IMG/VR virus record: IMGVR_UViG_3300005937_000010
Location: 1 to 64,000 of that record
From: a virus
Taxonomy: Duplodnaviria > Caudoviricetes
Length of the DNA stretch: 64,000 bases
Reading direction: 5' to 3' (one strand)
Shown here: one piece after another, positions 1 to 64,000 of the stretch
How positions within the stretch are numbered: position 1 is the first letter of the stretch
How the letters are laid out: every line of letters begins with the position of its first letter
The notes under the pieces: generated by a model
What the model was told of the DNA's origin: nothing
Databases searched by the model: none
Seen by the model: the letters and a program-made list of their open reading frames with translations, nothing else
Program-made: the position numbers and the translations under genes

Positions 1-530
1 CCTGCCAAGACCTGCGGATCGCCCGCTTCGGTGCCAAGCATGGCTCCCAGGCGGGCTACCTCGTCCACGAAACCCGTCATCGCCGCCATGCGCTGACCCT
101 GCGGGACGTTGGAGAACGTGGAGAAGAACCTTGTCATGTATTGCTGAATGTCATTGACGGCGATGCCGACCTTGTTCGACTCCAGAATCGCCTGATCGCC
201 TACATCTGACAAGAAGCCCTGTCCTGGCCCGGTATACCGGCCGGTCTGCTCATTCAGTTCGCCTGCCAAGGATGCAACACGGCCAAGCTGGGTCTGAAAC
301 TCAGCCAGGCGTCCGATGGCCGCAGTCACGCCAAAGACGAACTGGCCTGCCAAGGCATAGCGGGCGGTCGTCCCAATGGCCATGAGTTGCCGTTGGAACA
401 GCCCCATCTCTTTGTTGGTCTGACGGATCTGCCCCTGCGTCCTGCCAAGACCAGCATTGATACGGTTGAGCGCGGCTTCCAGACCACGACTCGATCCGGT
501 GATTTCGACGTTCAGGCGGCGTGTGCTCAC
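1..530 (-). CDS. Tape measure protein, N-terminal part (runs off window)
   Basis: Open frame from GTG 530, overlapping the upstream TGA: MSTRRLNVEITGSSRGLEAALNRINAGLGRTQGQIRQTNKEMGLFQRQLMAIGTTARYALAGQ. It is helical and Ala/Gly/Gln-rich and follows the tail chaperones. Confidence 0.65.
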   Translation of the reverse strand, partial: MSTRRLNVEITGSSRGLEAALNRINAGLGRTQGQIRQTNKEMGLFQRQLMAIGTTARYALAGQFVFGVTAAIGRLAEFQTQLGRVASLAGELNEQTGRYTGPGQGFLSDVGDQAILESNKVGIAVNDIQQYMTRFFSTFSNVPQGQRMAAMTGFVDEVARLGAMLGTEAGDPQVLA

Positions 531-901
531 TTACGGCTCCCTGCTACGTGCTGTGGCTGGCCAGTGTGCTTGGTGAAGAACTCCTCAAAGAAGATGACGC
601 GAGCTTCCTTCTCCTCCTCGCTCATCGACAGTTGGTGCTCAAAGTATTCTCGTGGTCGCTCGATCATCCCCTCCAGCTTTTCTTGGTACTCTGCCAAGAC
701 ATTGACCGGCTCATGGCAGACTTCACAACGAGTCTCCTCTAGCTTGGGGAGGCATCGGATATGGACTCGTCGTTTCCGTTCGTCGATGTCAACGAGTCTG
801 TTGAGCCAGATCCAGACAAGCTGACCGCTAGTAGCTCTGGAGCGAAAATCGAAAGGTAGAGTTTGGTTATCGCCCATCGTCTGCCAGATAGCGCGTTCCA
901 T
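527..901 (-). CDS. Tail assembly chaperone C-terminal extension (gpT-like), probably reached by -1 frameshift
   Basis: Overlaps 739-1335 in the -1 frame, is open from the A7 run at 919-925, and lies just before the tape measure gene. Confidence 0.55.
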   Translation of the reverse strand: MERAIWQTMGDNQTLPFDFRSRATSGQLVWIWLNRLVDIDERKRRVHIRCLPKLEETRCEVCHEPVNVLAEYQEKLEGMIERPREYFEHQLSMSEEEKEARVIFFEEFFTKHTGQPQHVAGSRK

Positions 902-1335
902 TCGATTCGCTCCGAGGCTTTTTTTAGGTCGTCCAACATCTTGTCAGTCAGGCCATCGGCTGTCGGACTCGCGTAGTCCATCAAGAGTGTCAGATGGTCT
1001 GCCAAGTGGTCGATTTCCTCCGGCCCCAGTTCGTCCACCAACGCCTCGATGGAAGGAAAGACCTTCCTTGTCAAGTCATCCGGGTCACGCAGCGAGTGCC
1101 ACACGTCCGAATGCACGACAGCGCGATTGCTCGCCTGGAGTCCGGCCGCGTTGTCGGGAAAGCCGAGGCTGGCCGCGTAGATGACGCCAGCCTGCGTGTC
1201 CCGCTCTGCCAAGGGCACCATCGCCACCCGAATCTCCGGGTGCGCCAGGAGAGCCGGGAACTCCGGTGCCTCCTGGCCAAGCCGCATGCGTGTCATGCGG
1301 TTGGCTTCCTTGATCTGCTCAAAGATGCTTGTCAC
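739..1335 (-). CDS. Tail assembly chaperone (gpG-like)
   Basis: 198 aa, between tube and tape measure, contains the slippery site, Ser/Thr-rich C-terminus. Confidence 0.6.
   Translation of the reverse strand: MTSIFEQIKEANRMTRMRLGQEAPEFPALLAHPEIRVAMVPLAERDTQAGVIYAASLGFPDNAAGLQASNRAVVHSDVWHSLRDPDDLTRKVFPSIEALVDELGPEEIDHLADHLTLLMDYASPTADGLTDKMLDDLKKASERIEWNALSGRRWAITKLYLSIFAPELLAVSLSGSGSTDSLTSTNGNDESISDASPS
919..925 (-). other. Candidate -1 ribosomal slippery site A-AAA-AAA
   Basis: Minus strand reads GAC CTA AAA AAA GCC. A -1 slip gives AGC CTC GGA GCG AAT CGA ATG GAA, in frame with 527-901. An A7 run is rare in this GC-rich genome. Confidence 0.55.
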
Positions 1336-1652
1336 TGTCCCGCCCTTTCAAACTCGTCCCGCGTCTTGAATACCTGCCAACCTTCCGGCACTCCGTAGAA
1401 GACCTTGTGGCAACTCCCGCATGTGGCTGCCAAGACGAAATCAGCCATTGGGCCGGAGCCACGAGAAGCTGACACGTCAGGGTTCAGCATCCCACAGTGA
1501 GGGCAGAACGGAGGCCCGCCCTCGTAGTTGGCCTGGCGTTCCTCATCGGCCATCTCCACGATGCGCTCGTTGGAGGCAGCCAGCCGCTCGTTGCTTTCGG
1601 CCAGTGCCTCCAACGCGCTCATCATTCTCGCTCTTATCTCTGCCTCGCTCAC
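1332..1652 (-). CDS. Hypothetical protein with Zn-ribbon (CPHC...CGSC)
   Basis: Two CxxC pairs; GTGA-type overlap with the downstream gene. Confidence 0.6.
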   Translation of the reverse strand: MSEAEIRARMMSALEALAESNERLAASNERIVEMADEERQANYEGGPPFCPHCGMLNPDVSASRGSGPMADFVLAATCGSCHKVFYGVPEGWQVFKTRDEFERAGQ

Positions 1653-1658
1653 AGCTTG

Positions 1659-2069
1659 TCAGTTCCGCCTGGGCGGGTCGTACCCCGGCACCGAAAAGTC
1701 CGCGTTGAGCGTGACCTGATCCAGTGTCGAGTTGACACGCACATTGTTCCACGCACAGTTCTCGTAGTAGTGCCAACCGTTCGCTCCACGACGGCACGAG
1801 ATGTTGAAGCTCTTGAGTCCGAGCATCCACTCCTCGTCCTCCATTCCCGCGTCCTGCCCCGGCCGAAGCAGCACTGCGCTGAACGAGACGGTGCCTTCGT
1901 CAGCCTTGCGTACGGCGCGGCAGATCGGGCCGTCGTGCCCGAAGCCGCCCATGTAGCGGACTTCCTGGCGGTGCTCCTCGTCCATGGTCTGCGTGGCCGC
2001 GTAGTGGTTGCCCGCGATCACGATGCCAAGGTCAGGTGCGTTCATTGCCTCCAACCAGCCGTTTGCCAT
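1659..2069 (-). CDS. Tail tube protein
   Basis: 136 aa, beta-rich, directly after the sheath gene, with an AGGAGG RBS. Confidence 0.55.
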   Translation of the reverse strand: MANGWLEAMNAPDLGIVIAGNHYAATQTMDEEHRQEVRYMGGFGHDGPICRAVRKADEGTVSFSAVLLRPGQDAGMEDEEWMLGLKSFNISCRRGANGWHYYENCAWNNVRVNSTLDQVTLNADFSVPGYDPPRRN

Positions 2070-2082
2070 TGTTCCTCCTTTC

Positions 2083-3201
2083 CTACGCTGCGATGGTCAG
2101 CGTGCCGCGCAAGTCGATGACTTGGTTGTTGCGGACGATCTGGCCGTAGTAGTCGATAATCATGCGCCGCTGATCGGGAGAGGCCGTGACCGTGACGCCG
2201 TAGCCAAGCTGCCCGTTCGGCATCGTGCGCGGCTCCAGCCAGTCGTTGTGGCCCTTGAGCCACGTCTCCACGAGCTTGCCTGCCAAGGCACGGTTCGTCT
2301 CTGTGTTCCCCCGGCGCAGGAACTTCTCTGTCTCCAGCGCGGAGCGCAGGCCGAGGAAGATCGAGTCGCGGATCAGAAGCGTCTGGAGCGCGTCGTACGT
2401 GGTGTCCGTCGAGAACGTCATGCGCAGATGGGTGATTTCCGCCTGCCCGCCCCGACCCTGCCGCAACGTGGACGCTCCGGCTGCCAAGGCTGTGGCATGA
2501 TCGTTCGTCGGAGTGCCCGCTCCCGACTTGAGCCGAAGCACCGGCATCGAGGATGCGTCCCTCTCGATTCCAAGTGTGCCTGCCAAGGGCAGCGTGTCGA
2601 GGTCGTCGGTGATGTCCGGGTTGCGCGCTACCTCGCACGCCACCCGCGCCGCCGTCCACTTACCGCCGCGCAGCACTCCGTTCGTGTCGTAGTGGCCAGG
2701 GCCGATCAGCACGAAGCGCTTGGACATGATGGCCGTCGCCGCCGCTGTGAGGTTGGCAAGCGTCGTCGGCGTTGCCAAGCCGCCGAAGCCGAACTGCTTG
2801 TTCTGGATTCCCTCGGCGTACTCGCAGGAATCCGCGAGTGCTACCAAGTCGGCCTGTAGCTCCGAATCGGTGAGCCGGACACGGATGTCCGGGTTCTCCT
2901 CCAGGAGCGCCCATGCCGTCTGACGCGCCGGAAGCGTCGGTACCGACCCCTTGGCAGAGGCGACGGCCCACACGCCGTTGATGCCCTGACTCAGAACGTA
3001 CTTGACAAGTCCCGACAGGCTTGAAGCAGGGCCAAAAAGCGTGTCGGCGGCAGTTGAGTCTGTGATGTAGACAGGAATCGCCACAGCCTGCGAACCGGCG
3101 ACATCACCTTGTCCCTCGATCCCGATGACAAGGTACTGATCGAGTTGGAAGACGCCGGTAAGAGTGCTGGTGTCTCGGATTTCCGGGTAAATCTGTGTCA
3201 T
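2083..3201 (-). CDS. Tail sheath protein (compact, 372 aa)
   Basis: Sheath-like C-terminal pattern (LLIRDSIFLGLR...IIDYYGQIVRNNQVIDLRGTLTI), position after the neck genes, GAGGAGG RBS. Confidence 0.7.
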   Translation of the reverse strand: MTQIYPEIRDTSTLTGVFQLDQYLVIGIEGQGDVAGSQAVAIPVYITDSTAADTLFGPASSLSGLVKYVLSQGINGVWAVASAKGSVPTLPARQTAWALLEENPDIRVRLTDSELQADLVALADSCEYAEGIQNKQFGFGGLATPTTLANLTAAATAIMSKRFVLIGPGHYDTNGVLRGGKWTAARVACEVARNPDITDDLDTLPLAGTLGIERDASSMPVLRLKSGAGTPTNDHATALAAGASTLRQGRGGQAEITHLRMTFSTDTTYDALQTLLIRDSIFLGLRSALETEKFLRRGNTETNRALAGKLVETWLKGHNDWLEPRTMPNGQLGYGVTVTASPDQRRMIIDYYGQIVRNNQVIDLRGTLTIAA

Positions 3202-3218
3202 GCCAAGCTACCTCCTCC

Positions 3219-3815
3219 TCACACTTCGGTGTGGTCAACAAGATCGAATCCCTCCGGTACGACCCACGGCTCATCCGGCACAGTCTTACTGAACGCCTCA
3301 AGTACCAAGGTCATGTTCACCGTCCTCCACACGGGCATGTCGCTGATCCGGTCAGTCCAATCACGCCCACCGTCAAAGCCGACGAGCGTGACACCGCCAA
3401 GCTGTTCGTTGAAGTCCAGGCGCGCACCGTTCGATCCGAATATGTCGTGAAGCGCCTGGACAACCTTCATGCGCATCGTCTCGCCACCGGCATCCAACGT
3501 GGCCCAAACACCCACGTCGAAGTTGACAATGCGCCTGTGTGCCTCCTGAACTTGGAACGTGCCTGACAAGTGGCTTGGATCGCTCCATTCGTCCACTCCT
3601 TGTACGCCGAAGGCCCACGCCGGGGAGCTTACATCATCCCGCTCAAAATGGACAAGCACCTTGTCCAGCGGATGCGGCTGGATGATCTGCGCCGGATCGG
3701 GGAACGACATCTGCACCTGGATGACTCCGTTGTTGAGCTTCGACTTGGCATAGTCCTCCAAGCCGCGTGTCAAGCTGACAAGCCAGTCCTCCGGGTCATA
3801 CTGGTAGATCGTCAC
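3219..3815 (-). CDS. Putative tail terminator/completion protein
   Basis: 198 aa just upstream of the sheath gene; coupled GTG start. Confidence 0.5.
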   Translation of the reverse strand: MTIYQYDPEDWLVSLTRGLEDYAKSKLNNGVIQVQMSFPDPAQIIQPHPLDKVLVHFERDDVSSPAWAFGVQGVDEWSDPSHLSGTFQVQEAHRRIVNFDVGVWATLDAGGETMRMKVVQALHDIFGSNGARLDFNEQLGGVTLVGFDGGRDWTDRISDMPVWRTVNMTLVLEAFSKTVPDEPWVVPEGFDLVDHTEV

Positions 3816-4441
3816 CCTGGCAACCTCCCTTGCGGGCCAGCGATGTTCGGGTTGGCAGCCCCGCGATGCTCGTAGCCAATCGGTGGGTTGTGCAGAAGGA
3901 ACGGGCGCACACGGCGCTCAAACGACTGGAACCGACCAGCCGAACTGCGCCGGGGTGCCAAGACCGAATCCACGAACGACTCTGCCGTGCGCGTCGTCTG
4001 GATGAACTTGAGCATGGCCATGAACGACATCTTGAGGATCGGCCTGCGCGTGCGCATGTAGAGGCCGCTCTCGATCAGCCACGCCTCGTACACGTCGTTG
4101 TAGAGCATCCAGTGAGCGTTGCGCACGCGCCGGATCGTCCACCCTTGGTAGTACCGGCCGGTGATCCTCTGCACAGGGATCTTGAAGGCGAAGGCCGGGA
4201 CGCTGCGGTAGCGCGGAGCCACCGGCCCTTGAGAACGTTTGCGAGCTTCCATCTGCACGATGTTGATGAGCACCCGGATAAGCGTGTCCAGGCCATAGTG
4301 CAGCTTGTCAATCGACGCCTTGTTGTCGAGGATGTAGTCCTCGATCTGGCGGATGCTCTCCAGCGTGATCTTGAAGTCCGTGGGCGGCGCATCGAAGCGG
4401 CCACCGCCGGGGCGCGTGGGAGAAAAGCCGGTGCTAGGCAT
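3812..4441 (-). CDS. Putative neck protein (HK97 gp10-like position)
   Basis: Basic protein with a HWMLYNDVYEAWLIESG motif resembling the gp10-like YAxxVExG; start placed at ATG 4441. Confidence 0.45.
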   Translation of the reverse strand: MPSTGFSPTRPGGGRFDAPPTDFKITLESIRQIEDYILDNKASIDKLHYGLDTLIRVLINIVQMEARKRSQGPVAPRYRSVPAFAFKIPVQRITGRYYQGWTIRRVRNAHWMLYNDVYEAWLIESGLYMRTRRPILKMSFMAMLKFIQTTRTAESFVDSVLAPRRSSAGRFQSFERRVRPFLLHNPPIGYEHRGAANPNIAGPQGRLPG

Positions 4442-4937
4442 TGACCCTATCCGTCCTGACAAGTCTCATGCCAAGCTCCCAGTGGTGATCGGGGTCGCCG
4501 TCGAGGTCGGGCAGCTTGTCAGCCGCAATGACCACGAAGCGCCTCCCGTCGTAGAGCACGTAGCTGTCGCCCGTGTCCGAGAAGTCCTCAAACTGGAGCG
4601 TGTGCCCCTGCCAAGTTACCGGGAAGATCCCGATGTGATCGTCGGCCTGAATCTCGCCGGGGAACAGGCCCGCATAGCGCTCGCTGGAGCGGCTGCGCCG
4701 GACGCCGCCAGCCGACACCGGCTGCATCGCGCCCTTGACTCCGAACTGCTCCACAGCCGGGATCATCCCGACCTCGTTGCAGACTTCCGCTGCCGGGTTG
4801 TCGATGTGCCACTCCGGGTCGCGGTTGCCCTCGCGCGTCCGGCAGGGGCATGGCGTGCCAGGCATCTCACGGTGGTAGATGCAGTCGCTCCCGTGGGCCT
4901 CCAGCATCGCTGTGAACTTGGCAACCGTGACGGCCAT
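4434..4937 (-). CDS. Putative head-closure protein
   Basis: CPC motif and C-terminal HHWELGMRLV; TAATG coupling at 4937; position in the neck cluster. Confidence 0.5.
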   Translation of the reverse strand: MAVTVAKFTAMLEAHGSDCIYHREMPGTPCPCRTREGNRDPEWHIDNPAAEVCNEVGMIPAVEQFGVKGAMQPVSAGGVRRSRSSERYAGLFPGEIQADDHIGIFPVTWQGHTLQFEDFSDTGDSYVLYDGRRFVVIAADKLPDLDGDPDHHWELGMRLVRTDRVNA

Positions 4938-5662
4938 TACTCCAGCCCCACCCATCCGATCATGCGGCTGTGGTCGAAGCTTGTCAGTCCAACGTCGGAC
5001 TTCGGCTCCGCAAGCTGGAGGATGACCGACATCGGAACACCAAGCTGCTGGTAGGCCAGTTCCAGGAGCTTGCCAAGCGCATCCTCGCCCGAAATCATCT
5101 GGCTCATGCTACTGCTCGCAGCCGTGCCGGACTTGGCAGAGACGAGGCCGATGGTGAACGAGTCCACGTCACCGCCGCCGGTCACGGTTGTCGAAACCGA
5201 TGTTACCATCCTGACAAGCTGCGAGCGGTAGAGAGTCATCAACACGAGGCCGTTGAGCACTGCGTACGAGCACTCCAGGAGCGGGTTGTACGGATCGTCG
5301 TGGAAGTAGGTTTCCACCACGCCCTCTGCCTCCTGCGTGACGATGCTCTCGTTGAGCGAAGGATCCCTCTGCATCACGCGCTCGATCACCTGGCCAATGA
5401 CCATCGGCCCCTGGCCACCCTGAACAGCTTGGGACTGTGGGCCGATGATTGCACCTTGGTACTCCCACGCGATCTTGAACCAGTTGGTGGGAGAGACTGC
5501 ATTGGCAGTCGTGTAGTACGAGATGTACGTCGGGTAGACGCCAATGTTCGTCGTGCGCTCGATTTCGTTGTACGGGCCGGTGCTGGCAGCGGCCTCGTAG
5601 ATACGGAGCGCAACCACGTCTTCCTGCGGCGGTGGTGACAAGTCAATACGGACTGCTGCCAT
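4937..5662 (-). CDS. Putative head-tail adaptor with N-terminal beta-domain
   Basis: 241 aa with a helical C-terminal half typical of adaptors; TAATG coupling. Confidence 0.45.
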   Translation of the reverse strand: MAAVRIDLSPPPQEDVVALRIYEAAASTGPYNEIERTTNIGVYPTYISYYTTANAVSPTNWFKIAWEYQGAIIGPQSQAVQGGQGPMVIGQVIERVMQRDPSLNESIVTQEAEGVVETYFHDDPYNPLLECSYAVLNGLVLMTLYRSQLVRMVTSVSTTVTGGGDVDSFTIGLVSAKSGTAASSSMSQMISGEDALGKLLELAYQQLGVPMSVILQLAEPKSDVGLTSFDHSRMIGWVGLE

Positions 5663-8280
5663 TAGCTCACCCCTGTGATGTGAGGCTCATCGAGAGCAAA
5701 CTCCGGAACTGGTACCTCGCCGTTCGACGGCGAGACTGCCAAGATGTACGGAACGAACATGGTGACGCTAACAGATATGCCACCGTTCATGGGCGAGACG
5801 CTGAGCAGGATCGCCGGTTCTTGCCTGGTATCGACCAGCCCCGGCAGCGTGTAGCCCGCTCCGGCCGAGACGAGGACGAAGCCGCGTACCGTGGTCATCG
5901 TCGGTCGGAAGCCGATGGCAAGTCCAACGACACCGGGGGCAATCTGGACTCCGAAGACGACGGTGGAGGACTGCTTCTTGCCAAGTACGATGGGAGCGAT
6001 GCCCGACCCGAAGAACGAGACTCCACGCACCGTGGTCGCCGGAAGCCGTCTCCCGATGGGAACCTGAACCACTCCAGGAGCCACTGAGAGGCCGCGTACG
6101 GCCGTCGCAGCCGTTTTCCGACCAATGACCAGGGTGGCGGTGCCAGCGCCGCTTAGAACGGCTCCTCGCACCGTCGTGGCTGCCAGGCGCGTGCCGATGG
6201 CGAACTGCTGCGGCGCGATCAGCGTAAGCTGGATGCCACGGACGGTCGTGGCGGCAGACAGCTTGCCAAGCGAAATCGCAGACGGAATGATGGTGATGCC
6301 ACGAACCACCGTCGCGGAAGCTCTGCGCCCAATCGTAATCGGTGCCAAGCCAGGAAGGAGGGTGACACCGCGAATCACGGTTGCCGTCAGCTTCTTGCCA
6401 ACAGCAACCGTGACCGCTCCGGCCGCGACGAGCGTAGCTCCACGCACGGTGGTGGCATTGGTCTTCTTGCCAAGAATGACAGGGGCGGCTCCCGTCGGGA
6501 CGAGGGTGACGCCACGGGGGGTAGTGACGTTACTCGACTTCCCAATCGGGATGTTCACTCCTGACGGTGCAAGTACCAAGCCGCGTACGGTCGTCGCGGC
6601 GGTCTTCTTCCCGATGGTGAGGGTGACTGTGCCGACCCCTGTCAGCGTCGTCCCACGTACCACCGTGGCAGCAATGCGTCCTAGAACAATCGGTGCTGCG
6701 CCAACCGAGTAGACCTGAGCGCCGTAGACAGTCGTCGCAGCCGCGCGCTTGCCAATCGCCAGCGTCAGCGTACCCGCGCCTGCGAGCGTAGCTCCGCGCA
6801 CCGTCGTGGCATTGGTCTTCTTGCCGATGACAAGGGTGGCAGTTCCGGCTCCGGTGAGCGTGGCACCCCTGACGGTCGTCGCCGTAGTCTTGGCACCGAT
6901 GGCGAGTGTGACCGTCCCGGTACCCGTGACCGTTGCACCGCGCACTGTCGTGGCGTTGAGCTTCTTTCCGATGACAAGATTGGTTGTGCCCGCCCCGGTG
7001 AGCGTGGCCCCACGCACCGTGGTCGCGTTGAGCTTCTTTCCGATGGGCAGGCTTACAACGCCAGGGGCAAGCGTTGCTCCCCGGACGGTCGTGACCGTCG
7101 TCTTACGCCCGATGGGAAGCTGAACGGTTCCTGTAGCCGCAGGGGTGACGCCACGCACCACCGTGACACTGGCCTTCGTGCCAAGCGTGATCCCGAAACC
7201 GGCAGAGAGAAGGACAACGCCGAAAGCGCCGGTTCCACCATACGGCTCCTCTCCGTAGCCGTTCGCACCGTACGAGCTATAGCTTGGTATGTAACCAATC
7301 GTCAGTACCGCCGGAGGCGGCACGATCTGGACGCCGTACACCGTCGTGGCGACTGTCCTCTTGCCAAGCTGAACAGGAGCCGCGCCTGCGGGAACGACAG
7401 TCGCTCCGCGCACGGTAGTGGCAGCCGCGCGCCGTCCGATGGCGACAGGCACGTCGCCTGCGCCGGTCAGTGTCATGCCACGGACGACGGTGACGGACGC
7501 TACCCGGCCGATGAACGGCTTGATGTCGGTCGGGAGCGTAGCTCCTCGCACGACGGTAACTGACAAGACATCGCCAATCGCAACCGGCACAGTCCCGGAT
7601 GCAGAGACGGTGACGCCACGCACAACCGTCGTAGAGAGAACATCGCCAACCGGCACATTAGAAGGAAGAACAAGATCAGGAGTGACAAGGCGCGATCCGG
7701 CAGGGCCGGTCGAGCCGGTGCGAATCTGAACGTCCGCCGAGTTGCTGCCACCCGCAGTCGTGATTTCCCATGCCAAGACGAAGAACAGATACTCGTTGGC
7801 CAAGTTGATCGTCGCGCCAGGATTCCAGGTAACAGCGCTTGTCACATCGGCCGACGTAGAGAGCGTGCCTGACGTGCCACCAACCACCGTCGCGCCGGTC
7901 AGTTCGGTCGCGCCAGAGCCGTCCGCGTTCGCGCTCTTGAACACCCGCATTCGCATCCGGCCCGACTGTGCCGATACCAAGGTTGCGCGCACAGCGAAAG
8001 TAAACGTCCAAGACGTGTTGGCGAACGTGCCTGACAAGGGAGCAGGAGTCTTGAAGGCATTGGCCGTCGCGCCGGTCAGGAAGCTCGCAGGCTTGGCAGC
8101 GGTCGTGAACGCGCCTGACGCCTGCTTCGTACCAGCATCGAACTCTGCCATGTTCGTGGAAGCGATCTTGGCAACTGTCCAGCCGTCAGCCCTGGTTGCC
8201 GCCGTCTGCGCCGCGCCGTCCACGAGCGCGCCGAAGTTACCGTCTGCGCCCGATGCGACGTAGTATGTCTTGGTAGCCAC
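5662..8280 (-). CDS. Large virion fibre-like protein with about 24 tandem 22-24 aa repeats (IGKKxxATTVRGATLxxxG)
   Basis: 872 aa, Thr/Val/Gly/Ala-rich; the repeats are directly visible in the translation. Confidence 0.7.
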   Translation of the reverse strand: MATKTYYVASGADGNFGALVDGAAQTAATRADGWTVAKIASTNMAEFDAGTKQASGAFTTAAKPASFLTGATANAFKTPAPLSGTFANTSWTFTFAVRATLVSAQSGRMRMRVFKSANADGSGATELTGATVVGGTSGTLSTSADVTSAVTWNPGATINLANEYLFFVLAWEITTAGGSNSADVQIRTGSTGPAGSRLVTPDLVLPSNVPVGDVLSTTVVRGVTVSASGTVPVAIGDVLSVTVVRGATLPTDIKPFIGRVASVTVVRGMTLTGAGDVPVAIGRRAAATTVRGATVVPAGAAPVQLGKRTVATTVYGVQIVPPPAVLTIGYIPSYSSYGANGYGEEPYGGTGAFGVVLLSAGFGITLGTKASVTVVRGVTPAATGTVQLPIGRKTTVTTVRGATLAPGVVSLPIGKKLNATTVRGATLTGAGTTNLVIGKKLNATTVRGATVTGTGTVTLAIGAKTTATTVRGATLTGAGTATLVIGKKTNATTVRGATLAGAGTLTLAIGKRAAATTVYGAQVYSVGAAPIVLGRIAATVVRGTTLTGVGTVTLTIGKKTAATTVRGLVLAPSGVNIPIGKSSNVTTPRGVTLVPTGAAPVILGKKTNATTVRGATLVAAGAVTVAVGKKLTATVIRGVTLLPGLAPITIGRRASATVVRGITIIPSAISLGKLSAATTVRGIQLTLIAPQQFAIGTRLAATTVRGAVLSGAGTATLVIGRKTAATAVRGLSVAPGVVQVPIGRRLPATTVRGVSFFGSGIAPIVLGKKQSSTVVFGVQIAPGVVGLAIGFRPTMTTVRGFVLVSAGAGYTLPGLVDTRQEPAILLSVSPMNGGISVSVTMFVPYILAVSPSNGEVPVPEFALDEPHITGVS

Positions 8281-8570
8281 TAGGCCACCTTCTCAAACTT
8301 GTACGTGCAGCTTGGCTTGTCCACGATGTGGCCGGGATGCGTCGGCCACACGTTGCATCCGTTGAGGTAGTACGGGTGCTGCCGGTCGGTGCAGAGGTAT
8401 TCGCCGTCGTGGAAGCCGAGGAGCGGACAAGGGACGTTCGGCTCTCCGGTGAACGGGTTGCCCGTCATGCAACACTCACCGCAGCGGCAGCATTCCCCCG
8501 TGCGGATATACGCCTCGTCGCCGTGGGTGTAGAGTACAGCGGTCACGTCTTGGCACTCAGGGCGCTCCAT
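8280..8570 (-). CDS. CxxCxxCC-type (YkgJ-like) putative Fe-S/Zn cluster protein
   Basis: GECCRCGECC...CPLL...C...C..WP.....PSC pattern. Confidence 0.6.
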   Translation of the reverse strand: MERPECQDVTAVLYTHGDEAYIRTGECCRCGECCMTGNPFTGEPNVPCPLLGFHDGEYLCTDRQHPYYLNGCNVWPTHPGHIVDKPSCTYKFEKVA

Positions 8571-8823
8571 GTGGCACTATCCAGATCGTGACTTGACGCC
8601 TCGCGTTCGGCGGCGGCGTGTGGATGACTTCCCACCGGATGTCGAACGGCGGCACCGGATCGGTGATGTCGATGGTGACGGTGCCTTGCATGAGCATCAT
8701 CCGCGAGAAGTAGTCGCGGATTTCGGAGTCCAGCGCCGTGCCGGGTGACAAGTCAGAGAACAGTTGCTCGACTTCACGCTCCGGCGTCCAGACACGACGC
8801 AGGGCTTCGATGGGATTCTTCAC
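8557..8823 (-). CDS. Hypothetical protein
   Basis: 88 aa, overlapping start and stop with its neighbours. Confidence 0.55.
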   Translation of the reverse strand: MKNPIEALRRVWTPEREVEQLFSDLSPGTALDSEIRDYFSRMMLMQGTVTIDITDPVPPFDIRWEVIHTPPPNARRQVTIWIVPHGAP

Positions 8824-9134
8824 TTCACTTCCTCGTATAGCCGCTCGTACTCCGTGGGTGCCAAGCCGAACTGCACATCGCCGGTATCGACGTAGTAGTA
8901 GCCAGGAGCGATGATCGCGCCGTTGTCGAGTGTGAGGTAGTCCTCGGTGGCGTTCTGGAACAACTCGAAAACCGGGGCTTCATTGTTGGCCATGAACTCG
9001 TCGTGGTCGGCCTTGACCTTGGCAATGTACGCCTCGTGATCGGCCTGCATCTGTGCCTTGATCTTCTCCTGCTGCTTGGCAGTCTCCTTGTGCCGGATCT
9101 TCCCCTTCGGCATTCTCGGTGTCGGTGGCATCAC
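8820..9134 (-). CDS. Hypothetical protein (possible fibre chaperone)
   Basis: 104 aa, ATGA coupling, follows the collar-domain genes. Confidence 0.6.
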   Translation of the reverse strand: MMPPTPRMPKGKIRHKETAKQQEKIKAQMQADHEAYIAKVKADHDEFMANNEAPVFELFQNATEDYLTLDNGAIIAPGYYYVDTGDVQFGLAPTEYERLYEEVK

Positions 9135-9931
9135 AAAGCCCTCACTATCTTGTTGACGATGATCGTGGGTTGCGTGTTCAGGTGAGCACCGCCACCGCCC
9201 ACGGCATCGATGGCATGAGCATGCCCATTGCTCGACCCGCCCGTTGTCAGGTAGTGCGAGTGGTCGTAGTTCTCGCCTCCCAAGCTCGCGTAGCTGTACT
9301 CCGTACGAAACTTATTGCCGTAGAAGCCAAAGGGCGCTCCACCGCCGCAGTTGAAGGCCCAGTCGCCATCGCCAAGAATCCCGTCGCCAAAGTTGATGCC
9401 ATTCACGGCAATGTGGTTGTGGCCGTAGTCGCCGTGAACGTGCGCGGCACTGCGTCCACCTGAGTTGCCACCATGCGCATGATCGGACGAGATGGTGCCC
9501 GTTGCCCCGCCGTGCGAGTGCGATGGTATCTGTGCGGTTGCCAAGGTCACGCCTTCGCCTCCGACTGCCGCACCGAGAACCGTTCCGGCTGTCCCTGAGA
9601 TAGCAGCGGTGATTCTGTTCGCTGCGGTGCCTCCCATGTCATCCTTGCCTGCCGAGACGCGCCCGCGCTTGTCAGCGATGTTGAACGTCGTGGAGCCGTC
9701 GCCGGAGCCGTGCGGGTAGCTCGCTGCCGCCGCAAGTGCTGCCAAGGCGCTGTATGTCGTTCGGCTCACGGCCTGCCCGTACTGGAGCAACGCCCAGCTT
9801 GGCAGCAAGGTGGGACTGTAATCCCATTCCAACGATGCCCCGACCGGAACGACGGTCAGCGGCGCTGTATCGCCAGCGGCAACACGCCAGAGCGGGATCC
9901 AGTCGGTCGTGGACGGCGACGGCGTAGGCAC
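9131..9931 (-). CDS. Tail-collar-domain fibre protein, paralogue 3
   Basis: WALLQYGQAVSRTTYSALAA...GDGSTTFNIADKRGRV collar motif, six HxH motifs, C-terminal HLNTQPTIIVNKIVRAL. True start is GTG 9931 (TAGTG overlap). Confidence 0.8.
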   Translation of the reverse strand: MPTPSPSTTDWIPLWRVAAGDTAPLTVVPVGASLEWDYSPTLLPSWALLQYGQAVSRTTYSALAALAAAASYPHGSGDGSTTFNIADKRGRVSAGKDDMGGTAANRITAAISGTAGTVLGAAVGGEGVTLATAQIPSHSHGGATGTISSDHAHGGNSGGRSAAHVHGDYGHNHIAVNGINFGDGILGDGDWAFNCGGGAPFGFYGNKFRTEYSYASLGGENYDHSHYLTTGGSSNGHAHAIDAVGGGGAHLNTQPTIIVNKIVRAL

Positions 9932-10737
9932 TAGAGCGCCCTCACGATTCGGTTGACGATGATCGTCGGCTGCATGTTGAGATGCGCGCCACCACCGCCC
10001 TCTGCCGGGATCGAATGTGTGTGGTTGGCGCTCACACCACCAACACCTTGGTAGTGGTAGTGATCGACATTCTCGGTACCAGTCGTCACATAGCCGGTGT
10101 TGGTGTAGAAGCGGTTGCCTTGCGTACCGAAGGGAGACTCGCATCCACCGCCTGAAAAGTCTTGGTTGCCATCACCAAGCCGCCCGTTGTTCCAGGGGAT
10201 GTCCATGACGGCAGGATTGTGGTAGTGCCCACTGTCGCCGTGGCTGTGATCGCTACTCTCGGTGCCTGTCGTCCCACTGTGCGTGTGGTTGGCATTCTGC
10301 AACTGGGTAGCTCCGTTGTGCGAGTGAGACGGGATTGCAGCCGTTGCCAAGGTGACACCTTCGCTGCCAACCGCTGCACCGAGAACTGTGCCTGCCGTCC
10401 CGCAGATCGCGGCCGTAATCCGGCTGGCAGCCGTCCCACCCATGTCATCCTTCCCGGCTGCGATCCTGCCACGTTTGTCTGCCAAGTTGAACGTGGTGCT
10501 CCCATCACCCGATCCATGCGGGTAGCTCACGGCCGAAGCGAGCGCCGCGAGCGCGCTGTATGTCGTACGTGAGACTGCTTGGCCATATTGGAGCAGTGCC
10601 CAGCTTGGTATCTGCGCTGAGCCGTAGTCCCACTCGATGGACATGCCAACGGGGATCGACACCAACTGCGAAGCATCTTGGATGCCAAGACCGTAGAGCG
10701 GCACCCAGTCAGTCGTGGAGGGATTTGGGCTTGGCAT
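9931..10737 (-). CDS. Tail-collar-domain fibre protein, paralogue 2
   Basis: Same architecture as its neighbours; TGATG coupling. Confidence 0.8.
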   Translation of the reverse strand: MPSPNPSTTDWVPLYGLGIQDASQLVSIPVGMSIEWDYGSAQIPSWALLQYGQAVSRTTYSALAALASAVSYPHGSGDGSTTFNLADKRGRIAAGKDDMGGTAASRITAAICGTAGTVLGAAVGSEGVTLATAAIPSHSHNGATQLQNANHTHSGTTGTESSDHSHGDSGHYHNPAVMDIPWNNGRLGDGNQDFSGGGCESPFGTQGNRFYTNTGYVTTGTENVDHYHYQGVGGVSANHTHSIPAEGGGGAHLNMQPTIIVNRIVRAL

Positions 10738-11531
10738 CAGAGTGCCCTCACGACTTTGTTGACGATGATGGTGGGCTGCACATTCAGATGTGCGCCTCCT
10801 CCACCTTCGGCACCGATCCCGTGGTTGTGGTTGGCACTTATGCCAGGCAGGTTCACACCGTGAACATGCGCAGCGCTGCGTCCACCGGCATTCATGTAGC
10901 CCCAGTGCGTCCAGAACGAGTTTCCGTCCGTTCCGAAGTACGCACCGCCGCCTGCCGAGAGAGCAGTGTTGCCGTCACCAAGAGAGCCATCATCCCAGCC
11001 GACGCCCGTGACCGCTGGCCGGTGATAGTGGCCAGGATCGCCGTGAGTGTGATCGGCGCTACGGCCATTCCCTTGACCGGAATGCGTGTGATCGGCCGAC
11101 TCTCCACCCGTTGCACCGCCGTGAGAGTGAGACGGGATCTGTGAGGTTGCCAAGGTTACACCTTCGCTACCACACGCTGCACCAAGCACAGCGCCACTTG
11201 CTCCGGCAATCACAGCCGTGAGTCTGTTCGCATACGTGCCGCCCATGTTGTCTTTCCCTACAGAGACACGACCTCGCTTGTCTGCCAAGTTGAAAGTCGT
11301 TGAGCCGTCACCCGCTCCGTGTGGATACCCTGATCCGGCTGCCAAGATGTGAAGGCGAGAGTACGTCGTCCGCGACACTGCCTGGCCGTACTGCAAGAGC
11401 GCCCAACTTGGTAGTTGCGCCGAACCGTAGTCCCACTCCATCGACGCACCGATGGGGATTACCTGCGGTGGCGTGTCACTGAGATTCCAGATCGGAACCC
11501 AGTCAGTAGTTGCAGGGCTAGGACTTGGCAC
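10737..11531 (-). CDS. Tail-collar-domain fibre protein, paralogue 1
   Basis: Same architecture as its neighbours; GTG start abuts the upstream TGA. Confidence 0.8.
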   Translation of the reverse strand: MPSPSPATTDWVPIWNLSDTPPQVIPIGASMEWDYGSAQLPSWALLQYGQAVSRTTYSRLHILAAGSGYPHGAGDGSTTFNLADKRGRVSVGKDNMGGTYANRLTAVIAGASGAVLGAACGSEGVTLATSQIPSHSHGGATGGESADHTHSGQGNGRSADHTHGDPGHYHRPAVTGVGWDDGSLGDGNTALSAGGGAYFGTDGNSFWTHWGYMNAGGRSAAHVHGVNLPGISANHNHGIGAEGGGGAHLNVQPTIIVNKVVRAL

Positions 11532-13625
11532 TCATCCCTCCGCGAAGTATGAGACACAGGTGAGCGAAACCCAGTTGCCCGCCGAGACGCCTTGAATCTG
11601 CAAGATGCCGCTACCGTCGAGACGCAGCATGTCAGCGGTGAAAGTGCCGCTCATCGCGCCACCGAAAATCAGCGTACGGCCGCTTGCCGGACGATATCCA
11701 ACAGGCAACGTGGCTATCGTCACGCTAGGCCCACCGGAAGTGATAAGCCCTTGCATCTGCACCATGCCGTTCGCCAGTTTGCGGTACTGCCCCGGCCCAT
11801 ACGGAGCGCTGTAATGTGCCGCACCACCTGTCAGCGTCAAGTTCGTCCAGCCTGTATCCGCTGTGACAAGTCCAGGAATATCGGGAGCCGTGAGTGCCGC
11901 CCATGCTGGCGCTCCGCTAACGCCTTTCAAGAACTGGCCGTTGACAACACTTGGCAGGAGAGGCCAATCCGTCGGTACGGGCGCAGCGCTCGTCGGCCGC
12001 ACGCACATGTACGCCACGTTGTTGTAGATCACGATGTCGCCGTCCGTGTACGGCGTGTTGGCAGGGTAATCGCCGTTGTAGACAAGATCGGCTCCAGCAA
12101 CCTGCCAAGTTCCATCATCACGCAGGAACTTGGTACCGTCTCGCGTCCCTGAGCCTAGAGACGCAGGAAGCACACGCCCAACTGCCTCAAATGTGCCATC
12201 CGTCTTGAGCGCACTGGCACCTGAGCGGTAGAGCGTCGTGTCACGAGTAACGCTACCACTCCCCCACTCCATCGTCCCATTGCCAAGAATCCTGAACCGA
12301 TCAACGGTATCGCTGTTCAGACCACCGGAAAAGATCGCGGCTGTCGGCGTCCCTGTGGGGCGATAGCTGAATATCCCTAGAGCAACAAGGAACCCGTCAT
12401 CCGTCGCAAGAAGATCGGCGGCTGCGCGATACAAGCTTGTGTCCAGTGCCGTGCCAAAGTAGAGCCTGCCGTCAGTCCAGAGCGCGATTTGTTGAGCAGC
12501 GGCCTCCATCGACACAATGCCTCCCTTGGCATAGATAGCATCATCCGTGCCAAGAACGTCGGCTGCACGTCGATATACGTTCGTATCGCCTGCCGAGCCG
12601 AAAATGAGCTTCTGCCCTGCGTTGAGAAGATCGAGAATCAATCCTGATCTTGTCAGCCTGGAAGTAACAGCGGCAGCTTCGTCCGAGTAGAACTGCAAAC
12701 CGTCTAGCCCCGACTGAGTATAAATCTCCCAATCGGAAATCGTGTTACGTGCCAAGGTCGAATACATCGCTATTCCTGCACCGCCTGCTCCAGCACCGAC
12801 TTGATTGACGATGTACGGCCAGTTGGTAGAGCCGCCGACAAGGACGGTCGATCCAGTCACCGGGTCGTTCACTCTGAACCAGGGAGCAACTTCGACCGTC
12901 TGATTGCCTGCGCGATACATGTATACGTCCGGCGCAGTCGCGCCACCCGGCCCCCATTCGTGCCTGCCACTGCCAAGTATGCGGAAGGCAGGCTGCGCAT
13001 CGCCTGCCAAGAGCTTGTTGGTAAGGATGCGCGTGGCCGCGACGATGACACCATCGAGCGGGACGTAGTTCATCGCCGGTAGCTGCGCGGTCGGGACTAG
13101 CCCACTCGCGTCCAGGGATGCGTACCCGTTCACAGCGCCCTTGGCACTGATCGCCTGTTTCTCCGCTGCAAGCTCTGCGATGGCAGCCTGCACGGTCGTC
13201 GCAGCCACGTCACCCGTAGCCGTACTGCTGATCGCGGTCGCCGCATGTGCTCCTGCGGCCTGGCCTGTGTGAGCGTCTAGCTCAGCCTGAGTAGCCACGT
13301 CCGCCGCAACCTTGGCAGCCGTGACTCCTCCGGCCTTGATCTGCAACGAGTCTCCGACGATTTCCAGTGTCACGCCATCGACGTTGACACTGAGCACGTT
13401 CGCAGACACACCGATCCCGTTCCCGGCCACGGAAGCTGCCAAGCCAGGACTGGGAAAAGTACCGCTGAGCACGCCACCGGCTGCATCGCCGTCCATCACC
13501 GCCGAGGCAACATCCGCCTTGGCAGTATCCGACTTGTTGGAGCCGTCAGCGTTGTGAGCGGCGAGCAGCCATGTCTCCAGTTGATCCTTCCACGGCTTGG
13601 TACCCAGTGCAGGAAGGCTTGGCAT
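11532..13625 (-). CDS. Virion fibre protein, 697 aa
   Basis: Gly/Ala-rich shaft, repeated DTxLYRxAADxLxTDD units, and a fibre-type C-terminal domain (DTGWTNLTL...YRKLANGMVQMQGLI). Confidence 0.7.
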   Translation of the reverse strand: MPSLPALGTKPWKDQLETWLLAAHNADGSNKSDTAKADVASAVMDGDAAGGVLSGTFPSPGLAASVAGNGIGVSANVLSVNVDGVTLEIVGDSLQIKAGGVTAAKVAADVATQAELDAHTGQAAGAHAATAISSTATGDVAATTVQAAIAELAAEKQAISAKGAVNGYASLDASGLVPTAQLPAMNYVPLDGVIVAATRILTNKLLAGDAQPAFRILGSGRHEWGPGGATAPDVYMYRAGNQTVEVAPWFRVNDPVTGSTVLVGGSTNWPYIVNQVGAGAGGAGIAMYSTLARNTISDWEIYTQSGLDGLQFYSDEAAAVTSRLTRSGLILDLLNAGQKLIFGSAGDTNVYRRAADVLGTDDAIYAKGGIVSMEAAAQQIALWTDGRLYFGTALDTSLYRAAADLLATDDGFLVALGIFSYRPTGTPTAAIFSGGLNSDTVDRFRILGNGTMEWGSGSVTRDTTLYRSGASALKTDGTFEAVGRVLPASLGSGTRDGTKFLRDDGTWQVAGADLVYNGDYPANTPYTDGDIVIYNNVAYMCVRPTSAAPVPTDWPLLPSVVNGQFLKGVSGAPAWAALTAPDIPGLVTADTGWTNLTLTGGAAHYSAPYGPGQYRKLANGMVQMQGLITSGGPSVTIATLPVGYRPASGRTLIFGGAMSGTFTADMLRLDGSGILQIQGVSAGNWVSLTCVSYFAEG

Positions 13626-14029
13626 CAGGCGATGGAGTAGATCCCGGACGGGTCGATCTGGATGGTCACGTTCGATCCGTTCGGGGTGAACGCAATCGAC
13701 GGTGACGAGTCGATCCAGGCGATCAGCGGAGCCGCCGCGTCGGAGGCGTTGTACTTATAGAGGCCGACTGCTTCGACGGTCGCACCCGTGACGCTGTTGA
13801 TCGTCGGGTCGGCCGCGTCGAACGTGCCGCCCGTCGTCGTCTTGGATGCCAAGCCCGCCGCCATCCGTGCGATGATCCCGCCCGCCGTCCAGTTGGAGAC
13901 GAACTGGTCGGCTGCGTTGTACGTCTCGGCACCCGTGTCGATCAGAGCGAAGCGGATGTCGTCCGTCAGGTGTGCGATGGTGCCGTCGAGAATCGCCTTG
14001 GCACCCAGTGGATAGAGAACGTTGGCCAT
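13625..14029 (-). CDS. Virion structural protein
   Basis: MANVLY...DDIRFALID...TFDAAD...PLIAWID pattern seen in phage structural genes near fibres; GGAGGG RBS; start at 14029. Confidence 0.6.
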   Translation of the reverse strand: MANVLYPLGAKAILDGTIAHLTDDIRFALIDTGAETYNAADQFVSNWTAGGIIARMAAGLASKTTTGGTFDAADPTINSVTGATVEAVGLYKYNASDAAAPLIAWIDSSPSIAFTPNGSNVTIQIDPSGIYSIA

Positions 14030-14030
14030 G

Positions 14031-14432
14031 TCATCCCTCCGATACCGTGCCGTCGGGAGCAATGCTCCACGTCTCAGTAACCCACTGCTTGCCAGTCATC
14101 ACGTCGTTCTTGTCAGGCCCGTGACTGACAACCGAGTCTTCCGGCCCGTCCTCCACGTACATCGTGGAGATGACGATGTTGCCCTCCTCGTCCTTCGTCC
14201 AGGAGAACGTCGCACCACGAAGCGGAAGGCCATCGTCGTCCAGCCCGTCGTTGTCCGTGGCCGCGCCGGAGTCGGTACGCACCTGATTGATGAGCAGCTC
14301 GATGGCGTTGATCTGCTCGTCTGTCTCGTCGTGCTCGTAACGCCACCCCGTAGCTTGGCTGACAGCCTGCGTCTCCCCCTGCCCCAAGCCAGGATTGGGG
14401 GATCGGAAGATTTGGTTCTCTGCCATTGGCAT
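14031..14432 (-). CDS. Hypothetical acidic protein downstream of the major capsid gene
   Basis: AGAAAGG RBS; codon usage matches the other genes. Confidence 0.6.
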   Translation of the reverse strand: MPMAENQIFRSPNPGLGQGETQAVSQATGWRYEHDETDEQINAIELLINQVRTDSGAATDNDGLDDDGLPLRGATFSWTKDEEGNIVISTMYVEDGPEDSVVSHGPDKNDVMTGKQWVTETWSIAPDGTVSEG

Positions 14433-14486
14433 CCTTTCTACCCGCCTTGGCAGGCTGGCTCTCGCGGCCAGCCTGTCTTGGCAGGT

Positions 14487-15593
14487 TTACGGCAGCGTGA
14501 TCTTCTGCACGCTGTTGTTGAGGTCGGCGTACACGCCACGCCGCGAGCGAGCTACCTGCTGGCCCTCCACGAGCCGGGAGATGTCCGGCCCGCCAAGGTC
14601 GATGCGCAGGTCGTGATGGACAAGCTCCTTGAGCCTCCGCTGCGGGAAGATCAGGTAGCAGGTACCCGTCGTCACGCCGGGGTACGTGAACACGTCGGAG
14701 CCACGGTTGATCGTCTCTCCGTCGTAGTACACGATGGTGTTGATCGGGACGTTGGCGAGCGGGTTGCCCTGCGCGTCCCTGACCGGCGTCAGGAGCGCCT
14801 CCTCGATCTGGAAGCGGTTTGTCTCGGATGCCAAGAGCACCGTGCCCGTCCGACGCGGGTTCGCGTTCACCGTCGCCTTGTAGGCGTTCTGGAACGTGAT
14901 GTGCGTCTTCTCGGAGACGGTCGTGCCCGTCGTGTCGGCTGCCGTGGCGTTGGCACCCGTGAAGGTGCCGCCGACGATGATGCCAAGGTGCAGATGGTTC
15001 AGGAGCGCATTGTACGCGCGGCCGAACGCCTGGTTGTTCAACTCGATGGAGTACGTGCGGTCGAACTCGATCATGTCCTCCGTCCACTCAAAGCCAGCCG
15101 CGTACGTCTGGATGAGTCCGACAGAGGGCACGCCCTTCTCCAGCGTGCCGAACTGTACTTCGCCGCCTTCAAACTTCTGGAGGAAGACGACGTTCGCCTG
15201 GAGCGTGTACTCATCGACTTGGTACACGCCACCGGGGAAGCCGTTGGCTGGTGCGATGCGCTGGTAGATCGGGCCGTACAGAAGCGGGATGTCTGCCAAG
15301 CCGAAGGCCACGTCGATCCTGACCTTCTCCAGCAACGCCATCTGCCCCTGCGCGGTGTCGATCATCTCGCGGATGATCGGCTTGGCAGGATCCCGCCGTG
15401 CGGCCGGGAACGGGAAGTAGTCGAGTCCGCCGTCCGGGTGGATTGCGCCCGCCAGCATCTCACCGATGAGGAGGTTCCGCTGGTTGCGCACCCCCTTGTC
15501 GATGGCCGCGTGAAGCTCCGTCCTGACAAGCTCCGTGCTGACTTCGCGCCAGTACGGATTGAACTTGAACTGCGGATGTGCCACCGTGCTCAT
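14487..15593 (-). CDS. Major capsid protein (HK97 fold)
   Basis: Start ATG 15593 (MSTVAHPQ) after GAGGAGG; 368 aa. The pattern IQTYAAGFEWTEDMIEFD...LNNQAFGRAYN is capsid-like, and the gene follows the scaffold and cement genes. Confidence 0.8.
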   Translation of the reverse strand: MSTVAHPQFKFNPYWREVSTELVRTELHAAIDKGVRNQRNLLIGEMLAGAIHPDGGLDYFPFPAARRDPAKPIIREMIDTAQGQMALLEKVRIDVAFGLADIPLLYGPIYQRIAPANGFPGGVYQVDEYTLQANVVFLQKFEGGEVQFGTLEKGVPSVGLIQTYAAGFEWTEDMIEFDRTYSIELNNQAFGRAYNALLNHLHLGIIVGGTFTGANATAADTTGTTVSEKTHITFQNAYKATVNANPRRTGTVLLASETNRFQIEEALLTPVRDAQGNPLANVPINTIVYYDGETINRGSDVFTYPGVTTGTCYLIFPQRRLKELVHHDLRIDLGGPDISRLVEGQQVARSRRGVYADLNNSVQKITLP

Positions 15594-15610
15594 ACTTGGT
15601 ACCTCCTCTC

Positions 15611-16012
15611 TTACGTGACTTCGACGGTGCCGCTCTGGAGGATGCGACCCTGCGCATACCCGGCGGCATTCTTGGTGGACATGAACTTGAACGCGGGTTC
15701 GGCGGTGAAGCCAGCAACCGCCGGAGCCGGAGTTACCAAGTGCGTGTCGCCACGCTGGAATGTCGTGTCGTCGGTGGTCGTCCAGTACCCGTAGCTGCCG
15801 ATGACCGGCGACAACCCGGCAGGCACCTTGATCGAGTAGATGGCGTCCGAGTCGCACTCAAAGGACATCGTGCGATCCGTCTGCGATGCATCCTTGGCAC
15901 CCACTGCCGCCCCGTTCCAGCCGCCGATCCGGTACAGGTCGTAGTCGTTGATGACTTCGCCGTTCGGAGCGACAGCATCGAACGCCTTGCCGTCACTGAT
16001 CTTCTGACCCAT
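15611..16012 (-). CDS. Capsid cement/decoration protein (DUF2190-like)
   Basis: 133 aa, beta-rich, immediately upstream of the capsid gene; AGGAGGGG RBS. Confidence 0.55.
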   Translation of the reverse strand: MGQKISDGKAFDAVAPNGEVINDYDLYRIGGWNGAAVGAKDASQTDRTMSFECDSDAIYSIKVPAGLSPVIGSYGYWTTTDDTTFQRGDTHLVTPAPAVAGFTAEPAFKFMSTKNAAGYAQGRILQSGTVEVT

Positions 16013-16028
16013 GTCTTGTCACCCCCTC

Positions 16029-16502
16029 CTATGCTTCTTCTTCGGCTTCGGCCAGTTCGGCCTCGTGGTCTTCGATCCGCGTCTGGATTTCCTCGATGGT
16101 GCCGGAGGTTGCCAAGCCGTACTCGCCTGCCTTCGCCTGCCAGTCGGCCTTCTTCCACTCGTCGCGGTCGTCTTCGGGTGCCGTGCCTGCGCCCTCCTCG
16201 GTGGAGAGCATCCCGGTCTGTACGGAGTCCGCCTCGACTTCGGCGTCCGTCAACTGGTTCTGCCCGTAGTCCTCCGGGTGGGCGACCGGCGACTTGTCAA
16301 GCGTCAGGTTGACGCTCGCGCTGATCGCGTTCGGGTTGTTCGGGTCGGTGTAGGCACCCACCGGCACGATGATCTGATTGAGAGTGGCCATGTCCTGGGA
16401 CGCCTCCGTCGGGCCGAGGGTGGGATTGGGCTTGTCAGCCACGGGCATGTCCTGCTCGTTGCCGAAGTCGCGGGTTGCCTCCTCGGTGTCGTTCTCTGCC
16501 AT
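16029..16502 (-). CDS. Acidic protein with C-terminal SAP/HeH-like DNA-binding motif
   Basis: WKKADWQAKAGEYGLATSGTIEEIQTRIEDH fits the SAP pattern. Confidence 0.55.
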   Translation of the reverse strand: MAENDTEEATRDFGNEQDMPVADKPNPTLGPTEASQDMATLNQIIVPVGAYTDPNNPNAISASVNLTLDKSPVAHPEDYGQNQLTDAEVEADSVQTGMLSTEEGAGTAPEDDRDEWKKADWQAKAGEYGLATSGTIEEIQTRIEDHEAELAEAEEEA

Positions 16503-16514
16503 GCTCCCTCCTTC

Positions 16515-17738
16515 CTACGATCCGAGCGTCACGCGCTCGCGCTGGATTCCGTAACCGGCGAGCGCAGCGTCCGTGCTCTCACCGCTGCGGCTCAGATCCT
16601 CGCGCCGACGAACGGTGGGCGGCTGCATCTCCCCGATCACGCTCTTGATGGTGTCGTCGTCGTTGAACGCCTTGTCAACCATCTCACCGATGATCCTGTC
16701 GGCATCCTCGGTGGACTTGGCATCCGCGACGGCGGCTTCCATCTCCCCGACCGGAAGGAGGCGAGCGACGAGAGCACGCTGCTTCTCGTCGGGCACCTTC
16801 TCCTTGAGGAGCTTCTCGATGCCCACTGCCAAGGTGTCCTTGGCCTTGTCACCGATCTTGGTCTGGAGGTCGGCCACTGCCTGGAGCAGCTTGGCAGGGT
16901 CGTCGATCCCGATGGCCTCGCAGACCTTGGCAAGCAGGCTCTTGGCCTCCTCGCCTTCCTCGATCTGCTGCTCCTGCTCACCGATGGTCTTGTCCTTGTC
17001 AGCGGTGACTTCCGCGACGAGGAGCGCGTAGCCGTTCGGGTTCTCGGCCTTGAACTCCTCGGGTGTCACCTGAGCCAGTTCCTTTGCCATGTGTGACTCC
17101 TGTTCTCCTGTGACTGCAACAACCGAGGAGCTTGGCATGCCCTCGGACAGCTTGCGTGCCCAGTCGAGCGCCTTGAGCACGAAGCCCCTCACTTCCACTC
17201 CCTTGCCGGGAACGCGGATCGCATCGCCGCTTCCCCACCACGAGATGCCGCGAACGGCCTTGGCAGGGATCAGACGGCGGATGTCCGCGCCTGGCAAGTT
17301 GTAGCCCGCGAAGTACGCGGTCGTCACCGGGTCGCCCTTGCGATCCTTCTGCTTGGACGGCTCGATCTTGGTAGTTGCCGCGAACCACGTCGTCTGCGGC
17401 GGCGGGAAAGCAGTGCTGATCTGATCGTCGGGGATGTGACCGAGATGCCCGACAGGCTGGAGCGCGTTCGTCTGACTGACGATGGACTCCACTTCCTTGG
17501 CAGTCCACAGCCGATTGGAGCCACTCCAGCCTTCCTCGACACGCACCACGGCGAACTCCGGGCTATCGTCGCCTGTGGCCTGCACAAGCTCCGCACCCTT
17601 GGCAGAGGCACCGGGGATGAAGTTGTCCAGGCGTGACGGCTCCGTCACCATCTCCGCGATGGTTCCAGCTTCGGCCTCGCCCTGCATCTCTCCCAACGTG
17701 ACCGCCTGCTTCTTGTCAGCCTTGGTCGTGACTTCCAT
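16515..17738 (-). CDS. Prohead protease/scaffold fusion
   Basis: N-terminal beta-domain (GHLGH, RGISWWG) followed by a helical, acidic scaffold-like C-terminus; lies between the portal and capsid genes. Confidence 0.65.
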   Translation of the reverse strand: MEVTTKADKKQAVTLGEMQGEAEAGTIAEMVTEPSRLDNFIPGASAKGAELVQATGDDSPEFAVVRVEEGWSGSNRLWTAKEVESIVSQTNALQPVGHLGHIPDDQISTAFPPPQTTWFAATTKIEPSKQKDRKGDPVTTAYFAGYNLPGADIRRLIPAKAVRGISWWGSGDAIRVPGKGVEVRGFVLKALDWARKLSEGMPSSSVVAVTGEQESHMAKELAQVTPEEFKAENPNGYALLVAEVTADKDKTIGEQEQQIEEGEEAKSLLAKVCEAIGIDDPAKLLQAVADLQTKIGDKAKDTLAVGIEKLLKEKVPDEKQRALVARLLPVGEMEAAVADAKSTEDADRIIGEMVDKAFNDDDTIKSVIGEMQPPTVRRREDLSRSGESTDAALAGYGIQRERVTLGS

Positions 17739-17740
17739 GA

Positions 17741-18070
17741 CTAGATCCCGCTCTTGCGCCGACGGAGCGGGCCGGGGTTCGCCTTCTTGACCGTCTTCTT
17801 GTTATTGCGGGGCGGCTGCGGGTCGCGCTTGGTACTCCGCACCGTCGTCACGGACGTGGCGAAGCCGGAGCCGGTGTCCACGCCCTTCTGATCGGTGATC
17901 CGCGAGAACTCCGGCATGGTGCGGCCCTTGGACTCGTCACGCTTGATGAGCGTACGGATGCTGCGCTTCTTGAACACCGGCCAGCGGAAGGCACGCGCAG
18001 CGCCGTAGCTCTGCGAGCGCATCGTTGCGGGCGGCTGTCCTGACTTCGTTCTCGATACGATCCTTGCCAT
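17741..18070 (-). CDS. Small basic protein (109 aa)
   Basis: Arg/Lys-rich; GAGGGGG RBS; stop abuts the scaffold start. Confidence 0.65.
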   Translation of the reverse strand: MARIVSRTKSGQPPATMRSQSYGAARAFRWPVFKKRSIRTLIKRDESKGRTMPEFSRITDQKGVDTGSGFATSVTTVRSTKRDPQPPRNNKKTVKKANPGPLRRRKSGI

Positions 18071-18074
18071 CTTG

Positions 18075-18212
18075 TCACCCCCTCTGCCTTACGCGGCGGT
18101 TGTTTGAGTTGGGCGCGGCATACCTCGGGCCATAGATGCCGGGGAACTTGCGCGTCTTGGCAAGGTTCGTACCGCCCTTGAGAAACTTGGTCTTCTTGAC
18201 GATGCGAGGCAT
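18075..18212 (-). CDS. Basic micro-ORF, 45 aa (MPRIVKKTKFLKGGTNLAKTRKFPGIYGPRYAAPNSNNRRVRQRG)
   Basis: Translated by hand; TAATG coupling with the upstream ORF. Below the ORF-track cutoff. Confidence 0.65.
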   Translation of the reverse strand: MPRIVKKTKFLKGGTNLAKTRKFPGIYGPRYAAPNSNNRRVRQRG

Positions 18213-18334
18213 TAGCGCCGCCTCCGTCGTCCACGCACCCCGCGTGTTCTGAGGACGCGGATCGCGTTGGCACGCAGTGTCCTCGGAGATGCGGCCGTGA
18301 TGCTGCCCTGTGGTGCTCCTAGTACCTGTGGCAT
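18212..18334 (-). CDS. Basic micro-ORF, 40 aa (MPQVLGAPQGSITAASPRTLRANAIRVLRTRGVRGRRRRR)
   Basis: Translated by hand; the ATG directly follows the upstream TAG. Confidence 0.6.
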   Translation of the reverse strand: MPQVLGAPQGSITAASPRTLRANAIRVLRTRGVRGRRRRR

Positions 18335-18547
18335 CTACTTCCTCCTTCTCCGACGCTTGGCAGCCGCTCGCTTGCGTCCACGCGCGGCCATGCGTGCCAT
18401 CTTCTTCTTCCCGTACTTCTTACGGCCCGCAGCGGCAGCGACGGCATTTGGGTTCCTCGCTCCGCTACGGCGCGCACTGGCAGCGACAGCCTTGAATCGC
18501 TTTCCGCTGCCAAGCTTGGCCTTCCTGCGGCCTTTGCGGCGTGCCAT
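18335..18547 (-). CDS. Protamine-like basic protein, 70 aa (AKLGSGKRF...GRKKYGKKKM)
   Basis: About 45% Arg+Lys; AGGAGG upstream; coupled to both neighbours. Confidence 0.75.
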   Translation of the reverse strand: MARRKGRRKAKLGSGKRFKAVAASARRSGARNPNAVAAAAGRKKYGKKKMARMAARGRKRAAAKRRRRRK

Positions 18548-18548
18548 C

Positions 18549-18674
18549 TCAACGTCCCTTCCTCCTGCGTGTCACAGCCCGCATCCGCATCGCGGCACGC
18601 TGCTTCGGATTGCGGATCTGACGCTTGCGCACAGGGCGCTTGCGGCGAATGCTCCTGGGCCTGCCACGCTTCAC
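18549..18674 (-). CDS. Protamine-like micro-ORF, 41 aa (MKRGRPRSIRRKRPVRKRQIRNPKQRAAMRMRAVTRRRKGR)
   Basis: GTGA overlap with the upstream stop. Confidence 0.6.
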   Translation of the reverse strand: MKRGRPRSIRRKRPVRKRQIRNPKQRAAMRMRAVTRRRKGR

Positions 18675-18787
18675 TTCTTCCTCTTTCTCCGCTTCTTGGC
18701 AATGCGATTGAAGTGGTGCTTGCGCGCCCATGCTGGCCCTTTGACCGCATAGGCCCAACGCTGCTGTCTTCTGCTTCGGGCTGGCAT
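18671..18787 (-). CDS. Basic micro-ORF, 38 aa (MPARSRRQQRWAYAVKGPAWARKHHFNRIAKKRRKRKK)
   Basis: TAATG overlap with the portal stop codon. Confidence 0.65.
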   Translation of the reverse strand: MPARSRRQQRWAYAVKGPAWARKHHFNRIAKKRRKRKK

Positions 18788-20313
18788 TATCTACTCCCCA
18801 CGGCAGCCTTGGCAGCCGACTTGCTGCCCTTGCCGTTGCTCGACGCTTGTGTCGGACTCGCCGGAGCGGGTGCCGGTACCGGAGGCTCGTAGTTCGTCTT
18901 GGCAAGACTCGCCTCCGTCTCCGGGTCGTTCATCTCCGGGAATAGGCTGCCAAGAATCTCGATGGCCGTCTCGTCCGCCATCCAGCGGTGCAGGGTGGCA
19001 ACATCCATCGCCAGCACGACTTGCTGGAGAGCTTGGGCCTTGGCAGCCAGATCGGTAAGCCGGAGCACCGGCCACACGATGCGTACCGTGACCGGAGTCT
19101 TACCGGAGCTTGCCAAGGCCATCTTGCAGAGCATGACGACGAACTCCCCGAAGCCCACGCGCTTGCGAGTGATCTTCTTCTCAAACGGCTGCACGGAAGC
19201 GTCCTTGTCCTGCGCTCCCATCTCCTTGAGGATCGCCCACTTCGGAATCTCCCCGGCGATGCAGATGCAGTCGATCAGGAACTCCAGGAGCGTCTTGGAG
19301 TCGCCAAGCACCGACTTGGCTTCGATGAAGCCAGCCTCCTCCTCCACGTTGAGCAGGTACATCTCGCGGCCGGTCAACTCCACCTTGGCATGCGGCACAA
19401 TCTGCCCGTTCTCGTCCAACGCAGCCGGGAAGTTGTGCTTGAGGAAGGCGTACACGTCCTTGAGCTTGAAGTACGCCTTGGGAGTCGAGTGGTACTTGTG
19501 CGCCGTGAGCGTCTGGAGCAGTACCTCGTGGAACGCCTGGATGAACGGGAGCACCGGCTCGATGTCAGACTGACCGCCTGCCAAGCTCACGTCGTACTCG
19601 TTGTAAGAGGGCCAGAGCGGAACGAACTTCCAGGTGTTCCGCGTCTGCCAGCTTGTCAGTTCGCGGTTCTCGGTCTTGTCATAGAAGCGGTACTCCTGCG
19701 GGGTGATCGTCTCGATGATGTGGTGCTCGCGCATGCGCGGAGCCACGCCCTGGAGTATCTCCTCCTCCGTGCGCTCGTCCATCTCGTACCAGTGGTTGAC
19801 CATCGCCATGATGACAAGCTCTGGATCGGTGGGATCGAACTGCAAGTCCACCGTCTCGGGCGGGATGCACTCGATCTTCCCGTGCATCCGATCCTCCTCC
19901 GTGAACAGCGGGTTCTGGAGGTTCGGCTGCCGGAAGCGCACGATGGCCTTGGAGTCCCTGAGCGTGTCACGCCACACTTGCTGGATCTGCGGTGCCCAGT
20001 GTTGGTGTAGGCACTTGTTCAGCCACGAGTCGTTCGTGCCGTTGTCGCTTGTCACGCTAGGGATCCCCACGTACTCGACCGTTAGGTCGATCAGGGGGCG
20101 CACGAAACCGGCACCGAGGTTGTACGCCGGGTTGTCGTTGCGGTAGAGGCCGCGAGCCACGTCGTACGTGATTTCGGTTCCCGACATCGCCGGACGATGC
20201 ATGAAGTTCCCGCCGTCCCAGGAGTTGCGCAGCGCCGTCCATGAACTGCCAAGCCCGATGCTGCGAGAGATGTCCACAACTTGCTCGCCTATCCAACGGA
20301 GTGGATTACGCAC
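18787..20313 (-). CDS. Portal protein
   Basis: 508 aa after the terminase; portal-like helical pattern (GQSDIEPVLPFIQAFHEVL...HKYHSTPK). Confidence 0.8.
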   Translation of the reverse strand: MRNPLRWIGEQVVDISRSIGLGSSWTALRNSWDGGNFMHRPAMSGTEITYDVARGLYRNDNPAYNLGAGFVRPLIDLTVEYVGIPSVTSDNGTNDSWLNKCLHQHWAPQIQQVWRDTLRDSKAIVRFRQPNLQNPLFTEEDRMHGKIECIPPETVDLQFDPTDPELVIMAMVNHWYEMDERTEEEILQGVAPRMREHHIIETITPQEYRFYDKTENRELTSWQTRNTWKFVPLWPSYNEYDVSLAGGQSDIEPVLPFIQAFHEVLLQTLTAHKYHSTPKAYFKLKDVYAFLKHNFPAALDENGQIVPHAKVELTGREMYLLNVEEEAGFIEAKSVLGDSKTLLEFLIDCICIAGEIPKWAILKEMGAQDKDASVQPFEKKITRKRVGFGEFVVMLCKMALASSGKTPVTVRIVWPVLRLTDLAAKAQALQQVVLAMDVATLHRWMADETAIEILGSLFPEMNDPETEASLAKTNYEPPVPAPAPASPTQASSNGKGSKSAAKAAVGSR

Positions 20314-20917
20314 CGTGAGTCACATCCTTGTCAGTGTGCTCTGCCGTCATCGCAAACAACTCGTCCACGATTTCGGCGGCGCGCGAGACGACTTCGGGCG
20401 GCGCATTCTCTGCCAAGGCTTCGATCAGCCCTGACTTGTCCACAAGCTCTACCTCGTGCTCCTCGCGGATCGTCTGCGCCGACTTGGACTCGCTCTTGTT
20501 CACCTTGGTAAGCCCGATCCGATCCAGGTACTCGCAGATCGCCTGGATTGCAACCTTGTCATCGTCCGTGGTGCGGGCGATTTCCGCGAGCATCTCCATC
20601 ATCTCAAAGCTGTGCGTCTGCCCGAACTTGACGGCCGCATCCACCATGTTCTTGACAAGCTCAGCGGCGCGGGCCTGCATCTCCGGCTCCTGAAACCACT
20701 TCTTGATGATGTCGCGTGACAAGCCGAGAGCGTCCGCGATGTAGATGTACGAGAAGTTGCTCGCCTTGTAGTGACATGCCAACTCGCGCTTCACCTGGCG
20801 GTCGAACGCCGTCAGGGAGCCTTCGGTCGTCAGCTTGCGCTCGCGCTTGGTACCCCTCTTGTAGCGGGCCTTCAACTCGTTGCGGGCCTCCGCTACGGTT
20901 GCAGGCGATTTACGCAT
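20306..20917 (-). CDS. HTH protein, putative terminase small subunit
   Basis: N-terminal HTH (YIYIADALGLSRDIIKKWF) and an AIQAICEYLDRIGL segment typical of TerS. Confidence 0.55.
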   Translation of the reverse strand: MRKSPATVAEARNELKARYKRGTKRERKLTTEGSLTAFDRQVKRELACHYKASNFSYIYIADALGLSRDIIKKWFQEPEMQARAAELVKNMVDAAVKFGQTHSFEMMEMLAEIARTTDDDKVAIQAICEYLDRIGLTKVNKSESKSAQTIREEHEVELVDKSGLIEALAENAPPEVVSRAAEIVDELFAMTAEHTDKDVTHGA

Positions 20918-22694
20918 CCCAGTCTCCTCTCACGGGCACTGCCGTCGCCATAAGCCCACCGGCCGCTGCCAAGACAGCGCCGACATCCTCGGGAACGTAC
21001 AGCGGCGCTTCCTTCATGCTGGCCACGAGCGCGAACATGCCACTGTGGTGCCAGTGGTCGGGCTTCTTCCCCGAATCGCCCTTGGTATTCACCCAGCGAG
21101 CGACCTCGCGCTCAGAGGCGTCTGCCTGCTCCACGCGCACCATCGAGAAGTGGTGTGCGTACCAGGCGTTGTACGGGAGTCTTGGCATCATCTCGCCAAG
21201 CTCAGCGGCGTCGGCGGGAAGCGCCATGTTCCCGTCGAGAAACTGCTTGATGTAGGAGTCGAAGGCCATCGTACGGTCGATGTTCACCTTGGTAGGCTCA
21301 CCGTACTTCGCAGGGATCCAGTTAGCCGTCTCGTGCTGCTCCGGCCTGTCCTTCTCAAAGCCCATCCAGAAGCGCTCCGGGTACTGCTTGCTCAGGAACT
21401 CCACTTGCTCCTTGTCAGGGTGCGCGTCACAGACCGCGACCCAGTTCCCCAGCTTGGTAAGGATTCGGTCGTTCAGGACTTGCCACTTCGTCTGCCCGCC
21501 GCGCCCCGTGATCGTCTCGATCTTCCACAGTCGCAGCTTGGTAGGTGTGCGAGGATCGCGGTTGTAGACGGAGACGAACAGCACGTCGTGGCCCACGTCG
21601 ATCCCGATGAACAGCATCCCGTTGAACGGCCCGCCGAGCAGGTAATCCTGACGACAGCGGTTGAGAAGCTGCACCGTGAACTTGTCACCGGCTGCGGCGT
21701 ACGGGAGGCCGAGAGCCAGGTTGTAGAACGCCTTGAGCTTCTTGGAGTCCAACTGCCCCTTGTACCAGTTCGTGAGAATGCCAAGACTGGGATCCGTGAG
21801 CGTGGCCGTGGGAGAGTTGAACTGGTTGAGATGATAACCCCGCTTGGCAGCCCCAGGGGCATCCGGCACCCACACACCTTTGGCGTTCATGTTCGCGCGA
21901 TCCGCGTCTGTCCAGGAGCGCTTGCAGTGTGAGCACCGGCATGCTTCGTGGCTGTCCTCCAGCTTGTCACCCAGGAAGGAAGCCACGTTCTCCTCAAAGG
22001 TGATGATCTGCTTGGCAGAGCAGAACGGGCACGGCACCCACCAACGCATCTGATCGCACAATCCCCATGCATCGTCGGCGTAGACACCGTGGCCATCGAC
22101 GGTGGGTGTGCTGATTTCGTAGATGCGCTGGATGTGCGAGCCTGACAAGCGCGCCCTGGCGTCATCGAGATTGTCCTCGTTCGCCTTGTCGCGCTCGTCC
22201 AGTACGAGGATGTCGGCCGGAACCTCGCGTAGCTCCGTCTCGATGTTCGTCCCTCGTATGTACCAGTTGACGCCGCGCTTCGTCTGCTTCTGGCTCCTGT
22301 TGTCCGTACGGGAGAACTCTGCCTTTAGCTTGGCATTGGAGTCGATGATCGGGTCGATACGGCCCTGAACGAACTGGATCGAGCCAGCTTTGAGAGGCAG
22401 GAGGTAGAGCACATGCCAGGCGCGCTTGACAACCATGTGCGCGCATTTGGTGATGAAGACGGTTGTGTATCCAAGCTGCGCGCCCTTCGGGCCGATGATG
22501 TGCTTGGACTCGTCACGGAGGATCGCCTGCTCGTACTCACGGCCCCTCAGATCGAAGGCATGACCATCTACGGCCAGCCGTAGGCTGGCTGCCCAAAAGT
22601 CAGGCCACGCCTTGGCGCGCACGGCATCGGCCTGCGCTCGTGTCAAGCGGCGCGGATCCGATGCGGACAGGGTTTGCGAGTCTGCGGCTGCCAA
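20910..22694 (-). CDS. Terminase large subunit, lambda GpA-like
   Basis: KGAQLGYT Walker A variant, ILVLDERD Walker B, ISTPT, a CPFC...CSHC zinc finger, and a nuclease with IGIDVG and DHWHH. Start codon uncertain. Confidence 0.9.
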   Translation of the reverse strand: MAAADSQTLSASDPRRLTRAQADAVRAKAWPDFWAASLRLAVDGHAFDLRGREYEQAILRDESKHIIGPKGAQLGYTTVFITKCAHMVVKRAWHVLYLLPLKAGSIQFVQGRIDPIIDSNAKLKAEFSRTDNRSQKQTKRGVNWYIRGTNIETELREVPADILVLDERDKANEDNLDDARARLSGSHIQRIYEISTPTVDGHGVYADDAWGLCDQMRWWVPCPFCSAKQIITFEENVASFLGDKLEDSHEACRCSHCKRSWTDADRANMNAKGVWVPDAPGAAKRGYHLNQFNSPTATLTDPSLGILTNWYKGQLDSKKLKAFYNLALGLPYAAAGDKFTVQLLNRCRQDYLLGGPFNGMLFIGIDVGHDVLFVSVYNRDPRTPTKLRLWKIETITGRGGQTKWQVLNDRILTKLGNWVAVCDAHPDKEQVEFLSKQYPERFWMGFEKDRPEQHETANWIPAKYGEPTKVNIDRTMAFDSYIKQFLDGNMALPADAAELGEMMPRLPYNAWYAHHFSMVRVEQADASEREVARWVNTKGDSGKKPDHWHHSGMFALVASMKEAPLYVPEDVGAVLAAAGGLMATAVPVRGDWDA

Positions 22695-22768
22695 GATGCT
22701 GAGGTATCTGCGGTAAAGCAGCCACGCAGTCTACGCCAGCGCGACGGTGCCAAGCAAAAGAAGGAAGT

Positions 22769-22792
22769 GAGGGCCGGATCGCTCCGGCCCTC
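22769..22792 (-). terminator. Intrinsic terminator-like hairpin upstream of terL
   Basis: 10-bp stem GAGGGCCGGA-GCGA-TCCGGCCCTC followed by ACTTCCTTCTTTT on the minus strand. Confidence 0.6.
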
Positions 22793-22858
22793 TGCCCGAA
22801 ACACGAACGTGACGAGGCCAGTCCGCGCGAGGCCAATGTAGCAGCCAAAAAACGACTG

Positions 22859-23182
22859 TCAATAACCAGCCAGGCGCTCCAGTTGATCCTCTCTCTGCTT
22901 GGCTGCCAAGACGGCACCGAGCTTCGCTCCGTAAACCGTTTGCTGATTAGTCTCGATCTTGTGTGCGCGACGCTCCGACTGCTTGGCAGCCTCACTGATC
23001 CGCTGCTTGAGCGCCTCCCGGTATCCGGGCACGGACTTGAGCCAGTGAAGCTGCAAAGAGTGAAAAGCTGCCGCCAACTCGGGGTCGTCCTCGATCTTCG
23101 GGTAGTACCATTGCGCCATGCGCTGCTCGTGGCGCTTGCGTTGGTGCGTCAGCGGCATGTGAGTGTGCGCGACCGGCATCAT
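22859..23182 (-). CDS. Hypothetical protein
   Basis: ATGA coupling at 23182; helical. Confidence 0.55.
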   Translation of the reverse strand: MMPVAHTHMPLTHQRKRHEQRMAQWYYPKIEDDPELAAAFHSLQLHWLKSVPGYREALKQRISEAAKQSERRAHKIETNQQTVYGAKLGAVLAAKQREDQLERLAGY

Positions 23183-23487
23183 CCACCCGGAACGATGATT
23201 CCGCCGACGCGGTAGCTTGGCATGTCCTGCACGAGCCGCATCGGCATCTGCGCCCACTCGTCCTCGACGGCCGCGAACGCAGTGAGCGTTTGGTGGTGAT
23301 CGCCGCCGAGAGTGCGGCGAATGCTGCGGTATGCGTCATACGCGCGGAGGAAGTCCATCACCCACGGAGACTCCACGCCCTTGAGGCCGAGGCTCTGCCC
23401 CGACACGTCCTCGACCTCGTAAAGCTCTCCGGCGACAATCACCATCTCCATCCCCGGCGCTACCGATAGCTTGTCAGGCTGTTCCAT
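23179..23487 (-). CDS. Hypothetical protein
   Basis: AAGGAGG RBS before ATG 23487. Confidence 0.6.
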   Translation of the reverse strand: MEQPDKLSVAPGMEMVIVAGELYEVEDVSGQSLGLKGVESPWVMDFLRAYDAYRSIRRTLGGDHHQTLTAFAAVEDEWAQMPMRLVQDMPSYRVGGIIVPGG

Positions 23488-23716
23488 CTTCGATTGCCTC
23501 CTTTCGCACCGGATAGCCACGATTCTCGGAATCCTCGCGCCGGATCAAGCTGACGTGGCCCCAGTACCCTGAGACGGTTTCGGTGACGGTCATCTTGACG
23601 CTCCACCACTTGCGTCCTCGGTGGCGCGAGCAGAAGGCGCGAACCTCCTCCTCCAACTGCTCGATCACGTCCTCGCGCGTCTCTCCGTTCGCCCCTACGT
23701 GCAAGCGCTGGATCAC
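23474..23716 (-). CDS. Hypothetical protein, 80 aa
   Basis: GTGA-coupled start at 23716. Confidence 0.5.
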   Translation of the reverse strand: MIQRLHVGANGETREDVIEQLEEEVRAFCSRHRGRKWWSVKMTVTETVSGYWGHVSLIRREDSENRGYPVRKEAIEDGTA

Positions 23717-23787
23717 TTGCGCCTCGCCCACACCACGTACGCGAGCACGAGAGTGACAAGCAAGACGATGAACAGGGTGGTTGACAC
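23713..23787 (-). CDS. 24-aa single-TM peptide (MSTTLFIVLLVTLVLAYVVWARRK)
   Basis: Fills the gap exactly, coupled at both ends; hydrophobic core with a basic tail. Confidence 0.5.
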   Translation of the reverse strand: MSTTLFIVLLVTLVLAYVVWARRK

Positions 23788-24183
23788 CTAGTTGCGCCTC
23801 GTCATGCTGTTGATACGCCAGATCGACATGCCAAGACGTTCCGCATCGTCCATGCACCCCTTCGTCCCTGTGGACGTGCCATCCCACCCGGCCATCACGA
23901 AGCACTCCGAATCACGAGCCTTCGCCCACTTGAGCATGCGGCGGTTGCGCTTGTGCCCTGCGAATCTGTCGTAGCCGACCCTGATTTCGGGATTGTCGTG
24001 CCACTTGGCCTTGAACCTGAGCCTTGGCAGTCTGAGAAGCCCTGCCTGCTCCCAAACGATTTGGTCGTAGCCCTTGGCATCCCCGACGACGACGATGAAC
24101 GGTCGCTTGAGTCCTTCCATCGCGTCGAAGACGCTGGAGCCGTCCTGCCACCCGCGCGATCCGGTGAAGACGACGATCCTCAT
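23788..24183 (-). CDS. SLOG-family (DUF2493/YspA-like) protein
   Basis: IVVFTGSRGW...VVGDAKGYD...AGHKRNRRML...WDGTSTGT motifs. Confidence 0.7.
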   Translation of the reverse strand: MRIVVFTGSRGWQDGSSVFDAMEGLKRPFIVVVGDAKGYDQIVWEQAGLLRLPRLRFKAKWHDNPEIRVGYDRFAGHKRNRRMLKWAKARDSECFVMAGWDGTSTGTKGCMDDAERLGMSIWRINSMTRRN

Positions 24184-24380
24184 TGCAGGATCATCGAGTC
24201 GGTCTTGACGAACTCGCTGCGGTTGACGACGTATACCAAGTCGTCGGGCGCGTCCGGCTCGATCCAGACCTCAAAGTCGTTCGTCATCTCCCTGAACGTC
24301 GCAAAGACTGCCAAGCCTGCCGCTGCACGCGAAATCGGAGTGCTGGAGACGACGATGTACTTCGACGGCTGGTAGCTCAC
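24180..24380 (-). CDS. Hypothetical protein
   Basis: GAGGAG RBS before GTG 24380; ATGA overlap downstream. Confidence 0.5.
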   Translation of the reverse strand: MSYQPSKYIVVSSTPISRAAAGLAVFATFREMTNDFEVWIEPDAPDDLVYVVNRSEFVKTDSMILQ

Positions 24381-24516
24381 CGCAAGACTCCTCGGAGGGT
24401 CGGGGCGGTGGTGCCCAGGGGGTGGTCGGAGGACAACCACCGCCCCATTGCGTCGTACCGTTCACCTGGCCACTGCGGCGATGGCCAGGCGCTTCGGATT
24501 CTACACCCAGGACGTG

Positions 24517-24804
24517 TCAAAGCAAGCTCTCCAGGATCTTGCCGATCACGTATCCGGTGCAGAGAACGGCCGTTGCCAACGCGAGGATCAGAAGCACGGA
24601 GACGACCTTTCCCGGCCCCTTCTTGGCAGCCCTGCGGGAGCGCAGTTGCTCTCCGGTCAAAAGCGGGATGCTGTAACTCGGAAGTGCCAAGGTTGGTTGC
24701 TCGTCGTAGACGCGCAGAAGAAGCTCCCGGTAATCGCGCTCAGCTTGGCAGAGACGCTCAAACTCATCGACCGGGATGGAGACGTATTCGTCCACCGCAG
24801 TCAT
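24517..24804 (-). CDS. Membrane protein with C-terminal TM helix
   Basis: VVSVLLILALATAVLCTGYVIG. Confidence 0.6.
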   Translation of the reverse strand: MTAVDEYVSIPVDEFERLCQAERDYRELLLRVYDEQPTLALPSYSIPLLTGEQLRSRRAAKKGPGKVVSVLLILALATAVLCTGYVIGKILESLL

Positions 24805-24998
24805 GTTTCCAACTGCGCATGGACGTTCGTGACGACGGCGATCCTCGGCTCAGCGAGGACGAACTCCACGAAGCTGTCCGCGAGCACGCGCCTGACGGCA
24901 TCCTCAAGCTTGTAGGCGACGGTCATCACCGCATCCTCGGCGCAGACGAACTCAATGTCCATCGCCACCTTGGCAGGTACTTTCGCAATCTCTTGCAT
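24801..24998 (-). CDS. Hypothetical protein
   Basis: GGAGG RBS and CCCGAA leader. Confidence 0.6.
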   Translation of the reverse strand: MQEIAKVPAKVAMDIEFVCAEDAVMTVAYKLEDAVRRVLADSFVEFVLAEPRIAVVTNVHAQLET

Positions 24999-25093
24999 CT
25001 TTCCTCCGTTCGGGTGTTTCGGGCTGAGGCGGCGACTGTCAGGGGGTTGCCTGGAACAGCCGCCGCTCGCGGAATCCTACAACGTCGCGGCGA

Positions 25094-25276
25094 TCAGGGC
25101 AAGATCCCGATTGCAGGACGTTTGCGAACTTCCACGTCCATCAGGATCGGAAGCTCGTAGCGGCAGCCCTTTACTTGGCAGTTGTTCCAGACGTAGACGA
25201 CATACTCGTCGTCCTTCGTCCAGACCTCGTGGTACGTCTCCCACTTGTGGATGCCAAGCCTACACCGAATCCTCAT
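25094..25276 (-). CDS. Hypothetical Cys/His protein (CRLGIHKW...C....C)
   Basis: The CxxGxHxW pattern is common in small phage proteins; overlaps the upstream stop. Confidence 0.5.
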   Translation of the reverse strand: MRIRCRLGIHKWETYHEVWTKDDEYVVYVWNNCQVKGCRYELPILMDVEVRKRPAIGILP

Positions 25277-25499
25277 CGTCGTCCTCGTCCTCAAAGTTAG
25301 CGATGCAGTCCGCCTTCTGCGTCGTCGCCGCAAGCTCCAGAAGCGCGTATGCCTCCCAGGTGAGAAGCGTCTCCGTCGTGCGAATGCAGAAACAGGGCAC
25401 GCCATCCTCGTCCAAGCACTTGATGACGGCGACCGCATCCAACGGCGTCCACCCCGGTGGCAAGTCCTTCGTGCTCGTCTTCAATCCAAAGATGCTCAT
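25260..25499 (-). CDS. Hypothetical protein, first gene of the leftward late block
   Basis: 79 aa with an acidic tail. Confidence 0.55.
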   Translation of the reverse strand: MSIFGLKTSTKDLPPGWTPLDAVAVIKCLDEDGVPCFCIRTTETLLTWEAYALLELAATTQKADCIANFEDEDDDEDSV

Positions 25500-26385
25500 G
25501 GCGCGATTCTAAGCGCTTCCGAGCCGTCGGGCGCAACTTCCCTGCATCTGAGGCCAGGTGGCCCAAAAGAGAGCACAGAAGGGCATAGGAGAGCCTCAGT
25601 GCCGCTTTGGGCTACCAAGCTGCTGATTTCCCTGCAAATCACCATTTTCAGGCAGCTTGGTACCCCTGAACCGCTTTTCTACCCAAAAACTTGTCACTTT
25701 GAGGCGTTTCCGGGTGGCCAATCCGCCCCCGCGGCCTCCCCCCTTCGGCGTCGTCAAACTTGGCACTTTCCGATAACGGAGGCTAATGCGCTGCCTGCCA
25801 AGCTGCTTATAGGTTGCGCGCGCAAGTATCGTCTTGGCAGGCAACGTCCGAGGCTGGCTGCCCTGCCGTCCTGCCAAGCCGCTCCGGCTGCCCTGCCTGC
25901 CTGCCACACGAGGCCGCTGCGCCCGGTGCGGTGGAGGCAGGACGGCAGGACGGAGGCTGCGCACACGGCTGCGGTGGCACCGTCCTCGTGGTGTCCTGGA
26001 GGCCACCCGTGCGGAGCGGCACTGGCTGCCTCCGTACGCTCCGGCTCGTGCCACGGATGCCACCGCTCCGGAGCGGATGCGGCGTGGCGTCCTGGAGGCA
26101 GCCGCTATCTCCAGGCAGTGCCTCCGTGGTGGAGCCTGCCAGTGCCAAGCGGAGGCCATGGACGGAGCCGCTCCGTGCCTGGCGCTCCACCGTGTGCGGA
26201 TGCCAAGCCGGAGGCCGTCCGCTCGCGCGTACGCGGAGGACGCTGCCTGCCAAGACACGAAAAGTCCGCAAATAGCGGCTTTTTTCTAAGCTCGCGGAGT
26301 GCCTGCCAAGCCGCATCCTGCCTGGAGCCGTCTACTCTGTCCGTGCGGCCACGAGGCCGCACCACCCGAACCGATTGGAGACACC
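25500..26385. promoter_or_regulatory. Divergent intergenic region (candidate control region / genome end)
   Basis: Strand switch point; AT-richer patch at 25620-25790; short direct repeats (GGCTGCCCTGCC x2); hairpin at 26343-26362; many TGCCAAG copies. Confidence 0.5.
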
Positions 26386-29300
26386 ATGTCGCACGAGCCT
26401 TACACCACCACCACGAGCCAGCGCGTCTACGCCAGCATGACGGAGCGCCGCGAGCGGTACGCCAGCCTGGAGCGGCTGCCGTCCACGCCGGACACCACGT
26501 GGAACGTGGCGCGCTGCCAGGACACGCACTGCCACGTCCTCTACGTGTGGCCTCGCGGCCTCGCCAGCCTGGAGGACGGAGCCACGCTCCGGTGCGTCCG
26601 CTGCGGCGCTCCGCTGGCGCGGACTACCCGCGAGGCACGCGGAGCCTGGAGCCTCTACCCGCTGGAGGACTTGGCAGCCGCGTACGGCCGTGCCCTGGAG
26701 CGCCAGGACGCCGCTGCGGCCTCGGACGCGGAGTACCTCGCGGCGCTGGAGGCCAGCGGCACCACGAGCGCGGACGGACTGGCGTACGCCAGGCAACTGC
26801 GGACGGAGACTCGCGCCACGATGCGCAAGCCGCTGGAGGCCAAGCTCCGCAAGCTCCGCAAGGCAATGGCTGCGGAGGCTGCCAAGCTCGCGGAGGCCGC
26901 TGCCGTCCGCGAGGCCGTGGACGCGGAGACGGACGCGGAGTACGTGGCCATGGCCTCCACGATGCGGCTGCCGCAGCCGGAGGCCACGGAGCCGGAGCAC
27001 CACACGGACGCGGAGCCTGCCACGCCAGCGCAAGCCGTTCTACTGGCTGCCCTGGAGGCTGGCACTGCCAAGCTCGTGCCGTCCACGGAGGCCGTGGAGG
27101 CTGCGAAGGCTGCCGCTGCGGAGACGGCTGCCAAGCTCCGCGCGGAGCACGAGGCCGCGAGGACGGAGCGCGTCCACGCCTCGGATGCCTACCGCGCGTC
27201 CAGGACGCCGGAGGACGATGCCAAGACACTGGAGCGCGTCCAGGCTGCGGACTACGCGCTGCGGCAGACACGCGCTGCCCTGGAGGCCGCTGGCGTCCTG
27301 CCGCAGCCGCGCGTCCACACGTACGCCAGCACGTCCGAGGCGTACAACCGCAGCCAGTGCGACGATGCCGTACAGGACGGAGACGTGCTCCGCGTGCCGT
27401 CCGAGGACGCTGCGGCCGTCATGGTGTCCGCGTGGCCAACCGCTGCCACGGAGGCCACCGCTGGCGAGGCTTTCCACGTGCTCGCGGATGGCGAGGACTG
27501 GAGCGCGCTGCCTGCCGTCCTGGACGGAGGCCGCACGGACTACGCGGAGTCCGCTGCCGTCATGGCTGCGGAGCTTGCGGAGGACGCCACGCTGCGGACG
27601 CTGGCTGCGGACTTGGCAGCCAAGCCGCTGGAGGCCAGCGCGCTCGTGGCTCCGGAGGACGTGCCTACGCTGGCTGCCAAGCTCGTGCCTGGCGTGCTCG
27701 TGGAGCACGTGGAGTCCGGAGCGCGTGGCACGGTGGCAGGCACGCCAGCGCCGCAGCGGAGCGCTGGCAATGCGCTCTATGTCCGCGTCCGCTGGCAGCA
27801 CGAGTATGCGCGCGAGGCTGGCGCGCTCGTGGCCATCCGGAGGCTCCGCATCGTGGAGGACGGCTCCAGCACTGCCAAGCTCGTGGAGCCGCAGCCGGAG
27901 GCTCCGCAGCCGGAGGCCGTAGAGTCCGTCCGCGTCTACGCGGAGGCTGCGGAGCGCCGCGAGGCACGCGCGGCCGTCTACGGCACGGAGGCCACGGAGG
28001 ACGTGCTGCCGCTCGCGCATGCCATGGCTGCGGCGTGGAGCCATGCTGGAGGCCAGCCGGAGGACATGCCATCGGACGCCGGAGCCGTGCTCCGCGCGCT
28101 GGACGCGCGCATGCTGGAGACGGCTGGACGGCTGCGGTACGCGCGCATGGCCACCGCTCGCGGAAACTTGGCAGCGTCCATGGACGCGCTGGAGGCCGCT
28201 CTAGCCTCCGCTCGCGCGTCCGAGGCTGGCAGCCTGGACGAGTCCTCGGAGGCCGTCACGGAGCCGCACACGGCCTCGGAGGCCATGCCAGCGCCAGGCT
28301 TGTCCGGACTTGGCTGGACGGAGCTTGCGGACGGAGACGAGGACGCGGAGCGCTGCCGTGGCTGCGGCTGCCGCGCGGACTGGCACGATGCCATGGACGG
28401 AGCGTGTCCGGAGGACACGGAGGCTCCGCATCCGTACAGCATGGCAGCGGATGCCCTGGAGGACGAGGACACGCCGGAGGCCGTGGAGACTGCCAAGCTC
28501 CACGCGCTGGCAGCCGCAGCCGTGGAGGCCACGGACTGGAGCATGTCCGCGCTGGAGGACGTGTCCGCGCTCGTGCTGGACTACCGCGAGGCCACCGCTG
28601 CCGCGTACGGAGCGGATGCGCGCGAGGCTGCCAAGCGGACGCGCGAGGCCATCCGGCACGCGCTGGCAGACATGGACGGAGCCACGTACGCGCTCGTGCC
28701 GGACGCCACGCTGCGGCTGGCTGGCATGCCCTACGTGGAGCGCCAGTGCTCCGGCACGGAGGACGGCTGGCTGTACTACGTGCTCCAGGACGCGGAGCGC
28801 GTGGAGGACGCCGGAGGCTGGACGGACGCGGAGCCTGCCTGGCTGGAGGCTGCGGACTTGGCACGGCTGGCCATGCTGGACGATGCGGAGCGCCACGCGG
28901 TGGACGCGCTGCGCAGTGCCATGCAAGGCAGCGCGGAGGACGCATACGGCCTCGCCATCCTCGTGCTGGAGCCGTCCGGCTGGCACGTCCTGGAGTACCG
29001 CGAGGCCACGGCCTCGGACGGCTGGACGCCGGAGCGGATGCGCACGAGCGCACTCGTGGAATACGCGGAGCACGCTGCCAAGCTCGTGGACGTGGACGGC
29101 CTCGTGTGGACGCTGGCAGGCTCCGAGGACGTGCCAGCGCGCTCCGCTGCCCTGGCCACCGTGGACGCGCTGGAGGCCACCGCTGCCAAGCTCGCGGACT
29201 GCGAGGCCGTGTGCCAGCGGCTCCGCGTGGAGCTTGCGGACATGGCCAGCCGGACGCTGCCGGACTTCCGGAGCGCGGACGGCTCCGCGCTCGTGTGCCT

Positions 29301-29532
29301 GCCTGGCGCAGTGCTGCCGGACGGCCGTGGCTCCGTGGTGGTGGCTGCCAGCGCGTCCAGCGCGCACGTATGGCACGTCCTGGCCATGCGTCCAGGCTGG
29401 CACGCTGCGGACACGTACTACGTGGCCACGTACGCGCGGCCGTCCTCGTGTGACACGCCGCAGCGCACGGCTTGGCATGACACGCTCGCGGCTGCGCTGG
29501 CAGACTACGCCAGCCGGACGGAGGCCGTCTAA
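26386..29532 (+). CDS. Large Ala/Glu-rich multidomain early protein (1048 aa)
   Basis: CCCGAACC...GGAG leader before ATG 26386; consistent codon usage; TAATG coupling to the next gene. Contains Cys clusters and an STSEAYNRSQCDDAVQDGDVLRV...AWPTA...FH domain. Confidence 0.75.
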   Translation: MSHEPYTTTTSQRVYASMTERRERYASLERLPSTPDTTWNVARCQDTHCHVLYVWPRGLASLEDGATLRCVRCGAPLARTTREARGAWSLYPLEDLAAAYGRALERQDAAAASDAEYLAALEASGTTSADGLAYARQLRTETRATMRKPLEAKLRKLRKAMAAEAAKLAEAAAVREAVDAETDAEYVAMASTMRLPQPEATEPEHHTDAEPATPAQAVLLAALEAGTAKLVPSTEAVEAAKAAAAETAAKLRAEHEAARTERVHASDAYRASRTPEDDAKTLERVQAADYALRQTRAALEAAGVLPQPRVHTYASTSEAYNRSQCDDAVQDGDVLRVPSEDAAAVMVSAWPTAATEATAGEAFHVLADGEDWSALPAVLDGGRTDYAESAAVMAAELAEDATLRTLAADLAAKPLEASALVAPEDVPTLAAKLVPGVLVEHVESGARGTVAGTPAPQRSAGNALYVRVRWQHEYAREAGALVAIRRLRIVEDGSSTAKLVEPQPEAPQPEAVESVRVYAEAAERREARAAVYGTEATEDVLPLAHAMAAAWSHAGGQPEDMPSDAGAVLRALDARMLETAGRLRYARMATARGNLAASMDALEAALASARASEAGSLDESSEAVTEPHTASEAMPAPGLSGLGWTELADGDEDAERCRGCGCRADWHDAMDGACPEDTEAPHPYSMAADALEDEDTPEAVETAKLHALAAAAVEATDWSMSALEDVSALVLDYREATAAAYGADAREAAKRTREAIRHALADMDGATYALVPDATLRLAGMPYVERQCSGTEDGWLYYVLQDAERVEDAGGWTDAEPAWLEAADLARLAMLDDAERHAVDALRSAMQGSAEDAYGLAILVLEPSGWHVLEYREATASDGWTPERMRTSALVEYAEHAAKLVDVDGLVWTLAGSEDVPARSAALATVDALEATAAKLADCEAVCQRLRVELADMASRTLPDFRSADGSALVCLPGAVLPDGRGSVVVAASASSAHVWHVLAMRPGWHAADTYYVATYARPSSCDTPQRTAWHDTLAAALADYASRTEAV

Positions 29533-29684
29533 TGGCTGCCCTGGCTTGCGGCTTCGCTGCCGCTGCCATGGCCATGGCGTGCCTGGCCGCGAGCATGGAC
29601 GCCACGAGCCAGCTAGTGGCGCTCGTGCTGGCCATGCTCTACCTGGCGTGCTCCGTGCTCGCAGCCTGGAGCACGCGGCACTAG
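29532..29684 (+). CDS. 50-aa hydrophobic membrane peptide
   Basis: MAALACGFAAAAMAMACLAASMDATSQLVALVLAMLYLACSVLAAWSTRH; TAATG coupling. Confidence 0.5.
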   Translation: MAALACGFAAAAMAMACLAASMDATSQLVALVLAMLYLACSVLAAWSTRH

Positions 29685-30098
29685 CTGCCAAGCTCCGCGC
29701 GCAAGCTCGCGCGCTCCACGCTCTACCTGGACGGCCTCCACGCGGAGGCCGTCCGTGCGTCCGAGGCCGTGTGCGGCCTCGTGTGCCGCTGCCAAGCTCT
29801 AGGCAAGGCAAGCGGCCAGGCTCGTGCTGGCGTGGCCGCACGGAGCCAGCCACGGCCTCGCAGCGGCATGCCAGCCGGACGGCCTCCACCGTGCTGCGGC
29901 CTCCGGCGTCCAGGACGGCCGCAAGCTCGCGGACGCCGGACGCGCTGTAAGGCTCCAGGACGGCCGCTCGCGCGAGGCCATGCCAGGGCATGCCTGGCAG
30001 CCTCGGAGGCCGCGAGACGGCCGCACACGGCCTCGCAGCGGCGTGCTCGTGCCCTGGACGCTGGCACGTCCTGGCACGCGGCCTCGTGTCAAATAGAT

Positions 30099-30122
30099 GG
30101 ACGGCCGCTCGCGCGGCCGTCC
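30099..30122. terminator. Hairpin at the convergence of plus- and minus-strand genes
   Basis: GGACGGCCGC-TCGC-GCGGCCGTCC, a 10-bp stem with a GNRA loop on the minus strand. Confidence 0.55.
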
Positions 30123-30150
30123 AGGTAGTGCGTCTATGTCCGGCTGCGGA

Positions 30151-31104
30151 CTACAGCCGGAGGCCGTACGGCCGCAGTACCTCGCGGATGGCCTCCGCGA
30201 GCTTGTCTGCCTCCAGGTACGTGCCGTCCGTGTCCTGGCTGCGGAGCATGGTGCGGATGGCTCCGATGGCCTCCGCGTATCCGTAGCCACGGACGGCCTC
30301 GCACCACGAGGCCAGCGCGTCAAGCTCGCGGCGTGCTGCCTGGCGCTCCGCGAGCGGTAGCCTGGAGCGCGCTGCCGGATAGCCAGGCTTGGCATTGTTT
30401 CGGATGCGCTCCGGCACGTCCAGCGCGCGGCGCTCCAGCCGTGCGCTCCAGGCTGCGGATTCGGACACGTAGCCAGTGCTGGCCAGCGCGTACAGCGTGG
30501 AGTCCTGGCCACCATGCCAAGCCGCTGCGGAGGCCATAGCGTCCGCTGGCGTATAGACGTGGCTGGAGCACACTACCTCGCCTCCGTCCAGGCATAGCCA
30601 GCCGTCCGCGTAGACGGCAGCGCCGCACACGTCGCACGAGCTTGGCATGCCGTCCTCCGGCTCCGATACAAGCTCCGTCCAGTGCGCTCCGCTGCCATCC
30701 GTGCCGGACTTGCGGCCGTAGCCTCCGTCCATGTCCACGAGGTAAACGTCTACGCGCTGGCGCTCGTGCTCGCGGACTGCCTGGAATGCGTCCACGAGCC
30801 TGGAGTCTAGTGCCAAGCTCCAGTGCTCGCACCATGTCTCCAGCACGTCCGGAGCGCCACCGTGGAGCTTGCCTCCGTCCGCACGAGTGAATAGGACGGA
30901 CGCCACATGCTCGCGCAGCGCGTCCTCCACGTACTGGAGGCCGTCCGTAGTCAAGTCCTCATCTAGCAGGACGCCACATTCGTCGCAGTGTGATGGCGAG
31001 TCCGTCTCGCCTCCGATGGTAGGACTGGCGTCCTCCGGAGCGCAGTCCTCGCACCATAGGCAGGCAGCCTCCGGAGCGTAGTACGGAGTCCGTGCGTCCA
31101 TCAC
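30151..31104 (-). CDS. Early hypothetical multidomain protein
   Basis: CxxC...ETDSPSHCDECG...LTTDGLQYV module plus an AAAWHGGQDSTLYALASTG module; GGAGG RBS. Confidence 0.7.
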   Translation of the reverse strand: MMDARTPYYAPEAACLWCEDCAPEDASPTIGGETDSPSHCDECGVLLDEDLTTDGLQYVEDALREHVASVLFTRADGGKLHGGAPDVLETWCEHWSLALDSRLVDAFQAVREHERQRVDVYLVDMDGGYGRKSGTDGSGAHWTELVSEPEDGMPSSCDVCGAAVYADGWLCLDGGEVVCSSHVYTPADAMASAAAWHGGQDSTLYALASTGYVSESAAWSARLERRALDVPERIRNNAKPGYPAARSRLPLAERQAARRELDALASWCEAVRGYGYAEAIGAIRTMLRSQDTDGTYLEADKLAEAIREVLRPYGLRL

Positions 31105-32048
31105 GCTACCTCCGTCCGCACGAGCTTGGCACGAGCGGCCACGGCCTCGGACACTGCCTCGGACACGAGTCCGTAGTCTGACACGATGGCGTCTAGCTGG
31201 CGCTCCACGGACTCCGCACGGCTGGACGTGTCAAGCTCGCAGCCTCCGATAGAGGACGTGCCAAGCTCCACGCCAGCCGCGTACGCGGTGGCCACCACGT
31301 AGACGGCCTCGCGGCCGTGGATGGCAGTCCGCAAGTCCGCAGCCACGTACTGCCGCGCGAGGCAGTCTGCCTCGTGCCTGGCGTAGCCAAGCTTGCGGAG
31401 GCCAGCCACGTGCTCGCGGTACGGCATGTCCGGCACAAAGTAGGCATACGTGCCACGCTCGCGCGGCTCCGGCAGTGCCACCGCATCCGGCGTCCAGCCG
31501 TTTTGAAACTTGCCACGAGTCCAGTAGTCCGGATCGTAGTCCGCACGAGCCACCACGGAGACGGAGTAGCCACGCTCCACGAGCTTGGCAGTCCAGCCGT
31601 AGCCGTCCTCCGTCCAGTCCAGTGCCGGAGCCGGAGCCTGGCTGGCGTAGTGCCAAGCCGTGGACGCCGGATACCGCTCGTGCTCCGTGCGAAGCTTGCG
31701 GTACCGCTCGCGGCGTGCCTCGTGCTCCGCAGCCTTGCGCTCCAACCGCAGCCGCTTGCGCTCCGCGCGCTGCCAAGCCTGGACTTGTGCCAGCGTCCAC
31801 GCGGACGGCTCCAGCACGAGGCTGCCAGAATCGTCCAGCCGGACGCTGCCGATTGCCTCGCCACCGTAGCCAGCACTGCCGCGCGTGGCCACGAGCCGGA
31901 CGGCATCGCTGCCGTCCGCGTCCACGTGTGCCGTGGCCTCCGTGCCTACGTGCCAGCCACGGACGTGGCAGGTTACTCCGCTCCAGGCAGTACCGCAGCG
32001 CGTGGCCTCGCCACGGCTGCCCTGGAGACTGCCGTAAAAGTGTGACAT
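31101..32048 (-). CDS. Early hypothetical protein
   Basis: N-terminal SHFYGSLQGSRGEATRCGT...RGWHVG module resembles small phage early proteins; GGAGG RBS. Confidence 0.7.
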   Translation of the reverse strand: MSHFYGSLQGSRGEATRCGTAWSGVTCHVRGWHVGTEATAHVDADGSDAVRLVATRGSAGYGGEAIGSVRLDDSGSLVLEPSAWTLAQVQAWQRAERKRLRLERKAAEHEARRERYRKLRTEHERYPASTAWHYASQAPAPALDWTEDGYGWTAKLVERGYSVSVVARADYDPDYWTRGKFQNGWTPDAVALPEPRERGTYAYFVPDMPYREHVAGLRKLGYARHEADCLARQYVAADLRTAIHGREAVYVVATAYAAGVELGTSSIGGCELDTSSRAESVERQLDAIVSDYGLVSEAVSEAVAARAKLVRTEVA

Positions 32049-32228
32049 GTCCTCTACCTCCAGTCCTTTTCAAGTCTTGGCATGGAGCCAGCCGGACGCC
32101 GGATAGGCTCCGTGCTGGCGTCAAGCTCGCGGCCGTGGCGTACGTGGAGCGCCACGCTCGTGCGTGCTGGCTTGGCAGCCAGCGCCGCGCGTAGTGCGTC
32201 CTCGCGCGTGGCGTAGACGGCAGCCACG

Positions 32229-32432
32229 CTAGACACGGACGGACTCCGGCAGCACGATGGCTCGTGCTGCCTCCGCTGCCGCGTAGAGCTTGGCAGCCAT
32301 CGGACTCGTGGTGTCCTCGGACGCGCGCAGCGTGTCCTCCACGAGCCATACAGTGCGGAGCCGTCCAGTCCGGACGGACTCCACGCGCTGGCGCTCCGTG
32401 GCGCTGGCGCTGGACTTGCGATTACTTGGCAT
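32229..32432 (-). CDS. Small hypothetical protein (MPSNRKSSAS...)
   Basis: CCCGAACC-TACGGAGG leader before ATG 32432. Confidence 0.5.
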   Translation of the reverse strand: MPSNRKSSASATERQRVESVRTGRLRTVWLVEDTLRASEDTTSPMAAKLYAAAEAARAIVLPESVRV

Positions 32433-32891
32433 GTCTGCCTCCGTAGGTTCGGGTGGAGCCTCGCAAGCCGCGAGGCACTGCCAAGATAGCACACGGCTGC
32501 GGCTGTCTGCCAAGTCCTCGCGCGAGGCTGCCTGCCAAGCTCGTGCTACGCTCGCAGCCTTGCCAGCTAGACGGAGGTAGACATGCCAGGACGGTAGTCC
32601 GCTGGACATAGACGGAGCACGCCACACGAGCACGGCCGCGAGGCCGTGCGGCTTGGCATGCTCGCGGACTGCCTGGCGCGCTGGCGTGCCTGGCTGCCTC
32701 CGGCTGCCTCCAGGACGGCCGCTCCGGCGTGCCTCCAGGACGGAGGACGGACGGCCGCTCCGAGGACGTGGAGCGGCCGTCCAGCGCCGCGCGCTCCGAG
32801 GACGTGGAGCGCCGCAGCGGCGTGCTCGCGGCTGCCATGCCACGAGCCGCGAGCGGTAGCCAGCCTACCAAGTTAGTGGCCACTAACATGT

Positions 32892-32917
32892 GACAAGCCG
32901 CCCGAAGGCGGCTTGTC
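32892..32917 (-). terminator. Hairpin with C(UUCG)G tetraloop
   Basis: GACAAGCCGCC-TTCG-GGCGGCTTGTC, 11-bp stem, downstream of 32952-33197. Confidence 0.65.
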
Positions 32918-32951
32918 CTGGCACGGCGACATCGGTCAAACTTGCCTGGCA

Positions 32952-33197
32952 TCACACGGCTGCCAAGCTTGGCTCGTACGCGGCATCGAACATGTTTGGC
33001 ACGTCCAGGACGGCGAACGGATGCCGGAAGCATTCCAGCGCTCCGGCGCGCGTCGTGGCGTAGAGCGTGTGGATGAGGACTCCGTGCCAGTCCAGGACGT
33101 GGACTTCGTAGCCATCGTCCACGCCACCCATGTAGAGCACCACGCTGCCGCCGTTGCCAGGGATCGTCCTCGCGTCTACCTCGATTCTCTGTGTCAT
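32952..33197 (-). CDS. Early hypothetical protein
   Basis: A-rich leader, CCCGAACCGAACC and GGAGG RBS; ends with FRHPFA. Confidence 0.7.
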   Translation of the reverse strand: MTQRIEVDARTIPGNGGSVVLYMGGVDDGYEVHVLDWHGVLIHTLYATTRAGALECFRHPFAVLDVPNMFDAAYEPSLAAV

Positions 33198-33257
33198 AGC
33201 TACCTCCGGTTCGGTTCGGGAATCGGCGTTGTTTTTGTTTTCGTTTTTGCTTTTGCT

Positions 33258-33467
33258 TTACGGCTTGGCAGGAAACACGTCCAGGACTTTTCCGTGGTAA
33301 TCAATCCGGAACATGTCCTCCTGCATATTCGTGGCCGCGAATGTCACGCGGCACGGAGCTTGGCACGTGTGCGGGCTGTCGCCAGCCTGCGCGAGCACGG
33401 CGGTGTAGAGCACGGCCGCAACGATGCCAAGCACGAGGCTGGCTGCTAGCGTGGCTGCGAGCTTCAC
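33258..33467 (-). CDS. Small secreted/membrane-anchored protein
   Basis: GTGA-coupled start; signal-like hydrophobic N-terminus. Confidence 0.55.
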   Translation of the reverse strand: MKLAATLAASLVLGIVAAVLYTAVLAQAGDSPHTCQAPCRVTFAATNMQEDMFRIDYHGKVLDVFPAKP

Positions 33468-33796
33468 GAGTAGAACCGTCCCATCACGACGCGCTCCGCG
33501 TCCACCGTGCCGTCGTCCTCGCGCACGTAGCGGATGAGCCACCCGGAGAAAAACGTGTCCGACATGTAGCCGTCCCACACTGCCAAGGGCGAGTCCTCCG
33601 GGCCAGTCCAGCGGGTGAACTCGTCCAGCGGCACGAGGCTGCCCTTGTACCGCACGAAGCTGGCGCTATCGCGCCCGTCCTCGATAGCTTGCCAGTCCAG
33701 GTAATCGAAGTCCTCGCGCTCCGCGAGCGTAAGCTCGTGCGCCTCCACCACGTCGCGCGGCACGTTGTTCGTGATGATCGTAAGCTTGTCATCCAT
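33464..33796 (-). CDS. Early hypothetical protein (IITNNVPR...FDYLDW...FVRYKG...WDGYMSDTFFSG)
   Basis: CCCGAACC-TGGAGG leader before ATG 33796; the motif pattern recalls actinophage hypothetical proteins. Confidence 0.7.
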   Translation of the reverse strand: MDDKLTIITNNVPRDVVEAHELTLAEREDFDYLDWQAIEDGRDSASFVRYKGSLVPLDEFTRWTGPEDSPLAVWDGYMSDTFFSGWLIRYVREDDGTVDAERVVMGRFYS

Positions 33797-33850
33797 GGCT
33801 ACCTCCAGGTTCGGGAAAGGGCAGTGTAGCAGCTTGGCAGTAGAACGCAA

Positions 33851-33872
33851 GACGGCCGCTTGCGCGGCCGTC
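33851..33872 (-). terminator. Hairpin GACGGCCGC-GCAA-GCGGCCGTC
   Basis: 9-bp stem with a GNRA loop; same stem sequence as 30099-30122. Confidence 0.55.
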
Positions 33873-33883
33873 CCGTCGTCCTG

Positions 33884-33958
33884 CTAGACGTAGTAGAGCT
33901 TGGCAAGGACGAAGATGATCGTCACCGTCCAGCCGCATACCAGCCAAGCCGTCCTCAC
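33884..33958 (-). CDS. 24-aa hydrophobic peptide (MRTAWLVCGWTVTIIFVLAKLYYV)
   Basis: GTGA overlap with the DUF932 stop; ends just before a hairpin. Confidence 0.4.
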   Translation of the reverse strand: MRTAWLVCGWTVTIIFVLAKLYYV

Positions 33959-34989
33959 GCGGCCACTACCTCGCGGATCGTCTTCACGAGGTTCGCCTTG
34001 GCAGGATTGTCCGTGAGAAGCGTCCGCTTCACGTAGGAGTCCTGCGAGCGGTACGCGCGGAGATGATCGAAATACTCCACGCCAGCCAGGTGGAGGCCGT
34101 AGCCGGTCAGGACGTGCCCTTCGGGGATCGTCTGTCCCATGAAAAGCGCGTTGACCTTGGCACGCTCCGCCTCGATATTGGACTTGACACGATCCGTCGT
34201 GGCGGGCGAGTTGGACAGCGCGCCGTCCTTGTCACCGATGATCGTGGACACGAACAAATCGCGCTGCGACGGCGTGACAGGCATCTTGCACAGAGCCAGC
34301 ATGGCCTCGCGGTACACGTCCACCTGCTCGCGCGTGCCCTTGACGACGGCCTTGGCATCCTCGATGCGGTCGTGGACATTCTTCGTGTGCCGGAACGTGA
34401 AGTTCGTGCCAAGCGCCTTGCCCTCTGCCTCGGAGGCCGCGACGGTGTTCGCACAGACCTGGCGAATCGTGCCGGAGCGGACGCGGAGGCTGGACGTGCC
34501 ATCGTGGCTCCAGGACAGGCAGCCGAAGGGCAGGATCGTGGAGTCCTCGCCAGGCAGCGTGATCGGTTCGTCCAGCATGAGCGTCAGGGCGCACACGCGG
34601 CCTTCGTCCAGCGTGATGCCCGTCTCATACTGGAAGCCTTGATCGAACAGTAGCTCCGCGACATCGTAGGCCACGTCGTTTTGGATGACCTCGTACGTGT
34701 CCTTGACGACGTTGAGGATGTCGCCGCTCGTGGAGTGGATGAGCGCCTTCCAGCCGTCCGCGCGCTTGCCACCGTAGAGCGTGCCGTCCTCGGAGACGAC
34801 GGTCGGCCGGTTCTCTGCCAAGTCCTCGCGGGCCTTGCCCTGGACGACGATGGCCGTCTCGCCAACGCGGAAGTCGTGGCCTGCGAGGCGCATGGCCTCC
34901 TCGCGGCCGGGATAGTCGTCCAGGACGATGCCCTGGCCGTGCCAGGCAGGCTCGCGGACGAAGAAACCTTGATCGAATAGTGCGGGCAT
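33955..34989 (-). CDS. DUF932-family phage/plasmid protein
   Basis: FFVREPAWHGQG, YEVIQN, YETGITLDEG, SHDGTSS...IRQVCANT, FRHT motifs; start ATG 34989. Confidence 0.85.
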   Translation of the reverse strand: MPALFDQGFFVREPAWHGQGIVLDDYPGREEAMRLAGHDFRVGETAIVVQGKAREDLAENRPTVVSEDGTLYGGKRADGWKALIHSTSGDILNVVKDTYEVIQNDVAYDVAELLFDQGFQYETGITLDEGRVCALTLMLDEPITLPGEDSTILPFGCLSWSHDGTSSLRVRSGTIRQVCANTVAASEAEGKALGTNFTFRHTKNVHDRIEDAKAVVKGTREQVDVYREAMLALCKMPVTPSQRDLFVSTIIGDKDGALSNSPATTDRVKSNIEAERAKVNALFMGQTIPEGHVLTGYGLHLAGVEYFDHLRAYRSQDSYVKRTLLTDNPAKANLVKTIREVVAA

Positions 34990-35027
34990 GGCGTACCTCC
35001 TAGTTCGGATTGATTCGGGCAAGCACC

Positions 35028-35056
35028 ACGGTACAGATAGTCCTATCGGATGTCAA
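35028..35056 (-). promoter_or_regulatory. Sigma70/SigA-type promoter
   Basis: TTGACA-N17-TACCGT, upstream of the DUF932 gene. Confidence 0.75.
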
Positions 35057-35078
35057 GGTTAGGATTATCTAAACACGA

Positions 35079-35098
35079 AGGCCGGGTTTCCCCGGCCT
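35079..35098 (-). terminator. Hairpin AGGCCGGG-GAAA-CCCGGCCT followed by TCGTGTTT
   Basis: 8-bp stem with a GNRA loop, between two minus-strand transcription units. Confidence 0.6.
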
Positions 35099-35125
35099 CC
35101 GTCGTCCGTAGCTTGGCAGGCTTGT

Positions 35126-35320
35126 CTACTCGGTGACTACCTCGTATGTCTTGCGGTCGTCTCCGTCCGGTAGAGCCTGGAGCGCCTTGGCAGGTACCTC
35201 GCGCACGTAGCCGAAGGCATCCCTGACTTCCGCCTTCCGCCCGGTGCGCGAGAGCACGGTGACAAGCTCGCCGTCCAGCATGGCACGCTCGCGCTTAGCC
35301 TTTTCCATGCTTGCCTCCAT
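35126..35320 (-). CDS. Small beta-barrel (SH3/KOW-like) protein
   Basis: GELVTVLSRTGRKAEVRDAFGYVREVPAKAL. Confidence 0.55.
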   Translation of the reverse strand: MEASMEKAKRERAMLDGELVTVLSRTGRKAEVRDAFGYVREVPAKALQALPDGDDRKTYEVVTE

Positions 35321-35534
35321 TACCGTTACGGTGCTGGCTGGCGTTCCGCGTGGCCGCGTACGGCCACTCGTCCATGGAGCGCACTGTCACGTCCACGGAG
35401 TCGTGGCCATCGGGTGGCATGAAACCGATCCGGCGCAGTCCGGCGCGGAGCCAGAGAATGAATCCGAGAAACTCCACGGCAATCCATGCCAAGATGGCGA
35501 AGAATGCGAAGCTGCCGAAGATGGCCTCACGCAT
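35295..35534 (-). CDS. Small membrane protein
   Basis: N-terminal TM segment (IFGSFAFFAILAWIAVEFLGFILWL). Confidence 0.55.
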   Translation of the reverse strand: MREAIFGSFAFFAILAWIAVEFLGFILWLRAGLRRIGFMPPDGHDSVDVTVRSMDEWPYAATRNASQHRNGNGGKHGKG

Positions 35535-35787
35535 TCTCGTACTCCGCGTAGCGCCAGCGTGGAGCCTCCACGACGATGCACATGAAACAGTAGTCTCCGG
35601 CCTCCGGATGCCTGGCGGCTGGCGTGCCACGGCGCATCTTGCCACAGCCGTCGCACTGCCAAGCCACAGACGAATGACGGCCACGATGTCCGGCGTCCAT
35701 GTTGCACGCCTCACCGCAGCGCATCGGTTCGCCACAGACGCCAGAGGGCGCGGCCGGAGCCGCGCCCTCGTGCTGGCCTGGAGCCAT
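35527..35787 (-). CDS. Cys-rich hypothetical protein
   Basis: The ATG directly follows the upstream TAG; three Cys pairs. Confidence 0.5.
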   Translation of the reverse strand: MAPGQHEGAAPAAPSGVCGEPMRCGEACNMDAGHRGRHSSVAWQCDGCGKMRRGTPAARHPEAGDYCFMCIVVEAPRWRYAEYENA

Positions 35788-35789
35788 CT

Positions 35790-36731
35790 CTAGCGCCGTG
35801 CCTTGGCAGCGGCCTTGCCCTTACCCTTGACCGCTGTCGCCCGCGTCCGCGTGGCCGGAGCCTTGCGCGAGGCCGCAGGCTTGCCCTTCGGAGCCGCTGT
35901 GCGGGCCTGTGCGGGCTTGCGAGTCGCAGGGGCAGCCTTGCCCCTGGCCGGAGCGGGCTTGGCCGCAGCGGGCTTCACAGCGCGCCGCGTACGCGTCGTC
36001 TTCGGCCGGACGGCCGCGCGAGCCTCGCGCCTGCGGATGTCGTTCGGCTTGGTGCTCGTGCCGTACGCTGCCCGCTCGCCCGACTCGTGCTGGCCGGTGG
36101 CCTTCACGAAGTCCAGGGCCACGCGCCCGATGAGCCAGATGACCATGCGGTCGGCCGCGTGCTTGTCCTTGTCCGGGTACCAGCGCGTGGCGTGCCGCTT
36201 GACCTCCGCGAAGACCTTGGCCTTGTCACCCCGGTGCTTGCGCAGGCTGTCCATGACGATTCCGCGCTTGCTCGCGGAGCCGCCTTTCCAGTCCGCCGTC
36301 CAGTCGATGGCGCTGTTGTCGATGCGCACCGCGTAGCCTTCCGCCGCCTGGCCGCGCGTGCTCGTGCGCTTGGCAGCCGGAGCCGCCTTCGGAGCCGCCT
36401 TGCGCGCGACCGGCTTCGTCGTGGTGGCCTTGCCCTTGCCCTTCGCGGGCGCGACCGTGCGCGTGGTGGGCTTGGCAGCGGGCTTCGCCGGAACGGCCTT
36501 GCCCTTCGCCGGAGCGGCGGGCTTGCCCTTGACGACGGTCGTGGCTGCCGCCTTGCCCTTCGCTCCGTTGCGCCCGTTGGCGCTCGTGGCAGTCTTGCCC
36601 TTCGCGGGCTTGCTCGTGCGCGTCTGTGCCTGCTCCACGAGCTTGCGCAGCGTGGCGGGCGGGATCTTGCGGTAGTCCTCGATTCCCGCCTGCTTGGCCT
36701 TGGCCCACAGCGTAATCATGTCCTTGTCCAT
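35790..36731 (-). CDS. Linker-histone-like DNA-binding protein (HeH/Rho-N-like head, K/A/P-rich linker, globular core, K/R/A/P-rich tail)
   Basis: Composition and repeats (PAKGK, PAAKP) are visible directly; AGGAGG RBS; has its own promoter. Confidence 0.7.
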   Translation of the reverse strand: MDKDMITLWAKAKQAGIEDYRKIPPATLRKLVEQAQTRTSKPAKGKTATSANGRNGAKGKAAATTVVKGKPAAPAKGKAVPAKPAAKPTTRTVAPAKGKGKATTTKPVARKAAPKAAPAAKRTSTRGQAAEGYAVRIDNSAIDWTADWKGGSASKRGIVMDSLRKHRGDKAKVFAEVKRHATRWYPDKDKHAADRMVIWLIGRVALDFVKATGQHESGERAAYGTSTKPNDIRRREARAAVRPKTTRTRRAVKPAAAKPAPARGKAAPATRKPAQARTAAPKGKPAASRKAPATRTRATAVKGKGKAAAKARR

Positions 36732-36768
36732 GCCTACCTCCTATGTCGTGTTTCGGGTATCGGCAACC

Positions 36769-36798
36769 AAGGTAGCAAGGCTTGGCAAGGCTTGTCAA
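36769..36798 (-). promoter_or_regulatory. Sigma70/SigA-type promoter overlapped by clustered CTTGNCAAG sites
   Basis: TTGACA-N18-TACCTT. The -35 lies inside CTTGACAAG, the spacer contains CTTGCCAAG, and further sites lie at 36802-36808 and 36819-36827. Confidence 0.75.
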
Positions 36799-36805
36799 GG
36801 TCTTG

Positions 36806-37204
36806 TCACGAGGACTTGCTTGGCAAGTCCCGGAACGTCACCACGAGCGTGCCTTGATTGTGCGGGTGCTGGCCTGCCGGATCAAGGTACACGAGCTTCG
36901 CGGAGACGACGGCCAACACTCCGGCGTCCAGCTTCGGCGCGAGGACTTCCGCGACCTCGCGCGGCAGGTAGCCAAGCTGCTTGCCCTCGTACAGACGGCT
37001 TGGCAGGTAGACGGCCACGGCGTTCTCATCGTACGCATTCTCCGGCTCGCGCTCCAGGCGGATCCCGGAGATGCCCTTCGCGGCAGCCGCCGCGAGGATG
37101 GCGCGATTCTCCTTCGTCCACCGGAAGCGCAAACCGATCACAGTCAGTTCGTGCTCCCACGTCTTCGGCTTGGACAGCTTGGCACTTTGGGTCTTTCCTG
37201 GCAT
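36806..37204 (-). CDS. HIRAN domain protein
   Basis: LTVIGLRFR...LEREPENAYDENAVAVY...QLGYLPR. Confidence 0.85.
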   Translation of the reverse strand: MPGKTQSAKLSKPKTWEHELTVIGLRFRWTKENRAILAAAAAKGISGIRLEREPENAYDENAVAVYLPSRLYEGKQLGYLPREVAEVLAPKLDAGVLAVVSAKLVYLDPAGQHPHNQGTLVVTFRDLPSKSS

Positions 37205-37230
37205 GGCAAACCTCCTCAAATATGCCCGCG

Positions 37231-37497
37231 TCAGCGCGGCCCTGGGCGCGCGTTGCGGAACCATTCCTTGACTTGCTTGACTTCCTCCGGCGAGTAGAGC
37301 CGCACACGCAGCTTCCCGATCTTGACTCGGATCGGACTGGGGAAGACGATTTCGCCGCGCTTGGCACGCTGCTCTGCACGCCGGACACGGGACGGATCCC
37401 GCTTGACGACACGGCATAGCTCCGCGAGCGTCAGGTAGTTCTCAAAGCCCTCCGGCTTCCACCTGGACGAGTCATCCTTTCCGCCCCACACTGGCAC
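37231..37497 (-). CDS. MerR/excisionase-like HTH protein
   Basis: YLTLAELCRVVKRDPSRVRRAE...RLYSPEEV; GAGAGGGGGAG RBS before GTG 37497. Confidence 0.65.
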   Translation of the reverse strand: MPVWGGKDDSSRWKPEGFENYLTLAELCRVVKRDPSRVRRAEQRAKRGEIVFPSPIRVKIGKLRVRLYSPEEVKQVKEWFRNARPGPR

Positions 37498-37541
37498 AGG
37501 CTCCCCCTCTCTTTGTTTTGTTTTTGCTTTTGTTGCCAAGC

Positions 37542-38051
37542 TCATCCGAGGCGCTCCGCGAGAGACGCTGCTTCCGACGCGCCGTTCTTGGCACCACGAG
37601 TGGTCTTCTTGATGTACGGCGTGTTGGCCGACTCCTCGTACGCATCCTCGATGTCCTCGCGCTTGATCTTTCCGGCGCGCACGTACTCGTCCACCTTGGC
37701 AGGCAAGACCTTGACTTCGATCAGGTTCTTGAAGATGTGGGTCGGGACGAGCTTGCGCAGCTTGTCAGGATTCCACTTGCGCGTGTGGCTCTGCACCACG
37801 GTCAGCTTGTGCCCGTCGTCCTCGTAGCCGGAGCCGGGATCGTACGACTTGAGCACGTACTCGTCCACGACCGCCTGGAGCGCGTCCCTCGCAGCCACAA
37901 GCGGCGTCGTCAGCTTGGCAATCTCCTCATCGAGCGCGTCGATGTCCTCAAGTGCGACGGCCACGCCGGACTCGGAGCGCAGTGCCGCGAACGAGCCGTC
38001 CTGCTTGAGCTTTGACCTGAGCGCGACCATTGCCGGATTGTGTTGTCCCAT
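37542..38051 (-). CDS. Hypothetical protein (Gam/Gp157-like coiled-coil character)
   Basis: Helical N-terminus then TRKWNPDKL...VKVLPAKVDEYV; function not established. Confidence 0.55.
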   Translation of the reverse strand: MGQHNPAMVALRSKLKQDGSFAALRSESGVAVALEDIDALDEEIAKLTTPLVAARDALQAVVDEYVLKSYDPGSGYEDDGHKLTVVQSHTRKWNPDKLRKLVPTHIFKNLIEVKVLPAKVDEYVRAGKIKREDIEDAYEESANTPYIKKTTRGAKNGASEAASLAERLG

Positions 38052-39383
38052 AGGAATCACCTTTACCCTTCATGTCGATTTTGAGTCCGACGCTACGGTA
38101 CCAAGCTTTGCGCCGGAGATACTGCCTGGCGAACACCCTGACAAGATCATCGAGGATGTCGTAGATCACCGTCTCTGTCTTGCCCTCGTGCTTCCTGGCA
38201 CCACGGCCGACCTTCTGGAGCACCGTGATGTCCGTGCCTGGATACGCCAGGACGATCCGGTTGAGCCGAGGGATGTCCACGCCTTCCTCAAACAACTGAG
38301 TGCCAAGAATACAGTGGATTTCCCCGTCGCGTAGCTTGGCAGTCAACTCGTGCTGCTTGCGCCTTGCCAGTCGCCCCGTCACCATCTCGACGTACTGGAG
38401 CCAGCCCTCATCGAAGTCGAATGCCAAGGCGATACAGTCACCGATGTTCTCCAGGTGCTTGATTTCCCTGGACAAGACAAGGACGCTGTTGCCCTGCTTG
38501 ACCTCGCGCACGACGATCTTGGCAATCACCATGTTTCGGTTGTCGTCCTTGACTAGCTCATTGAGGATGTAGCGGTACTGCGAGCCGTTGTAGCGCGTCT
38601 TGAATCCTGTCTTGACCGGGCGCACGATCATCGGCACCTGGCTCTGGAAAGCGAGCTTGTAGATGACCGGCCCGATGTTGAACCTGACAAGCGGCTGTCG
38701 GCCGTCTGAGCGCTTCTCCGAGGCCGTGATCCCGAAGCGGTAGTAGGCAGGGCACACGTTGCACAGCCAACTCCACGTCTCGGCTGCGGCATGGTGAGCC
38801 TCGTCCACGATCAGGCAGCCGAACTGTCTCCAGAACTTGCCACCGGAGCGGATGTAGCGTCGAATCGTCTGCGCCATCGCCACGGTGATGTGGCCAACTT
38901 GGCAGGTCTTGCCCTGGATTTTTCCCGGAGAACAACCTGGCACGGACTCCTCGATGCGATCCACCCACTGCTTGAACAGGGTGTTGGTGTGGACGACCAC
39001 AAGAGTCCTCGTCTTGGCAGCCGCCGCGAAGGCCAGCGCAATCTCTGTCTTGCCACGGCCAGGCGGTGCGATGACTTGCCCCTGCTCGTGCTGGAACATC
39101 GCCATGACGGCCTCCACCTGGCCGTCGTAGTCGGTAGCGTTGAGCGTCTTGGCATACGTCAGCTTGGGCATCGGCGGCTTGCTGCGCAGATCCTCTACCT
39201 CCAGGTCTGTCGGGAGCATGCTCCAGAGGCCACGAGGGATGCGCAGCTTGCCCGTCTCCGGGTAGTAGTCGTACGCCTGGACTTCGATGTCGTCGTTGTC
39301 CGTGAACGTCAGCGTGCGCAGGAGCTTGGTGCGCTGCTCGCGCGTAAGCTCCTCCACATCGAGGGTGATGAGCGCGTCCAGCT

Positions 39384-39387
<4 letters not shown>
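37948..39387 (-). CDS. Superfamily 2 DEXH helicase (XPB/ResIII-like)
   Basis: APPGRGKT, LIVDEAHH, GITASEKRSDG, EEGVDIP, QKVGRGAR. Confidence 0.9.
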
Positions 39388-39881
<494 letters not shown>

Positions 39882-39922
39882 GTGCTCTCCTTCGGTTTCG
39901 GGCATTACACTCTAGGTGGATT

Positions 39923-40606
39923 CTACCACACCCGGCCGGACAAGATTTCATCTTGCATCCAGGCCATCACAGCGGCAGCGTCGTAGATGTCGGACGGCTG
40001 CGCTGGCTTGGCCTTGGCACCGAAGCCATGCTCTGGCCGGACGATCAGCATGCCGCTCTTGGACTTGACAAGATCGGGGATGTCCGGGAGGCCAAGCGCA
40101 GCGATGGCCCACTCCTTCACGTCCCACTTGCCGTCCGGCATCTTGCGGATCGTGATGCCCTCGCGCCGGAGCGTGGCCTTCCACTGCGAGTTGTTGATTT
40201 CGTAGATGTTCTTGAAGCCGTAGCGCAGGAGGCTGCCCTTGGCAGCCCCCGCGACTTCCGACTGTTGCTTGATCCAGGACGCCTGGAACGTGTGGCGTGC
40301 CACCATCCCCAGCGGGAACGGCTCCTCCACGGCGATGGCGACACGCTCGTAGTCCATGCCCCAGGTCTGCAAGAGAACGTCCACGAGCAGCCGGTGGCAC
40401 TTGGCAGCCTCCAAGATCCGGGTGAAGTAGTCGTGCTCCGGCGTCCAGCGAATCTCCCCGTACGCCACGTCCGACATCTTCTTGAGCACGGCATCCCAGG
40501 ACACGGCCGTGACTGCGATGCTTGTCATGCTCATGTCCATGCCGACAGCCGTCCAGCCCTTGTTGCGCTGGTAGCTCTTGAGCATGTGAGGAGACTTGCG
40601 TGCCAA
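39923..40606 (-). CDS. RuvC-like Holliday junction resolvase
   Basis: AVGMDMSMTSIAV, IAVEEPF, DIYDAAAV acidic triad pattern. Confidence 0.7.
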   Translation of the reverse strand: MARKSPHMLKSYQRNKGWTAVGMDMSMTSIAVTAVSWDAVLKKMSDVAYGEIRWTPEHDYFTRILEAAKCHRLLVDVLLQTWGMDYERVAIAVEEPFPLGMVARHTFQASWIKQQSEVAGAAKGSLLRYGFKNIYEINNSQWKATLRREGITIRKMPDGKWDVKEWAIAALGLPDIPDLVKSKSGMLIVRPEHGFGAKAKPAQPSDIYDAAAVMAWMQDEILSGRVW

Positions 40607-40927
40607 TCAGAGGCTCCCCACGAAGCGGAGCACGTCGCGCTCGTTGAACAACTCGTGAACCGCCTGGCCACGACACTTATCAAGTACCTCGATCTTCGGC
40701 ACAGGGCGGATGACGCCACGGATGTAGTAGCGCCGATAGCGGGACTGCTTGTTGAGAACCTCGATGTAGTTGCTGTTGTTCCCCGTGCTCCAGTGGCCAA
40801 ACGAATGGAGATTGCCGCTCTCGTCCAGGGCCGTCCTCAGCGCGTCCACGATGGGCCTCAGCGGCTTGGCATGATGGTTGAGCGCGTAAGCCACGCGCAT
40901 TGCCGCAGTCTTCGTCTTCTTGCTCAT
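40607..40927 (-). CDS. Hypothetical basic protein
   Basis: GGAAGG RBS; coupled to its neighbours. Confidence 0.55.
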   Translation of the reverse strand: MSKKTKTAAMRVAYALNHHAKPLRPIVDALRTALDESGNLHSFGHWSTGNNSNYIEVLNKQSRYRRYYIRGVIRPVPKIEVLDKCRGQAVHELFNERDVLRFVGSL

Positions 40928-41097
40928 CTTGTCACCTTCCCGTCGCTCCGCACGAAGTGCTTGACGCACTCAAGCACCATCTTCATGTCCAGCTTCCAGT
41001 GGCCTTTGGCATAGCCGTACTGCTGGCGCAGGTAGATGCGCAACGTGTACGTCGGGATGCCAAGTGCGTAGGCAAGCTCTTGCGGTGTCGTATACAT
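40924..41097 (-). CDS. Small HTH DNA-binding protein
   Basis: TTPQELAYALGIPTYTLRIYLRQ...GHWKLD. Confidence 0.65.
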   Translation of the reverse strand: MYTTPQELAYALGIPTYTLRIYLRQQYGYAKGHWKLDMKMVLECVKHFVRSDGKVTR

Positions 41098-41126
41098 GGT
41101 TCCTCGCCTTCGTGTCATCGGGCTGT

Positions 41127-41963
41127 TCACAGTGAGTCGCGCTCCTGCTTCTCAAGCTCCATCACCTTGGCATGGGCGTCCTCGTCCCAGTACATGTCGA
41201 TGGCATCTTGGTAGAGCGCACGAAGATCGTTCGGATCCAGGGCGTCTAGCTCCACCTGGATCAGTTCGCCGTGGCGTGCCACGAACTGGCTGGCGCGAGA
41301 GTCGCTCGCCTTGCCCATCGCAGGCGGCAAGTCGTACTCGTCAATCTGCTCCGGGTTGAGCGCGATCCGGTGGACATGATCCCAACAGCTTGTCCGCTCG
41401 TTGAAGTCGCGGTCGATGTCCTCGCCGGAGGGATCGAAGTCGCCAGCGTAGATGACCACGGTCGGTCGGAAGTCCTGCCCCGGCTGCTTGTCACCGATGA
41501 GGTTCGCGTAGTGCGCACCCGTGTCGTAGACAACATCGTCCACGAACGTCTGAGACGAGTAGCCCTGGAGTGGCAGGATCGGGATGCCAAGCGGGTAGCC
41601 GAACCACTCGTTCAACTGGTTCACGATACCCGCCTTCTCGACTGCCAAGTAGAGGCTGTACTCCTGGCCCTCGGTGCGGTCGCGCCGGTAGCGCTGCTTG
41701 AGCCAGGCGTTGGCCTCCTCTGTGCTCTGGAACAGCGGGTACATGCGCTGGATGCTGCGTGTCCTGTCCATCAAGTCCGGGAAGTAGCCGTTGCGCCGCG
41801 CCTTGGCAGTCTGCGACGACAACTGGTTGTACTCGGAGCGCGTGTTGCGTAGCGTCTGATCGGCCACGAGCCGGTAGAACAACTGGCGCAGCGTGACGCG
41901 CGTGGAGTAGCTCCGCACGATGTCGGCGGCATGATCGAGGATGTAGCTCCAGTCTCTAGCCAT
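41127..41963 (-). CDS. Topoisomerase VI-A/Spo11-like winged-helix plus TOPRIM protein
   Basis: VTLRQLFYRLV, LAVEKAG, QGYSSQTF, IYAGDFDPSGEDI, ELDALDP; start ATG 41963. Confidence 0.7.
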   Translation of the reverse strand: MARDWSYILDHAADIVRSYSTRVTLRQLFYRLVADQTLRNTRSEYNQLSSQTAKARRNGYFPDLMDRTRSIQRMYPLFQSTEEANAWLKQRYRRDRTEGQEYSLYLAVEKAGIVNQLNEWFGYPLGIPILPLQGYSSQTFVDDVVYDTGAHYANLIGDKQPGQDFRPTVVIYAGDFDPSGEDIDRDFNERTSCWDHVHRIALNPEQIDEYDLPPAMGKASDSRASQFVARHGELIQVELDALDPNDLRALYQDAIDMYWDEDAHAKVMELEKQERDSL

Positions 41964-42168
41964 CGGACTTGGCAGGCGCAGGCACCACGCGCTCGCTCCC
42001 TCCGTCGTCGTAGATGCGGATGCGCTCGTTGTCCTCCACCCGCTGTACCTGGACGTAGCTGCGCGGCTCGCCACCGATGGTGCCCTTGACGGGAGGACTG
42101 ATCCGGCAGTCGGCACCGTCCGCGAACGCGGCCAACTCTGTGATCTGATCGCCGGTGAGGATCATCAC
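41956..42168 (-). CDS. Hypothetical protein
   Basis: Coupled to its neighbours. Confidence 0.55.
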   Translation of the reverse strand: MMILTGDQITELAAFADGADCRISPPVKGTIGGEPRSYVQVQRVEDNERIRIYDDGGSERVVPAPAKSDG

Positions 42169-42347
42169 GCGGCCTCGACTGTGATCTTGATTGTCTCGGG
42201 ATTGCCAAGCTGCGTGACTGCGGACTTGCTCACGTACGCGCTGGTCATGGCGGCGTCGTCCTCGGTCGCGTCGTAGCGGACGACGTGCTTCTTGGCCTGC
42301 GGGTTGCCAAGCTCTACGGTCACTGTGGTCTTCTTGGGTGCGGGCAT
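42165..42347 (-). CDS. Small hypothetical protein (swapped-hairpin-like pattern)
   Basis: AGGAGG RBS; SAYVSKSAVTQLGNPETIKITVEA. Confidence 0.6.
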   Translation of the reverse strand: MPAPKKTTVTVELGNPQAKKHVVRYDATEDDAAMTSAYVSKSAVTQLGNPETIKITVEAA

Positions 42348-42356
42348 ACTGGCCTC

Positions 42357-42878
42357 CTATCTGTTGTTGTGGTTGTGATCTTGGCAGAGCGGGATGTCGG
42401 TGGACTCCTCCTCGATCACGTCGTGCCGGATCGCCTGCGCAACCCTGGCACCGAGGAGGCCGATGGACTTGAGGTTGATCTGGATGCCGTCCATGTTGTC
42501 ACCCAGGCTGGCTCCGACGATGGCGCGCAGATCGTCCTCTGCCGCCACCACCGGGACGCCGACCATCTTCTTGGCACGCTCGTACGAATCGAGGAATCCG
42601 AGAGCCGCCTGCGCCTTGGTAGCCCATACGTGCTCCGCGTGCAGGAACGCCTCGTACGACTTGCAAGCTGACGTGCCACCTTCCTTCTCGACTTGCCGGT
42701 AGACGGCATCGTAGCGTGCGTACGTCTCGCCCTCCTCCTGGACAGCCTTGACGTAGTGCTCCCAGGCATCCTCGCAGCCTTCGGCCGGAGTCTGCCGGGA
42801 GAGCCACGCCATATGCGCCTTGTCAGGAGCGAGGAGCTTGGTCGGAGAGGACTTGAGGAGAGCCTGTGTCTTCCTCAC
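42357..42878 (-). CDS. Hypothetical protein
   Basis: GTGA coupling. Confidence 0.6.
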   Translation of the reverse strand: MRKTQALLKSSPTKLLAPDKAHMAWLSRQTPAEGCEDAWEHYVKAVQEEGETYARYDAVYRQVEKEGGTSACKSYEAFLHAEHVWATKAQAALGFLDSYERAKKMVGVPVVAAEDDLRAIVGASLGDNMDGIQINLKSIGLLGARVAQAIRHDVIEEESTDIPLCQDHNHNNR

Positions 42879-43285
42879 CGGAGCCTCCCGGCCTTGCTCA
42901 GTTCCGGGATGCCAAGCTCAGCGCCACACATGGCGCACTGGCTCTGCGGGAACTGGAAGTTGGCCACCCGGATGTCCAAGAGTGCCAAGTCCTTGACGAT
43001 TTCTACCGCCAGAAAAAGAAGATTGAAGCCCAGGTACTCGTTGCTGATCTTCACCGGCACGAGCGCGCCGGTCGGCGGCTGTAGCTGGATGGTGACGTAG
43101 CCGGTGCAGTACGTCCGCAGCGTCTCCACCATCCTGTCGATAACCTTCTGCGTCTTGGCATCCTGCGCGTCGTACGCTGCCTTGGCAAGCTCGTACTTGA
43201 CCTCGGACGTGAGCTTGTACTCGTCCACGGCGTCGGCCTGGAGCTTGCTGGCAGAGCGCAGATCGCTGAGCGTTTTCCTAGCCAT
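42875..43285 (-). CDS. Hypothetical protein with C-terminal CxxC
   Basis: Coupled ORF. Confidence 0.6.
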   Translation of the reverse strand: MARKTLSDLRSASKLQADAVDEYKLTSEVKYELAKAAYDAQDAKTQKVIDRMVETLRTYCTGYVTIQLQPPTGALVPVKISNEYLGFNLLFLAVEIVKDLALLDIRVANFQFPQSQCAMCGAELGIPELSKAGRLR

Positions 43286-43988
43286 TGTCTTTCTCCGGTC
43301 GGCGGATGCTCATGTTCACGCCCTTGAGCTTCTGCTCCAAGGACGGCTCGTTCTCCGGCGTCTTGTCAGGCCGGCTCACGAGTCCGAATGTATCCTCCGG
43401 CTCGCACACGAGGATGAAGCCCATCCCGCCCGGAGGCAAGATGCGAACCTTGTGCGAATGCTTCCAGTCCGGCTCGACGCGCCCAACATCGAAAGTCGGA
43501 TACTTGTTCCAGTGAGAGTGTGAATCGTGGTACTGGAGCTTGTCACCCGGCCGTACCTCGCTGGCCTTGACCACCTGAAGTGCCAGGAACTTCTCGCGCT
43601 CCTCGGCCTCCTGGCGCTGCTTGAACTCAAAGCGTGCCTGCTCCTCGGCTTCCTCGGCAGCTATACGTGCCTTGGCAGCTTCGACCATCTCCTCCGGCGT
43701 GCCTTCGCCTTCGACTACGACAAGCTCCTCGTCAATCCAAACCGCCTGGACTTCCTCGGCACGAGCCTCGTTGCATTCGGCGCAGGAGTAGTCCTCGATC
43801 TTGGCAGACATCTTGTTGCAGTCCGGGCAGCGATGCGATGCGCCGTCCGCCGATGTCTCCTGGTTGAAGATCGTCCCGCAGCTACCGCACTCGTAGAGAC
43901 TGCCGCCGTGATCCTCTAGCACGGCCTCGCAGTCATCGCAGCGGTAAGCGATGACGACCTCGATGATTGTGTCGTCTATCTCGCTCAT
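43278..43988 (-). CDS. Multi-Zn-ribbon protein
   Basis: CDDC, CGSC, CPDC, CAEC. Confidence 0.65.
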   Translation of the reverse strand: MSEIDDTIIEVVIAYRCDDCEAVLEDHGGSLYECGSCGTIFNQETSADGASHRCPDCNKMSAKIEDYSCAECNEARAEEVQAVWIDEELVVVEGEGTPEEMVEAAKARIAAEEAEEQARFEFKQRQEAEEREKFLALQVVKASEVRPGDKLQYHDSHSHWNKYPTFDVGRVEPDWKHSHKVRILPPGGMGFILVCEPEDTFGLVSRPDKTPENEPSLEQKLKGVNMSIRRPEKDNG

Positions 43989-44233
43989 GGCTTCACCTTC
44001 TTGGAGAAGTTCTTGTCAGCGTCCTCGATGGCGATACGCGCTGCGAACAGAGCTTGGTAAGCAACCTGGCACTTGTTCCGCACTTCGTTGAAGCGGCGGT
44101 TGTCAAGCGCGTAGAGATGCGGCTGCGCTTCAAGCAAGTTGCGGTAGCACTCCTCCGCAGTGTCCATCGCTTCGATAATGCTGGACAGGAGGCTGGCGCG
44201 TTGGGCCTTGGCAAGCTCTACAGGGAATGGCAT
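43985..44233 (-). CDS. Hypothetical helical protein
   Basis: ATG 44233 next to the upstream TGA. Confidence 0.55.
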   Translation of the reverse strand: MPFPVELAKAQRASLLSSIIEAMDTAEECYRNLLEAQPHLYALDNRRFNEVRNKCQVAYQALFAARIAIEDADKNFSKKVKP

Positions 44234-44234
44234 G

Positions 44235-44438
44235 TCAAAGCTCCGTGCTGATCGTGAGGCTGGCATCCCGTGCAGCCTCGATCACGTTCGGCACTTCCTT
44301 GGCAACCACGACGATCCGGCCGCTGTCGATCACTTGCTCGATGTAGCCGTCGTAGGCGTCCACGAACTCCTCGCCTGCTTGGGTCTGCCCTTGCACTTCG
44401 ATCCCGCCTGTGTGATGCGTGAGAGTCAGGTCATCCAT
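44235..44438 (-). CDS. Hypothetical protein
   Basis: AGGAGG RBS. Confidence 0.6.
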   Translation of the reverse strand: MDDLTLTHHTGGIEVQGQTQAGEEFVDAYDGYIEQVIDSGRIVVVAKEVPNVIEAARDASLTISTEL

Positions 44439-44643
44439 GCTGTACCTCCTTCATCTTGTCGGCTGCCAAGTCACGGAATCGCTTGACGCTCTCCACGACT
44501 GGCTCCAGGTTCCCGGAGATGTGGCCGGTGTTCGGCTCCTGCTCGATCAGAGCGAGAGCTTCCGCCAGCCGGTCGTGCGCTGCGCTCAGCCGGTGATGAA
44601 TCTTCTTCCACGGCTGCGGCGTGCGTACGGGCTTGTCACTCAT
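44431..44643 (-). CDS. Hypothetical protein
   Basis: ATGA coupling. Confidence 0.55.
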   Translation of the reverse strand: MSDKPVRTPQPWKKIHHRLSAAHDRLAEALALIEQEPNTGHISGNLEPVVESVKRFRDLAADKMKEVQHG

Positions 44644-44855
44644 GCGTCGATCAGCTTGACGAAGTAGATCGAATCGACGCCGCCGAACTCGGAGCCGCCG
44701 TCCTTGTCGGGCACGGTCAGGTGAAGCGGCGACTTGGCACCGTTCTGCTGTCCGAGGGTTCCGGCGAAGAAGTCCAGCATCGTCTCGGTGTCCTGCTCAG
44801 GGCCGGAGACGTGTGACAGTTCGACAGTCACTTTGAACTTGAGTGAGCTTGGCAT
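44640..44855 (-). CDS. Hypothetical protein
   Basis: CCCGAAC-AAGGAGG leader before ATG 44855. Confidence 0.6.
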   Translation of the reverse strand: MPSSLKFKVTVELSHVSGPEQDTETMLDFFAGTLGQQNGAKSPLHLTVPDKDGGSEFGGVDSIYFVKLIDA

Positions 44856-44886
44856 TCCAGACCTCCTTGTTCGGGTACGTGAGGGC

Positions 44887-44916
44887 ATGGTAGCAAACCC
44901 ACCATGGGTGTGTCAA
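44887..44916 (-). promoter_or_regulatory. Sigma70/SigA-type promoter
   Basis: TTGACA-N18-TACCAT. Confidence 0.75.
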
Positions 44917-44917
44917 G

Positions 44918-45235
44918 TTAGTTGTCTAGCCAGGAAACAATCGCATCCACATGCCTGCACGTACGACGGGCTTGAAAACCCTGACAAGTGCAGCCACCTT
45001 CCGGCCACTCGTCACTGACCGTTTCCAGGTCTACGCAGTACCAGCCGTCAACACTCCTCGCTTTCACGAGGAAATGGAGACGGCCGATTACGAGAACGCG
45101 CTCAGCGCCCAGGACGAGCGACTTGCCGACGTACCGCTCGCTTCTTAGCGCGTGCTTCCGCTTGACGCTGTGCTGCCAAGACTTCCTCATGGCAGAAGCG
45201 ATTGAACGGGCACTCTTGGTACTGCATGTGCGCAA
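44918..45235 (-). CDS. SWIM zinc-finger protein (start uncertain, probably shorter)
   Basis: CTCQGFQARRTCRH = CxCx8CxH. Confidence 0.6.
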   Translation of the reverse strand: MRTCSTKSARSIASAMRKSWQHSVKRKHALRSERYVGKSLVLGAERVLVIGRLHFLVKARSVDGWYCVDLETVSDEWPEGGCTCQGFQARRTCRHVDAIVSWLDN

Positions 45236-46049
45236 CGCTCACGCATTCGATGTCCGGCAGTTCGTCCTTGGAGTCGTACCACCGCAGTGTGCGCAGGCGG
45301 CGCTGTACGTCGCCCACGTACCCGTCCAGGGGCACGGCTGTCTCGTGTAGGGCCAGCGGGTTGCCACCGCTTGACGGCCCTGCCTTGTTCTCGCAGACAA
45401 GTAGAGCCTCCTTGATGCCAAGATCGAGCACGACATTGGCCAGGTCTGAGTAGCCAACGATCTGCCGTTGGTAGCGCAATGGCGCTCCGTTCTTGACAGT
45501 GCGTTGGAAGTCGATCTGATTGATGCCCTTGAAGTCCACCACCACGGGGTGCTGCTTGCGTGGCAGCTTGGCAATCACGTCGATTGTCCCACCCAGGTCG
45601 CCGTCCACCACCCGTACCTCGACGGCCGGACGCATCCCGTTGAAGAACATCGGATGCCGGATGTCCAGATCGTCGGCCGGTACCATGACAAGCTCAAGTA
45701 GCTCCGCGCGATGCGCCTTCCACATGGCGAACTGCCACTTGAAGTGCTTGAAGTTACCTTCCAGGAAGTAACCGTTGGAACGCGGGTTCTCGATCAGGTG
45801 CTTCTCCTCCCCGCGTTTCCCGAAGTACGCTTGGCGTGTGCAAGTGCCAAGCTGCGACGGAGAGAAGACGCCCGTCTGCCGCTTCACCGCTCGCACTCGC
45901 ACAAGCATGTCCAGGAAGGCGAAGTCCGCCTCGTCCTCCGGAATGACCTCGTGCTCCATGAGCTTCTCCAGGATGGGTACCAAGATCATCCCGGACTTCT
46001 TGGAGCGGCGTGCCTCCAGGATCCGGCGCTCAGTCGATGTCGGTGACAT
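45102..46049 (-). CDS. Cas4-like PD-(D/E)xK exonuclease
   Basis: FSPSQLGTC, GTIDVI, VVDFKG, QIVGY, C-terminal C...CPFNRFC. Confidence 0.8.
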   Translation of the reverse strand: MSPTSTERRILEARRSKKSGMILVPILEKLMEHEVIPEDEADFAFLDMLVRVRAVKRQTGVFSPSQLGTCTRQAYFGKRGEEKHLIENPRSNGYFLEGNFKHFKWQFAMWKAHRAELLELVMVPADDLDIRHPMFFNGMRPAVEVRVVDGDLGGTIDVIAKLPRKQHPVVVDFKGINQIDFQRTVKNGAPLRYQRQIVGYSDLANVVLDLGIKEALLVCENKAGPSSGGNPLALHETAVPLDGYVGDVQRRLRTLRWYDSKDELPDIECVSVAHMQYQECPFNRFCHEEVLAAQRQAEARAKKRAVRRQVARPGR

Positions 46050-46386
46050 GAGCCATCATTGCCAAGTAGTCTTCCTCCAGCATGACGCAGAGCCGTGGCG
46101 TGTCAGGGAGCGTGATGCGCATACGTGGGCGCAGGCCAGGCGGCGTCATCGCCGCCTCCATGCTGATCTTGCGCCACTGCTCCACCGTAAGCGTGTACGA
46201 CTTGTGATCCGTGAACTTGTCATCCACGAGAAAGCCGTTCTCGATCACGTCACCCTTGCGCCCAGGGAAGGCACCGGAGGCCGGTTGCTGCCTGCCGCCC
46301 GTGGAGCGGGCAAGCTGGCGCTCGCTACGCTGCGCTCGCCTGCTCGCGGTCGCGCGATGCCACGGTGTCTGTGGTACGTCTTCCAT
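46030..46386 (-). CDS. Hjc-like PD-(D/E)xK resolvase/nuclease
   Basis: RQQPASGA...KGDV...FLVDDKFT..KSYTL...WRKI..EA. Confidence 0.65.
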   Translation of the reverse strand: MEDVPQTPWHRATASRRAQRSERQLARSTGGRQQPASGAFPGRKGDVIENGFLVDDKFTDHKSYTLTVEQWRKISMEAAMTPPGLRPRMRITLPDTPRLCVMLEEDYLAMMAHVTDID

Positions 46387-46624
46387 TCGTCCCGCCTTTC
46401 CTTGTCTTCCGCTTATCCCACTTGCCAAGCTGTAGCAGCCATCTTGCACAGCACTGCCCCACATCCATCGACGCCGTATAGTTGGAGTGCCGGTGCCGCT
46501 GGTTCTCCTTTGTGGGCTGCGCTGGCGTCATGTACAACTTGGCAGCCAGAGGATTGCCTTCGTCAATCACCTTCTGGCAGTGGTCGCATGTGCGTTGCCC
46601 CCTAGCCACTTTCCCCCTCTGCAA
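46325..46624 (-). CDS. Small Zn-binding hypothetical protein
   Basis: CDHC and QCC motifs. Confidence 0.5.
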   Translation of the reverse strand: MQRGKVARGQRTCDHCQKVIDEGNPLAAKLYMTPAQPTKENQRHRHSNYTASMDVGQCCARWLLQLGKWDKRKTRKGGTNGRRTTDTVASRDREQASAA

Positions 46625-47690
46625 GTAGCTCCGTCTTTGCCTCGATCAGCGCCTCCAGATTAGCGCGTAGCTCATCGTCCTCCATGATGGCTGTCGCCAG
46701 TTGCCGGACGCCGTTGTACTTCTTGGTAGGGAAGCCCTCGACTGTGAACTGGAACATGGTCTTGTTCGGACGCTCGATCAGCCCATCCTCCATGCCAAGG
46801 TCGATTATCTCCCGACCCCTGTCGTACTGTCCTAGCTCGTGATCGAGCATGAGCGTGGCGCTCGACTCCGGCACGCCGCCCGTCTTCTCCTTCTTGAGAG
46901 TGACAAGCACCCACTGGCCGATCTTCACCTTGCGATGCGTGAACTGCGCCTTGTGGACGACCTCCCTGTCCAATGTCTCTGCCTCGGTCTTCTTCAACTC
47001 CACCATCGTGCTGGCGTAGAAGCCCAGGGAGCGCCCGCCTGGCGTGCTCTGCAAGCCGGGGATGCGCCCGATCTTGTCACGCCACTGGTTCGTCCAGATG
47101 AACGCCGTCTTGTCGTTCTGGCTTGTCACTCTGCGCAGGAGCATCGACATCAACCGCGCCAGGCTGGCGACTCTCGCGTCACCTTCCTCAAAGTCGTGCT
47201 CCAACTCCTCCTCCGGGAGCATCGAGGCCACGCTGTCGATTCCCACGACATCCACGGCCGCAATCTCCTCGTCCTTCTGGACGAACAACTGCAACACCTT
47301 GGCAAGCTGGTTGGCTGTGCGCGGCCGATACTTGAGCAACCCCTCGGCGTCACCGCCAAGCTGGACGAACCACGCCTCATCGAAGATGCCCTCTCCGTCC
47401 ACGATGGCGCAGACCTCGCCACGTTGCTGCGCAGCGATCAGCGTCATGTAGACGAGGAGTGACTTGCCAACCTGCCAGTCTCCATAGATCACGGTGTGCC
47501 GACCACGGGAGATGCCGCCGCGCAGAAGGCGATCAAGTGCCAAGCTGCCGGTGGTGATTTTCTGGATCTGGAAACTCGGATCGGAGCCGAAGCGGATGAG
47601 GTTCTCACCCATCTGCTGGTTGACACGGGCTGCAACGCGCTGTGCGGCCATGTGAGGCGATCTGAGCGTTGCCCCTGTCTTCCTAGCCAT
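46602..47690 (-). CDS. recA: RecA/UvsX-like recombinase
   Basis: ITTGSLALDRLLRGGISRGR, GDWQVGKS P-loop, VGIDSVASM, FIWTNQWRDKIG, TPGGRSLGFYAS. Confidence 0.9.
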   Translation of the reverse strand: MARKTGATLRSPHMAAQRVAARVNQQMGENLIRFGSDPSFQIQKITTGSLALDRLLRGGISRGRHTVIYGDWQVGKSLLVYMTLIAAQQRGEVCAIVDGEGIFDEAWFVQLGGDAEGLLKYRPRTANQLAKVLQLFVQKDEEIAAVDVVGIDSVASMLPEEELEHDFEEGDARVASLARLMSMLLRRVTSQNDKTAFIWTNQWRDKIGRIPGLQSTPGGRSLGFYASTMVELKKTEAETLDREVVHKAQFTHRKVKIGQWVLVTLKKEKTGGVPESSATLMLDHELGQYDRGREIIDLGMEDGLIERPNKTMFQFTVEGFPTKKYNGVRQLATAIMEDDELRANLEALIEAKTELLAEGESG

Positions 47691-48126
47691 TGGGCTGTTC
47701 CGGGCCGTCCTGGAGCCTGTCAGCGTCTTCTGGCGGTACCTCCGGTTCCATGTTCGCTTCCGACCTCTGCGCGTAGACGAGGTTGCCGTCTGTGTACGCA
47801 TCGTCGCTGATCGCGTACTCCATCGGGTTGAGCTTGATGACGTACTGGCGGGGATCCTGCGAGTTGCCGAAGTACAGGAGCGTGGCCGGGTTGCCGCCGA
47901 CCGTCTCCTGAGCGCCAAGCACCGTCAGCGTGAGCGACTGACCGACTAGCTCCTCCGGCGGCTTGGCAACCTCCGTGTCGAAGTTGACGATCATCCCGCC
48001 GCCCTCAAACTTGACGGCCCACTCGCCCTCGGACGGATGGCCGGACGTGTCCAGGATTTCCTCCACGCTGCGACCGTGGAAATGATCCACACTGACCGGG
48101 CCGTAGCTCTCCATCGACTGACTCAT
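47683..48126 (-). CDS. Hypothetical acidic protein
   Basis: AAGGAGG RBS. Confidence 0.65.
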   Translation of the reverse strand: MSQSMESYGPVSVDHFHGRSVEEILDTSGHPSEGEWAVKFEGGGMIVNFDTEVAKPPEELVGQSLTLTVLGAQETVGGNPATLLYFGNSQDPRQYVIKLNPMEYAISDDAYTDGNLVYAQRSEANMEPEVPPEDADRLQDGPEQPNG

Positions 48127-48509
48127 GCTGCCTCCTTTACGAACCGACGCCGATAGTTCGGATTCGGATGGTAACTGGCAAGAATCTGATCTAGCTTCGC
48201 AAGCTTGGCAGACGATTGTATCGGCACAAGCTCACGAATCATCTCAAAGCCTTCCTTACGAGTGATGAAGACTTGAGTCAGCGGCTTCCATTCTGGCCTC
48301 TCAGCGTTCTCCCGCGAATGAATCCAGTACGGAATACCAAGTTCCATCAGGCAGGCAACACAAGCCACGATGATGTCCATGTCTGTATTGCCGATGGAAA
48401 CCTGTCGGTTGGCTGCACGTCGTCCATCAGCGGGATGCTTACACATACTGACAGTGCCTTCACCGTCAATCATCGCTGCCAAGTAAGTGGCTGCAAACTC
48501 AGGTGTCAT
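48123..48509 (-). CDS. Free-standing single-motif LAGLIDADG homing endonuclease
   Basis: AATYLAAMIDGEGTV...VSIGNTD; lower GC than the flanks. Confidence 0.8.
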   Translation of the reverse strand: MTPEFAATYLAAMIDGEGTVSMCKHPADGRRAANRQVSIGNTDMDIIVACVACLMELGIPYWIHSRENAERPEWKPLTQVFITRKEGFEMIRELVPIQSSAKLAKLDQILASYHPNPNYRRRFVKEAA

Positions 48510-48645
48510 GGCCAGCCAGCTTCGCAATCAGATCACGGATACGCTTGGCTACTTCCTTGTCAATCTTCGGCTCGTCGTCAACACTTCCGACCTTGGAGTC
48601 GAGGTAGCCAAGCGCGTACGCAATCTCTGACTCCATGCTTGTCAT
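48499..48645 (-). CDS. Small hypothetical protein
   Basis: AGGAGG RBS before ATG 48645. Confidence 0.5.
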   Translation of the reverse strand: MTSMESEIAYALGYLDSKVGSVDDEPKIDKEVAKRIRDLIAKLAGHDT

Positions 48646-48653
48646 GCTGCCTC

Positions 48654-48923
48654 CTAGTCGGGGAGCTTGATGCGGTCGGCGTTGACGGTCTGCCAATCAA
48701 GGATGCGCTGGACGTGCTCGTCCAGGTTTGCCAGCCATTCGGACGGCGGCGCGTCTCCGTCGCCTAGAGCCTGCAAGCGCAGGTTGCGGTAGCGTGCCAA
48801 GAGTGGCACGAGCAGGCTATCCTGCGCACGGAACAGGAAGATCGGCTCATCGCTGCCGTTGAGCGGGTGAGCCTCGCTGTCGTTCTCGATGGTGATTTCA
48901 CCGTACTTGTCATCGTGTGCCAT
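48654..48923 (-). CDS. Hypothetical protein (EPIFLFRAQD...LLARY)
   Basis: GAGGAG RBS; the motif is common in phage hypothetical proteins. Confidence 0.65.
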   Translation of the reverse strand: MAHDDKYGEITIENDSEAHPLNGSDEPIFLFRAQDSLLVPLLARYRNLRLQALGDGDAPPSEWLANLDEHVQRILDWQTVNADRIKLPD

Positions 48924-48924
48924 G

Positions 48925-51900
48925 TCATCTCCTCATCGTGTTCTTCTCTCGGGCATATCTGACTACCTTCTTGGCAGTGTCCTCGTCTACGTGCCACATC
49001 TGCGGGTTCTGATCCTCTGCTCCGACGACGCCCCACAGCTTGAAGCCGGTGTTGGCACCGCGCACGAAGGGCATGGCCACCTGACCCTCTGCGGTAACGA
49101 CTGCGCCGGGTGATTCTGCCAAGGTGCGGATCAGCTTGGACTCCGCTGCCTTCTCCTCCGGCACCCGCAAGTCGAAGGGGATCCCGTTCTCGTCCACGAC
49201 CGTGAGCAAGTGCGCGTTGTACGCGCCGGTTGCAGACGACTTGGTAGCGAAGCTGATCTTGGACGGGATCCAAAACATCTTGGCGCAGAACGCCTTGCCC
49301 TCGGTGATGTTGACGCCGCGCTGCAAGCCCAGGTACTTCCACTTCCCGACCTTGGCACGTATCGACGGCTTGAGGCCGCGCATCGCTCGTGGCATGTTGA
49401 TGCAGAAGCCGAGAATCTCGTACTCTGCGTCATCGCTGTCCTCGCCTGCGACTCCGAGGCTCTCCATGCCACCGATCCTGCCAAGGTTGGTGCGCACAGT
49501 GATGTCCACTGCGTTGCTGGCAGTGCGCTCTTGCAGATCGTCCTCGCTCGTGAACGGCTGGTTGCGCACGATGCTGTTGGCAGCCACCGGCCCGATGTCA
49601 CGGACACGCAGGAGGCCGACGCGAATAGCCTGGCCATCGCTGCCCTTCGTGAAGCCGCCGTGCGACGTGTTCACATCCGGCGGCTCAAAGCGGAAGCCCT
49701 CACCGATGGCGGCTGCCAAGTAGCGAGGGTTCTTCGGGTACCTGTCGAGCAGAGAGACGAAGAACTCCTGGCCGTGATGCGCTGCCAGGTAGGCGTTCTT
49801 CTTTCCCAGGATGGAGTAGCTCGTGGCATGCCCACGGTTGAACGTGTAGCCCTGGAGCTTCTCCCACTCTGCCCACACTTCGTCGGCCTCGCCCTGCTCC
49901 CACAGCTTGTCAGCGTACTTGCGGTACGTCGGCTCAAACTCCTCAAACAACTGGCGCGCTCCACGGCCTGCACCCTTGGCGGTCTTGATCGCCTTATAGA
50001 GCTTGTCAATCTCCTCGCCGGTCATCCCCATCCCCTTGCCCATCTCCATGATCTGCTCCTGGTAGATGGCGATGCCGTACGTCTCGTCCAGGTACGAGGC
50101 CACCATCTCGTTCGTGCTGGCCCAGTCCTCCCGCCCGTGCTTGCGATTGACGAAGTGCTTGTCCAGCCCTGTGCGCGTCCCTGACGGCCGGTAGAGGGCA
50201 TTGACGGCGACTAGCTCGTGGTCGCTCTCAGGCACGACCTCGATCAGACCACGGCGCTGCGTGGCTCCCTGGAAGGTATGCACCCCCTCAGTGCGTCCTT
50301 CCTGGAGGAGCTTGTACGTCGCCTCGTCCTTGGCATCGTAGATCCCAGGCTCCGTCGCCATGATCGCATCAAGCCAGTCCATGTCCTTGCCAAGCTGCCT
50401 GGCGATGTTGTGCATGATCGAGAGTGTGTCCAGCCGGAGCAAGTCCAGCTTGAGGAAGCCCATCTCCTCGATCCACTTCATGTTGAACTGCGTGACCATT
50501 GCGTTGCTGGAGCCGATCCGGTACATCGGCACCCACTCGCTCAGCTTACGCTCCGGCGTACCGATGGCCAGGGCGCAGGCGTGCTGCGACACGCCACCGA
50601 TCTGATCGAAGACCTGGCTGGCCTCTCCGTGGATGTCGATGCCAAGCTCCTCAAGCAGCCGCTCGTACGCATCCTCGTCCTCGGCCACCGAATCAGAGTC
50701 CGACTGGCTTGGCAGGAGCTTCGTGTACTCGCTGATCTTCTCCTCCGGGACGCCATGCGCCTCCGCGATCAGGCGGAAGGCCGCACGGTTCTGGAGCGTG
50801 GTGAAGTTGCAGATCGGCACGACCTCCTGGCCAAGCTCAGCCATGTACTCCGTGACCATCTTCACCACGTCCTTGCGGCGGTGGCCCTCGATGTCGATGT
50901 CCACGTCCGGGAACTTGGCAGAGGCCGGGTTGACGAAGCGCTCAAACATGAGCTTGTAGTGGATGGGATCAATCTCGGTGATGCGCAGGCAGAAGTTGAC
51001 AAGACTGTTCGCAGCGGAGCCGCGCGTCCAGGTGTACGTGCCACTGTCCCGGCACAGCCGGATGATGTCGGCGTAGATCAGGAGGTAGTGCCCGAACTGC
51101 GACATCGCCTCTAGCTCGTAGTCGAAGCGCTCCTGCGCTGCCGTGCCGTACTTGGCAACCATCGACTTGAGCCTCGGCTTCGCACGCCGTCTGATTTCTG
51201 CCACCGGATCGGAGTACGGCGACCTTGGCAGTGCGTACGAGAAGTTGTCCAGAGGATCCAGCTTGATGTCGGCCTCGTCCACGATGGCCTGGATCGACTC
51301 GATGGACTCCTTGGCAGCCCACGGCGGCAGCGTCTCGGCCAGCCGCTCCATCGACTGCATGTAGTTCGTCCAGTACCCGTACTGCGCTGCGTACCCGGTC
51401 GCCACGTCCTGCGTGGAGCGGGCACGGTAGTTGTCCTGCTTGCTGTGATCCTTGCGCGCCAGCATGCCAAGGTGAGCGGCGCGCTGGCGGGGGTGCTGGT
51501 AGTGCGAGTCGTTCGTGATGATGACCGGGATGCCGAGAGTAGCTGCCAAGCCGAGAAGGCGCTCACGCACGGCGTTCTGATCCTCCACGAAGTTCTCGTA
51601 GTGAGCGAATCCCTGGCCGAGAAACTTGTCAGCCCCGTGGTTCTGTAGCTCCACGTAGAAGTTGGGGAACACCGCCTGCATCGACTCCAGGTAGGAGGCG
51701 GCGGCGTAGTCGGCTGCCTCGTTCTCGTGGACTAGACACTGGCAAAGCTCCCCACCCATGCAACCTGACAAGATGACGTTGTGGCTCAGGTTGTATGGAG
51801 CCAGGTCGATCATGCGCTCGATGGAGATGCGCGGCCCGTTGTAGTACAGCGGCCTCTCCATGCTGGCGCTCACCCAGGCCACGAGATTCTTGTAGCCCTC

Positions 51901-52188
51901 GGTTGAGAGTGCCAAGACGGTCAGGTGACGGCGCTCCTTGAGCACGTCCTTGTTCCCGTCTACGAGGTAGTCCTCCGGGGTGACATACATCTCGCATCCG
52001 AGGATCGGCTTGATCCCCGCCTTGGTAGCCTCCGCATACAAAGCCGGAGCGCTGCCAAGCCACCCGTGTTCGGTGAGCGAGACAGCGCTCCAGCCCAGTT
52101 CCTTCGCCCGACTCACCACGTTTGCAGGACTGGAGAATCCATCCCACGTCGAGTAGCCGGAGTGGACATGGAAGTCGGGCGCGTTCAT
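48925..52188 (-). CDS. dnaE: DNA polymerase III alpha subunit (family C)
   Basis: PHP domain (HVHSGYSTWDG, TEHG, TNDSHY), RGSAANSL, FERFVNP, PDVDID, KLDLL, YTFNRGHATSY. Confidence 0.95.
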   Translation of the reverse strand: MNAPDFHVHSGYSTWDGFSSPANVVSRAKELGWSAVSLTEHGWLGSAPALYAEATKAGIKPILGCEMYVTPEDYLVDGNKDVLKERRHLTVLALSTEGYKNLVAWVSASMERPLYYNGPRISIERMIDLAPYNLSHNVILSGCMGGELCQCLVHENEAADYAAASYLESMQAVFPNFYVELQNHGADKFLGQGFAHYENFVEDQNAVRERLLGLAATLGIPVIITNDSHYQHPRQRAAHLGMLARKDHSKQDNYRARSTQDVATGYAAQYGYWTNYMQSMERLAETLPPWAAKESIESIQAIVDEADIKLDPLDNFSYALPRSPYSDPVAEIRRRAKPRLKSMVAKYGTAAQERFDYELEAMSQFGHYLLIYADIIRLCRDSGTYTWTRGSAANSLVNFCLRITEIDPIHYKLMFERFVNPASAKFPDVDIDIEGHRRKDVVKMVTEYMAELGQEVVPICNFTTLQNRAAFRLIAEAHGVPEEKISEYTKLLPSQSDSDSVAEDEDAYERLLEELGIDIHGEASQVFDQIGGVSQHACALAIGTPERKLSEWVPMYRIGSSNAMVTQFNMKWIEEMGFLKLDLLRLDTLSIMHNIARQLGKDMDWLDAIMATEPGIYDAKDEATYKLLQEGRTEGVHTFQGATQRRGLIEVVPESDHELVAVNALYRPSGTRTGLDKHFVNRKHGREDWASTNEMVASYLDETYGIAIYQEQIMEMGKGMGMTGEEIDKLYKAIKTAKGAGRGARQLFEEFEPTYRKYADKLWEQGEADEVWAEWEKLQGYTFNRGHATSYSILGKKNAYLAAHHGQEFFVSLLDRYPKNPRYLAAAIGEGFRFEPPDVNTSHGGFTKGSDGQAIRVGLLRVRDIGPVAANSIVRNQPFTSEDDLQERTASNAVDITVRTNLGRIGGMESLGVAGEDSDDAEYEILGFCINMPRAMRGLKPSIRAKVGKWKYLGLQRGVNITEGKAFCAKMFWIPSKISFATKSSATGAYNAHLLTVVDENGIPFDLRVPEEKAAESKLIRTLAESPGAVVTAEGQVAMPFVRGANTGFKLWGVVGAEDQNPQMWHVDEDTAKKVVRYAREKNTMRR

Positions 52189-52191
52189 GTT

Positions 52192-52284
52192 CTACTTCTC
52201 CTCGTCGCCGTTGTCGTCGTCCGGCTCCGGCTCTGTCGGCTCCGGCTCCGGCTCTGGCGCTGTTGGTGTCGGTGTCTCTGCCAC
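52192..52284 (-). CDS. 30-aa acidic Pro/Glu peptide (MAETPTPTAPEPEPEPTEPEPDDDNGDEEK)
   Basis: AAAGGAGGG RBS; the stop lies 4 nt before the dnaE start. Confidence 0.5.
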   Translation of the reverse strand: MAETPTPTAPEPEPEPTEPEPDDDNGDEEK

Positions 52285-52310
52285 GTTCCCTCCTTTCGAC
52301 TTGGTAGGCA

Positions 52311-52715
52311 TCAGGCTGCGGCCTTTCGCTTGGCCCTCGGCTTACCCGCCAACTGCTCGTGAAGCTCCTGCCCGACGTTGGTGCGCAGGCTCGGGAACTT
52401 GGCACTGAGCGACGGCGACTTCTTGATCTTGACCATGAACTTGTCAGGCTCATCGGCCCGGAGCGTCTTGGGTGGCTCATCGGGCTTGAAGGGGTTGCGG
52501 ATCTGCGTACCCTTCTTCCGTCCCGCCTTGACCACCGGCTCAAAGGAACACAGGCCGGTGAGATTGACCTTGTACCCCTGGATGATGCAGTCCGTCACTT
52601 CGTCCTTCAACGCCGTGAGGAACTTTCTGATCTGCGACTCTGGCGTGCCAGGGAGCCGCAAACCAATCTCGTGGATCAGATCCCCTTCGTTCAGTGAGAT
52701 TGGCCCCTTAGCCAT
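52311..52715 (-). CDS. HU/IHF-family DNA-binding protein
   Basis: GYKVNLTGLCSFEPVVKAGRKKGTQIRNPF; start ATG 52715. Confidence 0.85.
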   Translation of the reverse strand: MAKGPISLNEGDLIHEIGLRLPGTPESQIRKFLTALKDEVTDCIIQGYKVNLTGLCSFEPVVKAGRKKGTQIRNPFKPDEPPKTLRADEPDKFMVKIKKSPSLSAKFPSLRTNVGQELHEQLAGKPRAKRKAAA

Positions 52716-52795
52716 CTTGTCACTCTCGCTTCGTTTCGGGATGATTCCGGGGCGGTAACGAGCGCCAACTCCCACCGCCCCGGAACTTGTCAGTC

Positions 52796-54073
52796 CTACT
52801 TGCCCTTGCCCCTCGCCGCACCCGCCGCAGCCGGGGTGCGCTTGCGCGTGGCAGGAGCAGCGGTCTTGCGACCCTTCGCCGGAGCCGGAGCCTCGTCTTC
52901 CTTGAGGGTCGGCACCTTGGTAGCCACCATGTCGCCCACGGTGTCCTTCTCCGCAGAGAGGATGATGACGCTGCCCTCCTCGTAGTCCGCGAAGTCCACC
53001 TTGCTGGCAGGCCCGCGATCCAGGAAGTAGAGCGTGAATGCCAAGTCCAACTCGTCAGACTTGACCTCCATCGTGCTGGAGCCTACGTCGATGCTGACGA
53101 CTTCAAACTCCGCATCCTCCAACTCGTCAGGAAGCTCGTTGTCGGCAACCGGCTCCTCGTCCTCGTCCGGCTCCTCCTCGATGGTCGGCTCCGCGCTGAG
53201 CACGAAGTCGCCATCGGGATCGGACTCGTACGAGATGGTGAGCGCCTGTCCTTCCTCCAACGACTCCAGGGAGAAGGAGATGTCGGCGTTCGTCCAGACC
53301 TTGGCAGGCCCGTCGTAGTCGTCGCTCGTCACCATGACGAAGTTGCCGTCCTCGTCGGCCTCGTCCACGACGACATCCAGATCGTCGGCCTCGGTGGGCC
53401 ACTCGTCCTGCGCCGACTTGCGCTTGCTATTCGTGCTGGCCTTGCCCTTGGCAGGCGTCGGCTCGTCGTCGTCGTCCATCGCGTTGACGGCGCGAGCCAC
53501 TGCCAAGCCTTCCATGGCCTTGTTGAGCCGGTTCGTGACCATGGTGTCGTAGTCCACGCCCGACGCCTTGAGCGTCTCCCTGACCGCCGTCTTCGTCATC
53601 GGCTTCTTCTGCTTGGCAGCCAGGAGGTAGTTGCCCCTGTCGTCCAGACGAGAGACGCGGAACTGCACGCCGATGGGTGACTCGTCCTCGGCGCGCATCT
53701 CCGTGATCTGCTTGATGACAAGACTGTTGGCCCGGAAGCTCCGAACCTCGCCCTCGCCACCGTTCAAGTCTGCGCCCTTCTCGTCCTTGACCACGAGCCA
53801 GGCGGTGTAGGCCACGTCCCGTGGCTTGTCACCGTCCTCGCACAGCGGGCAGTCGTCGCCAGCGCACGGGACGGAGCTACCGCCCTTGCCACTGGGAACC
53901 CAGTGCTGGAGGTACTCGTAGTACCCCTGCTCGTCCTTGGCAGGATCGCCGTCGAACAAGGCAAATCCGAGGAAGTTCTCCCCCTCTACCAAGTCGATGA
54001 ATCCGGCGCTGCCAGTCCTGCGGTCTTCCTCGTCACGGACGCGCTTCGGCGTCCATTGTCTCGCTCTCGGCAT
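52796..54073 (-). CDS. Single-stranded DNA-binding protein (gp32/gp2.5-like) with extended acidic C-terminal domains
   Basis: YYEYLQHW...PCAGDDCPLC...AWLVV N-terminal module; very acidic; position between primase and HU. Confidence 0.6.
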   Translation of the reverse strand: MPRARQWTPKRVRDEEDRRTGSAGFIDLVEGENFLGFALFDGDPAKDEQGYYEYLQHWVPSGKGGSSVPCAGDDCPLCEDGDKPRDVAYTAWLVVKDEKGADLNGGEGEVRSFRANSLVIKQITEMRAEDESPIGVQFRVSRLDDRGNYLLAAKQKKPMTKTAVRETLKASGVDYDTMVTNRLNKAMEGLAVARAVNAMDDDDEPTPAKGKASTNSKRKSAQDEWPTEADDLDVVVDEADEDGNFVMVTSDDYDGPAKVWTNADISFSLESLEEGQALTISYESDPDGDFVLSAEPTIEEEPDEDEEPVADNELPDELEDAEFEVVSIDVGSSTMEVKSDELDLAFTLYFLDRGPASKVDFADYEEGSVIILSAEKDTVGDMVATKVPTLKEDEAPAPAKGRKTAAPATRKRTPAAAGAARGKGK

Positions 54074-54077
54074 ATCT

Positions 54078-55094
54078 CTAACCTGCTTTCCTTGTCAGTC
54101 CCGCGTTTCGGGCTTTTTGCAAAAACACTGCCAAGGGGATTGCACGATCAATGCTGCGTTCGGCAAGCTCCCTCGTCATTTCGCCTGGATCTGTCTTCCC
54201 ACGCGAGTACCGACAAACGAACTGAGGCACTTTGTGGATGCGAGCTTGGCATTCCAGGATGTTCTCCAGTCCTGCGCTGTCCCTATCGAAGAACAGGTAG
54301 ATGCGTTTCGGGCCTAGCTGGTCGATCACTTTCAACTGCTTCGTTGAGATGCCACTGCCAAGAATCGCCCCGGCTGTGTGAACGCCAACTTGATGAAGCC
54401 GCACAACATCTAGCGGGCCTTCACACAGCACGAGGCCATGAGACTGTATCGACTCACGATCACACATGCAAGCGCCAAAGAGCAGGGAAGTCTTGATCGC
54501 TCCCTCTGTGTAGAGGTACTTCTGACGCTCCAGCCCGTCGATACGGCGGCGGATCAGGAAGCGGAACGTGCGGTGCAGATCGTATGCGGGGATAGTGATT
54601 CGCTCTGCATCCTCGTCCCAACCGATCTGCCACTTGCCACGGCTGTTCGCTTCGATCCCGCGTGTGTCGAGCCACTCTCGCGCCGACCTTGGCAGGTATG
54701 TGAACGCGCCACCATCTTGTGCTCGTTGATCCTGCGACACCGCATCGTCGTACCCGAAGGACTTGCGCACGCCGGGAGTGCCGAAGCTCTTTAGGTCGCC
54801 ATCCCTGACAGCACGCGAATGCTTGAGGATGGCTTGCCTAGACTCCTTGGCAGTACAGCCGGTGATGACCTGGATCGCGTGCTCGTAGCTGCCGCTGATC
54901 CCGCACTTGGCAAAGCAGTGGACAAGCCCCTGCTTGGTATTCACCTGGAAGTGGCGCTTGAACGTGTCGTGCTTCGGATTCGGGCACACCGTCTTCGGGA
55001 GGTACATGGGCGGTGGATGCTCGATCCCCGGCGGGATGTCGATGTACTGGCTCCAGAGTGCCAAGACATCAATGTACCGGCCAGCGAAGATCAC
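54078..55094 (-). CDS. dnaG: DnaG-type primase
   Basis: CPNPKH...HCFAKC zinc domain, KYLY, TOPRIM LCEGPLD and FFDRDSAG, DPGEM; GTGA-coupled start at 55094. Confidence 0.85.
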   Translation of the reverse strand: MIFAGRYIDVLALWSQYIDIPPGIEHPPPMYLPKTVCPNPKHDTFKRHFQVNTKQGLVHCFAKCGISGSYEHAIQVITGCTAKESRQAILKHSRAVRDGDLKSFGTPGVRKSFGYDDAVSQDQRAQDGGAFTYLPRSAREWLDTRGIEANSRGKWQIGWDEDAERITIPAYDLHRTFRFLIRRRIDGLERQKYLYTEGAIKTSLLFGACMCDRESIQSHGLVLCEGPLDVVRLHQVGVHTAGAILGSGISTKQLKVIDQLGPKRIYLFFDRDSAGLENILECQARIHKVPQFVCRYSRGKTDPGEMTRELAERSIDRAIPLAVFLQKARNAGLTRKAG

Positions 55095-55261
55095 TCGTCG
55101 TCCTCGTCCGGCTTGTAGTGCTCCGAGTTGGCCCACATCTCCGCGTACACCATGTCGGGATCCTCGCCCTTGGCACAGCGCCGGAAGGCAAGGAGCAAGT
55201 CCATTCCGGAGATGACATGCCAACCCAGGTCGGCGTCTTCGGTTTCGATGTACTCACTCAT
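55091..55261 (-). CDS. Small hypothetical protein (MSEYIETEDADLGWHVISG...GEDPDMVYAEMWAN)
   Basis: Translated by hand; coupled at both ends. Confidence 0.55.
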   Translation of the reverse strand: MSEYIETEDADLGWHVISGMDLLLAFRRCAKGEDPDMVYAEMWANSEHYKPDEDDE

Positions 55262-55563
55262 TACTCAGTAGGCTCCTCTGCCAAGCTGTCGCCACGCAGG
55301 AGCGCTGCCGCAAAGGCATCGCCGTTCTGTGCCCGGTACTGCAACTCCAGCGTCCGCTCCGCAGCATGATCGACGGGCTGCGGATCGTAGTTGGGCACGT
55401 TCACGAGGCAGCATTCGTCGTACGTGTCGTAGGCCATGGACAACAGCGCGTCGGGTACTTGCTTGCGAAGCTCCAGAAGCTTCTTGCCAAGTAGCTCAGG
55501 GTCGCGCATGTCCCTCGGAGGAGGCGGCGGCGTCGGGGGTGGGACGGGCTTAGGTTGTTCCAC
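55261..55563 (-). CDS. Hypothetical protein with Pro-rich N-terminus
   Basis: GGAAGG upstream of GTG 55563. Confidence 0.5.
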   Translation of the reverse strand: MEQPKPVPPPTPPPPPRDMRDPELLGKKLLELRKQVPDALLSMAYDTYDECCLVNVPNYDPQPVDHAAERTLELQYRAQNGDAFAAALLRGDSLAEEPTE

Positions 55564-55726
55564 GGCGAGTGACAATCTGGACACCTTCCTTGCGCACATC
55601 CTTGGCACCCTTGATCTTGGGATCGGCCACCCGCTTCTGCGGGTTGCTGATCGCCTCGTTCGTGTTGATGATCTTGTCACCCTCATCGGGTGCCACGCTC
55701 TCGTAGTTCTGTGGGTCGTCAGGCAT
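55550..55726 (-). CDS. Small hypothetical protein
   Basis: AAGGAGG RBS before ATG 55726. Confidence 0.55.
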   Translation of the reverse strand: MPDDPQNYESVAPDEGDKIINTNEAISNPQKRVADPKIKGAKDVRKEGVQIVTRRGTT

Positions 55727-57077
55727 TGGGCCTCCTTTTGTTCTTGGCAGCTTCCAACTGCTCGTTCTCAACAGCCTCCGCTTCGTCAAGACCCTCATCG
55801 TAGTAGCTCCAATCCGGCGCATTGTCGTACTTGGTAACGCCGGTATTGGCATCGAAGTAGACCTCGTAGCGGAACCCCTGTCCGAACCGGCTCTTGCTGC
55901 ACCGCACGATCAGGCGGCGCTCCTGGCTGACGTGCTTGACTCCGATCACGTAGTCGCTCAGGTGGTTCAGTTGCTTGCTCCCGAAGCCACCCGCCTTGTG
56001 CGGAGCGTCCTCGCGGGCACGGATGCTGTCGCCCTCGTGCGCCTGGTTGGAGAAGACGATGGGAACGTGGTAGCGCTCGCTCAGGACGTGGAGGCTCTCC
56101 GCGATCCATGCCGTCTCCTGCCAAGTGTTGCCCTCGCGGTGGTAGCGCACCGGCTTGAGCAGGTAGATGGGATCCACGAGTACCAAGTCCAGGTCAAGCT
56201 CCACGATCCTGTCCTCGATGTACCCGACGCCCATCTGATCCTTCATGCCCGTGCCTGCCAAGAGATGAATCTGCCCCGGCATCTCCCGCAGGTACTCGCA
56301 GAAGCGCTGGTACGCCTTGAGGTTGAAGCCCTGCCGGTGCATGAGGGCGCGGTTGCGGAAGCTGTGCTTGATCCCAAGATCGAGCTTGACCATCGGGTCG
56401 GCGCTTGCCAAGGTGTGGTAGCGGCACCGAGTCTCATGGGCATTCTGCTCCGGCGAGAAGATCCCCACGTTCTTGTGCTGCTTCTTGGCGTGCCACCCGA
56501 ACGCGACCATCTTGTAGCTCTTACCTTCCCCTGTCCTGCCAAGCACTTCTATGAACTGGCCGGGGAGGAAGCCGCCGAGATGGTGGTCGAGCCAGGGGTC
56601 GCCGGTCAGCACGCCAATGGTCATTCCCTGCTTGGCAAGGATCATCCCCTGGCGCATCTCCTCAACCACCGGCTCCCACTCGTCCAGGTCGATGTCGCCC
56701 AGGGGCATGTGCTTGCGGGTGACGGCCGTGAGCCTGTCCCGCATCTGCATCGCCACGTCCACGGCGTTGTCCTTGTTCACGCTCTCTGCCAAGGTGGCCA
56801 GGATCGTGTTCACTTCTTCAAACGCACGTTCTTCTTTCAACTCCTGTGCCAAGTCCTCGATGCTCTCCCGTGGCATCCGCCACTCAAAGTCCGGGAAGCG
56901 CTCCGTGAAGACACGGCGGTTCAGGGTCTTGCGCCTGCCAAGACGATTCTCGATCCAGACGAACTCGTCCTCGTAGATCGGAAAGTCGGCACGGGAGATG
57001 CCATTGGAGTACAGCTTACGAAGGGCGGAAGCTCCGTCCTTCACGAGCACGGTGATTGTGAGCGATTCAATGCTCAT
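55719..57077 (-). CDS. dnaB: DnaB-like replicative helicase
   Basis: EVLGRTGEGKSY, LVLVDPIYLL, VPIVFSNQA, KSRFG. The start may be up to 57182. Confidence 0.9.
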   Translation of the reverse strand: MSIESLTITVLVKDGASALRKLYSNGISRADFPIYEDEFVWIENRLGRRKTLNRRVFTERFPDFEWRMPRESIEDLAQELKEERAFEEVNTILATLAESVNKDNAVDVAMQMRDRLTAVTRKHMPLGDIDLDEWEPVVEEMRQGMILAKQGMTIGVLTGDPWLDHHLGGFLPGQFIEVLGRTGEGKSYKMVAFGWHAKKQHKNVGIFSPEQNAHETRCRYHTLASADPMVKLDLGIKHSFRNRALMHRQGFNLKAYQRFCEYLREMPGQIHLLAGTGMKDQMGVGYIEDRIVELDLDLVLVDPIYLLKPVRYHREGNTWQETAWIAESLHVLSERYHVPIVFSNQAHEGDSIRAREDAPHKAGGFGSKQLNHLSDYVIGVKHVSQERRLIVRCSKSRFGQGFRYEVYFDANTGVTKYDNAPDWSYYDEGLDEAEAVENEQLEAAKNKRRPNA

Positions 57078-57237
57078 GGCCGACAGCTTGGCACTTCGGG
57101 TGATCCACCTAAAACCCCCACCCGTCCAACTGGGTACCTTCGGTACCCACGCGCATGCGTACGCGGGAGAGCTTTCATGCAAATCACGTTTCTTCTATCC
57201 AAAATACTGCACAGCAGAGAAAACACTGCCAAGCTGT

Positions 57238-57534
57238 TCATCTCAAGACCTCGGTGCAAACGATCATGGCCTTCTTGAGCCAAACCCTTGTCACTCCATC
57301 AATAAGGATCTGGATGTCGTACCTGTCCACTTGCTCGATCAGGCCGACGACGGTTCCGTCGTAGTCAAGATCGTCTTCGTTGGATAGGTACGTCTCGCAG
57401 GCCAAAGCAAATCTCACCCTCGTGCCTTCGTTCTTGGCACGGAACAGGTCTTGGTCGTATCGGCTGTGCTCTCGCTTCTTCACTGGCCGTGCCACTGGAG
57501 GCGCACTGCCATCGTCATTGGTTTTGACTGCCAA
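57238..57534 (-). CDS. Hfq/Sm-fold-like small protein
   Basis: YDQDLFRAKNEGTRVRFAL...VVGLIEQVDRYDIQILIDGVTRVWLKKAMI aligns by eye to the Hfq Sm1/Sm2 motifs; AAGGAG RBS with a TTG start. Confidence 0.5.
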   Translation of the reverse strand: MAVKTNDDGSAPPVARPVKKREHSRYDQDLFRAKNEGTRVRFALACETYLSNEDDLDYDGTVVGLIEQVDRYDIQILIDGVTRVWLKKAMIVCTEVLR

Positions 57535-57573
57535 GTCAACTCCTTTGTGTTCGGGAACGGTCGGGGAGTAGAA

Positions 57574-57603
57574 AGCGGGCCTCGGCCTTAGCAGAGGCCC
57601 GCT
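57574..57603 (-). terminator. Hairpin in the 5' leader of the replication operon (terminator/attenuator-like)
   Basis: AGCGGGCCTC...GAGGCCCGCT 10-bp stem, followed by TTTC on the minus strand. Confidence 0.45.
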
Positions 57604-57628
57604 ACCTCCCGAACCGGAGGAATGGCCC

Positions 57629-57656
57629 AGTCTACCGATTCAGGTGGGCAAGTCAA
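57629..57656 (-). promoter_or_regulatory. Candidate promoter for the replication operon
   Basis: TTGACT-N16-TAGACT. Confidence 0.55.
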
Positions 57657-57661
57657 GCACC

Positions 57662-57699
57662 CTCTGTGCGGCCACAGGAAGCTCTGTGCGGCCACAGGA
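57662..57699. repeat. Two 18-bp direct repeats CTCTGTGCGGCCACAGGA (20-bp period), each with internal dyad CTGTG-N4-CACAG
   Basis: Exact copies at 57662-57679 and 57682-57699. Confidence 0.85.
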
Positions 57700-57812
57700 G
57701 TGTCCAAGGCGATACTTGACCCACCCTGGACGCCAGAGGCCGGGGGAAGGCGGGACAGCACTCCCCCGGCATGGCGCGTTCCGCCGTCTAGCGAGAATCG
57801 ACGGCGAACTTG

Positions 57813-57911
57813 TCAGGATGTAAGATCCCACCCCCACAACAAGCCGATCAACAACACGATGAAGATGCCCCACACGGGCAGTGCTCCATAGAAAGCCGGT
57901 GGCACGTTCAT
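57813..57911 (-). CDS. 32-aa membrane peptide
   Basis: GGAGGGAGG RBS; PVWGIFIVLLIGLLWGW. Confidence 0.55.
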   Translation of the reverse strand: MNVPPAFYGALPVWGIFIVLLIGLLWGWDLTS

Positions 57912-57922
57912 GTACCTCCCTC

Positions 57923-58264
57923 CTATACGCCACACATCCGGCGCGTGTTCGGCCACGGCCCGAAGCCACGGCCGGAGTAGTAGGCGCGAGCCGCAACCTC
58001 GATCTGCGCATCGGCAGGCCAGTTGTGTGCCCACCCGTAGCGTCGAACGTAGTCGCGGCCGTACGCCAGCATGAAACTCTGATCCATCTGCAATCCACCG
58101 TAGTAGCCATTGCCGGTGTTACTCGTCCATGCACCCTCGTACCGATGGATGCACATGAATACTTGTTTGAGCCAACTTGGCACTTCTCTCTTTGCCTGGG
58201 CTGCTTGTCCCGTTGCCCCTCCAAGGGCAACCAGGAGGAGCACGGTTAGTATCAGCTTGCGCAC
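57923..58264 (-). CDS. Secreted Rpf-like (lysozyme-fold) transglycosylase
   Basis: Signal peptide followed by CIHRYEG..NTGNGYYGGLQM...QIEVA...GFGPWP. Confidence 0.85.
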   Translation of the reverse strand: MRKLILTVLLLVALGGATGQAAQAKREVPSWLKQVFMCIHRYEGAWTSNTGNGYYGGLQMDQSFMLAYGRDYVRRYGWAHNWPADAQIEVAARAYYSGRGFGPWPNTRRMCGV

Positions 58265-58334
58265 TTGGTAGGAACCTCCCGATTTGCTGACTAGGCGCTG
58301 CCTCTACTACTTGGCAGTGTTGCTAGTTGTTGAT

Positions 58335-58517
58335 CTAGGTACCTCCTTTTTTCGTGGGCACGTCAGCGCGCCAGGCGGCAAGATGCGAGGCGACGTTGGC
58401 GTAGATAGATGCGGCCGAGATGAACGCGATGGAGTAGATCCACCCCGTCCAGATCGCAATGGGTATCACAACCAGCCATGCGATCATCAGCCAGAAGTTG
58501 ACAAGCCGCCATATCAC
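58335..58517 (-). CDS. Small two-TM membrane protein
   Basis: Trp-rich hydrophobic 60 aa. Confidence 0.6.
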   Translation of the reverse strand: MIWRLVNFWLMIAWLVVIPIAIWTGWIYSIAFISAASIYANVASHLAAWRADVPTKKGGT

Positions 58518-58822
58518 CGTAGCTTCTTGATCCGAACTGTCGGCGGGACAGGACGGTCACGGTTCAAGCGCACGTCGATGATCGCCTGCCGCCTGCTTGG
58601 CAGCGTGGTTCCGTGCGCGTACGTGGAATCGACAAGCTCGCGCATGTTCGTGCCGACTCCCCACTCGACGGCCTTCTGCACGAAGATGCGTCTTCCTTCC
58701 TCCGGGCCGTAGTCGTTCTGCATTCGCGCCCATGCCAGCTTGGCACCTTCCGAGTAGCTCTCCGGGAGAACGCCAAGCTGGAGCAGTTGCTCCGCAGCTT
58801 GTTCAAGGTCGCGTAGGCTCAT
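58514..58822 (-). CDS. Hypothetical protein
   Basis: AGAAGG RBS; coupled. Confidence 0.6.
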   Translation of the reverse strand: MSLRDLEQAAEQLLQLGVLPESYSEGAKLAWARMQNDYGPEEGRRIFVQKAVEWGVGTNMRELVDSTYAHGTTLPSRRQAIIDVRLNRDRPVPPTVRIKKLR

Positions 58823-59048
58823 CCTTCTCCTGCTCCGGCCAGTAGGTTTGAGTCGATTCCTCGTCCATCGAGAGCGGCGGTCGTGCGTATCCGTGCTCAG
58901 GCGGGACGGGCTTGAGGATCGTCGGCTGGATCACCGGCGGCTTGGCAAGACTCATAACCGTGAACGCTCGCAGGATCATCCAGACAAGGGCCACGATCCC
59001 GACGACGGCTACGGCGAACATCCCGAACGTGTAGGCGTCGGCATCCAC
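58803..59048 (-). CDS. Single-TM membrane protein
   Basis: TAGTG coupling to the holin; FGMFAVAVVGIVALVWMIL. Confidence 0.55.
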   Translation of the reverse strand: MDADAYTFGMFAVAVVGIVALVWMILRAFTVMSLAKPPVIQPTILKPVPPEHGYARPPLSMDEESTQTYWPEQEKDEPTRP

Positions 59049-59269
59049 TATGCAGCGTCCTGGCGCGGCGGTGTCTCGGGCACATACGGCGGTTTGTTCG
59101 GCACCTGGAACACGGCCACGAGTCCGACGAAGAACGCAATCAGCGCCGTGAGTCCTTCCGACCATGACAAGCCACCGGAGACGAATCCGGCGACAAGTGC
59201 GCTCAGACCAGCGACGATGGCCGCGATGAACGCCTTGGCATACGGTGCGACTTTCTCAATGCCTGGCAT
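59048..59269 (-). CDS. Holin
   Basis: Two TM helices; YAKAFIAA...VFQVPN pattern of actinophage holins. Confidence 0.7.
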   Translation of the reverse strand: MPGIEKVAPYAKAFIAAIVAGLSALVAGFVSGGLSWSEGLTALIAFFVGLVAVFQVPNKPPYVPETPPRQDAA

Positions 59270-59512
59270 CTTTCTCCTCTCGCTATATCACCACGAGCAT
59301 GCCCTCAACGAAGGCACGCAGTTCGGCTATGGACATGTCATTCGTAATCTCGTGGCGAGGATGCAGGATCACGAGCTTGGCATGCTTCGCATCTTTCAAG
59401 ACGACACGGAACTGCCGACCCATGATTCTGCCAAGCTCGCGCACAGCTTTGCGCAGCCCCCTTGGGTTATCCCAATCCGATGTTCGGACAACTCCTGGAG
59501 CCGCCATCTGCG

Positions 59513-59929
59513 TTACTCGTCCAGGATACAGGTTAGGATCGACGTGTGCCCTCCAGGCGTGTTGAAAATAACCTTCCCGAAGGTCGATCCAGTAGGGCAT
59601 TGAGATGCGCCACCACCCGGATCGCCCTTGTCACCCTTTGGGCCGGGTGGCCCTGCTGGCCCTGCTAGCCCTGTCGCGCCGGTTTCGCCCTTGTCACCTT
59701 TCGGCCCCGGCGGGCCTGCTGGCCCTGGCTCACCCTGTGGCCCCGGCGGGCCTGGCACCGTACTCGTGCCAACCTCAATCGTCACCGTCTTGGTAGGTTC
59801 CTGCGATCCGATACCGAGAGCAGTCGCCGTCAGGAAGCCACAGCCTGCCGCCAGTACCATGCCCGTTCCGATCCCTGCCAAAGTTCCAGGGCCGAGTCCT
59901 TTCAGGAAGTCGATGAACTGTCTAATCAC
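59513..59929 (-). CDS. Membrane-anchored collagen-like protein
   Basis: N-terminal TM segment, about 15 Gly-X-Y triplets, C-terminal Cys pair. Confidence 0.7.
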
Positions 59930-60150
59930 CCGTCAGCCGCCTTTCTGCGAGGGCTGGACACGTCACGAAGCTCATACTTGGTACCCGCCTTGAACGCGGT
60001 CACCATTTCCTCGATGCGCTCGTTGCAGTTGTCATCCGCCTTGTGCTTGGATCGTCGCAGAGTAAGCAGCACAGCGATCACTGCCGACATTCCTGTCAGG
60101 AACGCGCCCCAGGCTGCGGGGTCGGTTGGGAAAATGAAGGCGACTGGCAT
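59926..60150 (-). CDS. Single-TM lysis-cassette protein
   Basis: The ATG follows the endolysin stop; [20 protein letters not shown]. Confidence 0.55.
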
Positions 60151-60151
60151 C

Positions 60152-60994
60152 TCACTTGTTCTTGGCAACCACGTACTCGTTGTCTTCCCACCAAAACTCA
60201 GGGATCGTGCTTGGCACGTTCGGGCGCTCACCCTGCTTGTTGTTCGCCAGCCAGTCGATCCAGTCCTGCTCGCCTTTGCTCATCCCATGATTGGTGGCCA
60301 CGGTGTGGATCTGCTTCTGTGCATCCCAGGCCCACCCAGGGATCGCCTCCGGCGTACCAGCCGGTCGCCTGGCCGGATCCCTGCTTGTGTTCTCGTACCA
60401 GTTGATCCACGGCCAGAACCAGGCTGGTAGCTCATCCATCTGATTGTCTCCCTTCCCTGCCAAGTGAACTCCGACACGCGAGCGGAATGCGTTGTTGTCG
60501 AAGTGCGTAGCAATGTCGATCTTGCGGCTTGGTGCCCACTCACTGTGGCTCACCACCTGTTGCTCGTTGGTCGTGCCCTTGATGACGGCTGCCACACCGC
60601 GTGCCAAGATTTCGATGCGATCAGGAGGTAGCGGCGACGTTCCCGTGTGCTCGCACTCCACGCCCCAGGCGGTGCTGTTCCCTGTCATGCCACGGCAGGA
60701 GCCGCCGTCCGGGATCCCGGCGTGGTTGGCACGCCCGGAGGCCACGACGTAGGCCACGTTGTCGTAGCCGAGGTACCAGTTGCACAGCGGGCCGGAAAGG
60801 TCGGAGCGGCCACGGACACAGATCAGCAAGCTTGGCGTCTTGTACCCGGCAGATGCGGGCGGGCCTGCGGTGTGGTGGACGACGTGCCCACGCGGGTTGA
60901 AGAAGGCATCGCCACGCGATTGCCAGTCCGCAACCTCCCTGACTGCCAAGCCGGCCGAACGGAGACGGTTGGCAATGCCAAGATCACGTCCCAC
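60152..60994 (-). CDS. Endolysin, N-acetylmuramoyl-L-alanine amidase (Amidase_2) with Trp-rich C-terminal repeats
   Basis: GHVVHHTAG, GRSDLSGPLCN, GRANHAG, WGVECE, HSEWAPSRKID; GGAGGAGG RBS before GTG 60994. Confidence 0.85.
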   Translation of the reverse strand: MGRDLGIANRLRSAGLAVREVADWQSRGDAFFNPRGHVVHHTAGPPASAGYKTPSLLICVRGRSDLSGPLCNWYLGYDNVAYVVASGRANHAGIPDGGSCRGMTGNSTAWGVECEHTGTSPLPPDRIEILARGVAAVIKGTTNEQQVVSHSEWAPSRKIDIATHFDNNAFRSRVGVHLAGKGDNQMDELPAWFWPWINWYENTSRDPARRPAGTPEAIPGWAWDAQKQIHTVATNHGMSKGEQDWIDWLANNKQGERPNVPSTIPEFWWEDNEYVVAKNK

Positions 60995-61136
60995 GGCGAC
61001 TCGCCTCCTCCTTCTCTGTCCACGACTTCTGTTCCTTGCCCTTGGGTACCAAGAGCTTCTCCGTCTCCTCGTCGCTGGCCGGGTCGAACTCAAGCTCGCA
61101 CCCGTCCAGATCGTCCTTGTCCTTCTTGTCAGCCAT
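60984..61136 (-). CDS. 50-aa charged hypothetical protein
   Basis: GAGGAG RBS before ATG 61136; translated by hand. Confidence 0.5.
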   Translation of the reverse strand: MADKKDKDDLDGCELEFDPASDEETEKLLVPKGKEQKSWTEKEEASRRGT

Positions 61137-61344
61137 GATGCTCCTCGTGGTGATCGCCGTTCCTCTGAGCTTCCAACTCCTCGATCCGCGTCTGCATCTC
61201 GCGGCGCTGTGACTCGCTCAGATTGAGTGCGTTCTCCAGCATGTCGATGCGCACCGCCTGCTTGCCTGCCAAGAGGTAGAGATGAACGTTCTCGCGGTTC
61301 AACTCCAATGTCGAAGCCTGTTGGTCGATGTCCTGTGCTTCCAT
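61129..61344 (-). CDS. Small coiled-coil protein
   Basis: AAAGG RBS; heptad-like. Confidence 0.55.
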   Translation of the reverse strand: MEAQDIDQQASTLELNRENVHLYLLAGKQAVRIDMLENALNLSESQRREMQTRIEELEAQRNGDHHEEHHG

Positions 61345-61359
61345 GTCCCGCCTTTCTTG

Positions 61360-62148
61360 TCAGCTTGCGTACTTCGGGACGAAATCGTAGTACGCACCAA
61401 GTCCCTGTGTGAAGCTGCTATTCCAGCCACCGTCGATAGCCCAACGGAGTAGCTGCAATCCTTCTCCCCCGTTCACGTTCCACGGGCCTGCCCATCCGTC
61501 GTAAGTCGAACCATTGTCGAAGAACACATACTCACCGCCACCGAGTACGAATGCCAAGTAGACGTGGTTGTGGTCAGAACCTCCTTCTAGCCTGCTCCAA
61601 TGCATCTGGAAGCGCATTTGGTAGTACGTCGGGTTTGGATTCCCCGGCAACCAAAGAGTCGGATACGCACCAGCACCTTCGCCAACTGCATCCCACCATG
61701 ACGCGCCAGCGTTATGCAGCGAGCCATTCCAGCGATTGTCATAACTCACGCATCCCGAACGGTAGCTCGTCCAGCCGGTGAACTCCTCATCTTCCCACCA
61801 CTGCATCAGATTGCCCCAGTTGAGCCAGCCTGCACCCGGCGCAGAGTTGCTCACATAGACACTGATCGAATGAGTAGCTTGGTAGCCTCTGGCATCGCGT
61901 GCGATGGCGGTGATCGTGTGCCAGCCGTTGCCGTAGAAGTGTGTGTCCAGTCCAACCGAGCCGCCAGGGCCAACCTCGCCGCCGATGTTGGCACCGTCCC
62001 ACTGGTACTGGATGCCAACCACCCCGTAGTTGTCGGAGCTACTCGCCGCAATCGTGATCGTGTTGGCAACGGTGGCTCCGTTCCCAGGACTGTAGACGTT
62101 GACGGACGGCCCGTACAGATCCAGGTGTGGGGGTGACAAAAGTCTCAT
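61360..62148 (-). CDS. Ig-like (Big) domain tail protein
   Basis: PSVNVYSPGNGATVANTITIAASSSDNYGVVGIQY...GWHTITAIARDA; ATGA coupling. Confidence 0.7.
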   Translation of the reverse strand: MRLLSPPHLDLYGPSVNVYSPGNGATVANTITIAASSSDNYGVVGIQYQWDGANIGGEVGPGGSVGLDTHFYGNGWHTITAIARDARGYQATHSISVYVSNSAPGAGWLNWGNLMQWWEDEEFTGWTSYRSGCVSYDNRWNGSLHNAGASWWDAVGEGAGAYPTLWLPGNPNPTYYQMRFQMHWSRLEGGSDHNHVYLAFVLGGGEYVFFDNGSTYDGWAGPWNVNGGEGLQLLRWAIDGGWNSSFTQGLGAYYDFVPKYAS

Positions 62149-63044
62149 ACTGCCAAGTTCCCTGAGACGGCCCACTCGTCCGTAGCCAGCTTGACAAGGG
62201 TGGCCAGCGCAAACTGACCGATGAACCTCAAGCCGGGGGTATAGCGCAGTGTCACGCCACCCGCAGCGGCAATCGTCGTGTTCCCCGGCCCATACTGCAT
62301 GACGTTGATGATCGTTCCGACCGGGAAGGCTACGCTTCCGTTACTTGGCACCGTGAGCGTGTTGGCACCACCGACGTTCATCCGAACCATGCCACCGGCA
62401 TCTGCGAGTGCCAAGGTGTAGTTGCCGCCCTGGATGCTCACGTTGGACACGCCAGTAAGCCGGATGTCGTTTCCAGCGCATGCGTTGTTGACACCCGTGC
62501 CCAAGGCTCTGAGAGCCTCTGTGGCGGGCGCGGCGCTCACGGAAGGCTTGAGAGTGTTGGAAAGCTCCGCAGCCCCTACAACGCCGTCCTGGATCGTCCT
62601 GGCGTCCACTGCGTCCGTGGCGATCAAGCTGTTCGTGATGATGCTCGCCGTGAGTGGCACCGAAACGGGCTGCCAGTTCGGGGCGGCATCGCTGCCCTTG
62701 TTCCACTCGATCTGATTCGTGGTCGTGTTGAGGATGATGAGGCCGTACGGGCGCGATCCTGCCGCGATGGCGTCTCGCTGCGCCGTCGTAAACGTGCCTG
62801 CGTACAGACCACCAAGCGCACGCAGGATGCCATCGGTGCGCAGCGCCGACGTGAAGCGTGCGTCGAGCGTCCCGTACTTGACAAGCTGGATCGCGCTGTC
62901 ACCAAGACGCACAGTTGCCAAGTCGATGGTCTGTGCGAAGTTGGCTTGATCTGCTTTCATGTCCTGGATCGCGTTCATGTCACCGGCATACAGCCGACCA
63001 TTCGGCGCGATCCCTGTTGCATCGAACGTCTTGTACCGGCTCAT
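62145..63044 (-). CDS. Tail fibre/minor tail protein
   Basis: C-terminal YTLALADAG...TLTVP...FPVGT.I...QYG.G..TI fibre-type domain. Confidence 0.65.
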   Translation of the reverse strand: MSRYKTFDATGIAPNGRLYAGDMNAIQDMKADQANFAQTIDLATVRLGDSAIQLVKYGTLDARFTSALRTDGILRALGGLYAGTFTTAQRDAIAAGSRPYGLIILNTTTNQIEWNKGSDAAPNWQPVSVPLTASIITNSLIATDAVDARTIQDGVVGAAELSNTLKPSVSAAPATEALRALGTGVNNACAGNDIRLTGVSNVSIQGGNYTLALADAGGMVRMNVGGANTLTVPSNGSVAFPVGTIINVMQYGPGNTTIAAAGGVTLRYTPGLRFIGQFALATLVKLATDEWAVSGNLAV

Positions 63045-64000
63045 GCGACTCCGATCCCTTGGTTATAAAGCTCCGTGATCTGCGCTTGTGACAAGGCGTA
63101 GTTCCAGACCCCTACCTCGTCAATCCTTCCATCGAACCACTGGCCACTGCTACCGCCAATCTCCAAAGCCGCCCCGCCTTGTAACAGAGGAAGGTTGCGT
63201 GCTTCGGCCGTCTGTACCAAGCTGCCGTTCACGTATGTTCGTATCTTGTCACCATCGAAGGTGGCTGCGACGAAGTACGTCGTGCCTGTGGAGATGAGCA
63301 CCGGGCTTGTCGCATTGTTGTTGTACGCATCGCTAGTCACTACTTCGACGTAGACACTTCCGGCAGCGAGTGACAAGGCATAGACCCCGCCTTGGATGAG
63401 AATGCGCCGCAAGCCGCTCACCGTGTCAGGCCGAATCCACGCCGCCATCGACACATGATGAGTCGGACTGTTCGGTACCGAGTGTGGCGCAGAGAGGTAG
63501 TCATTGGTGCCGTCGAAGTCGAAGCAGCCGCCGCCTGCTGCCAAGCTGTGGATCAATCCCGGTGTGGCCACGGTCGCTACCCCGCCGTTGACCGTAGCGT
63601 TGTTCCCGTACCCTGACGTGTCATTGCCATCGGCTGCCGCAATGTAGTGGGCCACCGGCTGCGTGTTGCGCATAGCCTTGGCATAGTCGAGTACGTCCGT
63701 CACGCTGTTGTTGATCGTGATGTTGGCAGAAGTCGGCGCAGGCGTGATCCGCTTCAACTCGCGGAGCATCACCGCCACGTCCGGGGTGATCGTGTTGAGG
63801 ATCTGAACCTCGTAGGCGAAGTTGCGTACGTCCTCGTAGACGCGGTAGCTCGACTTGAGCGCGATGGTGTCCGCGTAGAGCGGACGGCCAGCGGAGTCCA
63901 TGGCGATCCCATCCGTGCCGAAGCTCAACGACTCAGCGAACGTGGCGTTGATGTACTGCTCGATCACGCGGTCGCGGCGTGTGCGCGTGAACGGCCCCTT
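63041..64000 (-). CDS. Baseplate wedge/tail protein with C-terminal LamG (ConA-like) domain; N-terminus outside window
   Basis: The frame is open to the window edge. LamG motifs: FDGTNDY, SMAAWIRP, YFVAATFDG...YVNG, FDGRIDEVGVWNYALS. Confidence 0.75.
   Translation of the reverse strand, partial: KGPFTRTRRDRVIEQYINATFAESLSFGTDGIAMDSAGRPLYADTIALKSSYRVYEDVRNFAYEVQILNTITPDVAVMLRELKRITPAPTSANITINNSVTDVLDYAKAMRNTQPVAHYIAAADGNDTSGYGNNATVNGGVATVATPGLIHSLAAGGGCFDFDGTNDYLSAPHSVPNSPTHHVSMAAWIRPDTVSGLRRILIQGGVYALSLAAGSVYVEVVTSDAYNNNATSPVLISTGTTYFVAATFDGDKIRTYVNGSLVQTAEARNLPLLQGGAALEIGGSSGQWFDGRIDEVGVWNYALSQAQITELYNQGIGVA

Follow-up and report, generated by a model that had tools for sequence, protein, structure and literature searches.

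The genome of an uncultured phage is filled, in both orientations and through genes and intergenic DNA, with one short word, TGCCAAG, and its close variants. The word is selected at the DNA level genome-wide, and its spacing behaves as if double-stranded DNA were read by a factor blind to orientation. The analysis covered positions 1-64000 of IMGVR_UViG_3300005937_000010 (64,000 nucleotides, referred to here as the window) and the whole 72,088-bp genome. The favoured explanation, given a probability of roughly 40%, is a word-addressed genome coat, in which the heptamer would be read on double-stranded DNA by a sequence-specific and most likely phage-encoded binder, with the protein P0001 as the best candidate. 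A literature search on the word or its description returned nothing relevant; mutual avoidance of sites within ~60 bp, site conservation, clade-specific words, the AT-hook contrast between clades and a site cluster at the P0001 promoter are new in this analysis.

The word and where it sits

The window contains 303 copies of the core word (154 TGCCAAG and 149 CTTGGCA), which bears out, and exceeds, the original prediction of hundreds of copies spread genome-wide in both orientations; the 22 copies reported for positions 1-3010 (15 TGCCAAG/CTTGGCA and 7 TGACAAG/CTTGTCA) were reproduced exactly. In the whole genome there are 347 copies, one per 208 bp, where ~9 are expected from base composition (~38-fold over a zero-order model). 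A synonymous-codon shuffle within genes, proposed earlier as a check, gave 18.1±3.7 and 14.6±3.2 copies for the two orientations, where coding sequence actually has 151 and 148. The enrichment thus survives at ~9-fold and the shuffle fails to refute the claim, ruling out a codon artefact. Four codon contexts carry the word (xAK, xLA, LGx and xPS/R), several reading frames are used, and density is 5.9/kb in intergenic and 4.7/kb in intragenic DNA. Ten of the ~16 Lys codons of a 1048-aa gene (26386-29532, +) lie inside the word, which is also present at full density in a GC-rich island:

25800..33100, GC island, 70.6% GC, almost without GATC or TCGA, word density 5.6/kb

Variants in the window, counted in the two orientations, comprise TGACAAG (38, with 67 CTTGTCA), TGGCAAG (16+26) and TGTCAAG (9+8), the last, with 17 copies, being the weakest of the four middle-base variants. 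TGACAAG and TACCAAG act as the same site as TGCCAAG, and the union amounts to 523 sites in the whole genome with a mean gap of 138 bp. The site unit is a bare asymmetric heptamer, T[G/a][C/a]CAAG, with flanks that hold no information (largest value 0.21 bit). Certain neighbours that differ by one mismatch are under-represented, with a single copy each of TGCAAAG and TGCTAAG where 5.5 would be expected, and with TGCCCAG and TGCCTAG at 0.3 times expectation. Once the word was masked, a search for a second enriched word returned only modest, codon-like enrichments.

The site had been derived from the palindrome CTTG-N-CAAG and its reader supposed to be a dimer. Neither idea was supported, as the word is asymmetric and 9-bp palindromes CTTGNCAAG number 31 among ~590 sites. 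The individual palindromes, gene starts and promoter boxes that had been named were found within a few bp of their positions:

3001, 16926, 18156, 36781, 36791 and 36819, palindromes CTTGNCAAG (6 of the 31)
18068, 40925 and 52713, GTGACAAG-ATG gene starts
35051, 36793 and 44911, CTTGACA -35 boxes

Sites exclude one another regardless of orientation

Sites are rarely closer to one another than ~60 bp, in any orientation. The pair correlation is 0.11, 0.44 and 0.65 in the first three 20-bp bins and flat at ~1 beyond 60 bp, with no longer-range, helical or nucleosome-like periodicity; the spacing and orientation check suggested earlier therefore yielded an orientation-blind exclusion and no period. 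Gaps between sites of both orientations have a coefficient of variation (CV) of 0.70 (0.64 with variant words), compared with 0.99 for random placement, while each strand taken singly gives 0.89 and 0.94, the value expected from random thinning of the combined set. If the sites of one orientation are shifted relative to those of the other, the gap CV rises to 0.93±0.05. Pairs in opposite orientation at 20-40 bp occur at 0.29-0.39 of expectation, here and in six other loci, and exclusion between them is at least as strong as between pairs in the same orientation. The three co-enriched variants (TGCCAAG, TGACAAG and TACCAAG) share a single exclusion pattern. Even coverage was considered as a separate property and dropped, a soft exclusion of ~40-60 bp being enough to produce the low CV and to keep the largest gap short.

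The orientations of the core word are balanced across the genome (182/165) with no genome-scale switch and, although nearly all genes share one strand, 151 copies are sense and 148 antisense. This absence of polarity relative to transcription speaks against a stoperator-like reading. Within genes, orientation tracks Lys content (rho 0.45), so that it looks functionally neutral.

Related phages keep the word or replace it

Comparison with related phages, also proposed at the outset, found the same word in at least 12 contigs (the A-type clade) and [T/G]GAAAT[T/C] in its place in a sister clade (B-type). Sequence comparison indicates purifying selection on single sites: in a ~80%-identical relative 47 of 74 sites are identical, twice the value for control 7-mers (32.6%; P = 5e-8). 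In more distant relatives individual sites turn over and density is retained. The word-clades also differ in GC content, but at ~56% GC two relatives (L138 and L140) have TGCCAAG and two others (L004 and L007) TGAAATC, and the word therefore follows phylogeny, not composition. Across relatives it changes in small steps, from TGCCAAG through TGACAAG and TGACAAW to TGAAAT[T/C].

A scan of metagenomes gave two loci. No close relative was found in the INPHARED phage collection by near-identity or protein search, IMG/VR scanned with a triple-word pattern yielded mostly tandem repeats of unrelated viruses, and single-protein scans with DnaE and with the 86-aa P0003 added no further viral contigs.

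None of 357 sampled bacterial genomes is saturated with the word. Five individually checked genomes have 0.07-0.24 copies/kb; the maximum among 151 genomes from the phylum of Nesterenkonia alba, including seven unpublished records (G130, G011, G058, G028, G158, G092 and G098), is 0.37/kb versus 4.8/kb in the phage; and the paired-site pattern reaches at most ~4 per Mb in 201 genomes from the phylum of Algimonas versus 305 per Mb in the phage. A large-terminase profile matched nothing in genome contigs, and a P0001-family profile found no relatives there, its hits in small Bryobacterales proteins, in a transposase-like protein and in a membrane protein all being AT-hook look-alikes. An amidase atlas search indicated no host.

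Candidate readers

The leading candidate and its surroundings, together with the other proteins considered, are:

35790..36731, strand -, P0001, 313 aa, leading candidate reader; homologues equally placed in genomes of both word clades
36773..36827, strand -, sole dense site cluster of the genome; four sites, including three 9-bp palindromes
36806..37204, strand -, HIRAN-domain protein (PF08797, E 1.4e-13) in the conserved cassette upstream of P0001; kept in A- and B-type relatives
37231..37491, strand -, P0003, 86 aa, weaker candidate reader; conserved in both clades
37948..39387, strand -, ResIII/DEAD helicase, first gene of the conserved cassette
52311..52715, strand -, P0002, HU/IHF-family protein (PF00216, Bac_DNA_binding; 27.6 bits, cut-off 22.4), alternative candidate reader
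20306..20917, strand -, probable small terminase subunit beside a gpA-type large terminase, low-probability candidate reader
54078-55094, Toprim primase-like protein

P0001 consists of an N-terminal helix-extended-helix (HeH), a disordered K/A/P linker, a three-helix globular core (about residues 135-215, pLDDT 85-96 in the predicted model) and a K/R/A/P tail. No family in Pfam or PDB matches it, a profile search against PDB sequences gave no hit, and fold searches with the model gave a best structural Z of ~5, which is noise for helical bundles, and no recognisable DNA-binding fold. All 85 homologues retrieved with a B-clade query contain AT-hooks, with 1-7 copies of the R-G-R-P core motif each, as opposed to none of the 14 A-type homologues in the set retrieved with P0001 and including it. 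GAAATT, the classic AT-hook site of HMGA proteins, is contained in the B-clade word where that was measured, namely in four genomes with a B-type homologue, in two of which (G1 and L161) the word is weak. As judged from these sequences, the tail type of the P0001 family covaries with the word type, in what is effectively one evolutionary contrast because it rests on two deep clades. One homologue adjoins bacterial metabolic genes on a 186-kb contig, so that some family members may be temperate.

The site cluster at 36773..36827 flanks and overlaps the -35 box and spacer of the promoter of the P0001 gene. Relatives retain CTTGACAA as the -35 box of this promoter and A-type phages add one or two upstream TGACAAG; part of the cluster is thus the conserved box itself, which is also kept in B-type phages with their different word. 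Promoters of the family in B-type phages have no comparable cluster, and an apparent B-type example (L162, 6220-6360) proved to be overlapping palindromic GAAATTTC.

P0003 resembles Xis/MerR-type winged-helix proteins in its sequence pattern, an assignment made by reading the sequence, since no Pfam family matches at E<=0.05. It is an unlikely reader, its putative recognition helix failing to track the word (that of B-type L162 resembles the A-type). The phage also encodes a DnaB-like helicase, a DnaE-type polymerase and RecA, and ~80% of its proteins have no family assignment. No tRNA genes are present.

Comparison with known systems

Several systems of dispersed sites or whole-genome binding share features with the one described here. 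The stoperators of L5 and other cluster A mycobacteriophages, bound by the repressor gp71, are likewise asymmetric, dispersed, also intragenic and read by a phage protein; their 3' end, TGTCAAG, resembles the word, and one copy overlaps an early promoter. A stoperator, however, spans 13 bp, and a genome has a few dozen of them, aligned with transcription, whereas here the site is 7 bp without flank information, present in 347-523 copies and balanced between sense and antisense, TGTCAAG is the least enriched form, and no gp71-like protein was identified in the phage. The closest functional analogue of the proposed coat is p6 of the Bacillus phage phi29, a phage-made cover of the whole genome that distinguishes it from host DNA. 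Protein p6 binds by DNA shape, at a 24-bp repeat and without a defined word, in contrast to the defined, aperiodic heptamer of this phage, and no sequence or fold relation to p6 was found.

Chi sites, recognised by RecBCD/AddAB and accumulated in some phages, are also short, asymmetric, free of flank information, species-specific and over-represented, but they are polar, act on one strand, occur about once per 5 kb and are carried by the host chromosome. Density here is 25-35 times higher, spacing ignores orientation and no sampled genome is enriched; moreover, the absent orientation skew and the mutual exclusion of orientations at short range set the word apart from Chi/KOPS-type polar signals in general. 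Iterated words that run genome-wide through coding sequence are known from the HIP1-type palindromes of cyanobacteria and the uptake sequences of Neisseria and Pasteurellaceae. Those are signatures of host chromosomes, HIP1 being palindromic and methyltransferase-linked and the uptake sequences 9-12 bp long, while the present word is asymmetric, so far confined to a phage lineage and not accompanied by any methyltransferase that was found. As a protein, P0001 recalls linker histone H1 and HMGA AT-hook proteins in having basic disordered tails around a small globular domain, and its B-clade homologues carry RGRPKGSKNK AT-hooks in genomes that, where measured, are filled with GAAATT. P0001 itself lacks an AT-hook and is unrelated in sequence and fold to the H1 winged helix, and word-specific placement across a genome is a property of neither H1 nor HMGA.

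Alternative explanations

A signal read by the host, whether bound by a nucleoid protein, used in uptake or recombination, or sensed by a defence system that leaves marked DNA alone, is unlikely. The clade words would then reflect different hosts, as would the accompanying difference in GC content, and such a reading draws on the two profile searches of genome contigs without relatives and the possibly temperate homologue on the 186-kb contig. It is opposed by the lack of a saturated genome among all those sampled, by the occurrence of two words at equal GC and by word changes in small steps, as expected of one drifting reader inherited with the phage. Self-marking, in which a phage enzyme would modify a base within the word so that dense marks protect against nucleases, is distinctly doubtful. 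Modification acts on double-stranded DNA irrespective of orientation, and the many proteins without a family could include an unrecognised enzyme. Nevertheless, six-frame searches found no N6/N4, Dam-type or C5 methyltransferase domain (PF01555, PF02086 and PF00145 were all absent, with matches in control genomes), the Pfam hits of 103 predicted proteins contain no methyltransferase, transglycosylase or other modification family, and a mark shielding just the few bases it covers does not account for the mutual avoidance of sites over ~60 bp.

That exclusion also bears on the remaining alternatives. Biased repair or gene conversion, comparable to very-short-patch repair, would turn near-cognates into the word and let it accumulate without function; the depleted neighbours would fit such a drive, which would likewise keep existing sites conserved. 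Its prediction is placement by precursor words and not mutual exclusion across both orientations, it leaves the single exclusion pattern of three variants unexplained, and no Vsr-like or methyltransferase gene was seen, all of which makes it quite improbable. For a signal read on one strand, such as primase sites serving the Toprim protein and DnaB-like helicase or a Chi-like stop for a helicase-nuclease, the phage does have replication and recombination proteins of its own (primase-like protein, helicase, polymerase and RecA). A reader confined to one strand should space the sites of each orientation regularly and independently of the opposite orientation, but each series alone is near random, opposite orientations exclude each other and there is no orientation switch at genome scale; the reading is accordingly very improbable. 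Least probable of all is a packaging label recognised by the small terminase. That subunit is a sequence-specific DNA binder, is encoded beside the large one in all relatives and diverges fast (orthologues are 28-48% identical), yet one pac or cos region per genome suffices for known terminases, this phage has a large subunit of gpA (cos) type, and packaging does not explain several hundred sites with a 60-bp exclusion.

A proposed word-addressed coat and its implications

In the word-addressed coat, T[G/a][C/a]CAAG would serve as a private address label maintained by selection throughout the phage genome and read by a sequence-specific factor on double-stranded DNA regardless of orientation. 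Each bound unit would occupy or serve ~40-60 bp, so that extra sites within that range would not be kept, and the remaining genome would be filled to about one site per 140 bp. The reader is most likely phage-encoded, and P0001, with its HeH head, three-helix core and histone-H1-like basic tails, is the best candidate. Bound at the sites, it would coat, compact or shield the DNA of the phage in preference to that of the host, and the sites clustered at its promoter would let it limit its own production. The change of word among relatives alongside a conserved basic protein of DNA-binding type speaks for a reader encoded by the phage, with a role in coating or organising its genome. The originally predicted genome-wide phage binder is therefore retained as far as DNA-level selection, orientation-blind spacing and clade words go, and is not supported as a dimer on a palindrome.

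The exclusion test tells readers of double-stranded DNA from strand readers and is applicable to other phages with iterated words. If a phage protein does read the word, this would be the first virus to mark its whole genome by sequence alone and not by base modification. It would show how far such a label reshapes coding sequence, to the point where most Lys codons of a 1048-aa protein lie in the word, and would offer a testable co-evolving pair of word and reader across more than 100 uncultured relatives as well as a natural orthogonal DNA-address system. More tentatively, the arrangement may be a sequence-addressed viral chromatin, in which a heptamer every 140-200 bp lets the H1/AT-hook-like protein of the phage assemble on phage DNA only. 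Were this so, the phage would have a modification-free distinction between self and host for compaction, for shielding from nucleases and defence or for global transcriptional timing, and word and reader would evolve in step, as TGCCAAG in one clade and as the combination of GAAATT and AT-hooks in its sister.

Results

Enrichment of the word and definition of the site

In the window, TGCCAAG occurs 154 times and its complement CTTGGCA 149 times; over the whole genome the counts are 182 and 165, a total of 347 core sites compared with about 9 expected from base composition. The original prediction of a real, genome-wide enrichment in both orientations is thereby confirmed, and its count for positions 1-3010 was matched exactly on recounting. 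The enrichment also persists against synonymous codons shuffled gene by gene, which yielded 18.1±3.7 and 14.6±3.2 copies versus 151 and 148 in the actual coding sequence; the control errs on the conservative side, since the codon usage that it shuffles is already inflated by the word. Within genes the word is carried by the codon contexts xAK, xLA, LGx and xPS/R, and its intergenic density (5.9/kb) is slightly above the intragenic density (4.7/kb). GTGACAAG-ATG starts four genes, at window positions 18068, 40925 and 52713, the three junctions originally noted, and additionally at 937, which puts the word precisely between ribosome-binding region and start codon.

The site is an asymmetric heptamer and nothing more, its flanks carrying no information, and the 9-bp palindrome CTTGNCAAG, from which the word was first proposed to derive, is a minority form with 31 copies in the genome. 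Among the 21 one-mismatch neighbours a few are enriched, as listed below, and several others are depleted. No second word of comparable enrichment was left after masking the first.

Enriched one-mismatch neighbours of the word (copies, enrichment)
TGACAAG, 115 copies, 21x
TACCAAG, 60 copies, 11x
TGGCAAG, 47 copies, 5x
TGCCAAC, 31 copies, 3.4x
TGTCAAG, 17 copies, 3x

Genome context

The virus record, whose first 64 kb make up the window, is one contig of 72,088 bp with a 123-bp terminal repeat, graded complete; its GC content is 62.5%. Gene calling performed here gave approximately 103 genes, almost all on the minus strand. No tRNA genes were found in the genome, and no close relative was found among deposited phages.

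Genes identified in the phage genome
Packaging and head: gpA-type large terminase, portal, capsid
Tail: baseplate J, gp25 and Mu gp48-type parts, with Rpf-like and NlpC/P60 domains
Further enzyme: amidase
Replication and recombination: DnaE-type polymerase, DnaB-like helicase, Toprim primase-like protein, RecA, ResIII helicase
Further DNA-related: HIRAN protein, HU-like protein
26386-29532, plus strand: the only long plus-strand gene, 1048 aa, weak HEPN/AbiV-like match, inside the island at 25800-33100
35790-36731, minus strand: P0001, 313 aa, the leading candidate reader of the word
37231-37491, minus strand: P0003, 86 aa

The island at window 25800-33100 (7.3 kb, 70.6% GC) contains one GATC and one TCGA, whereas the whole genome has 335 TCGA and 494 GATC, the latter at 6.9/kb, roughly double the expected frequency. 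The island looks like one that avoids restriction, and is perhaps the first part to enter the cell. Despite the near-absence of GATC and TCGA, it carries the word at 5.6/kb, and 10 of the approximately 16 lysine codons of the 1048-aa gene fall within the word. Elsewhere, between the portal and a scaffold-like gene (window 17741-18787), lies a series of tiny, strongly basic ORFs; their predicted products may be DNA-binding proteins internal to the head, as well as additional candidate readers.

Spacing and orientation of sites

The core sites are spaced more evenly than under random placement: the coefficient of variation (CV) of the gaps is 0.70 versus 0.99±0.05, the largest gap is 732 bp versus approximately 1330 bp expected, and 21 gaps of 50 bp or less were observed versus 74 expected. 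Adding TGACAAG and TACCAAG gives 523 sites with a mean gap of 138 bp and lowers the CV further, to 0.64; as sites, the two variants thus behave like the core word. Each orientation taken alone is near-random (CV 0.89 and 0.94), as expected if the combined series is thinned at random (0.84-0.85), and the regularity was lost when one orientation was slid against the other (CV 0.93±0.05; the observed value was not reached in any of 5000 shifts). The pair correlation of sites rises from 0.11 (below 20 bp) through 0.44 (20-40 bp) and 0.65 (40-60 bp) to about 1, and stays flat past 60 bp with no periodic peaks. Exclusion is seen for same-orientation pairs and is at least equally strong for opposite-orientation pairs, in this genome as well as at six further loci of the clade. 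A soft exclusion of approximately 40-60 bp suffices to account for the low CV as well as for the short maximum gap, so no phased or nucleosome-like order need be assumed. Word orientation within genes tracks lysine content (rho 0.45, P 0.019), which fits orientation being a coding convenience and functionally neutral.

Related phages and their words

Related contigs, found via the terminase and via P0001, were sorted into two clades with different words and a few other cases.

Words of related contigs
A-type (L001, L002/G2, L003, L009, L138, L140, L153, L154, L156, L158, L159, L232): TG[C/A]CAAG at 30-38x, GC 56-65%
B-type (L004-L008, L141-L143, G3, L162, L163): [T/G]GAAAT[T/C], up to 37x, GC 46-57%
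L010: TGACAA[A/T]
G1, L161: weak enrichment only

Both words are found at about 56% GC, so the word follows phylogeny rather than composition. The relatives, too, show regular spacing, with CVs of 0.59-0.76 at A-type loci and 0.77-0.81 in two B-type contigs (L162 and G3). The contig L139 (1-5283; large terminase 55% identical, GC 65%) has 12 copies of TCGACGA (about 19x) and neither a TGCCAAG-type nor a GAAAT-type word within its 5 kb; it is either without the trait or using another, unrecognised word. Along the approximately 11 kb over which a 71.9-kb ENA contig can be aligned to the phage (approximately 80% identity), 47 of the 74 sites are unchanged and 51 remain a word, whereas control 7-mers are 32.6% identical (P = 5e-8). 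Between large-terminase genes at 57-64% protein identity, density is maintained and few sites lie in shared columns. A Bulleidia sp. contig unrelated to this phage family (L195:1-6276) holds 19 copies of AATGGCG/CGCCATT in 6.3 kb versus 0.8 expected, and also encodes a transposase-like protein of 731 aa that bears AT-hook repeats.

Candidate readers

Sites cluster densely at a single place in the genome, 36773-36827, on the promoter of the P0001 gene. The -35 box of this promoter, CTTGACAA, is kept across A- and B-type phages, which means that some of the cluster is simply promoter sequence; B-type promoters of P0001 homologues have no comparable cluster. A CCCGAA(A/C) element directly 5' of the Shine-Dalgarno sequence in the P0001 leader (window 36740-36760) is likewise kept in both clades, as compared upstream of the homologue in L153, L156, L162 and L163. 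P0001 is predicted to begin with a confident helix-extended-helix, bearing a faint likeness to the Rho N-terminal domain (Z 4.7), followed by a disordered K/A/P linker, a core of three helices that is likewise confident (approximately residues 135-215, pLDDT 85-96) and a basic tail. Searches against Pfam families and PDB sequences gave no match, and those against solved folds none above noise.

P0001 relatives number 14 of A-type and more than 100 of B-type. Homologues in the two clades occupy the same position, behind a helicase gene, a gene for a product of about 150 aa, and those for P0003 and the HIRAN protein. AT-hooks (1-7 each) are present in every one of the 85 homologues that a B-type query retrieved and that retain the core signature, and in none of the 14 A-type proteins. 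GAAATT, contained in the B-type word, is the classic AT-hook site known from HMGA proteins. This covariation of tail type with word type, effectively one deep contrast, with the word measured in just four genomes carrying a B-type homologue, is the strongest hint as to which protein the reader may be. P0003 matched no Pfam family, and its putative recognition helix does not track the word. The HU-like protein (52311-52715) and the small terminase are further possible readers. A further homologue, P0067, lies on a 186-kb contig of ENA sample ERZ25039464 alongside RecA, a helicase and an HTH_3 protein, with bacterial metabolic genes 3 kb off (racemase, nitrilase-type hydrolase, GTP cyclohydrolase II, UPRTase and ABC transporter); the locus may be an integrated relative and a possible route to the host.

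Discussion

Several explanations compete for a word of this density. If it were read on one strand, by a primase or a Chi-type nuclease, independent per-strand series or polarity would be predicted, and this fails, as the two orientations exclude each other and each alone is near-random. The prediction of a transcription-polar, stoperator-like element fails in the same way, the word being without polarity relative to transcription. Accumulation by a repair drive would account for the depleted one-mismatch neighbours but leaves the mutual exclusion of sites unexplained. A word linked to a methyltransferase would call for such an enzyme, and a six-frame search of the phage detected none, although one of unrecognised type may exist.

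A host-wide signature, in which the word would also saturate the host chromosome, has been tested in part, on sampled genomes that may not include the host. Five bacterial genomes carry 0.07-0.24 copies/kb, 151 genomes from the phylum of Nesterenkonia alba reach at most 0.37/kb versus 4.8/kb in the phage, and 201 from the phylum of Algimonas at most about 4 paired sites/Mb versus 305/Mb. The absence of a saturated genome among the 151 depends partly on seven unpublished records (G130, G011, G058, G028, G158, G092 and G098).

Among described systems, the closest are L5 stoperators, the phi29 p6 genome coat, the accumulation of Chi in phages, HIP1 together with DNA uptake sequences and, as regards protein architecture, linker histone H1 and HMGA; each of them misses at least one of the defining features tested on this phage. 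No account of so dense a phage word turned up in full-text literature searches, and the feature is without a described counterpart. The trait is real, strongly selected and phage-family-wide. The favoured mechanism, held tentatively at a probability of about 0.4, is that a phage-made protein, for which P0001 would be the likeliest reader, coats the double-stranded DNA of these phages and is addressed to it by the word.

Follow-up and report, generated by a model that had tools for sequence, protein, structure and literature searches.

A word-purged 7-kb block in an uncultured soil phage as a possible T5-like leading segment

In T5 and BF23 the R-M, CRISPR and Ssp defences act only on sites within the first-step-transfer region, and many nuclease sites are found in the rest of the genome (PMC10644984; bioRxiv 10.1101/866236). 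For T5 A1 and the first-step DNA, Davison has proposed self-avoidance, that is, that the phage avoids the targets of its own nuclease (bioRxiv 10.1101/866236). In the Autographiviridae the motifs that enter first alone decide sensitivity to Type I R-M, as seen for Murciavirus and Mme2I (PMC12455610). Here we describe, in a 64,000-nt window of the genome of an uncultured soil phage, an island of 7,056 bp (25,815-32,870; 9.8% of the 71,965-bp unique genome) with two sharp edges, from which some 25 short words, many of them typical restriction-enzyme targets, are absent or nearly so. We consider it somewhat probable that the island serves as a leading segment like that of T5 and is kept clear of host nuclease targets, with an order of entry, a protective function and a set of nuclease identities that we infer.

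A restricted vocabulary at the level of DNA words

Within 25,815-32,870 the counts are GATC 1, TCGA 0, TGCA 1, GACC/GGTC 0, CGAC/GTCG 4, CCGCC/GGCGG 0 and GGG/CCC 18, against lowest counts in any other 7-kb stretch of 35, 23, 7, 31, 75, 16 and 128, respectively. For each purged word the minimum over 203 other 7,056-bp windows is 7 to more than 30 times the island count, and the bulk of the genome holds 493 copies of GATC and 334 of TCGA. Candidate nuclease sites common elsewhere in the genome are nearly or wholly lacking in the island, which contains 1,596 distinct 6-mers, compared with 2,961-3,296 in other 7-kb pieces. The initial annotation had described such a restricted vocabulary, and its observation is confirmed and is stronger than first stated. 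Between 25,800 and 33,100 there is one GATC (31,532) and one TCGA (32,986), compared with 16 and 18 in positions 1-3,000, and GGG occurs twice on the plus strand from 26,400 to 32,900. The reported preference for certain Gly and Glu codons is present (GGC 68%, GGA 28%, GGG 0%; GAG 98% of Glu), and CCGG, GGCC, GCGC and TGCCAAG do remain abundant. The reported scarcity of stop triplets holds for TGA (1.1 per kb) and TAA (0.7 per kb) but not for TAG (6.8 per kb). Purged words beyond those first listed are TGCA, CGAC/GTCG, CCGCC/GGCGG, AGGAG/CTCCT, CAGCT/AGCTG, TGA/TCA, CTGA/TCAG and others.

Amino-acid composition, which might have accounted for the depletion, does not do so. Synonymous-codon shuffles that keep the proteins and the codon usage expect 8-67 copies per purged word, for example 22 of TCGA (0 observed), 46 of CGAC (3), 34 of GGCGG (0), 67 of CCC (9) and 37 of GGG (1), and codon junctions are depleted beyond what codon usage gives. 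Both orientations of every word are hit, and the 1.5 kb of non-coding spacers in the island obey the same word list. Three of the 12 testable 4-bp palindromes (GATC, TCGA and TGCA) have been removed, while GCGC, GGCC, CCGG and CGCG are at the expected level. Since the depletion exceeds amino-acid and codon usage, affects both strands equally, extends to non-coding DNA and is word-specific, as restriction-site avoidance would be, the purge is neither a codon nor a protein effect. It has pushed Ile, Phe and Asn below 1% each in the island proteins, and the rise in GC is largest at codon positions 1 and 2. Forty copies of the TGCCAAG motif have been retained, and they contain 10 of the 16 Lys codons of gene A. 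DNA-level selection can in this way bend proteins, to the point where a motif dictates most lysines of one of them.

The GC content is 72% in the island and 61% elsewhere, a jump of 11 points at sharp borders, and AA, TT and AT steps are 2-5 times rarer in the island. Together with a GC rise that is conserved in relatives and the failure of a sigma-70 consensus scan to find a match anywhere in the island (8 kb scanned), these values would suit a host-like, high-GC spelling tuned for immediate expression by the unmodified host machinery. Such spelling might bring the added benefit of escape from AT-seeking silencers of the H-NS, MvaT or Lsr2 type and from stray promoters and terminators, and the loss of words would be a by-product. 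We give this explanation a small chance of being correct, as it leaves unexplained the loss of G+C-rich words (GGG/CCC, CCGCC, GACC, GTCG, CGGG), the selective loss among the testable palindromes and the depletion at codon junctions, and the rise at GC3 is smaller than the rises at GC1 and GC2.

Avoidance of palindromic restriction sites across whole genomes occurs in phages. The bulk of this genome similarly lacks about 22 restriction-type words, mostly 6-bp palindromes, and some of these (CCGCGG, GCCGGC, AGGCCT, GAGCTC, ACGCGT) are banned genome-wide, island included; the difference is that the island carries a second, local layer of avoidance, directed at words of 3-5 letters, which the remainder of the genome does not show. 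TCCGGA and CACGTG have been purged from the bulk, yet the island holds 12 and 5 copies of them. No methylase or base-modification gene is recognisable in the genome. The initial annotation had interpreted the island as a first-ejected end purged of host target sites. The shuffles, the non-coding DNA, the strand symmetry, the word specificity, the relatives, the genome-wide avoidance and a hint from an assembly break (see below) all side with that interpretation; its simple nested version would not predict the TCCGGA and CACGTG pattern, which argues against it.

Genes, spacers and borders of the island

The features of the island and its borders are as follows.

25725-25775, minus strand: G-run-rich non-coding element, just beyond the inner (left) edge, conserved with relative L023
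25815-26385, no strand: non-coding part of the island ahead of gene A, with many inverted repeats, likewise purged
26386-29532, plus strand: gene A, 1,048 aa, one of only two plus-strand genes
29532-29684, plus strand: gene B, hydrophobic product of 50 aa, start codon overlapping the A stop
29685-30150, no strand: convergent intergenic spacer with an 11-bp-stem hairpin at 30,098-30,123, obeys the purge
30151-31101, minus strand: gene C, 316 aa, zinc-ribbon motifs, in no known family
31101-32048, minus strand: gene D, 315 aa, N-terminus matching phrog_5927
32054-32236, minus strand: gene E2, small, about 60 aa, GTG start
32229-32432, minus strand: gene E1, small, 67 aa; hairpin, CCCGAAC leader and GGAGG ribosome-binding site in front of it
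32479-32491, minus strand: candidate extended -10 promoter TGCTATCTT, found by eye only, overlapping a CTTGGCA motif
32824-32854, no strand: unique 9-bp inverted repeat GCTCGCGGC / GCCGCGAGC with a 13-nt spacer between the arms
32872-32887, no strand: unique 16-bp palindrome GTTAGTGGCCACTAAC, just beyond the outer edge, conserved in L023
32892-32917, minus strand: terminator-like hairpin after the last bulk gene (32,952-33,197)

The inner border lies in a repeat-rich, gene-free stretch of 890 bp (25,500-26,385) that holds the conserved G-rich element, which may act as a border or stop signal or else be an alternative cos. The non-coding DNA upstream of A closes with a hairpin, a CCCGAAC leader and a ribosome-binding site. 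A minus-strand open frame at 25,596-26,258 was rejected as a gene; its L023 counterpart resembles it weakly, over the conserved DNA element near its end. The putative promoter TGCTATCTT, whose position is conserved in L027, L029 and L023, would drive E1-E2-D-C, and two small genes are also found upstream of D in L023/L024 and L027. At the outer border the arms GCTCGCGGC and GCCGCGAGC are conserved in L023 and their spacer is not. The palindrome GTTAGTGGCCACTAAC was considered as a mark of genome ends and rejected: over 170 further contigs, viral and metagenomic, with GC contents of 30-75% also contain it, and among 32 whole contigs it lies within 300 bp of an end in two, which is chance level. 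The terminator-like hairpin stands outside the purge because it contains CCC/GGG. An Rfam match to CcsR1 (26 bits, cut-off 65) was taken as chance.

Protein A combines Cys motifs resembling zinc ribbons with a middle section rich in Ala and Glu and a C-terminal part of modular build, and it contains 0.4% Ile, 0.2% Phe and 0.4% Asn. The model of its C-terminal part (pLDDT 85) and that of protein D (pLDDT 73) matched no known fold. Protein C is 57% identical to its L023 counterpart. Protein D has the sole PHROGs matches among the island proteins, to two families without an assigned function; of the eight homologues aligned, one (P0006) has a normal content of Ile, Phe and Asn. In Pfam the island proteins gave no significant match, the two weak matches of A being far below the cut-offs. 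No function for A, C or D was obtained from Pfam, PHROGs, PADLOC, PDB sequence searches, the ESM Atlas, Foldseek against PDB and BFVD, or VIA-align, whose matches cover one long helix only.

That the island proteins are orphans without an assigned function would also suit self-avoidance of the kind Davison proposed (bioRxiv 10.1101/866236). The island would then encode or accompany a phage nuclease that breaks down host DNA early and has the missing words as its own targets, and the rest of the genome would arrive or replicate after the nuclease had been shut off. The symmetry and word specificity of the purge are consistent with this. We nonetheless regard it as unlikely: no nuclease fold or family was found in the C-terminal part of A or in D, and no nuclease family in C; a set of about 25 different words is far larger than one enzyme could recognise; the hundreds of copies of GATC and TCGA in the bulk would need protection anyway; and the genome-wide loss of classical R-M sites points to host enzymes.

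Relatives of the island and the end of the DNA

L023 has the block in syntenic position, and L027, L028 and L029 have parts of it. The relatives that carry it at the same place are at 43-74% protein identity, one of them at 47%, and their blocks are likewise raised in GC. The idea that syntenic regions of relatives might lack the same words is borne out for the block itself and for part of the list, and another part is lineage-specific. GATC, TCGA, TGCA, CCGCC, CGAC and GGGG/GGGA/TGGG are missing from every island analysed word by word, while AGGAG, CAGCT, GCCGA, CCACT and CGGG are missing only in the lineage of the source phage.

The jump in GC at sharp borders could be taken to indicate a recently acquired foreign segment that still has the composition of its donor, a case the initial annotation had foreseen. 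In our analysis this came out against a donor: the block shares TGCCAAG, the CCCGAAC leaders and the genome-wide bans with the genome around it, and diverged relatives have it at the same place, so its composition is not that of a donor. The island has no match in phage or bacterial genome collections either, and we consider a foreign origin, already contradicted, to be extremely improbable. Local context-dependent mutation with no selection, for example in a single-stranded or differently repaired stretch near the genome end, would be consistent with sharp edges and with a block that is probably at a DNA end. It is very unlikely in our view, given word lists that vary by lineage while the block persists, palindromes that are hit selectively, the retention of TGCCAAG with most Lys codons of A inside it, and proteins that stay conserved and open.

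Relatives were sought in several further ways. Among 50,697 phage records there was no nucleotide match to the island and the neighbouring structural genes, and the terminase led to no prophage relative in 185,579 bacterial genomes; the nearest cultured phages have 24% terminase identity only. Pattern searches found no relatives of D or A in viral contigs, and the D alignment found nothing among metagenome contigs. Loci reached via the neighbouring DUF932 gene belong to unrelated phages without the motif or the island and were set aside, as were relatives found through the terminase, which are too short to extend as far as the island and whose ends fall within coding sequence rather than at the conserved border element.

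The ends of the DNA were judged from assembled contigs, which came from the two runs containing the phage. In the Logan assembly of the source run, two contigs abut at 32,834-32,836, in the spacer separating GCTCGCGGC from GCCGCGAGC at the outer edge of the island, and the break occurs without any repeat. The phage has a large terminase of the lambda gpA (cos) type, and the inverted repeat is a candidate cos cutting site. The independent assembly break hints at a physical genome end, and a terminal position of the island is weakly supported. The contigs of relatives run straight across the site homologous to the break, and their own breaks after the counterpart of gene C were rejected as a DNA end, since a repeated terminator hairpin accounts for them. 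The 72-kb record contains one copy of the island, and the 123-bp end repeat of the record lies elsewhere, so there is no direct terminal repeat of about 10 kb. If a cos lay at 32,835 and packaging started, by analogy with lambda, at the terminase-proximal end, the island would be packaged first and ejected last.

The proposed leading segment and known systems

The reading that we favour, a leading segment kept free of host nuclease targets, may be set out as follows. The island would be a pre-early segment, terminal in the packaged DNA, that the host machinery has to read while the phage still lacks any counter-defence, and for this reason selection would strip from it the short words recognised by the DNA-cutting defences of its hosts. 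Removal would act on both strands, coding or not, at the price of the normal amino-acid make-up of the island proteins. Words that are cheaply removable (6-bp palindromes, GGWCC) have gone from the whole genome, and words too short to purge from 65 kb (GATC, TCGA, TGCA, GACC, GTCG, GGG-type) would be lost only at places where one cut kills. The remaining DNA may be protected later, by island products or by delayed entry as in T5. Against this reading, a ban on the triplets GGG/CCC and a total of some 25 or more banned words would exceed what the restriction systems known in any one host could account for; family and structure searches showed no resemblance of an island protein to known anti-restriction or anti-defence proteins; and relatives' contigs cross the homologous break site. 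A bolder version, to which we give a minor chance, is that a high-GC soil phage family with a lambda-type terminase has independently evolved a T5-like two-step delivery, in which the 7-kb block enters alone and stops at the G-rich border near 25.75 kb. A, C, D, E1 and E2 would then be a new broad-spectrum shield of the other 65 kb against restriction, despite its hundreds of GATC, TCGA and similar sites and the lack of an encoded modification enzyme, and the word lists of the lineages would record the nucleases they have met.

If the favoured reading is true, sequence alone can mark the first-acting part of an uncultured phage genome through its missing host nuclease targets, a handful of orphan proteins become candidates for new counter-defence functions, and the missing words form a testable list of nuclease specificities for phages whose host has not been identified. 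It is already established in T5-like and T7-like phages that the sites which enter first decide the outcome of restriction, and the gain here would be breadth and a new lineage, not a new principle.

The first-step-transfer (pre-early) region of T5/BF23 (Tequintavirus) resembles the island in its share of the genome, about 8-10%, in its two oppositely oriented gene units of mostly orphan proteins and in its long, repeat-rich, gene-free border; it lies at a DNA end, a position that the assembly break tentatively suggests for the island. The two differ in that the island lacks the 10-kb terminal repeat, has no homologues of A1, A2 or dmp among its proteins (Pfam, PHROGs) and belongs to an otherwise unrelated phage with a lambda-type terminase. 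The purge of the island is also far broader, taking in about 25 words down to three letters and reshaping protein composition, and the two-step entry of T5/BF23 is for the soil phage a proposal by analogy. In T7-like phages (Autographiviridae) the leading region is variable and carries anti-defence genes. The soil phage is similar to T7 in that nearly all of its genes point one way, and differs in that neither an Ocr-like nor a phage RNA-polymerase gene was found in it. The Murciavirus case concerns one Type I motif, while in the soil-phage island a whole vocabulary is affected.

Word avoidance in the island

In our analysis the purged island, a block of the phage genome in which many short DNA words are absent or nearly so, begins and ends abruptly, with each edge defined to a few bases.

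25,815-32,870: purged island, 7,056 bp, 9.8% of the genome; GC 72% vs 61% in the bulk (the remainder of the same genome)

It holds 1,596 distinct 6-mers, compared with 2,961-3,296 in any other 7-kb piece. Word counts were set against the minimum among 203 other windows, each of the island's length. For the island genes (A and B on the plus strand; C, D, E2 and E1 on the minus strand) the null model permuted synonymous codons within each gene, so that neither the protein nor the codon usage of that gene changed.

Purged words in the island

Word; count in island; minimum elsewhere (203 windows)
GATC; 1; 35
TCGA; 0; 23
TGCA; 1; 7
GGG+CCC; 18; 128
GACC+GGTC; 0; 31
CGAC+GTCG; 4; 75
CCGCC+GGCGG; 0; 16
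TGA+TCA; 19; 144

Word; expected; observed (synonymous shuffle, island genes)
GGG; 37; 1
CCC; 67; 9
TCGA; 22; 0
CGAC; 46; 3
GGCGG; 34; 0
CCGCC; 21; 0
GGTC; 16; 0
GACC; 12; 0
TGCA; 13; 1
GATC; 8; 1

The initial annotation had reported GATC, TCGA, GGG and GACC/GGTC as nearly absent here, and all its counts were reproduced on recount. The depletion also exceeds what codon usage and amino-acid composition give, as the shuffle expects far more copies than are observed. Codon choice in the island thus depends on the neighbouring codon, steering clear of the purged words. A purged word and its reverse complement are equally depleted, so the constraint is on double-stranded DNA rather than on the messenger. 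The island spacers (1,475 bp in all) follow the same list, with 2 GGG observed vs 33-65 expected, no GACC+GGTC vs 13-19 and one TGA+TCA vs 21-25. Markov analysis adds AGGAG/CTCCT, CAGCT/AGCTG, AGCAG/CTGCT and several 6-mers. Of the 12 4-bp palindromes that this null can test, nine escape the purge, and eight of these (ACGT, AGCT, CATG, CCGG, CGCG, GCGC, GGCC and GTAC) are at expectation; only GATC, TCGA and TGCA have been removed. The persistence of CCGG, GGCC, GCGC and the TGCCAAG motif (40 copies) described initially is borne out. GGG/CCC, which persists mainly within TGCCCTG, is no normal restriction site; its ban may reflect the sum of several longer sites, or another DNA reader.

The island proteins contain little Ile (0.7 vs 4.8% in the bulk), Phe (0.4 vs 3.0%), Asn (0.4 vs 3.1%) and Lys (1.6 vs 4.5%). 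P0006, a homologue of protein D with normal composition, has Ile, Met, Asn and Phe at positions that are occupied in the island protein by Val, Leu, Asp, Ser or Tyr. The rise in GC over the bulk is +12, +10 and +6 points at codon positions 1, 2 and 3, the opposite of plain mutational drift. Expression tuning, or escape from AT-seeking silencers, would account for the loss of A+T-rich words and fails on that of G+C-rich words; we consider it an unlikely explanation of the island. For the island proteins we found no known families and no functional clue, and neither the confident model of the C-terminal part of A (pLDDT 85) nor the moderate model of D (pLDDT 73) has significant structural neighbours. 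Residues 1-63 of D (31,860-32,048; phrog_5927) share 39-49% identity with small hypothetical proteins of the mycobacteriophages Acadian, Donny, UnionJack and Theia, encoded near the right genome end. These sequence matches hint at an actinobacterial host range for the phage family.

Native signatures and conservation in relatives

The virus record, from a rhizosphere metagenome, is 72,088 bp long (the window covers 1-64,000), and its two ends share a 123-bp repeat, which means that the assembly is circular. Among its products are a large terminase of the lambda gpA type, Pol III alpha, RecA, DnaB, a primase, a baseplate J protein and lysis enzymes. Nearly all of its ~105 genes (simple codon-score gene call) lie on the minus strand, and the only plus-strand genes within the island are A and B (26,386-29,684). 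The terminase of the nearest cultured phages is only 24% identical, and no prophage relative of it was found in 185,579 bacterial genomes.

Across the 72 kb there are 345 copies of the heptamer TGCCAAG/CTTGGCA. The sense strand of the island genes carries 18 copies of TGCCAAG vs 2 expected; those in gene A are always in one frame (Ala-Lys) and cover 10 of the 16 lysines of its protein. The motif is also frequent in the relatives' contigs L007, L008, L012, L023, L027 and L028. One CTTGGCA overlaps a candidate -10 element of the E1 promoter. A CCCGAAC leader precedes A and E1, as it does other non-structural genes.

26,878-26,884 and 27,069-27,075: examples of TGCCAAG copies
26,360-26,385 (A) and 32,433-32,460 (E1): common upstream layout of -10-like hexamer, GC hairpin, CCCGAAC, ribosome-binding site and ATG

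L023, a 70.8-kb contig, has the island's gene order, with identities of 47% for D, 57% for C and 45% for the C-terminal part of A. Its block (7.3 kb, GC 70-73% vs 60-63% in the flanks) is purged of GATC, TCGA, TGCA, CCGCC, CGAC and GGGG/GGGA/TGGG. The word list of L027, a closer relative, matches the island's, and in the more distant L028 and L029 the purge is partial. One 24-nt terminator hairpin sequence stands at two places in L023 (8733-8757 and 11905-11929), and because of this repeat contigs of two other samples end directly after C', the L023-type counterpart of gene C.

The initial annotation had asked whether relatives are depleted in the same words. This holds in L023 for the core list and not for AGGAG/CTCCT, CAGCT/AGCTG, GCCGA, CCACT and CGGG, which are banned in the island and L027 and at expectation in L023. 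A common core with lineage-specific additions is the pattern that changing host nuclease repertoires would give. A fixed mutation bias or physical DNA property would not give such lists, and erosion of the words by a local mutation process is very improbable. A recent import with a donor's composition, raised initially as a possible refutation, is contradicted by the conserved block and by the signatures common to island and genome, and we give recent acquisition hardly any credence.

Genome-wide avoidance

The bulk is itself without, or nearly without, 22 restriction-type words; heavy selection of the restriction type thus acts on the phage lineage. The words include AATT (0 observed, 54 expected), GGACC/GGTCC (0, 97), two asymmetric 6-mers and the palindromes ACCGGT, ACGCGT, AGGCCT, ATCGAT (2, 94), CACGTG, CCCGGG, CCGCGG, CGATCG (0, 109), CTCGAG, CTGCAG, GACGTC, GAGCTC, GCCGGC (4, 114), GGCGCC, GTCGAC, TCCGGA, TCGCGA and TGATCA (0, 60). 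Sites for SacI, SacII, SalI, StuI, NarI, NruI, MluI, PstI, XhoI, SmaI, AatII and AgeI are absent or nearly so. The bulk still holds 493 GATC and 334 TCGA, and a search of the genome for DNA methylases and base-modification enzymes found none. Eight of the ten bulk-purged 6-mers testable in the island, among them CCGCGG, GCCGGC, AGGCCT, GAGCTC and ACGCGT, are also missing there (~48 copies expected in total, 0 observed). The pattern is reversed for TCCGGA (bulk 5 vs 35 expected; 12 copies in the island), as in L023, and for CACGTG (bulk 1 vs 31 expected; 5 copies). Both consist of the island's preferred triplets (TCC, GGA, CAC, GTG), so they may be remnants, tolerated as part of the vocabulary that is left.

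Position in the packaged DNA and comparison with known phages

The end position was judged from assembled contigs of the two runs that contain the phage. An independent assembly of the source run gave two contigs, with junctions at 39,487-39,514 and 32,834-32,836.

39,487-39,514: (TCGTCC)n tandem hexamer within a gene, read on the minus strand as an acidic Asp/Glu stretch; breaks the independent assembly
32,872-32,887: 16-bp palindrome GTTAGTGGCCACTAAC, single copy in the genome
32,756 and 32,792: two copies of the 20-bp repeat CGCTCCGAGGACGTGGAGCG

No repeat marks the second junction, which lies between the 9-bp arms of a unique inverted repeat at the outer edge of the island, inside their 13-nt spacer. 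Conservation with L023 covers these arms, the palindrome 20 bp outside them and what follows it, but not the spacer. Given the lambda-type terminase, this junction looks weakly like a cos site. A single chance gap in coverage somewhere in 72 kb would not be surprising, but one landing exactly at this conserved inverted repeat is unlikely. Relatives' contigs continue across the homologous site. The inner edge lies within an 890-bp gene-free, repeat-rich stretch, and a conserved G-run element just beyond the purge is the other candidate for cos. Whichever of the two is a true cos, the island would lie at a genome end. Exact matches of GTTAGTGGCCACTAAC occur in 52 viral contigs and, among the matches listed, at least 80 metagenome contigs (at least 120 stretches; GC 30-75%), often within gene-free regions, arrayed together with GTTAGT-N4-ACTAAC variants; they show no enrichment at contig ends. 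A weak Rfam match to the CcsR1 sRNA (32,751-32,816, minus strand; 26 bits vs a cut-off of 65) overlaps CGCTCCGAGGACGTGGAGCG and is probably due to chance.

The closest experimentally grounded model for the island is the first-step-transfer region of T5/BF23, which spans ~8% of the genome and has two pre-early units in opposite orientation and a long border rich in repeats. Only with sites inside this region do Types I, II and III R-M, CRISPR and Ssp succeed (PMC10644984; bioRxiv 10.1101/866236). In 2025, site position was shown to matter in the same way for a Type I system acting on T7-like phages (PMC12455610). On these grounds we lean, by a little, towards the island being the phage's leading segment, stripped of nuclease targets. 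Words cheap to remove would then be banned across the whole genome, and short words only where the DNA is exposed ahead of protection. We think it improbable that the missing words are targets of a phage-encoded early nuclease, self-avoided. For the leading-segment reading, first entry by the 32,835 end would mean that, as in T7, the DNA enters in the direction in which nearly all genes run; lambda-like packaging, starting at the terminase-proximal end, would instead make the island the last part to enter. The principle behind purged leading DNA is already known. New are the lineage, a family of uncultured high-GC soil phages whose terminase is lambda-type; the wide range of the ban, which covers about 25 words, the shortest of three letters; its visible protein cost; and the two layers of bans, genome-wide and island-only, in one genome.

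Follow-up and report, generated by a model that had tools for sequence, protein, structure and literature searches.

The genome of this uncultured phage (72 kb; genomes of its clade measure ~60-72 kb) is pervaded by a single asymmetric heptamer, TG[C/A]CAAG, and copies of this word are stacked over the promoter of a gene for a basic protein of 313 aa. The question raised by this locus is whether that protein is the factor which reads the word. In the following, "the window" denotes the whole stretch of 64,000 nt that was analysed. The protein belongs to a previously undescribed family, its promoter holds the genome's sole tightly stacked run of the word, and we regard it as a good candidate for the reader.

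The genome-wide word

The heptamer is ~40x enriched. TGCCAAG alone occurs 303 times in the window against ~8 copies expected, with a strand split of 154/149, and TGACAAG contributes 105 copies; 87% of all GCCAAG carry a T directly 5'. In sense orientation the word falls in the frame NNT-GCC-AAG, in antisense orientation in two frames, i.e., its placement is independent of the reading frame, and ~4-5% of the genome, rare codons included, goes to this one heptamer. The sites are evenly spaced, with one word per ~150 bp and a gap CV of 0.64. They also repel each other, as only 11 gaps of <30 bp are observed where 80 are expected.

The preliminary description of this DNA had recognised an enriched genome-wide motif and taken CTTGCCAAG as its unit. 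The enrichment stands, but the basic unit is the 7-mer, of which CTTGCCAAG is merely a subset; the palindrome-like 9-mer form is a minor fraction (21 + 8 copies). We likewise rejected the palindrome CTTG-N-CAAG as the basic unit, its CT extension being present on ~7% of TGCCAAG, close to what the flanking logo predicts. A Pfam/NCBIfam scan of ~60 proteins (~30 small ORFs left out) revealed neither a methyltransferase nor any other DNA-modifying enzyme, which speaks for a binding protein rather than a target of modification. A literature search for the word matched only primers.

Promoter, leader and site array

The gene has a promoter of its own at 36769-36798 on the minus strand, composed of a -35 TTGACA (36793-36798), an 18-nt spacer and a -10 TACCTT (36769-36774), as had been proposed beforehand. 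The -10 is weak, too weak for a scan with the strict E. coli-type consensus, which misses the promoter; we call it because TTGACA(A)-N16-18-TAnnnT is conserved ahead of the homologue in at least 13 related loci. The leader (36737-36757, minus strand) contains an CCCGAAAC element at 36750-36757 and the Shine-Dalgarno sequence AGGAGG at 36737-36742, and is matched by the leaders of the related loci L007, L094 and L148. A conserved promoter and a strong Shine-Dalgarno sequence, set within a co-directional operon-like gene array, are what one would expect of a gene expressed at a high level.

Four TG[A/C]CAAG sites in the orientation of the gene form a tandem array at 36781-36827 (minus strand), with spacings of 17, 11 and 10 bp. 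The outermost, CTTGCCAAG at 36819-36827, lies inside the HIRAN gene upstream, at its 3' end, and the TGA of the next, TGACAAG at 36802-36808, is the stop codon of that gene. The third, CTTGACAAG at 36791-36799, includes the -35 TTGACA, and the fourth, again CTTGCCAAG (36781-36789), is situated inside the 18-nt spacer. Together they overlay the -35, the spacer and the DNA upstream of the -35.

The claim that this is the densest cluster, four sites in 50 bp, is upheld. Its four-site span of 38 bp is the tightest in the genome (the runner-up measures 99 bp), with P=5e-5 when the order of the gaps is permuted, and of only five gaps of <=20 bp in the whole genome the array accounts for three. How significant the array is varies with the null: random uniform placement yields a 4-in-47-bp cluster in 73% of trials. 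That result suggested a cluster formed by chance, a reading we rejected because real sites repel each other and uniform placement is the wrong null for them; because the sites avoid each other genome-wide, the array is a real outlier. No second gene in the genome has a comparable array, and the other TTGACA promoters (35056, 44916 and 22862) are devoid of the AAG extension and of extra sites. An array of this kind indicates control of the gene by the reader of the word; it does not by itself identify the gene product as that reader.

Architecture and predicted fold of the protein

The coding sequence (35790-36731, minus strand; TAG stop codon at 35790-35792) has a GC3 of 0.89, and its product has an overall pI of 11.6. 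The open reading frame and the AF2 model bear out the layout given in the preliminary description, in which a head is followed by a K/A/P linker, a core and a basic tail, and the head peptide quoted there was located in the sequence. The head (residues 1-40; 36612-36731, minus strand) is Rho_N/HeH-like and consists of two helices, 3-14 and 25-37, at pLDDT 90-96. It is followed by a disordered K/A/P/T/G linker (residues 41-127; 36351-36611, minus strand; pLDDT <55) with 23 K+R and 0 D+E, by a conserved helical core (residues 128-222; 36066-36350, minus strand; pLDDT 88-98), and by the basic tail (residues 223-313; 35793-36065, minus strand) with 29 K+R and a single short helix at 229-241. Overall, pLDDT exceeds 90 in the head and over residues ~135-220, and stays <55 in linker and tail, whose composition is 88-90% K/R/A/P/T/G with a pI of 12. 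The core includes an IDW stretch, has helices at 155-165, 170-184 and 190-212 with TGQH after the third, and is modelled as a domain of ~85 aa that is all-helical, with zero strands. R156, W199, R203, D207, Q214 and H215 are invariant. Such a tripartite basic architecture supports a protein of the DNA-binding type.

Matches to PF07498 (Rho_N) were obtained for 9 of 44 family members (best E=8e-5), the 313-aa protein itself giving none at E<=1. Its head aligns with the Rho N-terminal domain 1a62 at a VIA Z of 4.5 over 42 residues, and the family profile meets Rho in the PDB at E=0.71. For the core, Pfam, PHROG, NCBIfam and PDB searches returned zero matches. Fold searches (Foldseek against the PDB, VIA, and the Atlas by shape) reached a best Z of 6.1 and, like the ESM-Atlas look-alikes, yielded helical bundles with weak scores and nothing else. 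As the rows for SANT/DMAP1/SLIDE, PqqD, winged-helix and NAB2 all had Z <=6.1 or TM <0.5, we assigned no fold to the core; at Z 4-5, the SANT, SLIDE and winged-helix rows do not rise above noise. The whole protein has zero PHROG matches, two unnamed PHROGs each being matched by one of the 44 members, and the Pfam search found no PF00216 (Bac_DNA_binding, HU/IHF) in it.

The protein had also been called H1-like. What holds of this is the presence of K/A/P-rich disordered basic arms; homology is not supported. Neither the 313-aa protein nor any of 44 family members matches Linker_histone (PF00538) at E<=0.01, the AF2 core consists of helices only, with no beta wing, and H1/H5 chains are absent among the top 50 VIA rows for the model, in which the winged-helix rows E2F-DP and RPA32 score Z 4.2-4.5. 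Three of the 44 members match HC2 (PF07382; best E=7e-7), a similarity confined to the repeat-like basic linker and due to composition only. We judge the protein not to be a linker-histone homologue. It shares with H1/H5 and with chlamydial Hc1/Hc2 a folded domain between K/A/P-rich disordered basic arms, but has, unlike H1, a Rho_N/HeH-like head in addition; what it has in common with them is an analogy of composition.

Neighbouring genes

The upstream neighbour (36806-37204, minus strand) is a stand-alone HIRAN-domain gene (PF08797, E=3.7e-13) encoding ~132 aa from an internal Met. In all loci read, the homologue is preceded by a HIRAN gene, which adjoins it directly in 5/6, so that synteny is conserved along with the promoter. 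Downstream, a Cys-rich ORF of 86 aa (35527-35787, minus strand) starts with an ATG 3 nt past the stop codon, in the same transcription unit; it has zero family matches, and small ORFs come after the homologue in all relatives. The separate HU gene reported earlier was confirmed at 52311-52775 (PF00216, E=5e-6). It is found, in highly divergent form (26-35% identity), in all three complete relatives, lies ~20 bp after the preceding gene and is devoid of a promoter or array of its own. The same phage encodes RecA.

Relatives and dialects

Judged by sequence comparison, the protein is a member of a new family with ~100 representatives. Searches of GenBank phages by tblastn and megablast gave nothing for the protein or the surrounding 20 kb, and all GenBank phage matches of the DnaE-like polymerase are <30% identical, from which we conclude that the phage has no cultured relative. 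A metagenome scan for further loci produced 10, mostly short. One of the relatives had been placed in a bin together with an Acidobacteria MAG.

The expected co-occurrence of homologue and enriched word was found at loci of usable size. Each of ~15 independent loci that carry a homologue and span >=4 kb has its own word, enriched 10-50x, compared with 0/45 control phage loci; the exception is L098, a distant member on a contig of 5.2 kb, in which a TGNNAA word is absent and the best word, (T)AGAACG, reaches only control level. There are six or more dialects of the word, among them TGCCAAG, TGACAAT, TGAAAA and TGAAAT. All TerL-defined clade records with a replication module contain the gene; TerL-anchored fragments that do not contain it are also without the whole replication module and are uninformative on the link between gene and word. 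Helicase-anchored loci, too distant at ~30% identity, have neither the gene nor any word.

The promoter regions of the homologues are likewise rich in the respective dialect. Between -100 and -10, 26 dialect hexamers were counted across 10 loci against 7.0 expected, and extra dialect sites average 1.75 at the homologue promoter and 0.56 at 27 other promoter-like sites. A ranking of tight triples with broad dialect sets was noisy, overlapping near-palindromic hexamers being counted twice, and is of qualitative use only. The upstream and spacer copies match the local dialect: TGCCAAA in L094, TGACAAT in L009, TGACATT in L092, TGAAAG in L003 and L096, and TGAAAA in L004. L006, L093 and L098 have few or zero extra promoter sites, those of L006 and L093 being essentially the -35 copy alone, and the L098 promoter holds zero copies of (T)AGAACG. 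The -35 TTGACAA itself is kept in nearly all relatives regardless of dialect, e.g., in L002, whose dialect is TGAAAA, and in L098, although TGACAA is not enriched there. As it persists where the dialect is not of the TGNCAA type, part of the "carpet" of sites is ordinary promoter sequence.

In helix 3 of the core, the residue after the invariant Trp varies with dialect: L accompanies TG[CA]CAA, M TGACAAT, H TGACAA/TGAAAA, and N TGAAAT/TTGAAA. This pattern, read from aligned sequences, may serve as a lead only. The most conserved core residues listed above are constant across dialects. The dialect tracks the helicase phylogeny, and other clade-wide genes, the HU-like one included, correlate with it equally well. 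Since dialect follows descent, both the association of gene and word and the helix-3 pattern are fully confounded, and any clade-specific gene would score equally.

Proposed role and alternative explanations

We propose the 313-aa protein as an autoregulated reader of the word, for which it is a plausible candidate, and hold this view tentatively. The gene would encode an abundant early DNA-binding protein of the new family, whose core would recognise the TGNCAA-type word of the clade, here TG[C/A]CAAG, while the basic arms would clamp the DNA flanking each word. Coating of the phage genome would nucleate at these words, regularly placed at one per ~150 bp, and would result in a kind of phage chromatin. 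Free protein would bind the array over its own -35 and spacer and shut off the promoter, so that synthesis would follow the count of unoccupied genomic sites during DNA replication, a feedback by titration. In weighing this model we counted in its favour the pI of 11.6, the folded head and core with disordered arms and the Rho_N matches (9/44); the sole tandem array (P=5e-5) in a genome where the sites elsewhere keep apart; and the extra dialect copies at the promoters of relatives, together with an enriched word at nearly every homologue-bearing locus. Counted against it were a core that matches no known DNA-reading fold and has invariants independent of dialect, the HU/IHF-family gene also present in three complete relatives, the descent of the dialect with phylogeny, the dialect-independent -35 TTGACAA, and the few or zero extra sites of L006, L093 and L098.

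The protein might instead be a sequence-nonspecific condensing or nucleoid-type protein, comparable to phi29 p6, Hc1/Hc2 or H1 tails, with another phage factor reading the word; this is possible, but we think it doubtful. The HU/IHF-family protein encoded at 52311-52775, or an unannotated one, would then bind the array and set the amount of the 313-aa protein, a version to which we give the same limited credence. A nonspecific condenser is consistent with the composition-only HC2 similarity in 3/44 members, with a core in which no sequence-reading fold is recognisable and with core invariants that are independent of dialect, and many clade-wide proteins without annotation could supply another reader. 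The retention of the HU-like gene in the complete relatives, at 26-35% identity, points the same way. However, that gene has neither promoter nor array of its own and follows its predecessor by ~20 bp, and it is rare for HU-family dimers to recognise an asymmetric 7-mer of ~12 bits. Another reader is also disfavoured by the lack of a comparable array at any other gene in the genome.

Most of the carpet could alternatively be promoter architecture, i.e., an extended -35 TTGACAAG, a -35-like duplicate further upstream and copies that arise by chance in a genome so rich in the word, with a protein unrelated to the word; its Rho_N-like nucleic-acid-binding head could, for example, be used in the takeover of the host nucleoid or transcription. 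We consider this improbable. The -35 TTGACAA occurs in nearly all relatives whatever their dialect, including L002 and L098, L006 and L093 have essentially the -35 copy alone, and the cluster is unremarkable under the uniform null. Yet the genome-wide repulsion of sites makes chance stacking very unlikely (P=5e-5), the spacer and upstream copies track the local dialect and not a fixed sequence, and the TTGACA promoters at 35056, 44916 and 22862 have neither the AAG extension nor extra sites.

Very improbable, finally, is a catalytic or repair-linked core, a DNA-tethered enzyme that writes or maintains the word by context-specific nicking or mismatch correction, as has been proposed for VSP repair or HIP1: the invariant polar residues D207, Q214, H215, R156 and R203 do resemble an active site more than variable base contacts, the rewriting of ~500 sites as dialects drift suggests molecular drive, and a HIRAN (DNA 3'-end binding) gene lies upstream in all loci read (adjoining in 5/6), but sequence and fold searches of the core found no similarity to nucleases, glycosylases or transferases, the domain is all-helical and has only ~85 aa, and the even, frame-independent placement is better explained by selection for binding sites.

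Comparison with known systems

The nearest functional precedent for an autoregulated reader is p6 of phi29, an early, abundant, small phage DNA-binding protein whose coat is coupled to promoter control. It covers the phage genome, represses early promoters and recognises DNA bendability instead of a discrete word. Repression of promoter C2 by histone-like p6 is reported in works cited by PMC3100819 (refs 53-55). The two proteins are unrelated in sequence and family, p6 having neither a Rho_N head nor long K/A/P arms, and the phi29 genome, unlike that of the present phage, does not carry a regularly spaced heptamer throughout. TF1 of SPO1 is a phage-encoded nucleoid-type protein that prefers its own DNA. 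The present phage also has an HU-family gene, but the 313-aa protein is without a Bac_DNA_binding domain.

The word itself resembles HIP1 of cyanobacteria and the DUS/USS dialects, short words over-represented 15-300x throughout coding DNA, quasi-periodic and with lineage-specific variants (PMC5861425, PMC4390886, PMC13756078). It is likewise enriched (~40x), present on both strands, frame-independent and evenly spaced (CV 0.64), with six or more dialects. HIP1, however, is a palindrome of cellular genomes with links to orphan methyltransferases, whereas the present word is asymmetric, belongs to a phage clade and is ~10x denser, and no methyltransferase was seen among the ~60 proteins scanned. 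Lambdoid phages without Rec modules are enriched in the Chi sequence of their host, a fixed host word (Zheng et al. 2025, PMC12315714). They share with the present phage a genome enriched in a short asymmetric word, Chi being read by a protein machine, but our phage encodes RecA, and its word varies between close relatives, is equally distributed over the strands and is far denser.

Implications

We know of no earlier case of a phage that targets a nucleoid-type coat to the phage DNA by a dedicated, rapidly co-evolving sequence code. Should the 313-aa protein prove to be the reader, this would be the first such case known, would explain why ~4-5% of the genome is given to one heptamer, and would bear on how phages tell their own DNA from that of the host and evade nucleases. 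The dialects would then be natural swaps of specificity and could yield a compact, reprogrammable DNA-recognition module. Even with a different reader, the promoter array is the best handle so far for finding it.

On a broader scale, the clade may build a sequence-addressed chromatin, in which the protein family reads an evenly spaced 6-7-bp word, present in every gene and at ~500 sites with co-evolving dialects, senses free sites by means of the array on its own promoter and marks the DNA as "self"; we regard this as a speculative and rather unlikely generalisation. If true, the "self" mark would serve to protect or compact the phage DNA or to tell it apart from that of the host.

The phage and its iterated word

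The source of the window is a tailed phage, represented by a contig of 72,088 bp (62.4% GC) whose initial 64 kb make up the window. A 123-bp terminal overlap of this contig indicates a circular assembly. Almost every gene is encoded on the minus strand. Genes were identified for a gpA-type large terminase, a capsid protein, baseplate J, an NlpC/P60 tail protein and an amidase, as well as for RecA, a DnaB-like helicase, a Toprim primase, a DnaE-like polymerase and an HU-family protein; no close relative was found among GenBank phages. Many overlapping long ORFs occupy 25800-33100 in several frames, among them an opposite-strand ORF of 1077 aa without a solid family match and two genes of ~315 aa. 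In the counterpart region of relatives gene sizes differ (600-690 aa plus 330-520 aa), with a weak RNA_pol_A_CTD match in some. Non-coding flanks at 25.7-26.3 kb and 32.1-32.9 kb are rich in the motif described next.

The window contains TGCCAAG 303 times (plus strand 154, minus strand 149), where ~8 copies would be expected; T precedes 87% of all GCCAAG, and a second form, TGACAAG, has 105 copies. The preliminary description was correct that a genome-wide motif exists, but its unit is this asymmetric heptamer (hereafter the word) and not the 9-mer quoted there. Within coding sequence, the word falls in the frames of least cost (sense NNT-GCC-AAG; antisense CTT-GGC-A and NNC-TTG-GCA). A scan of ~60 proteins revealed neither a methyltransferase nor any other DNA-modifying enzyme.

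Word sites are spaced far more evenly than by chance (gap CV 0.64 vs 0.99), with 11 gaps below 30 bp against 80 expected and a largest gap of 599 bp against ~1,040. When the whole genome was compared with L006, L007, L092, L003, L096, L002, L104, L105, L108 and L111 (related metagenomic loci), most relatives were likewise even (CV 0.63-0.75 vs ~0.98 for random placement), and gaps below 30 bp were depleted 3-10x in this phage and most relatives. Even spacing and the depletion of short gaps suggest that each site serves a domain of ~100-200 bp. Duplicated protein modules supply part of the site count, since the word recurs at the same internal position in three tandem paralogous genes at 9131-11531(-) (~265-337 aa, period ~805 bp) and also in a further repeat series (5900-7400) within the 872-aa ORF 5662-8280.

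A basic protein of a new family

ORF 35790-36731(-) encodes an extremely basic protein of 313 aa (pI 11.6; 70 Ala, 45 Lys, 33 Arg, 29 Thr, 23 Pro). An AlphaFold2 model built from a 44-sequence family alignment predicts with confidence a head of two helices (residues 1-40) and a core of ~85 residues (about 135-220; helices 155-165, 170-184 and 190-212), separated by a disordered linker (41-127) and followed by a disordered tail (223-313). The head is Rho_N/HeH-like at the family level: PF07498 matches it in 9 of 44 homologues, and it compares with the Rho N-terminal domain at a VIA Z of 4.5. The linker resembles chlamydial Hc2 in 3 of 44 members, in composition only. The core has no match by sequence in Pfam, PHROG, NCBIfam or PDB, and fold searches returned only noise-level helical-bundle rows (best Z 6.1), among which SANT/SLIDE-like and winged-helix rows recur at Z 4-5. 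As no linker-histone domain was detected and the model shows no beta wing, "H1-like", the term applied at first, holds for composition and layout but not for ancestry.

An exhaustive HMMER search yielded 101 family representatives (22 below 1e-30), all metagenomic and without names, of 260-370 aa and with the four-part layout throughout; R156, W199, R203, D207, Q214 and H215 are invariant. Gene order is constant in every locus read: an SF2 helicase and a few small genes come first, then a stand-alone HIRAN gene, the homologue and at least two small ORFs, followed in the closest relatives by DUF932. The HIRAN gene (36806-37204(-) in the window; ~115-130 aa across loci), possibly binding DNA 3' ends, lies upstream of the homologue in every locus read and adjoins it in 5 of 6. 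Downstream, a Cys-rich ORF of 86 aa (35527-35787(-); several CxxC-like pairs) starts 3 nt past the basic-protein stop and is probably co-transcribed; it has no family matches and may be a small DNA-binding protein that holds zinc.

Promoter and array

The basic-protein gene is preceded on the minus strand by a -35 TTGACA (36793-36798), a -10 TACCTT (36769-36774) after an 18-nt spacer, and a Shine-Dalgarno AGGAGG. A strict E. coli-type scan misses this promoter because the -10 fits only 3 of 6 positions; the reading of it as a promoter is nevertheless supported by TTGACA(A)-N16-18-TAnnnT at the same position in at least 13 loci. Between -10 and Shine-Dalgarno lies the leader element CCCGAAAC (36750-36757(-)), kept in L007, L094 and L148. 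In the leaders of L143 (160-240) and L144 the corresponding interval holds a perfect inverted pair, TTGGCAG-N9-CTGCCAA, an arrangement unlike the tandem one in the window.

Four word sites form an array at 36781-36827 (minus strand, in gene orientation; spacings 17, 11 and 10 bp), located at the end of the HIRAN gene, across its stop codon, over the -35 and in the spacer. Uniform random placement gave a similar cluster in 73% of trials, but we set this null aside because it disregards the mutual avoidance of word sites. With real gaps permuted, a four-site span of 38 bp arose in 5 of 100,000 trials, and the next best in the genome is 99 bp, so that the array is indeed the densest cluster, as first described. 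TTGACA-N17/18-TAnnnT promoters of the same phage at 35056, 44916 and 22862 lack such sites.

Dialects among relatives

In homologue-bearing loci of at least 4 kb a word is enriched 10-50x in all except L098; the refuting condition named in the preliminary description, homologues in phages free of an enriched motif, therefore does not overturn its proposal. The form of the word varies by lineage: TGCCAAG in the window genome, L006 and L007; TG[A/C]CAAG in L001, L140 and L141; TG[C/A]CAAT in L009, L094 and L143; TGACAAT or TGACATT in L092 and L093; TGACAA plus TGAAAA in L003 and L096; TGAAAA in L002; TGAAAT or TTGAAA in L004 and L148. In L098, whose 5.2-kb contig bears a distant family member, no TGNNAA word was found; (T)AGAACG, with 15 copies (6x; 7-mer 13.6x), might represent a highly divergent dialect or noise. 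No such word occurs in 45 phage loci that are linked through a distant helicase alone and lack the gene.

Thirty-four loci gathered independently via terminase carry the word in structural genes across the whole uncultured clade (TerL identity at least 39%; L001-L009, L092-L096, L103-L135, L140-L148) and add the dialects GAAATT and GTAATT; their outgroup has no word. Dialects shift step by step along the helicase tree. The near-complete relative L096 (CALMZP010000084.1, 70.8 kb) was binned in an "uncultured Acidobacteria bacterium" MAG, a weak and sole hint of a host.

At homologue promoters of relatives we counted 26 dialect hexamers between -100 and -10, where 7.0 were expected. Besides the -35, these promoters carry 1.75 extra sites, compared with 0.56 for a set of 27 other promoter-like sequences; the outcome is weak or negative for L006, L093 and L098. 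HIP1/DUS-type iterated words are the closest precedent for the genomic signal (PMC4390886; PMC5861425), whereas in Chi-enriched phages the word is a fixed one of the host (PMC12315714).

Which protein reads the word

The array shows that the reader of the word controls the basic-protein gene, which does not make the basic protein that reader. The residue after W199 in helix 3 is L, M, H or N by dialect, but because dialect tracks helicase phylogeny, this position and the link between gene and word are inseparable from common descent; fragments without the gene also lack the entire replication module. The basic protein might instead condense DNA nonspecifically under the control of a different reader, for which the HU-family gene, likewise found in the three complete relatives, and the many unannotated clade-wide proteins are candidates; we regard this as rather unlikely. 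Quite improbable is that the pattern reflects promoter architecture and the protein's function is unrelated to the word: TTGACAA is kept at the -35 under any dialect, so that each promoter owes one of its "sites" to ordinary promoter sequence, but the extra copies match the local dialect and the short array span hardly ever arose by gap permutation. It is very improbable that the core is catalytic or linked to repair and writes the word.

We therefore favour, tentatively, a new phage nucleoid-type protein, for which phi29 p6 is the closest functional precedent (reference list of PMC3100819). Its core would recognise the word, its basic arms would grip the flanking DNA, and its synthesis may be autoregulated by titration through the promoter array.
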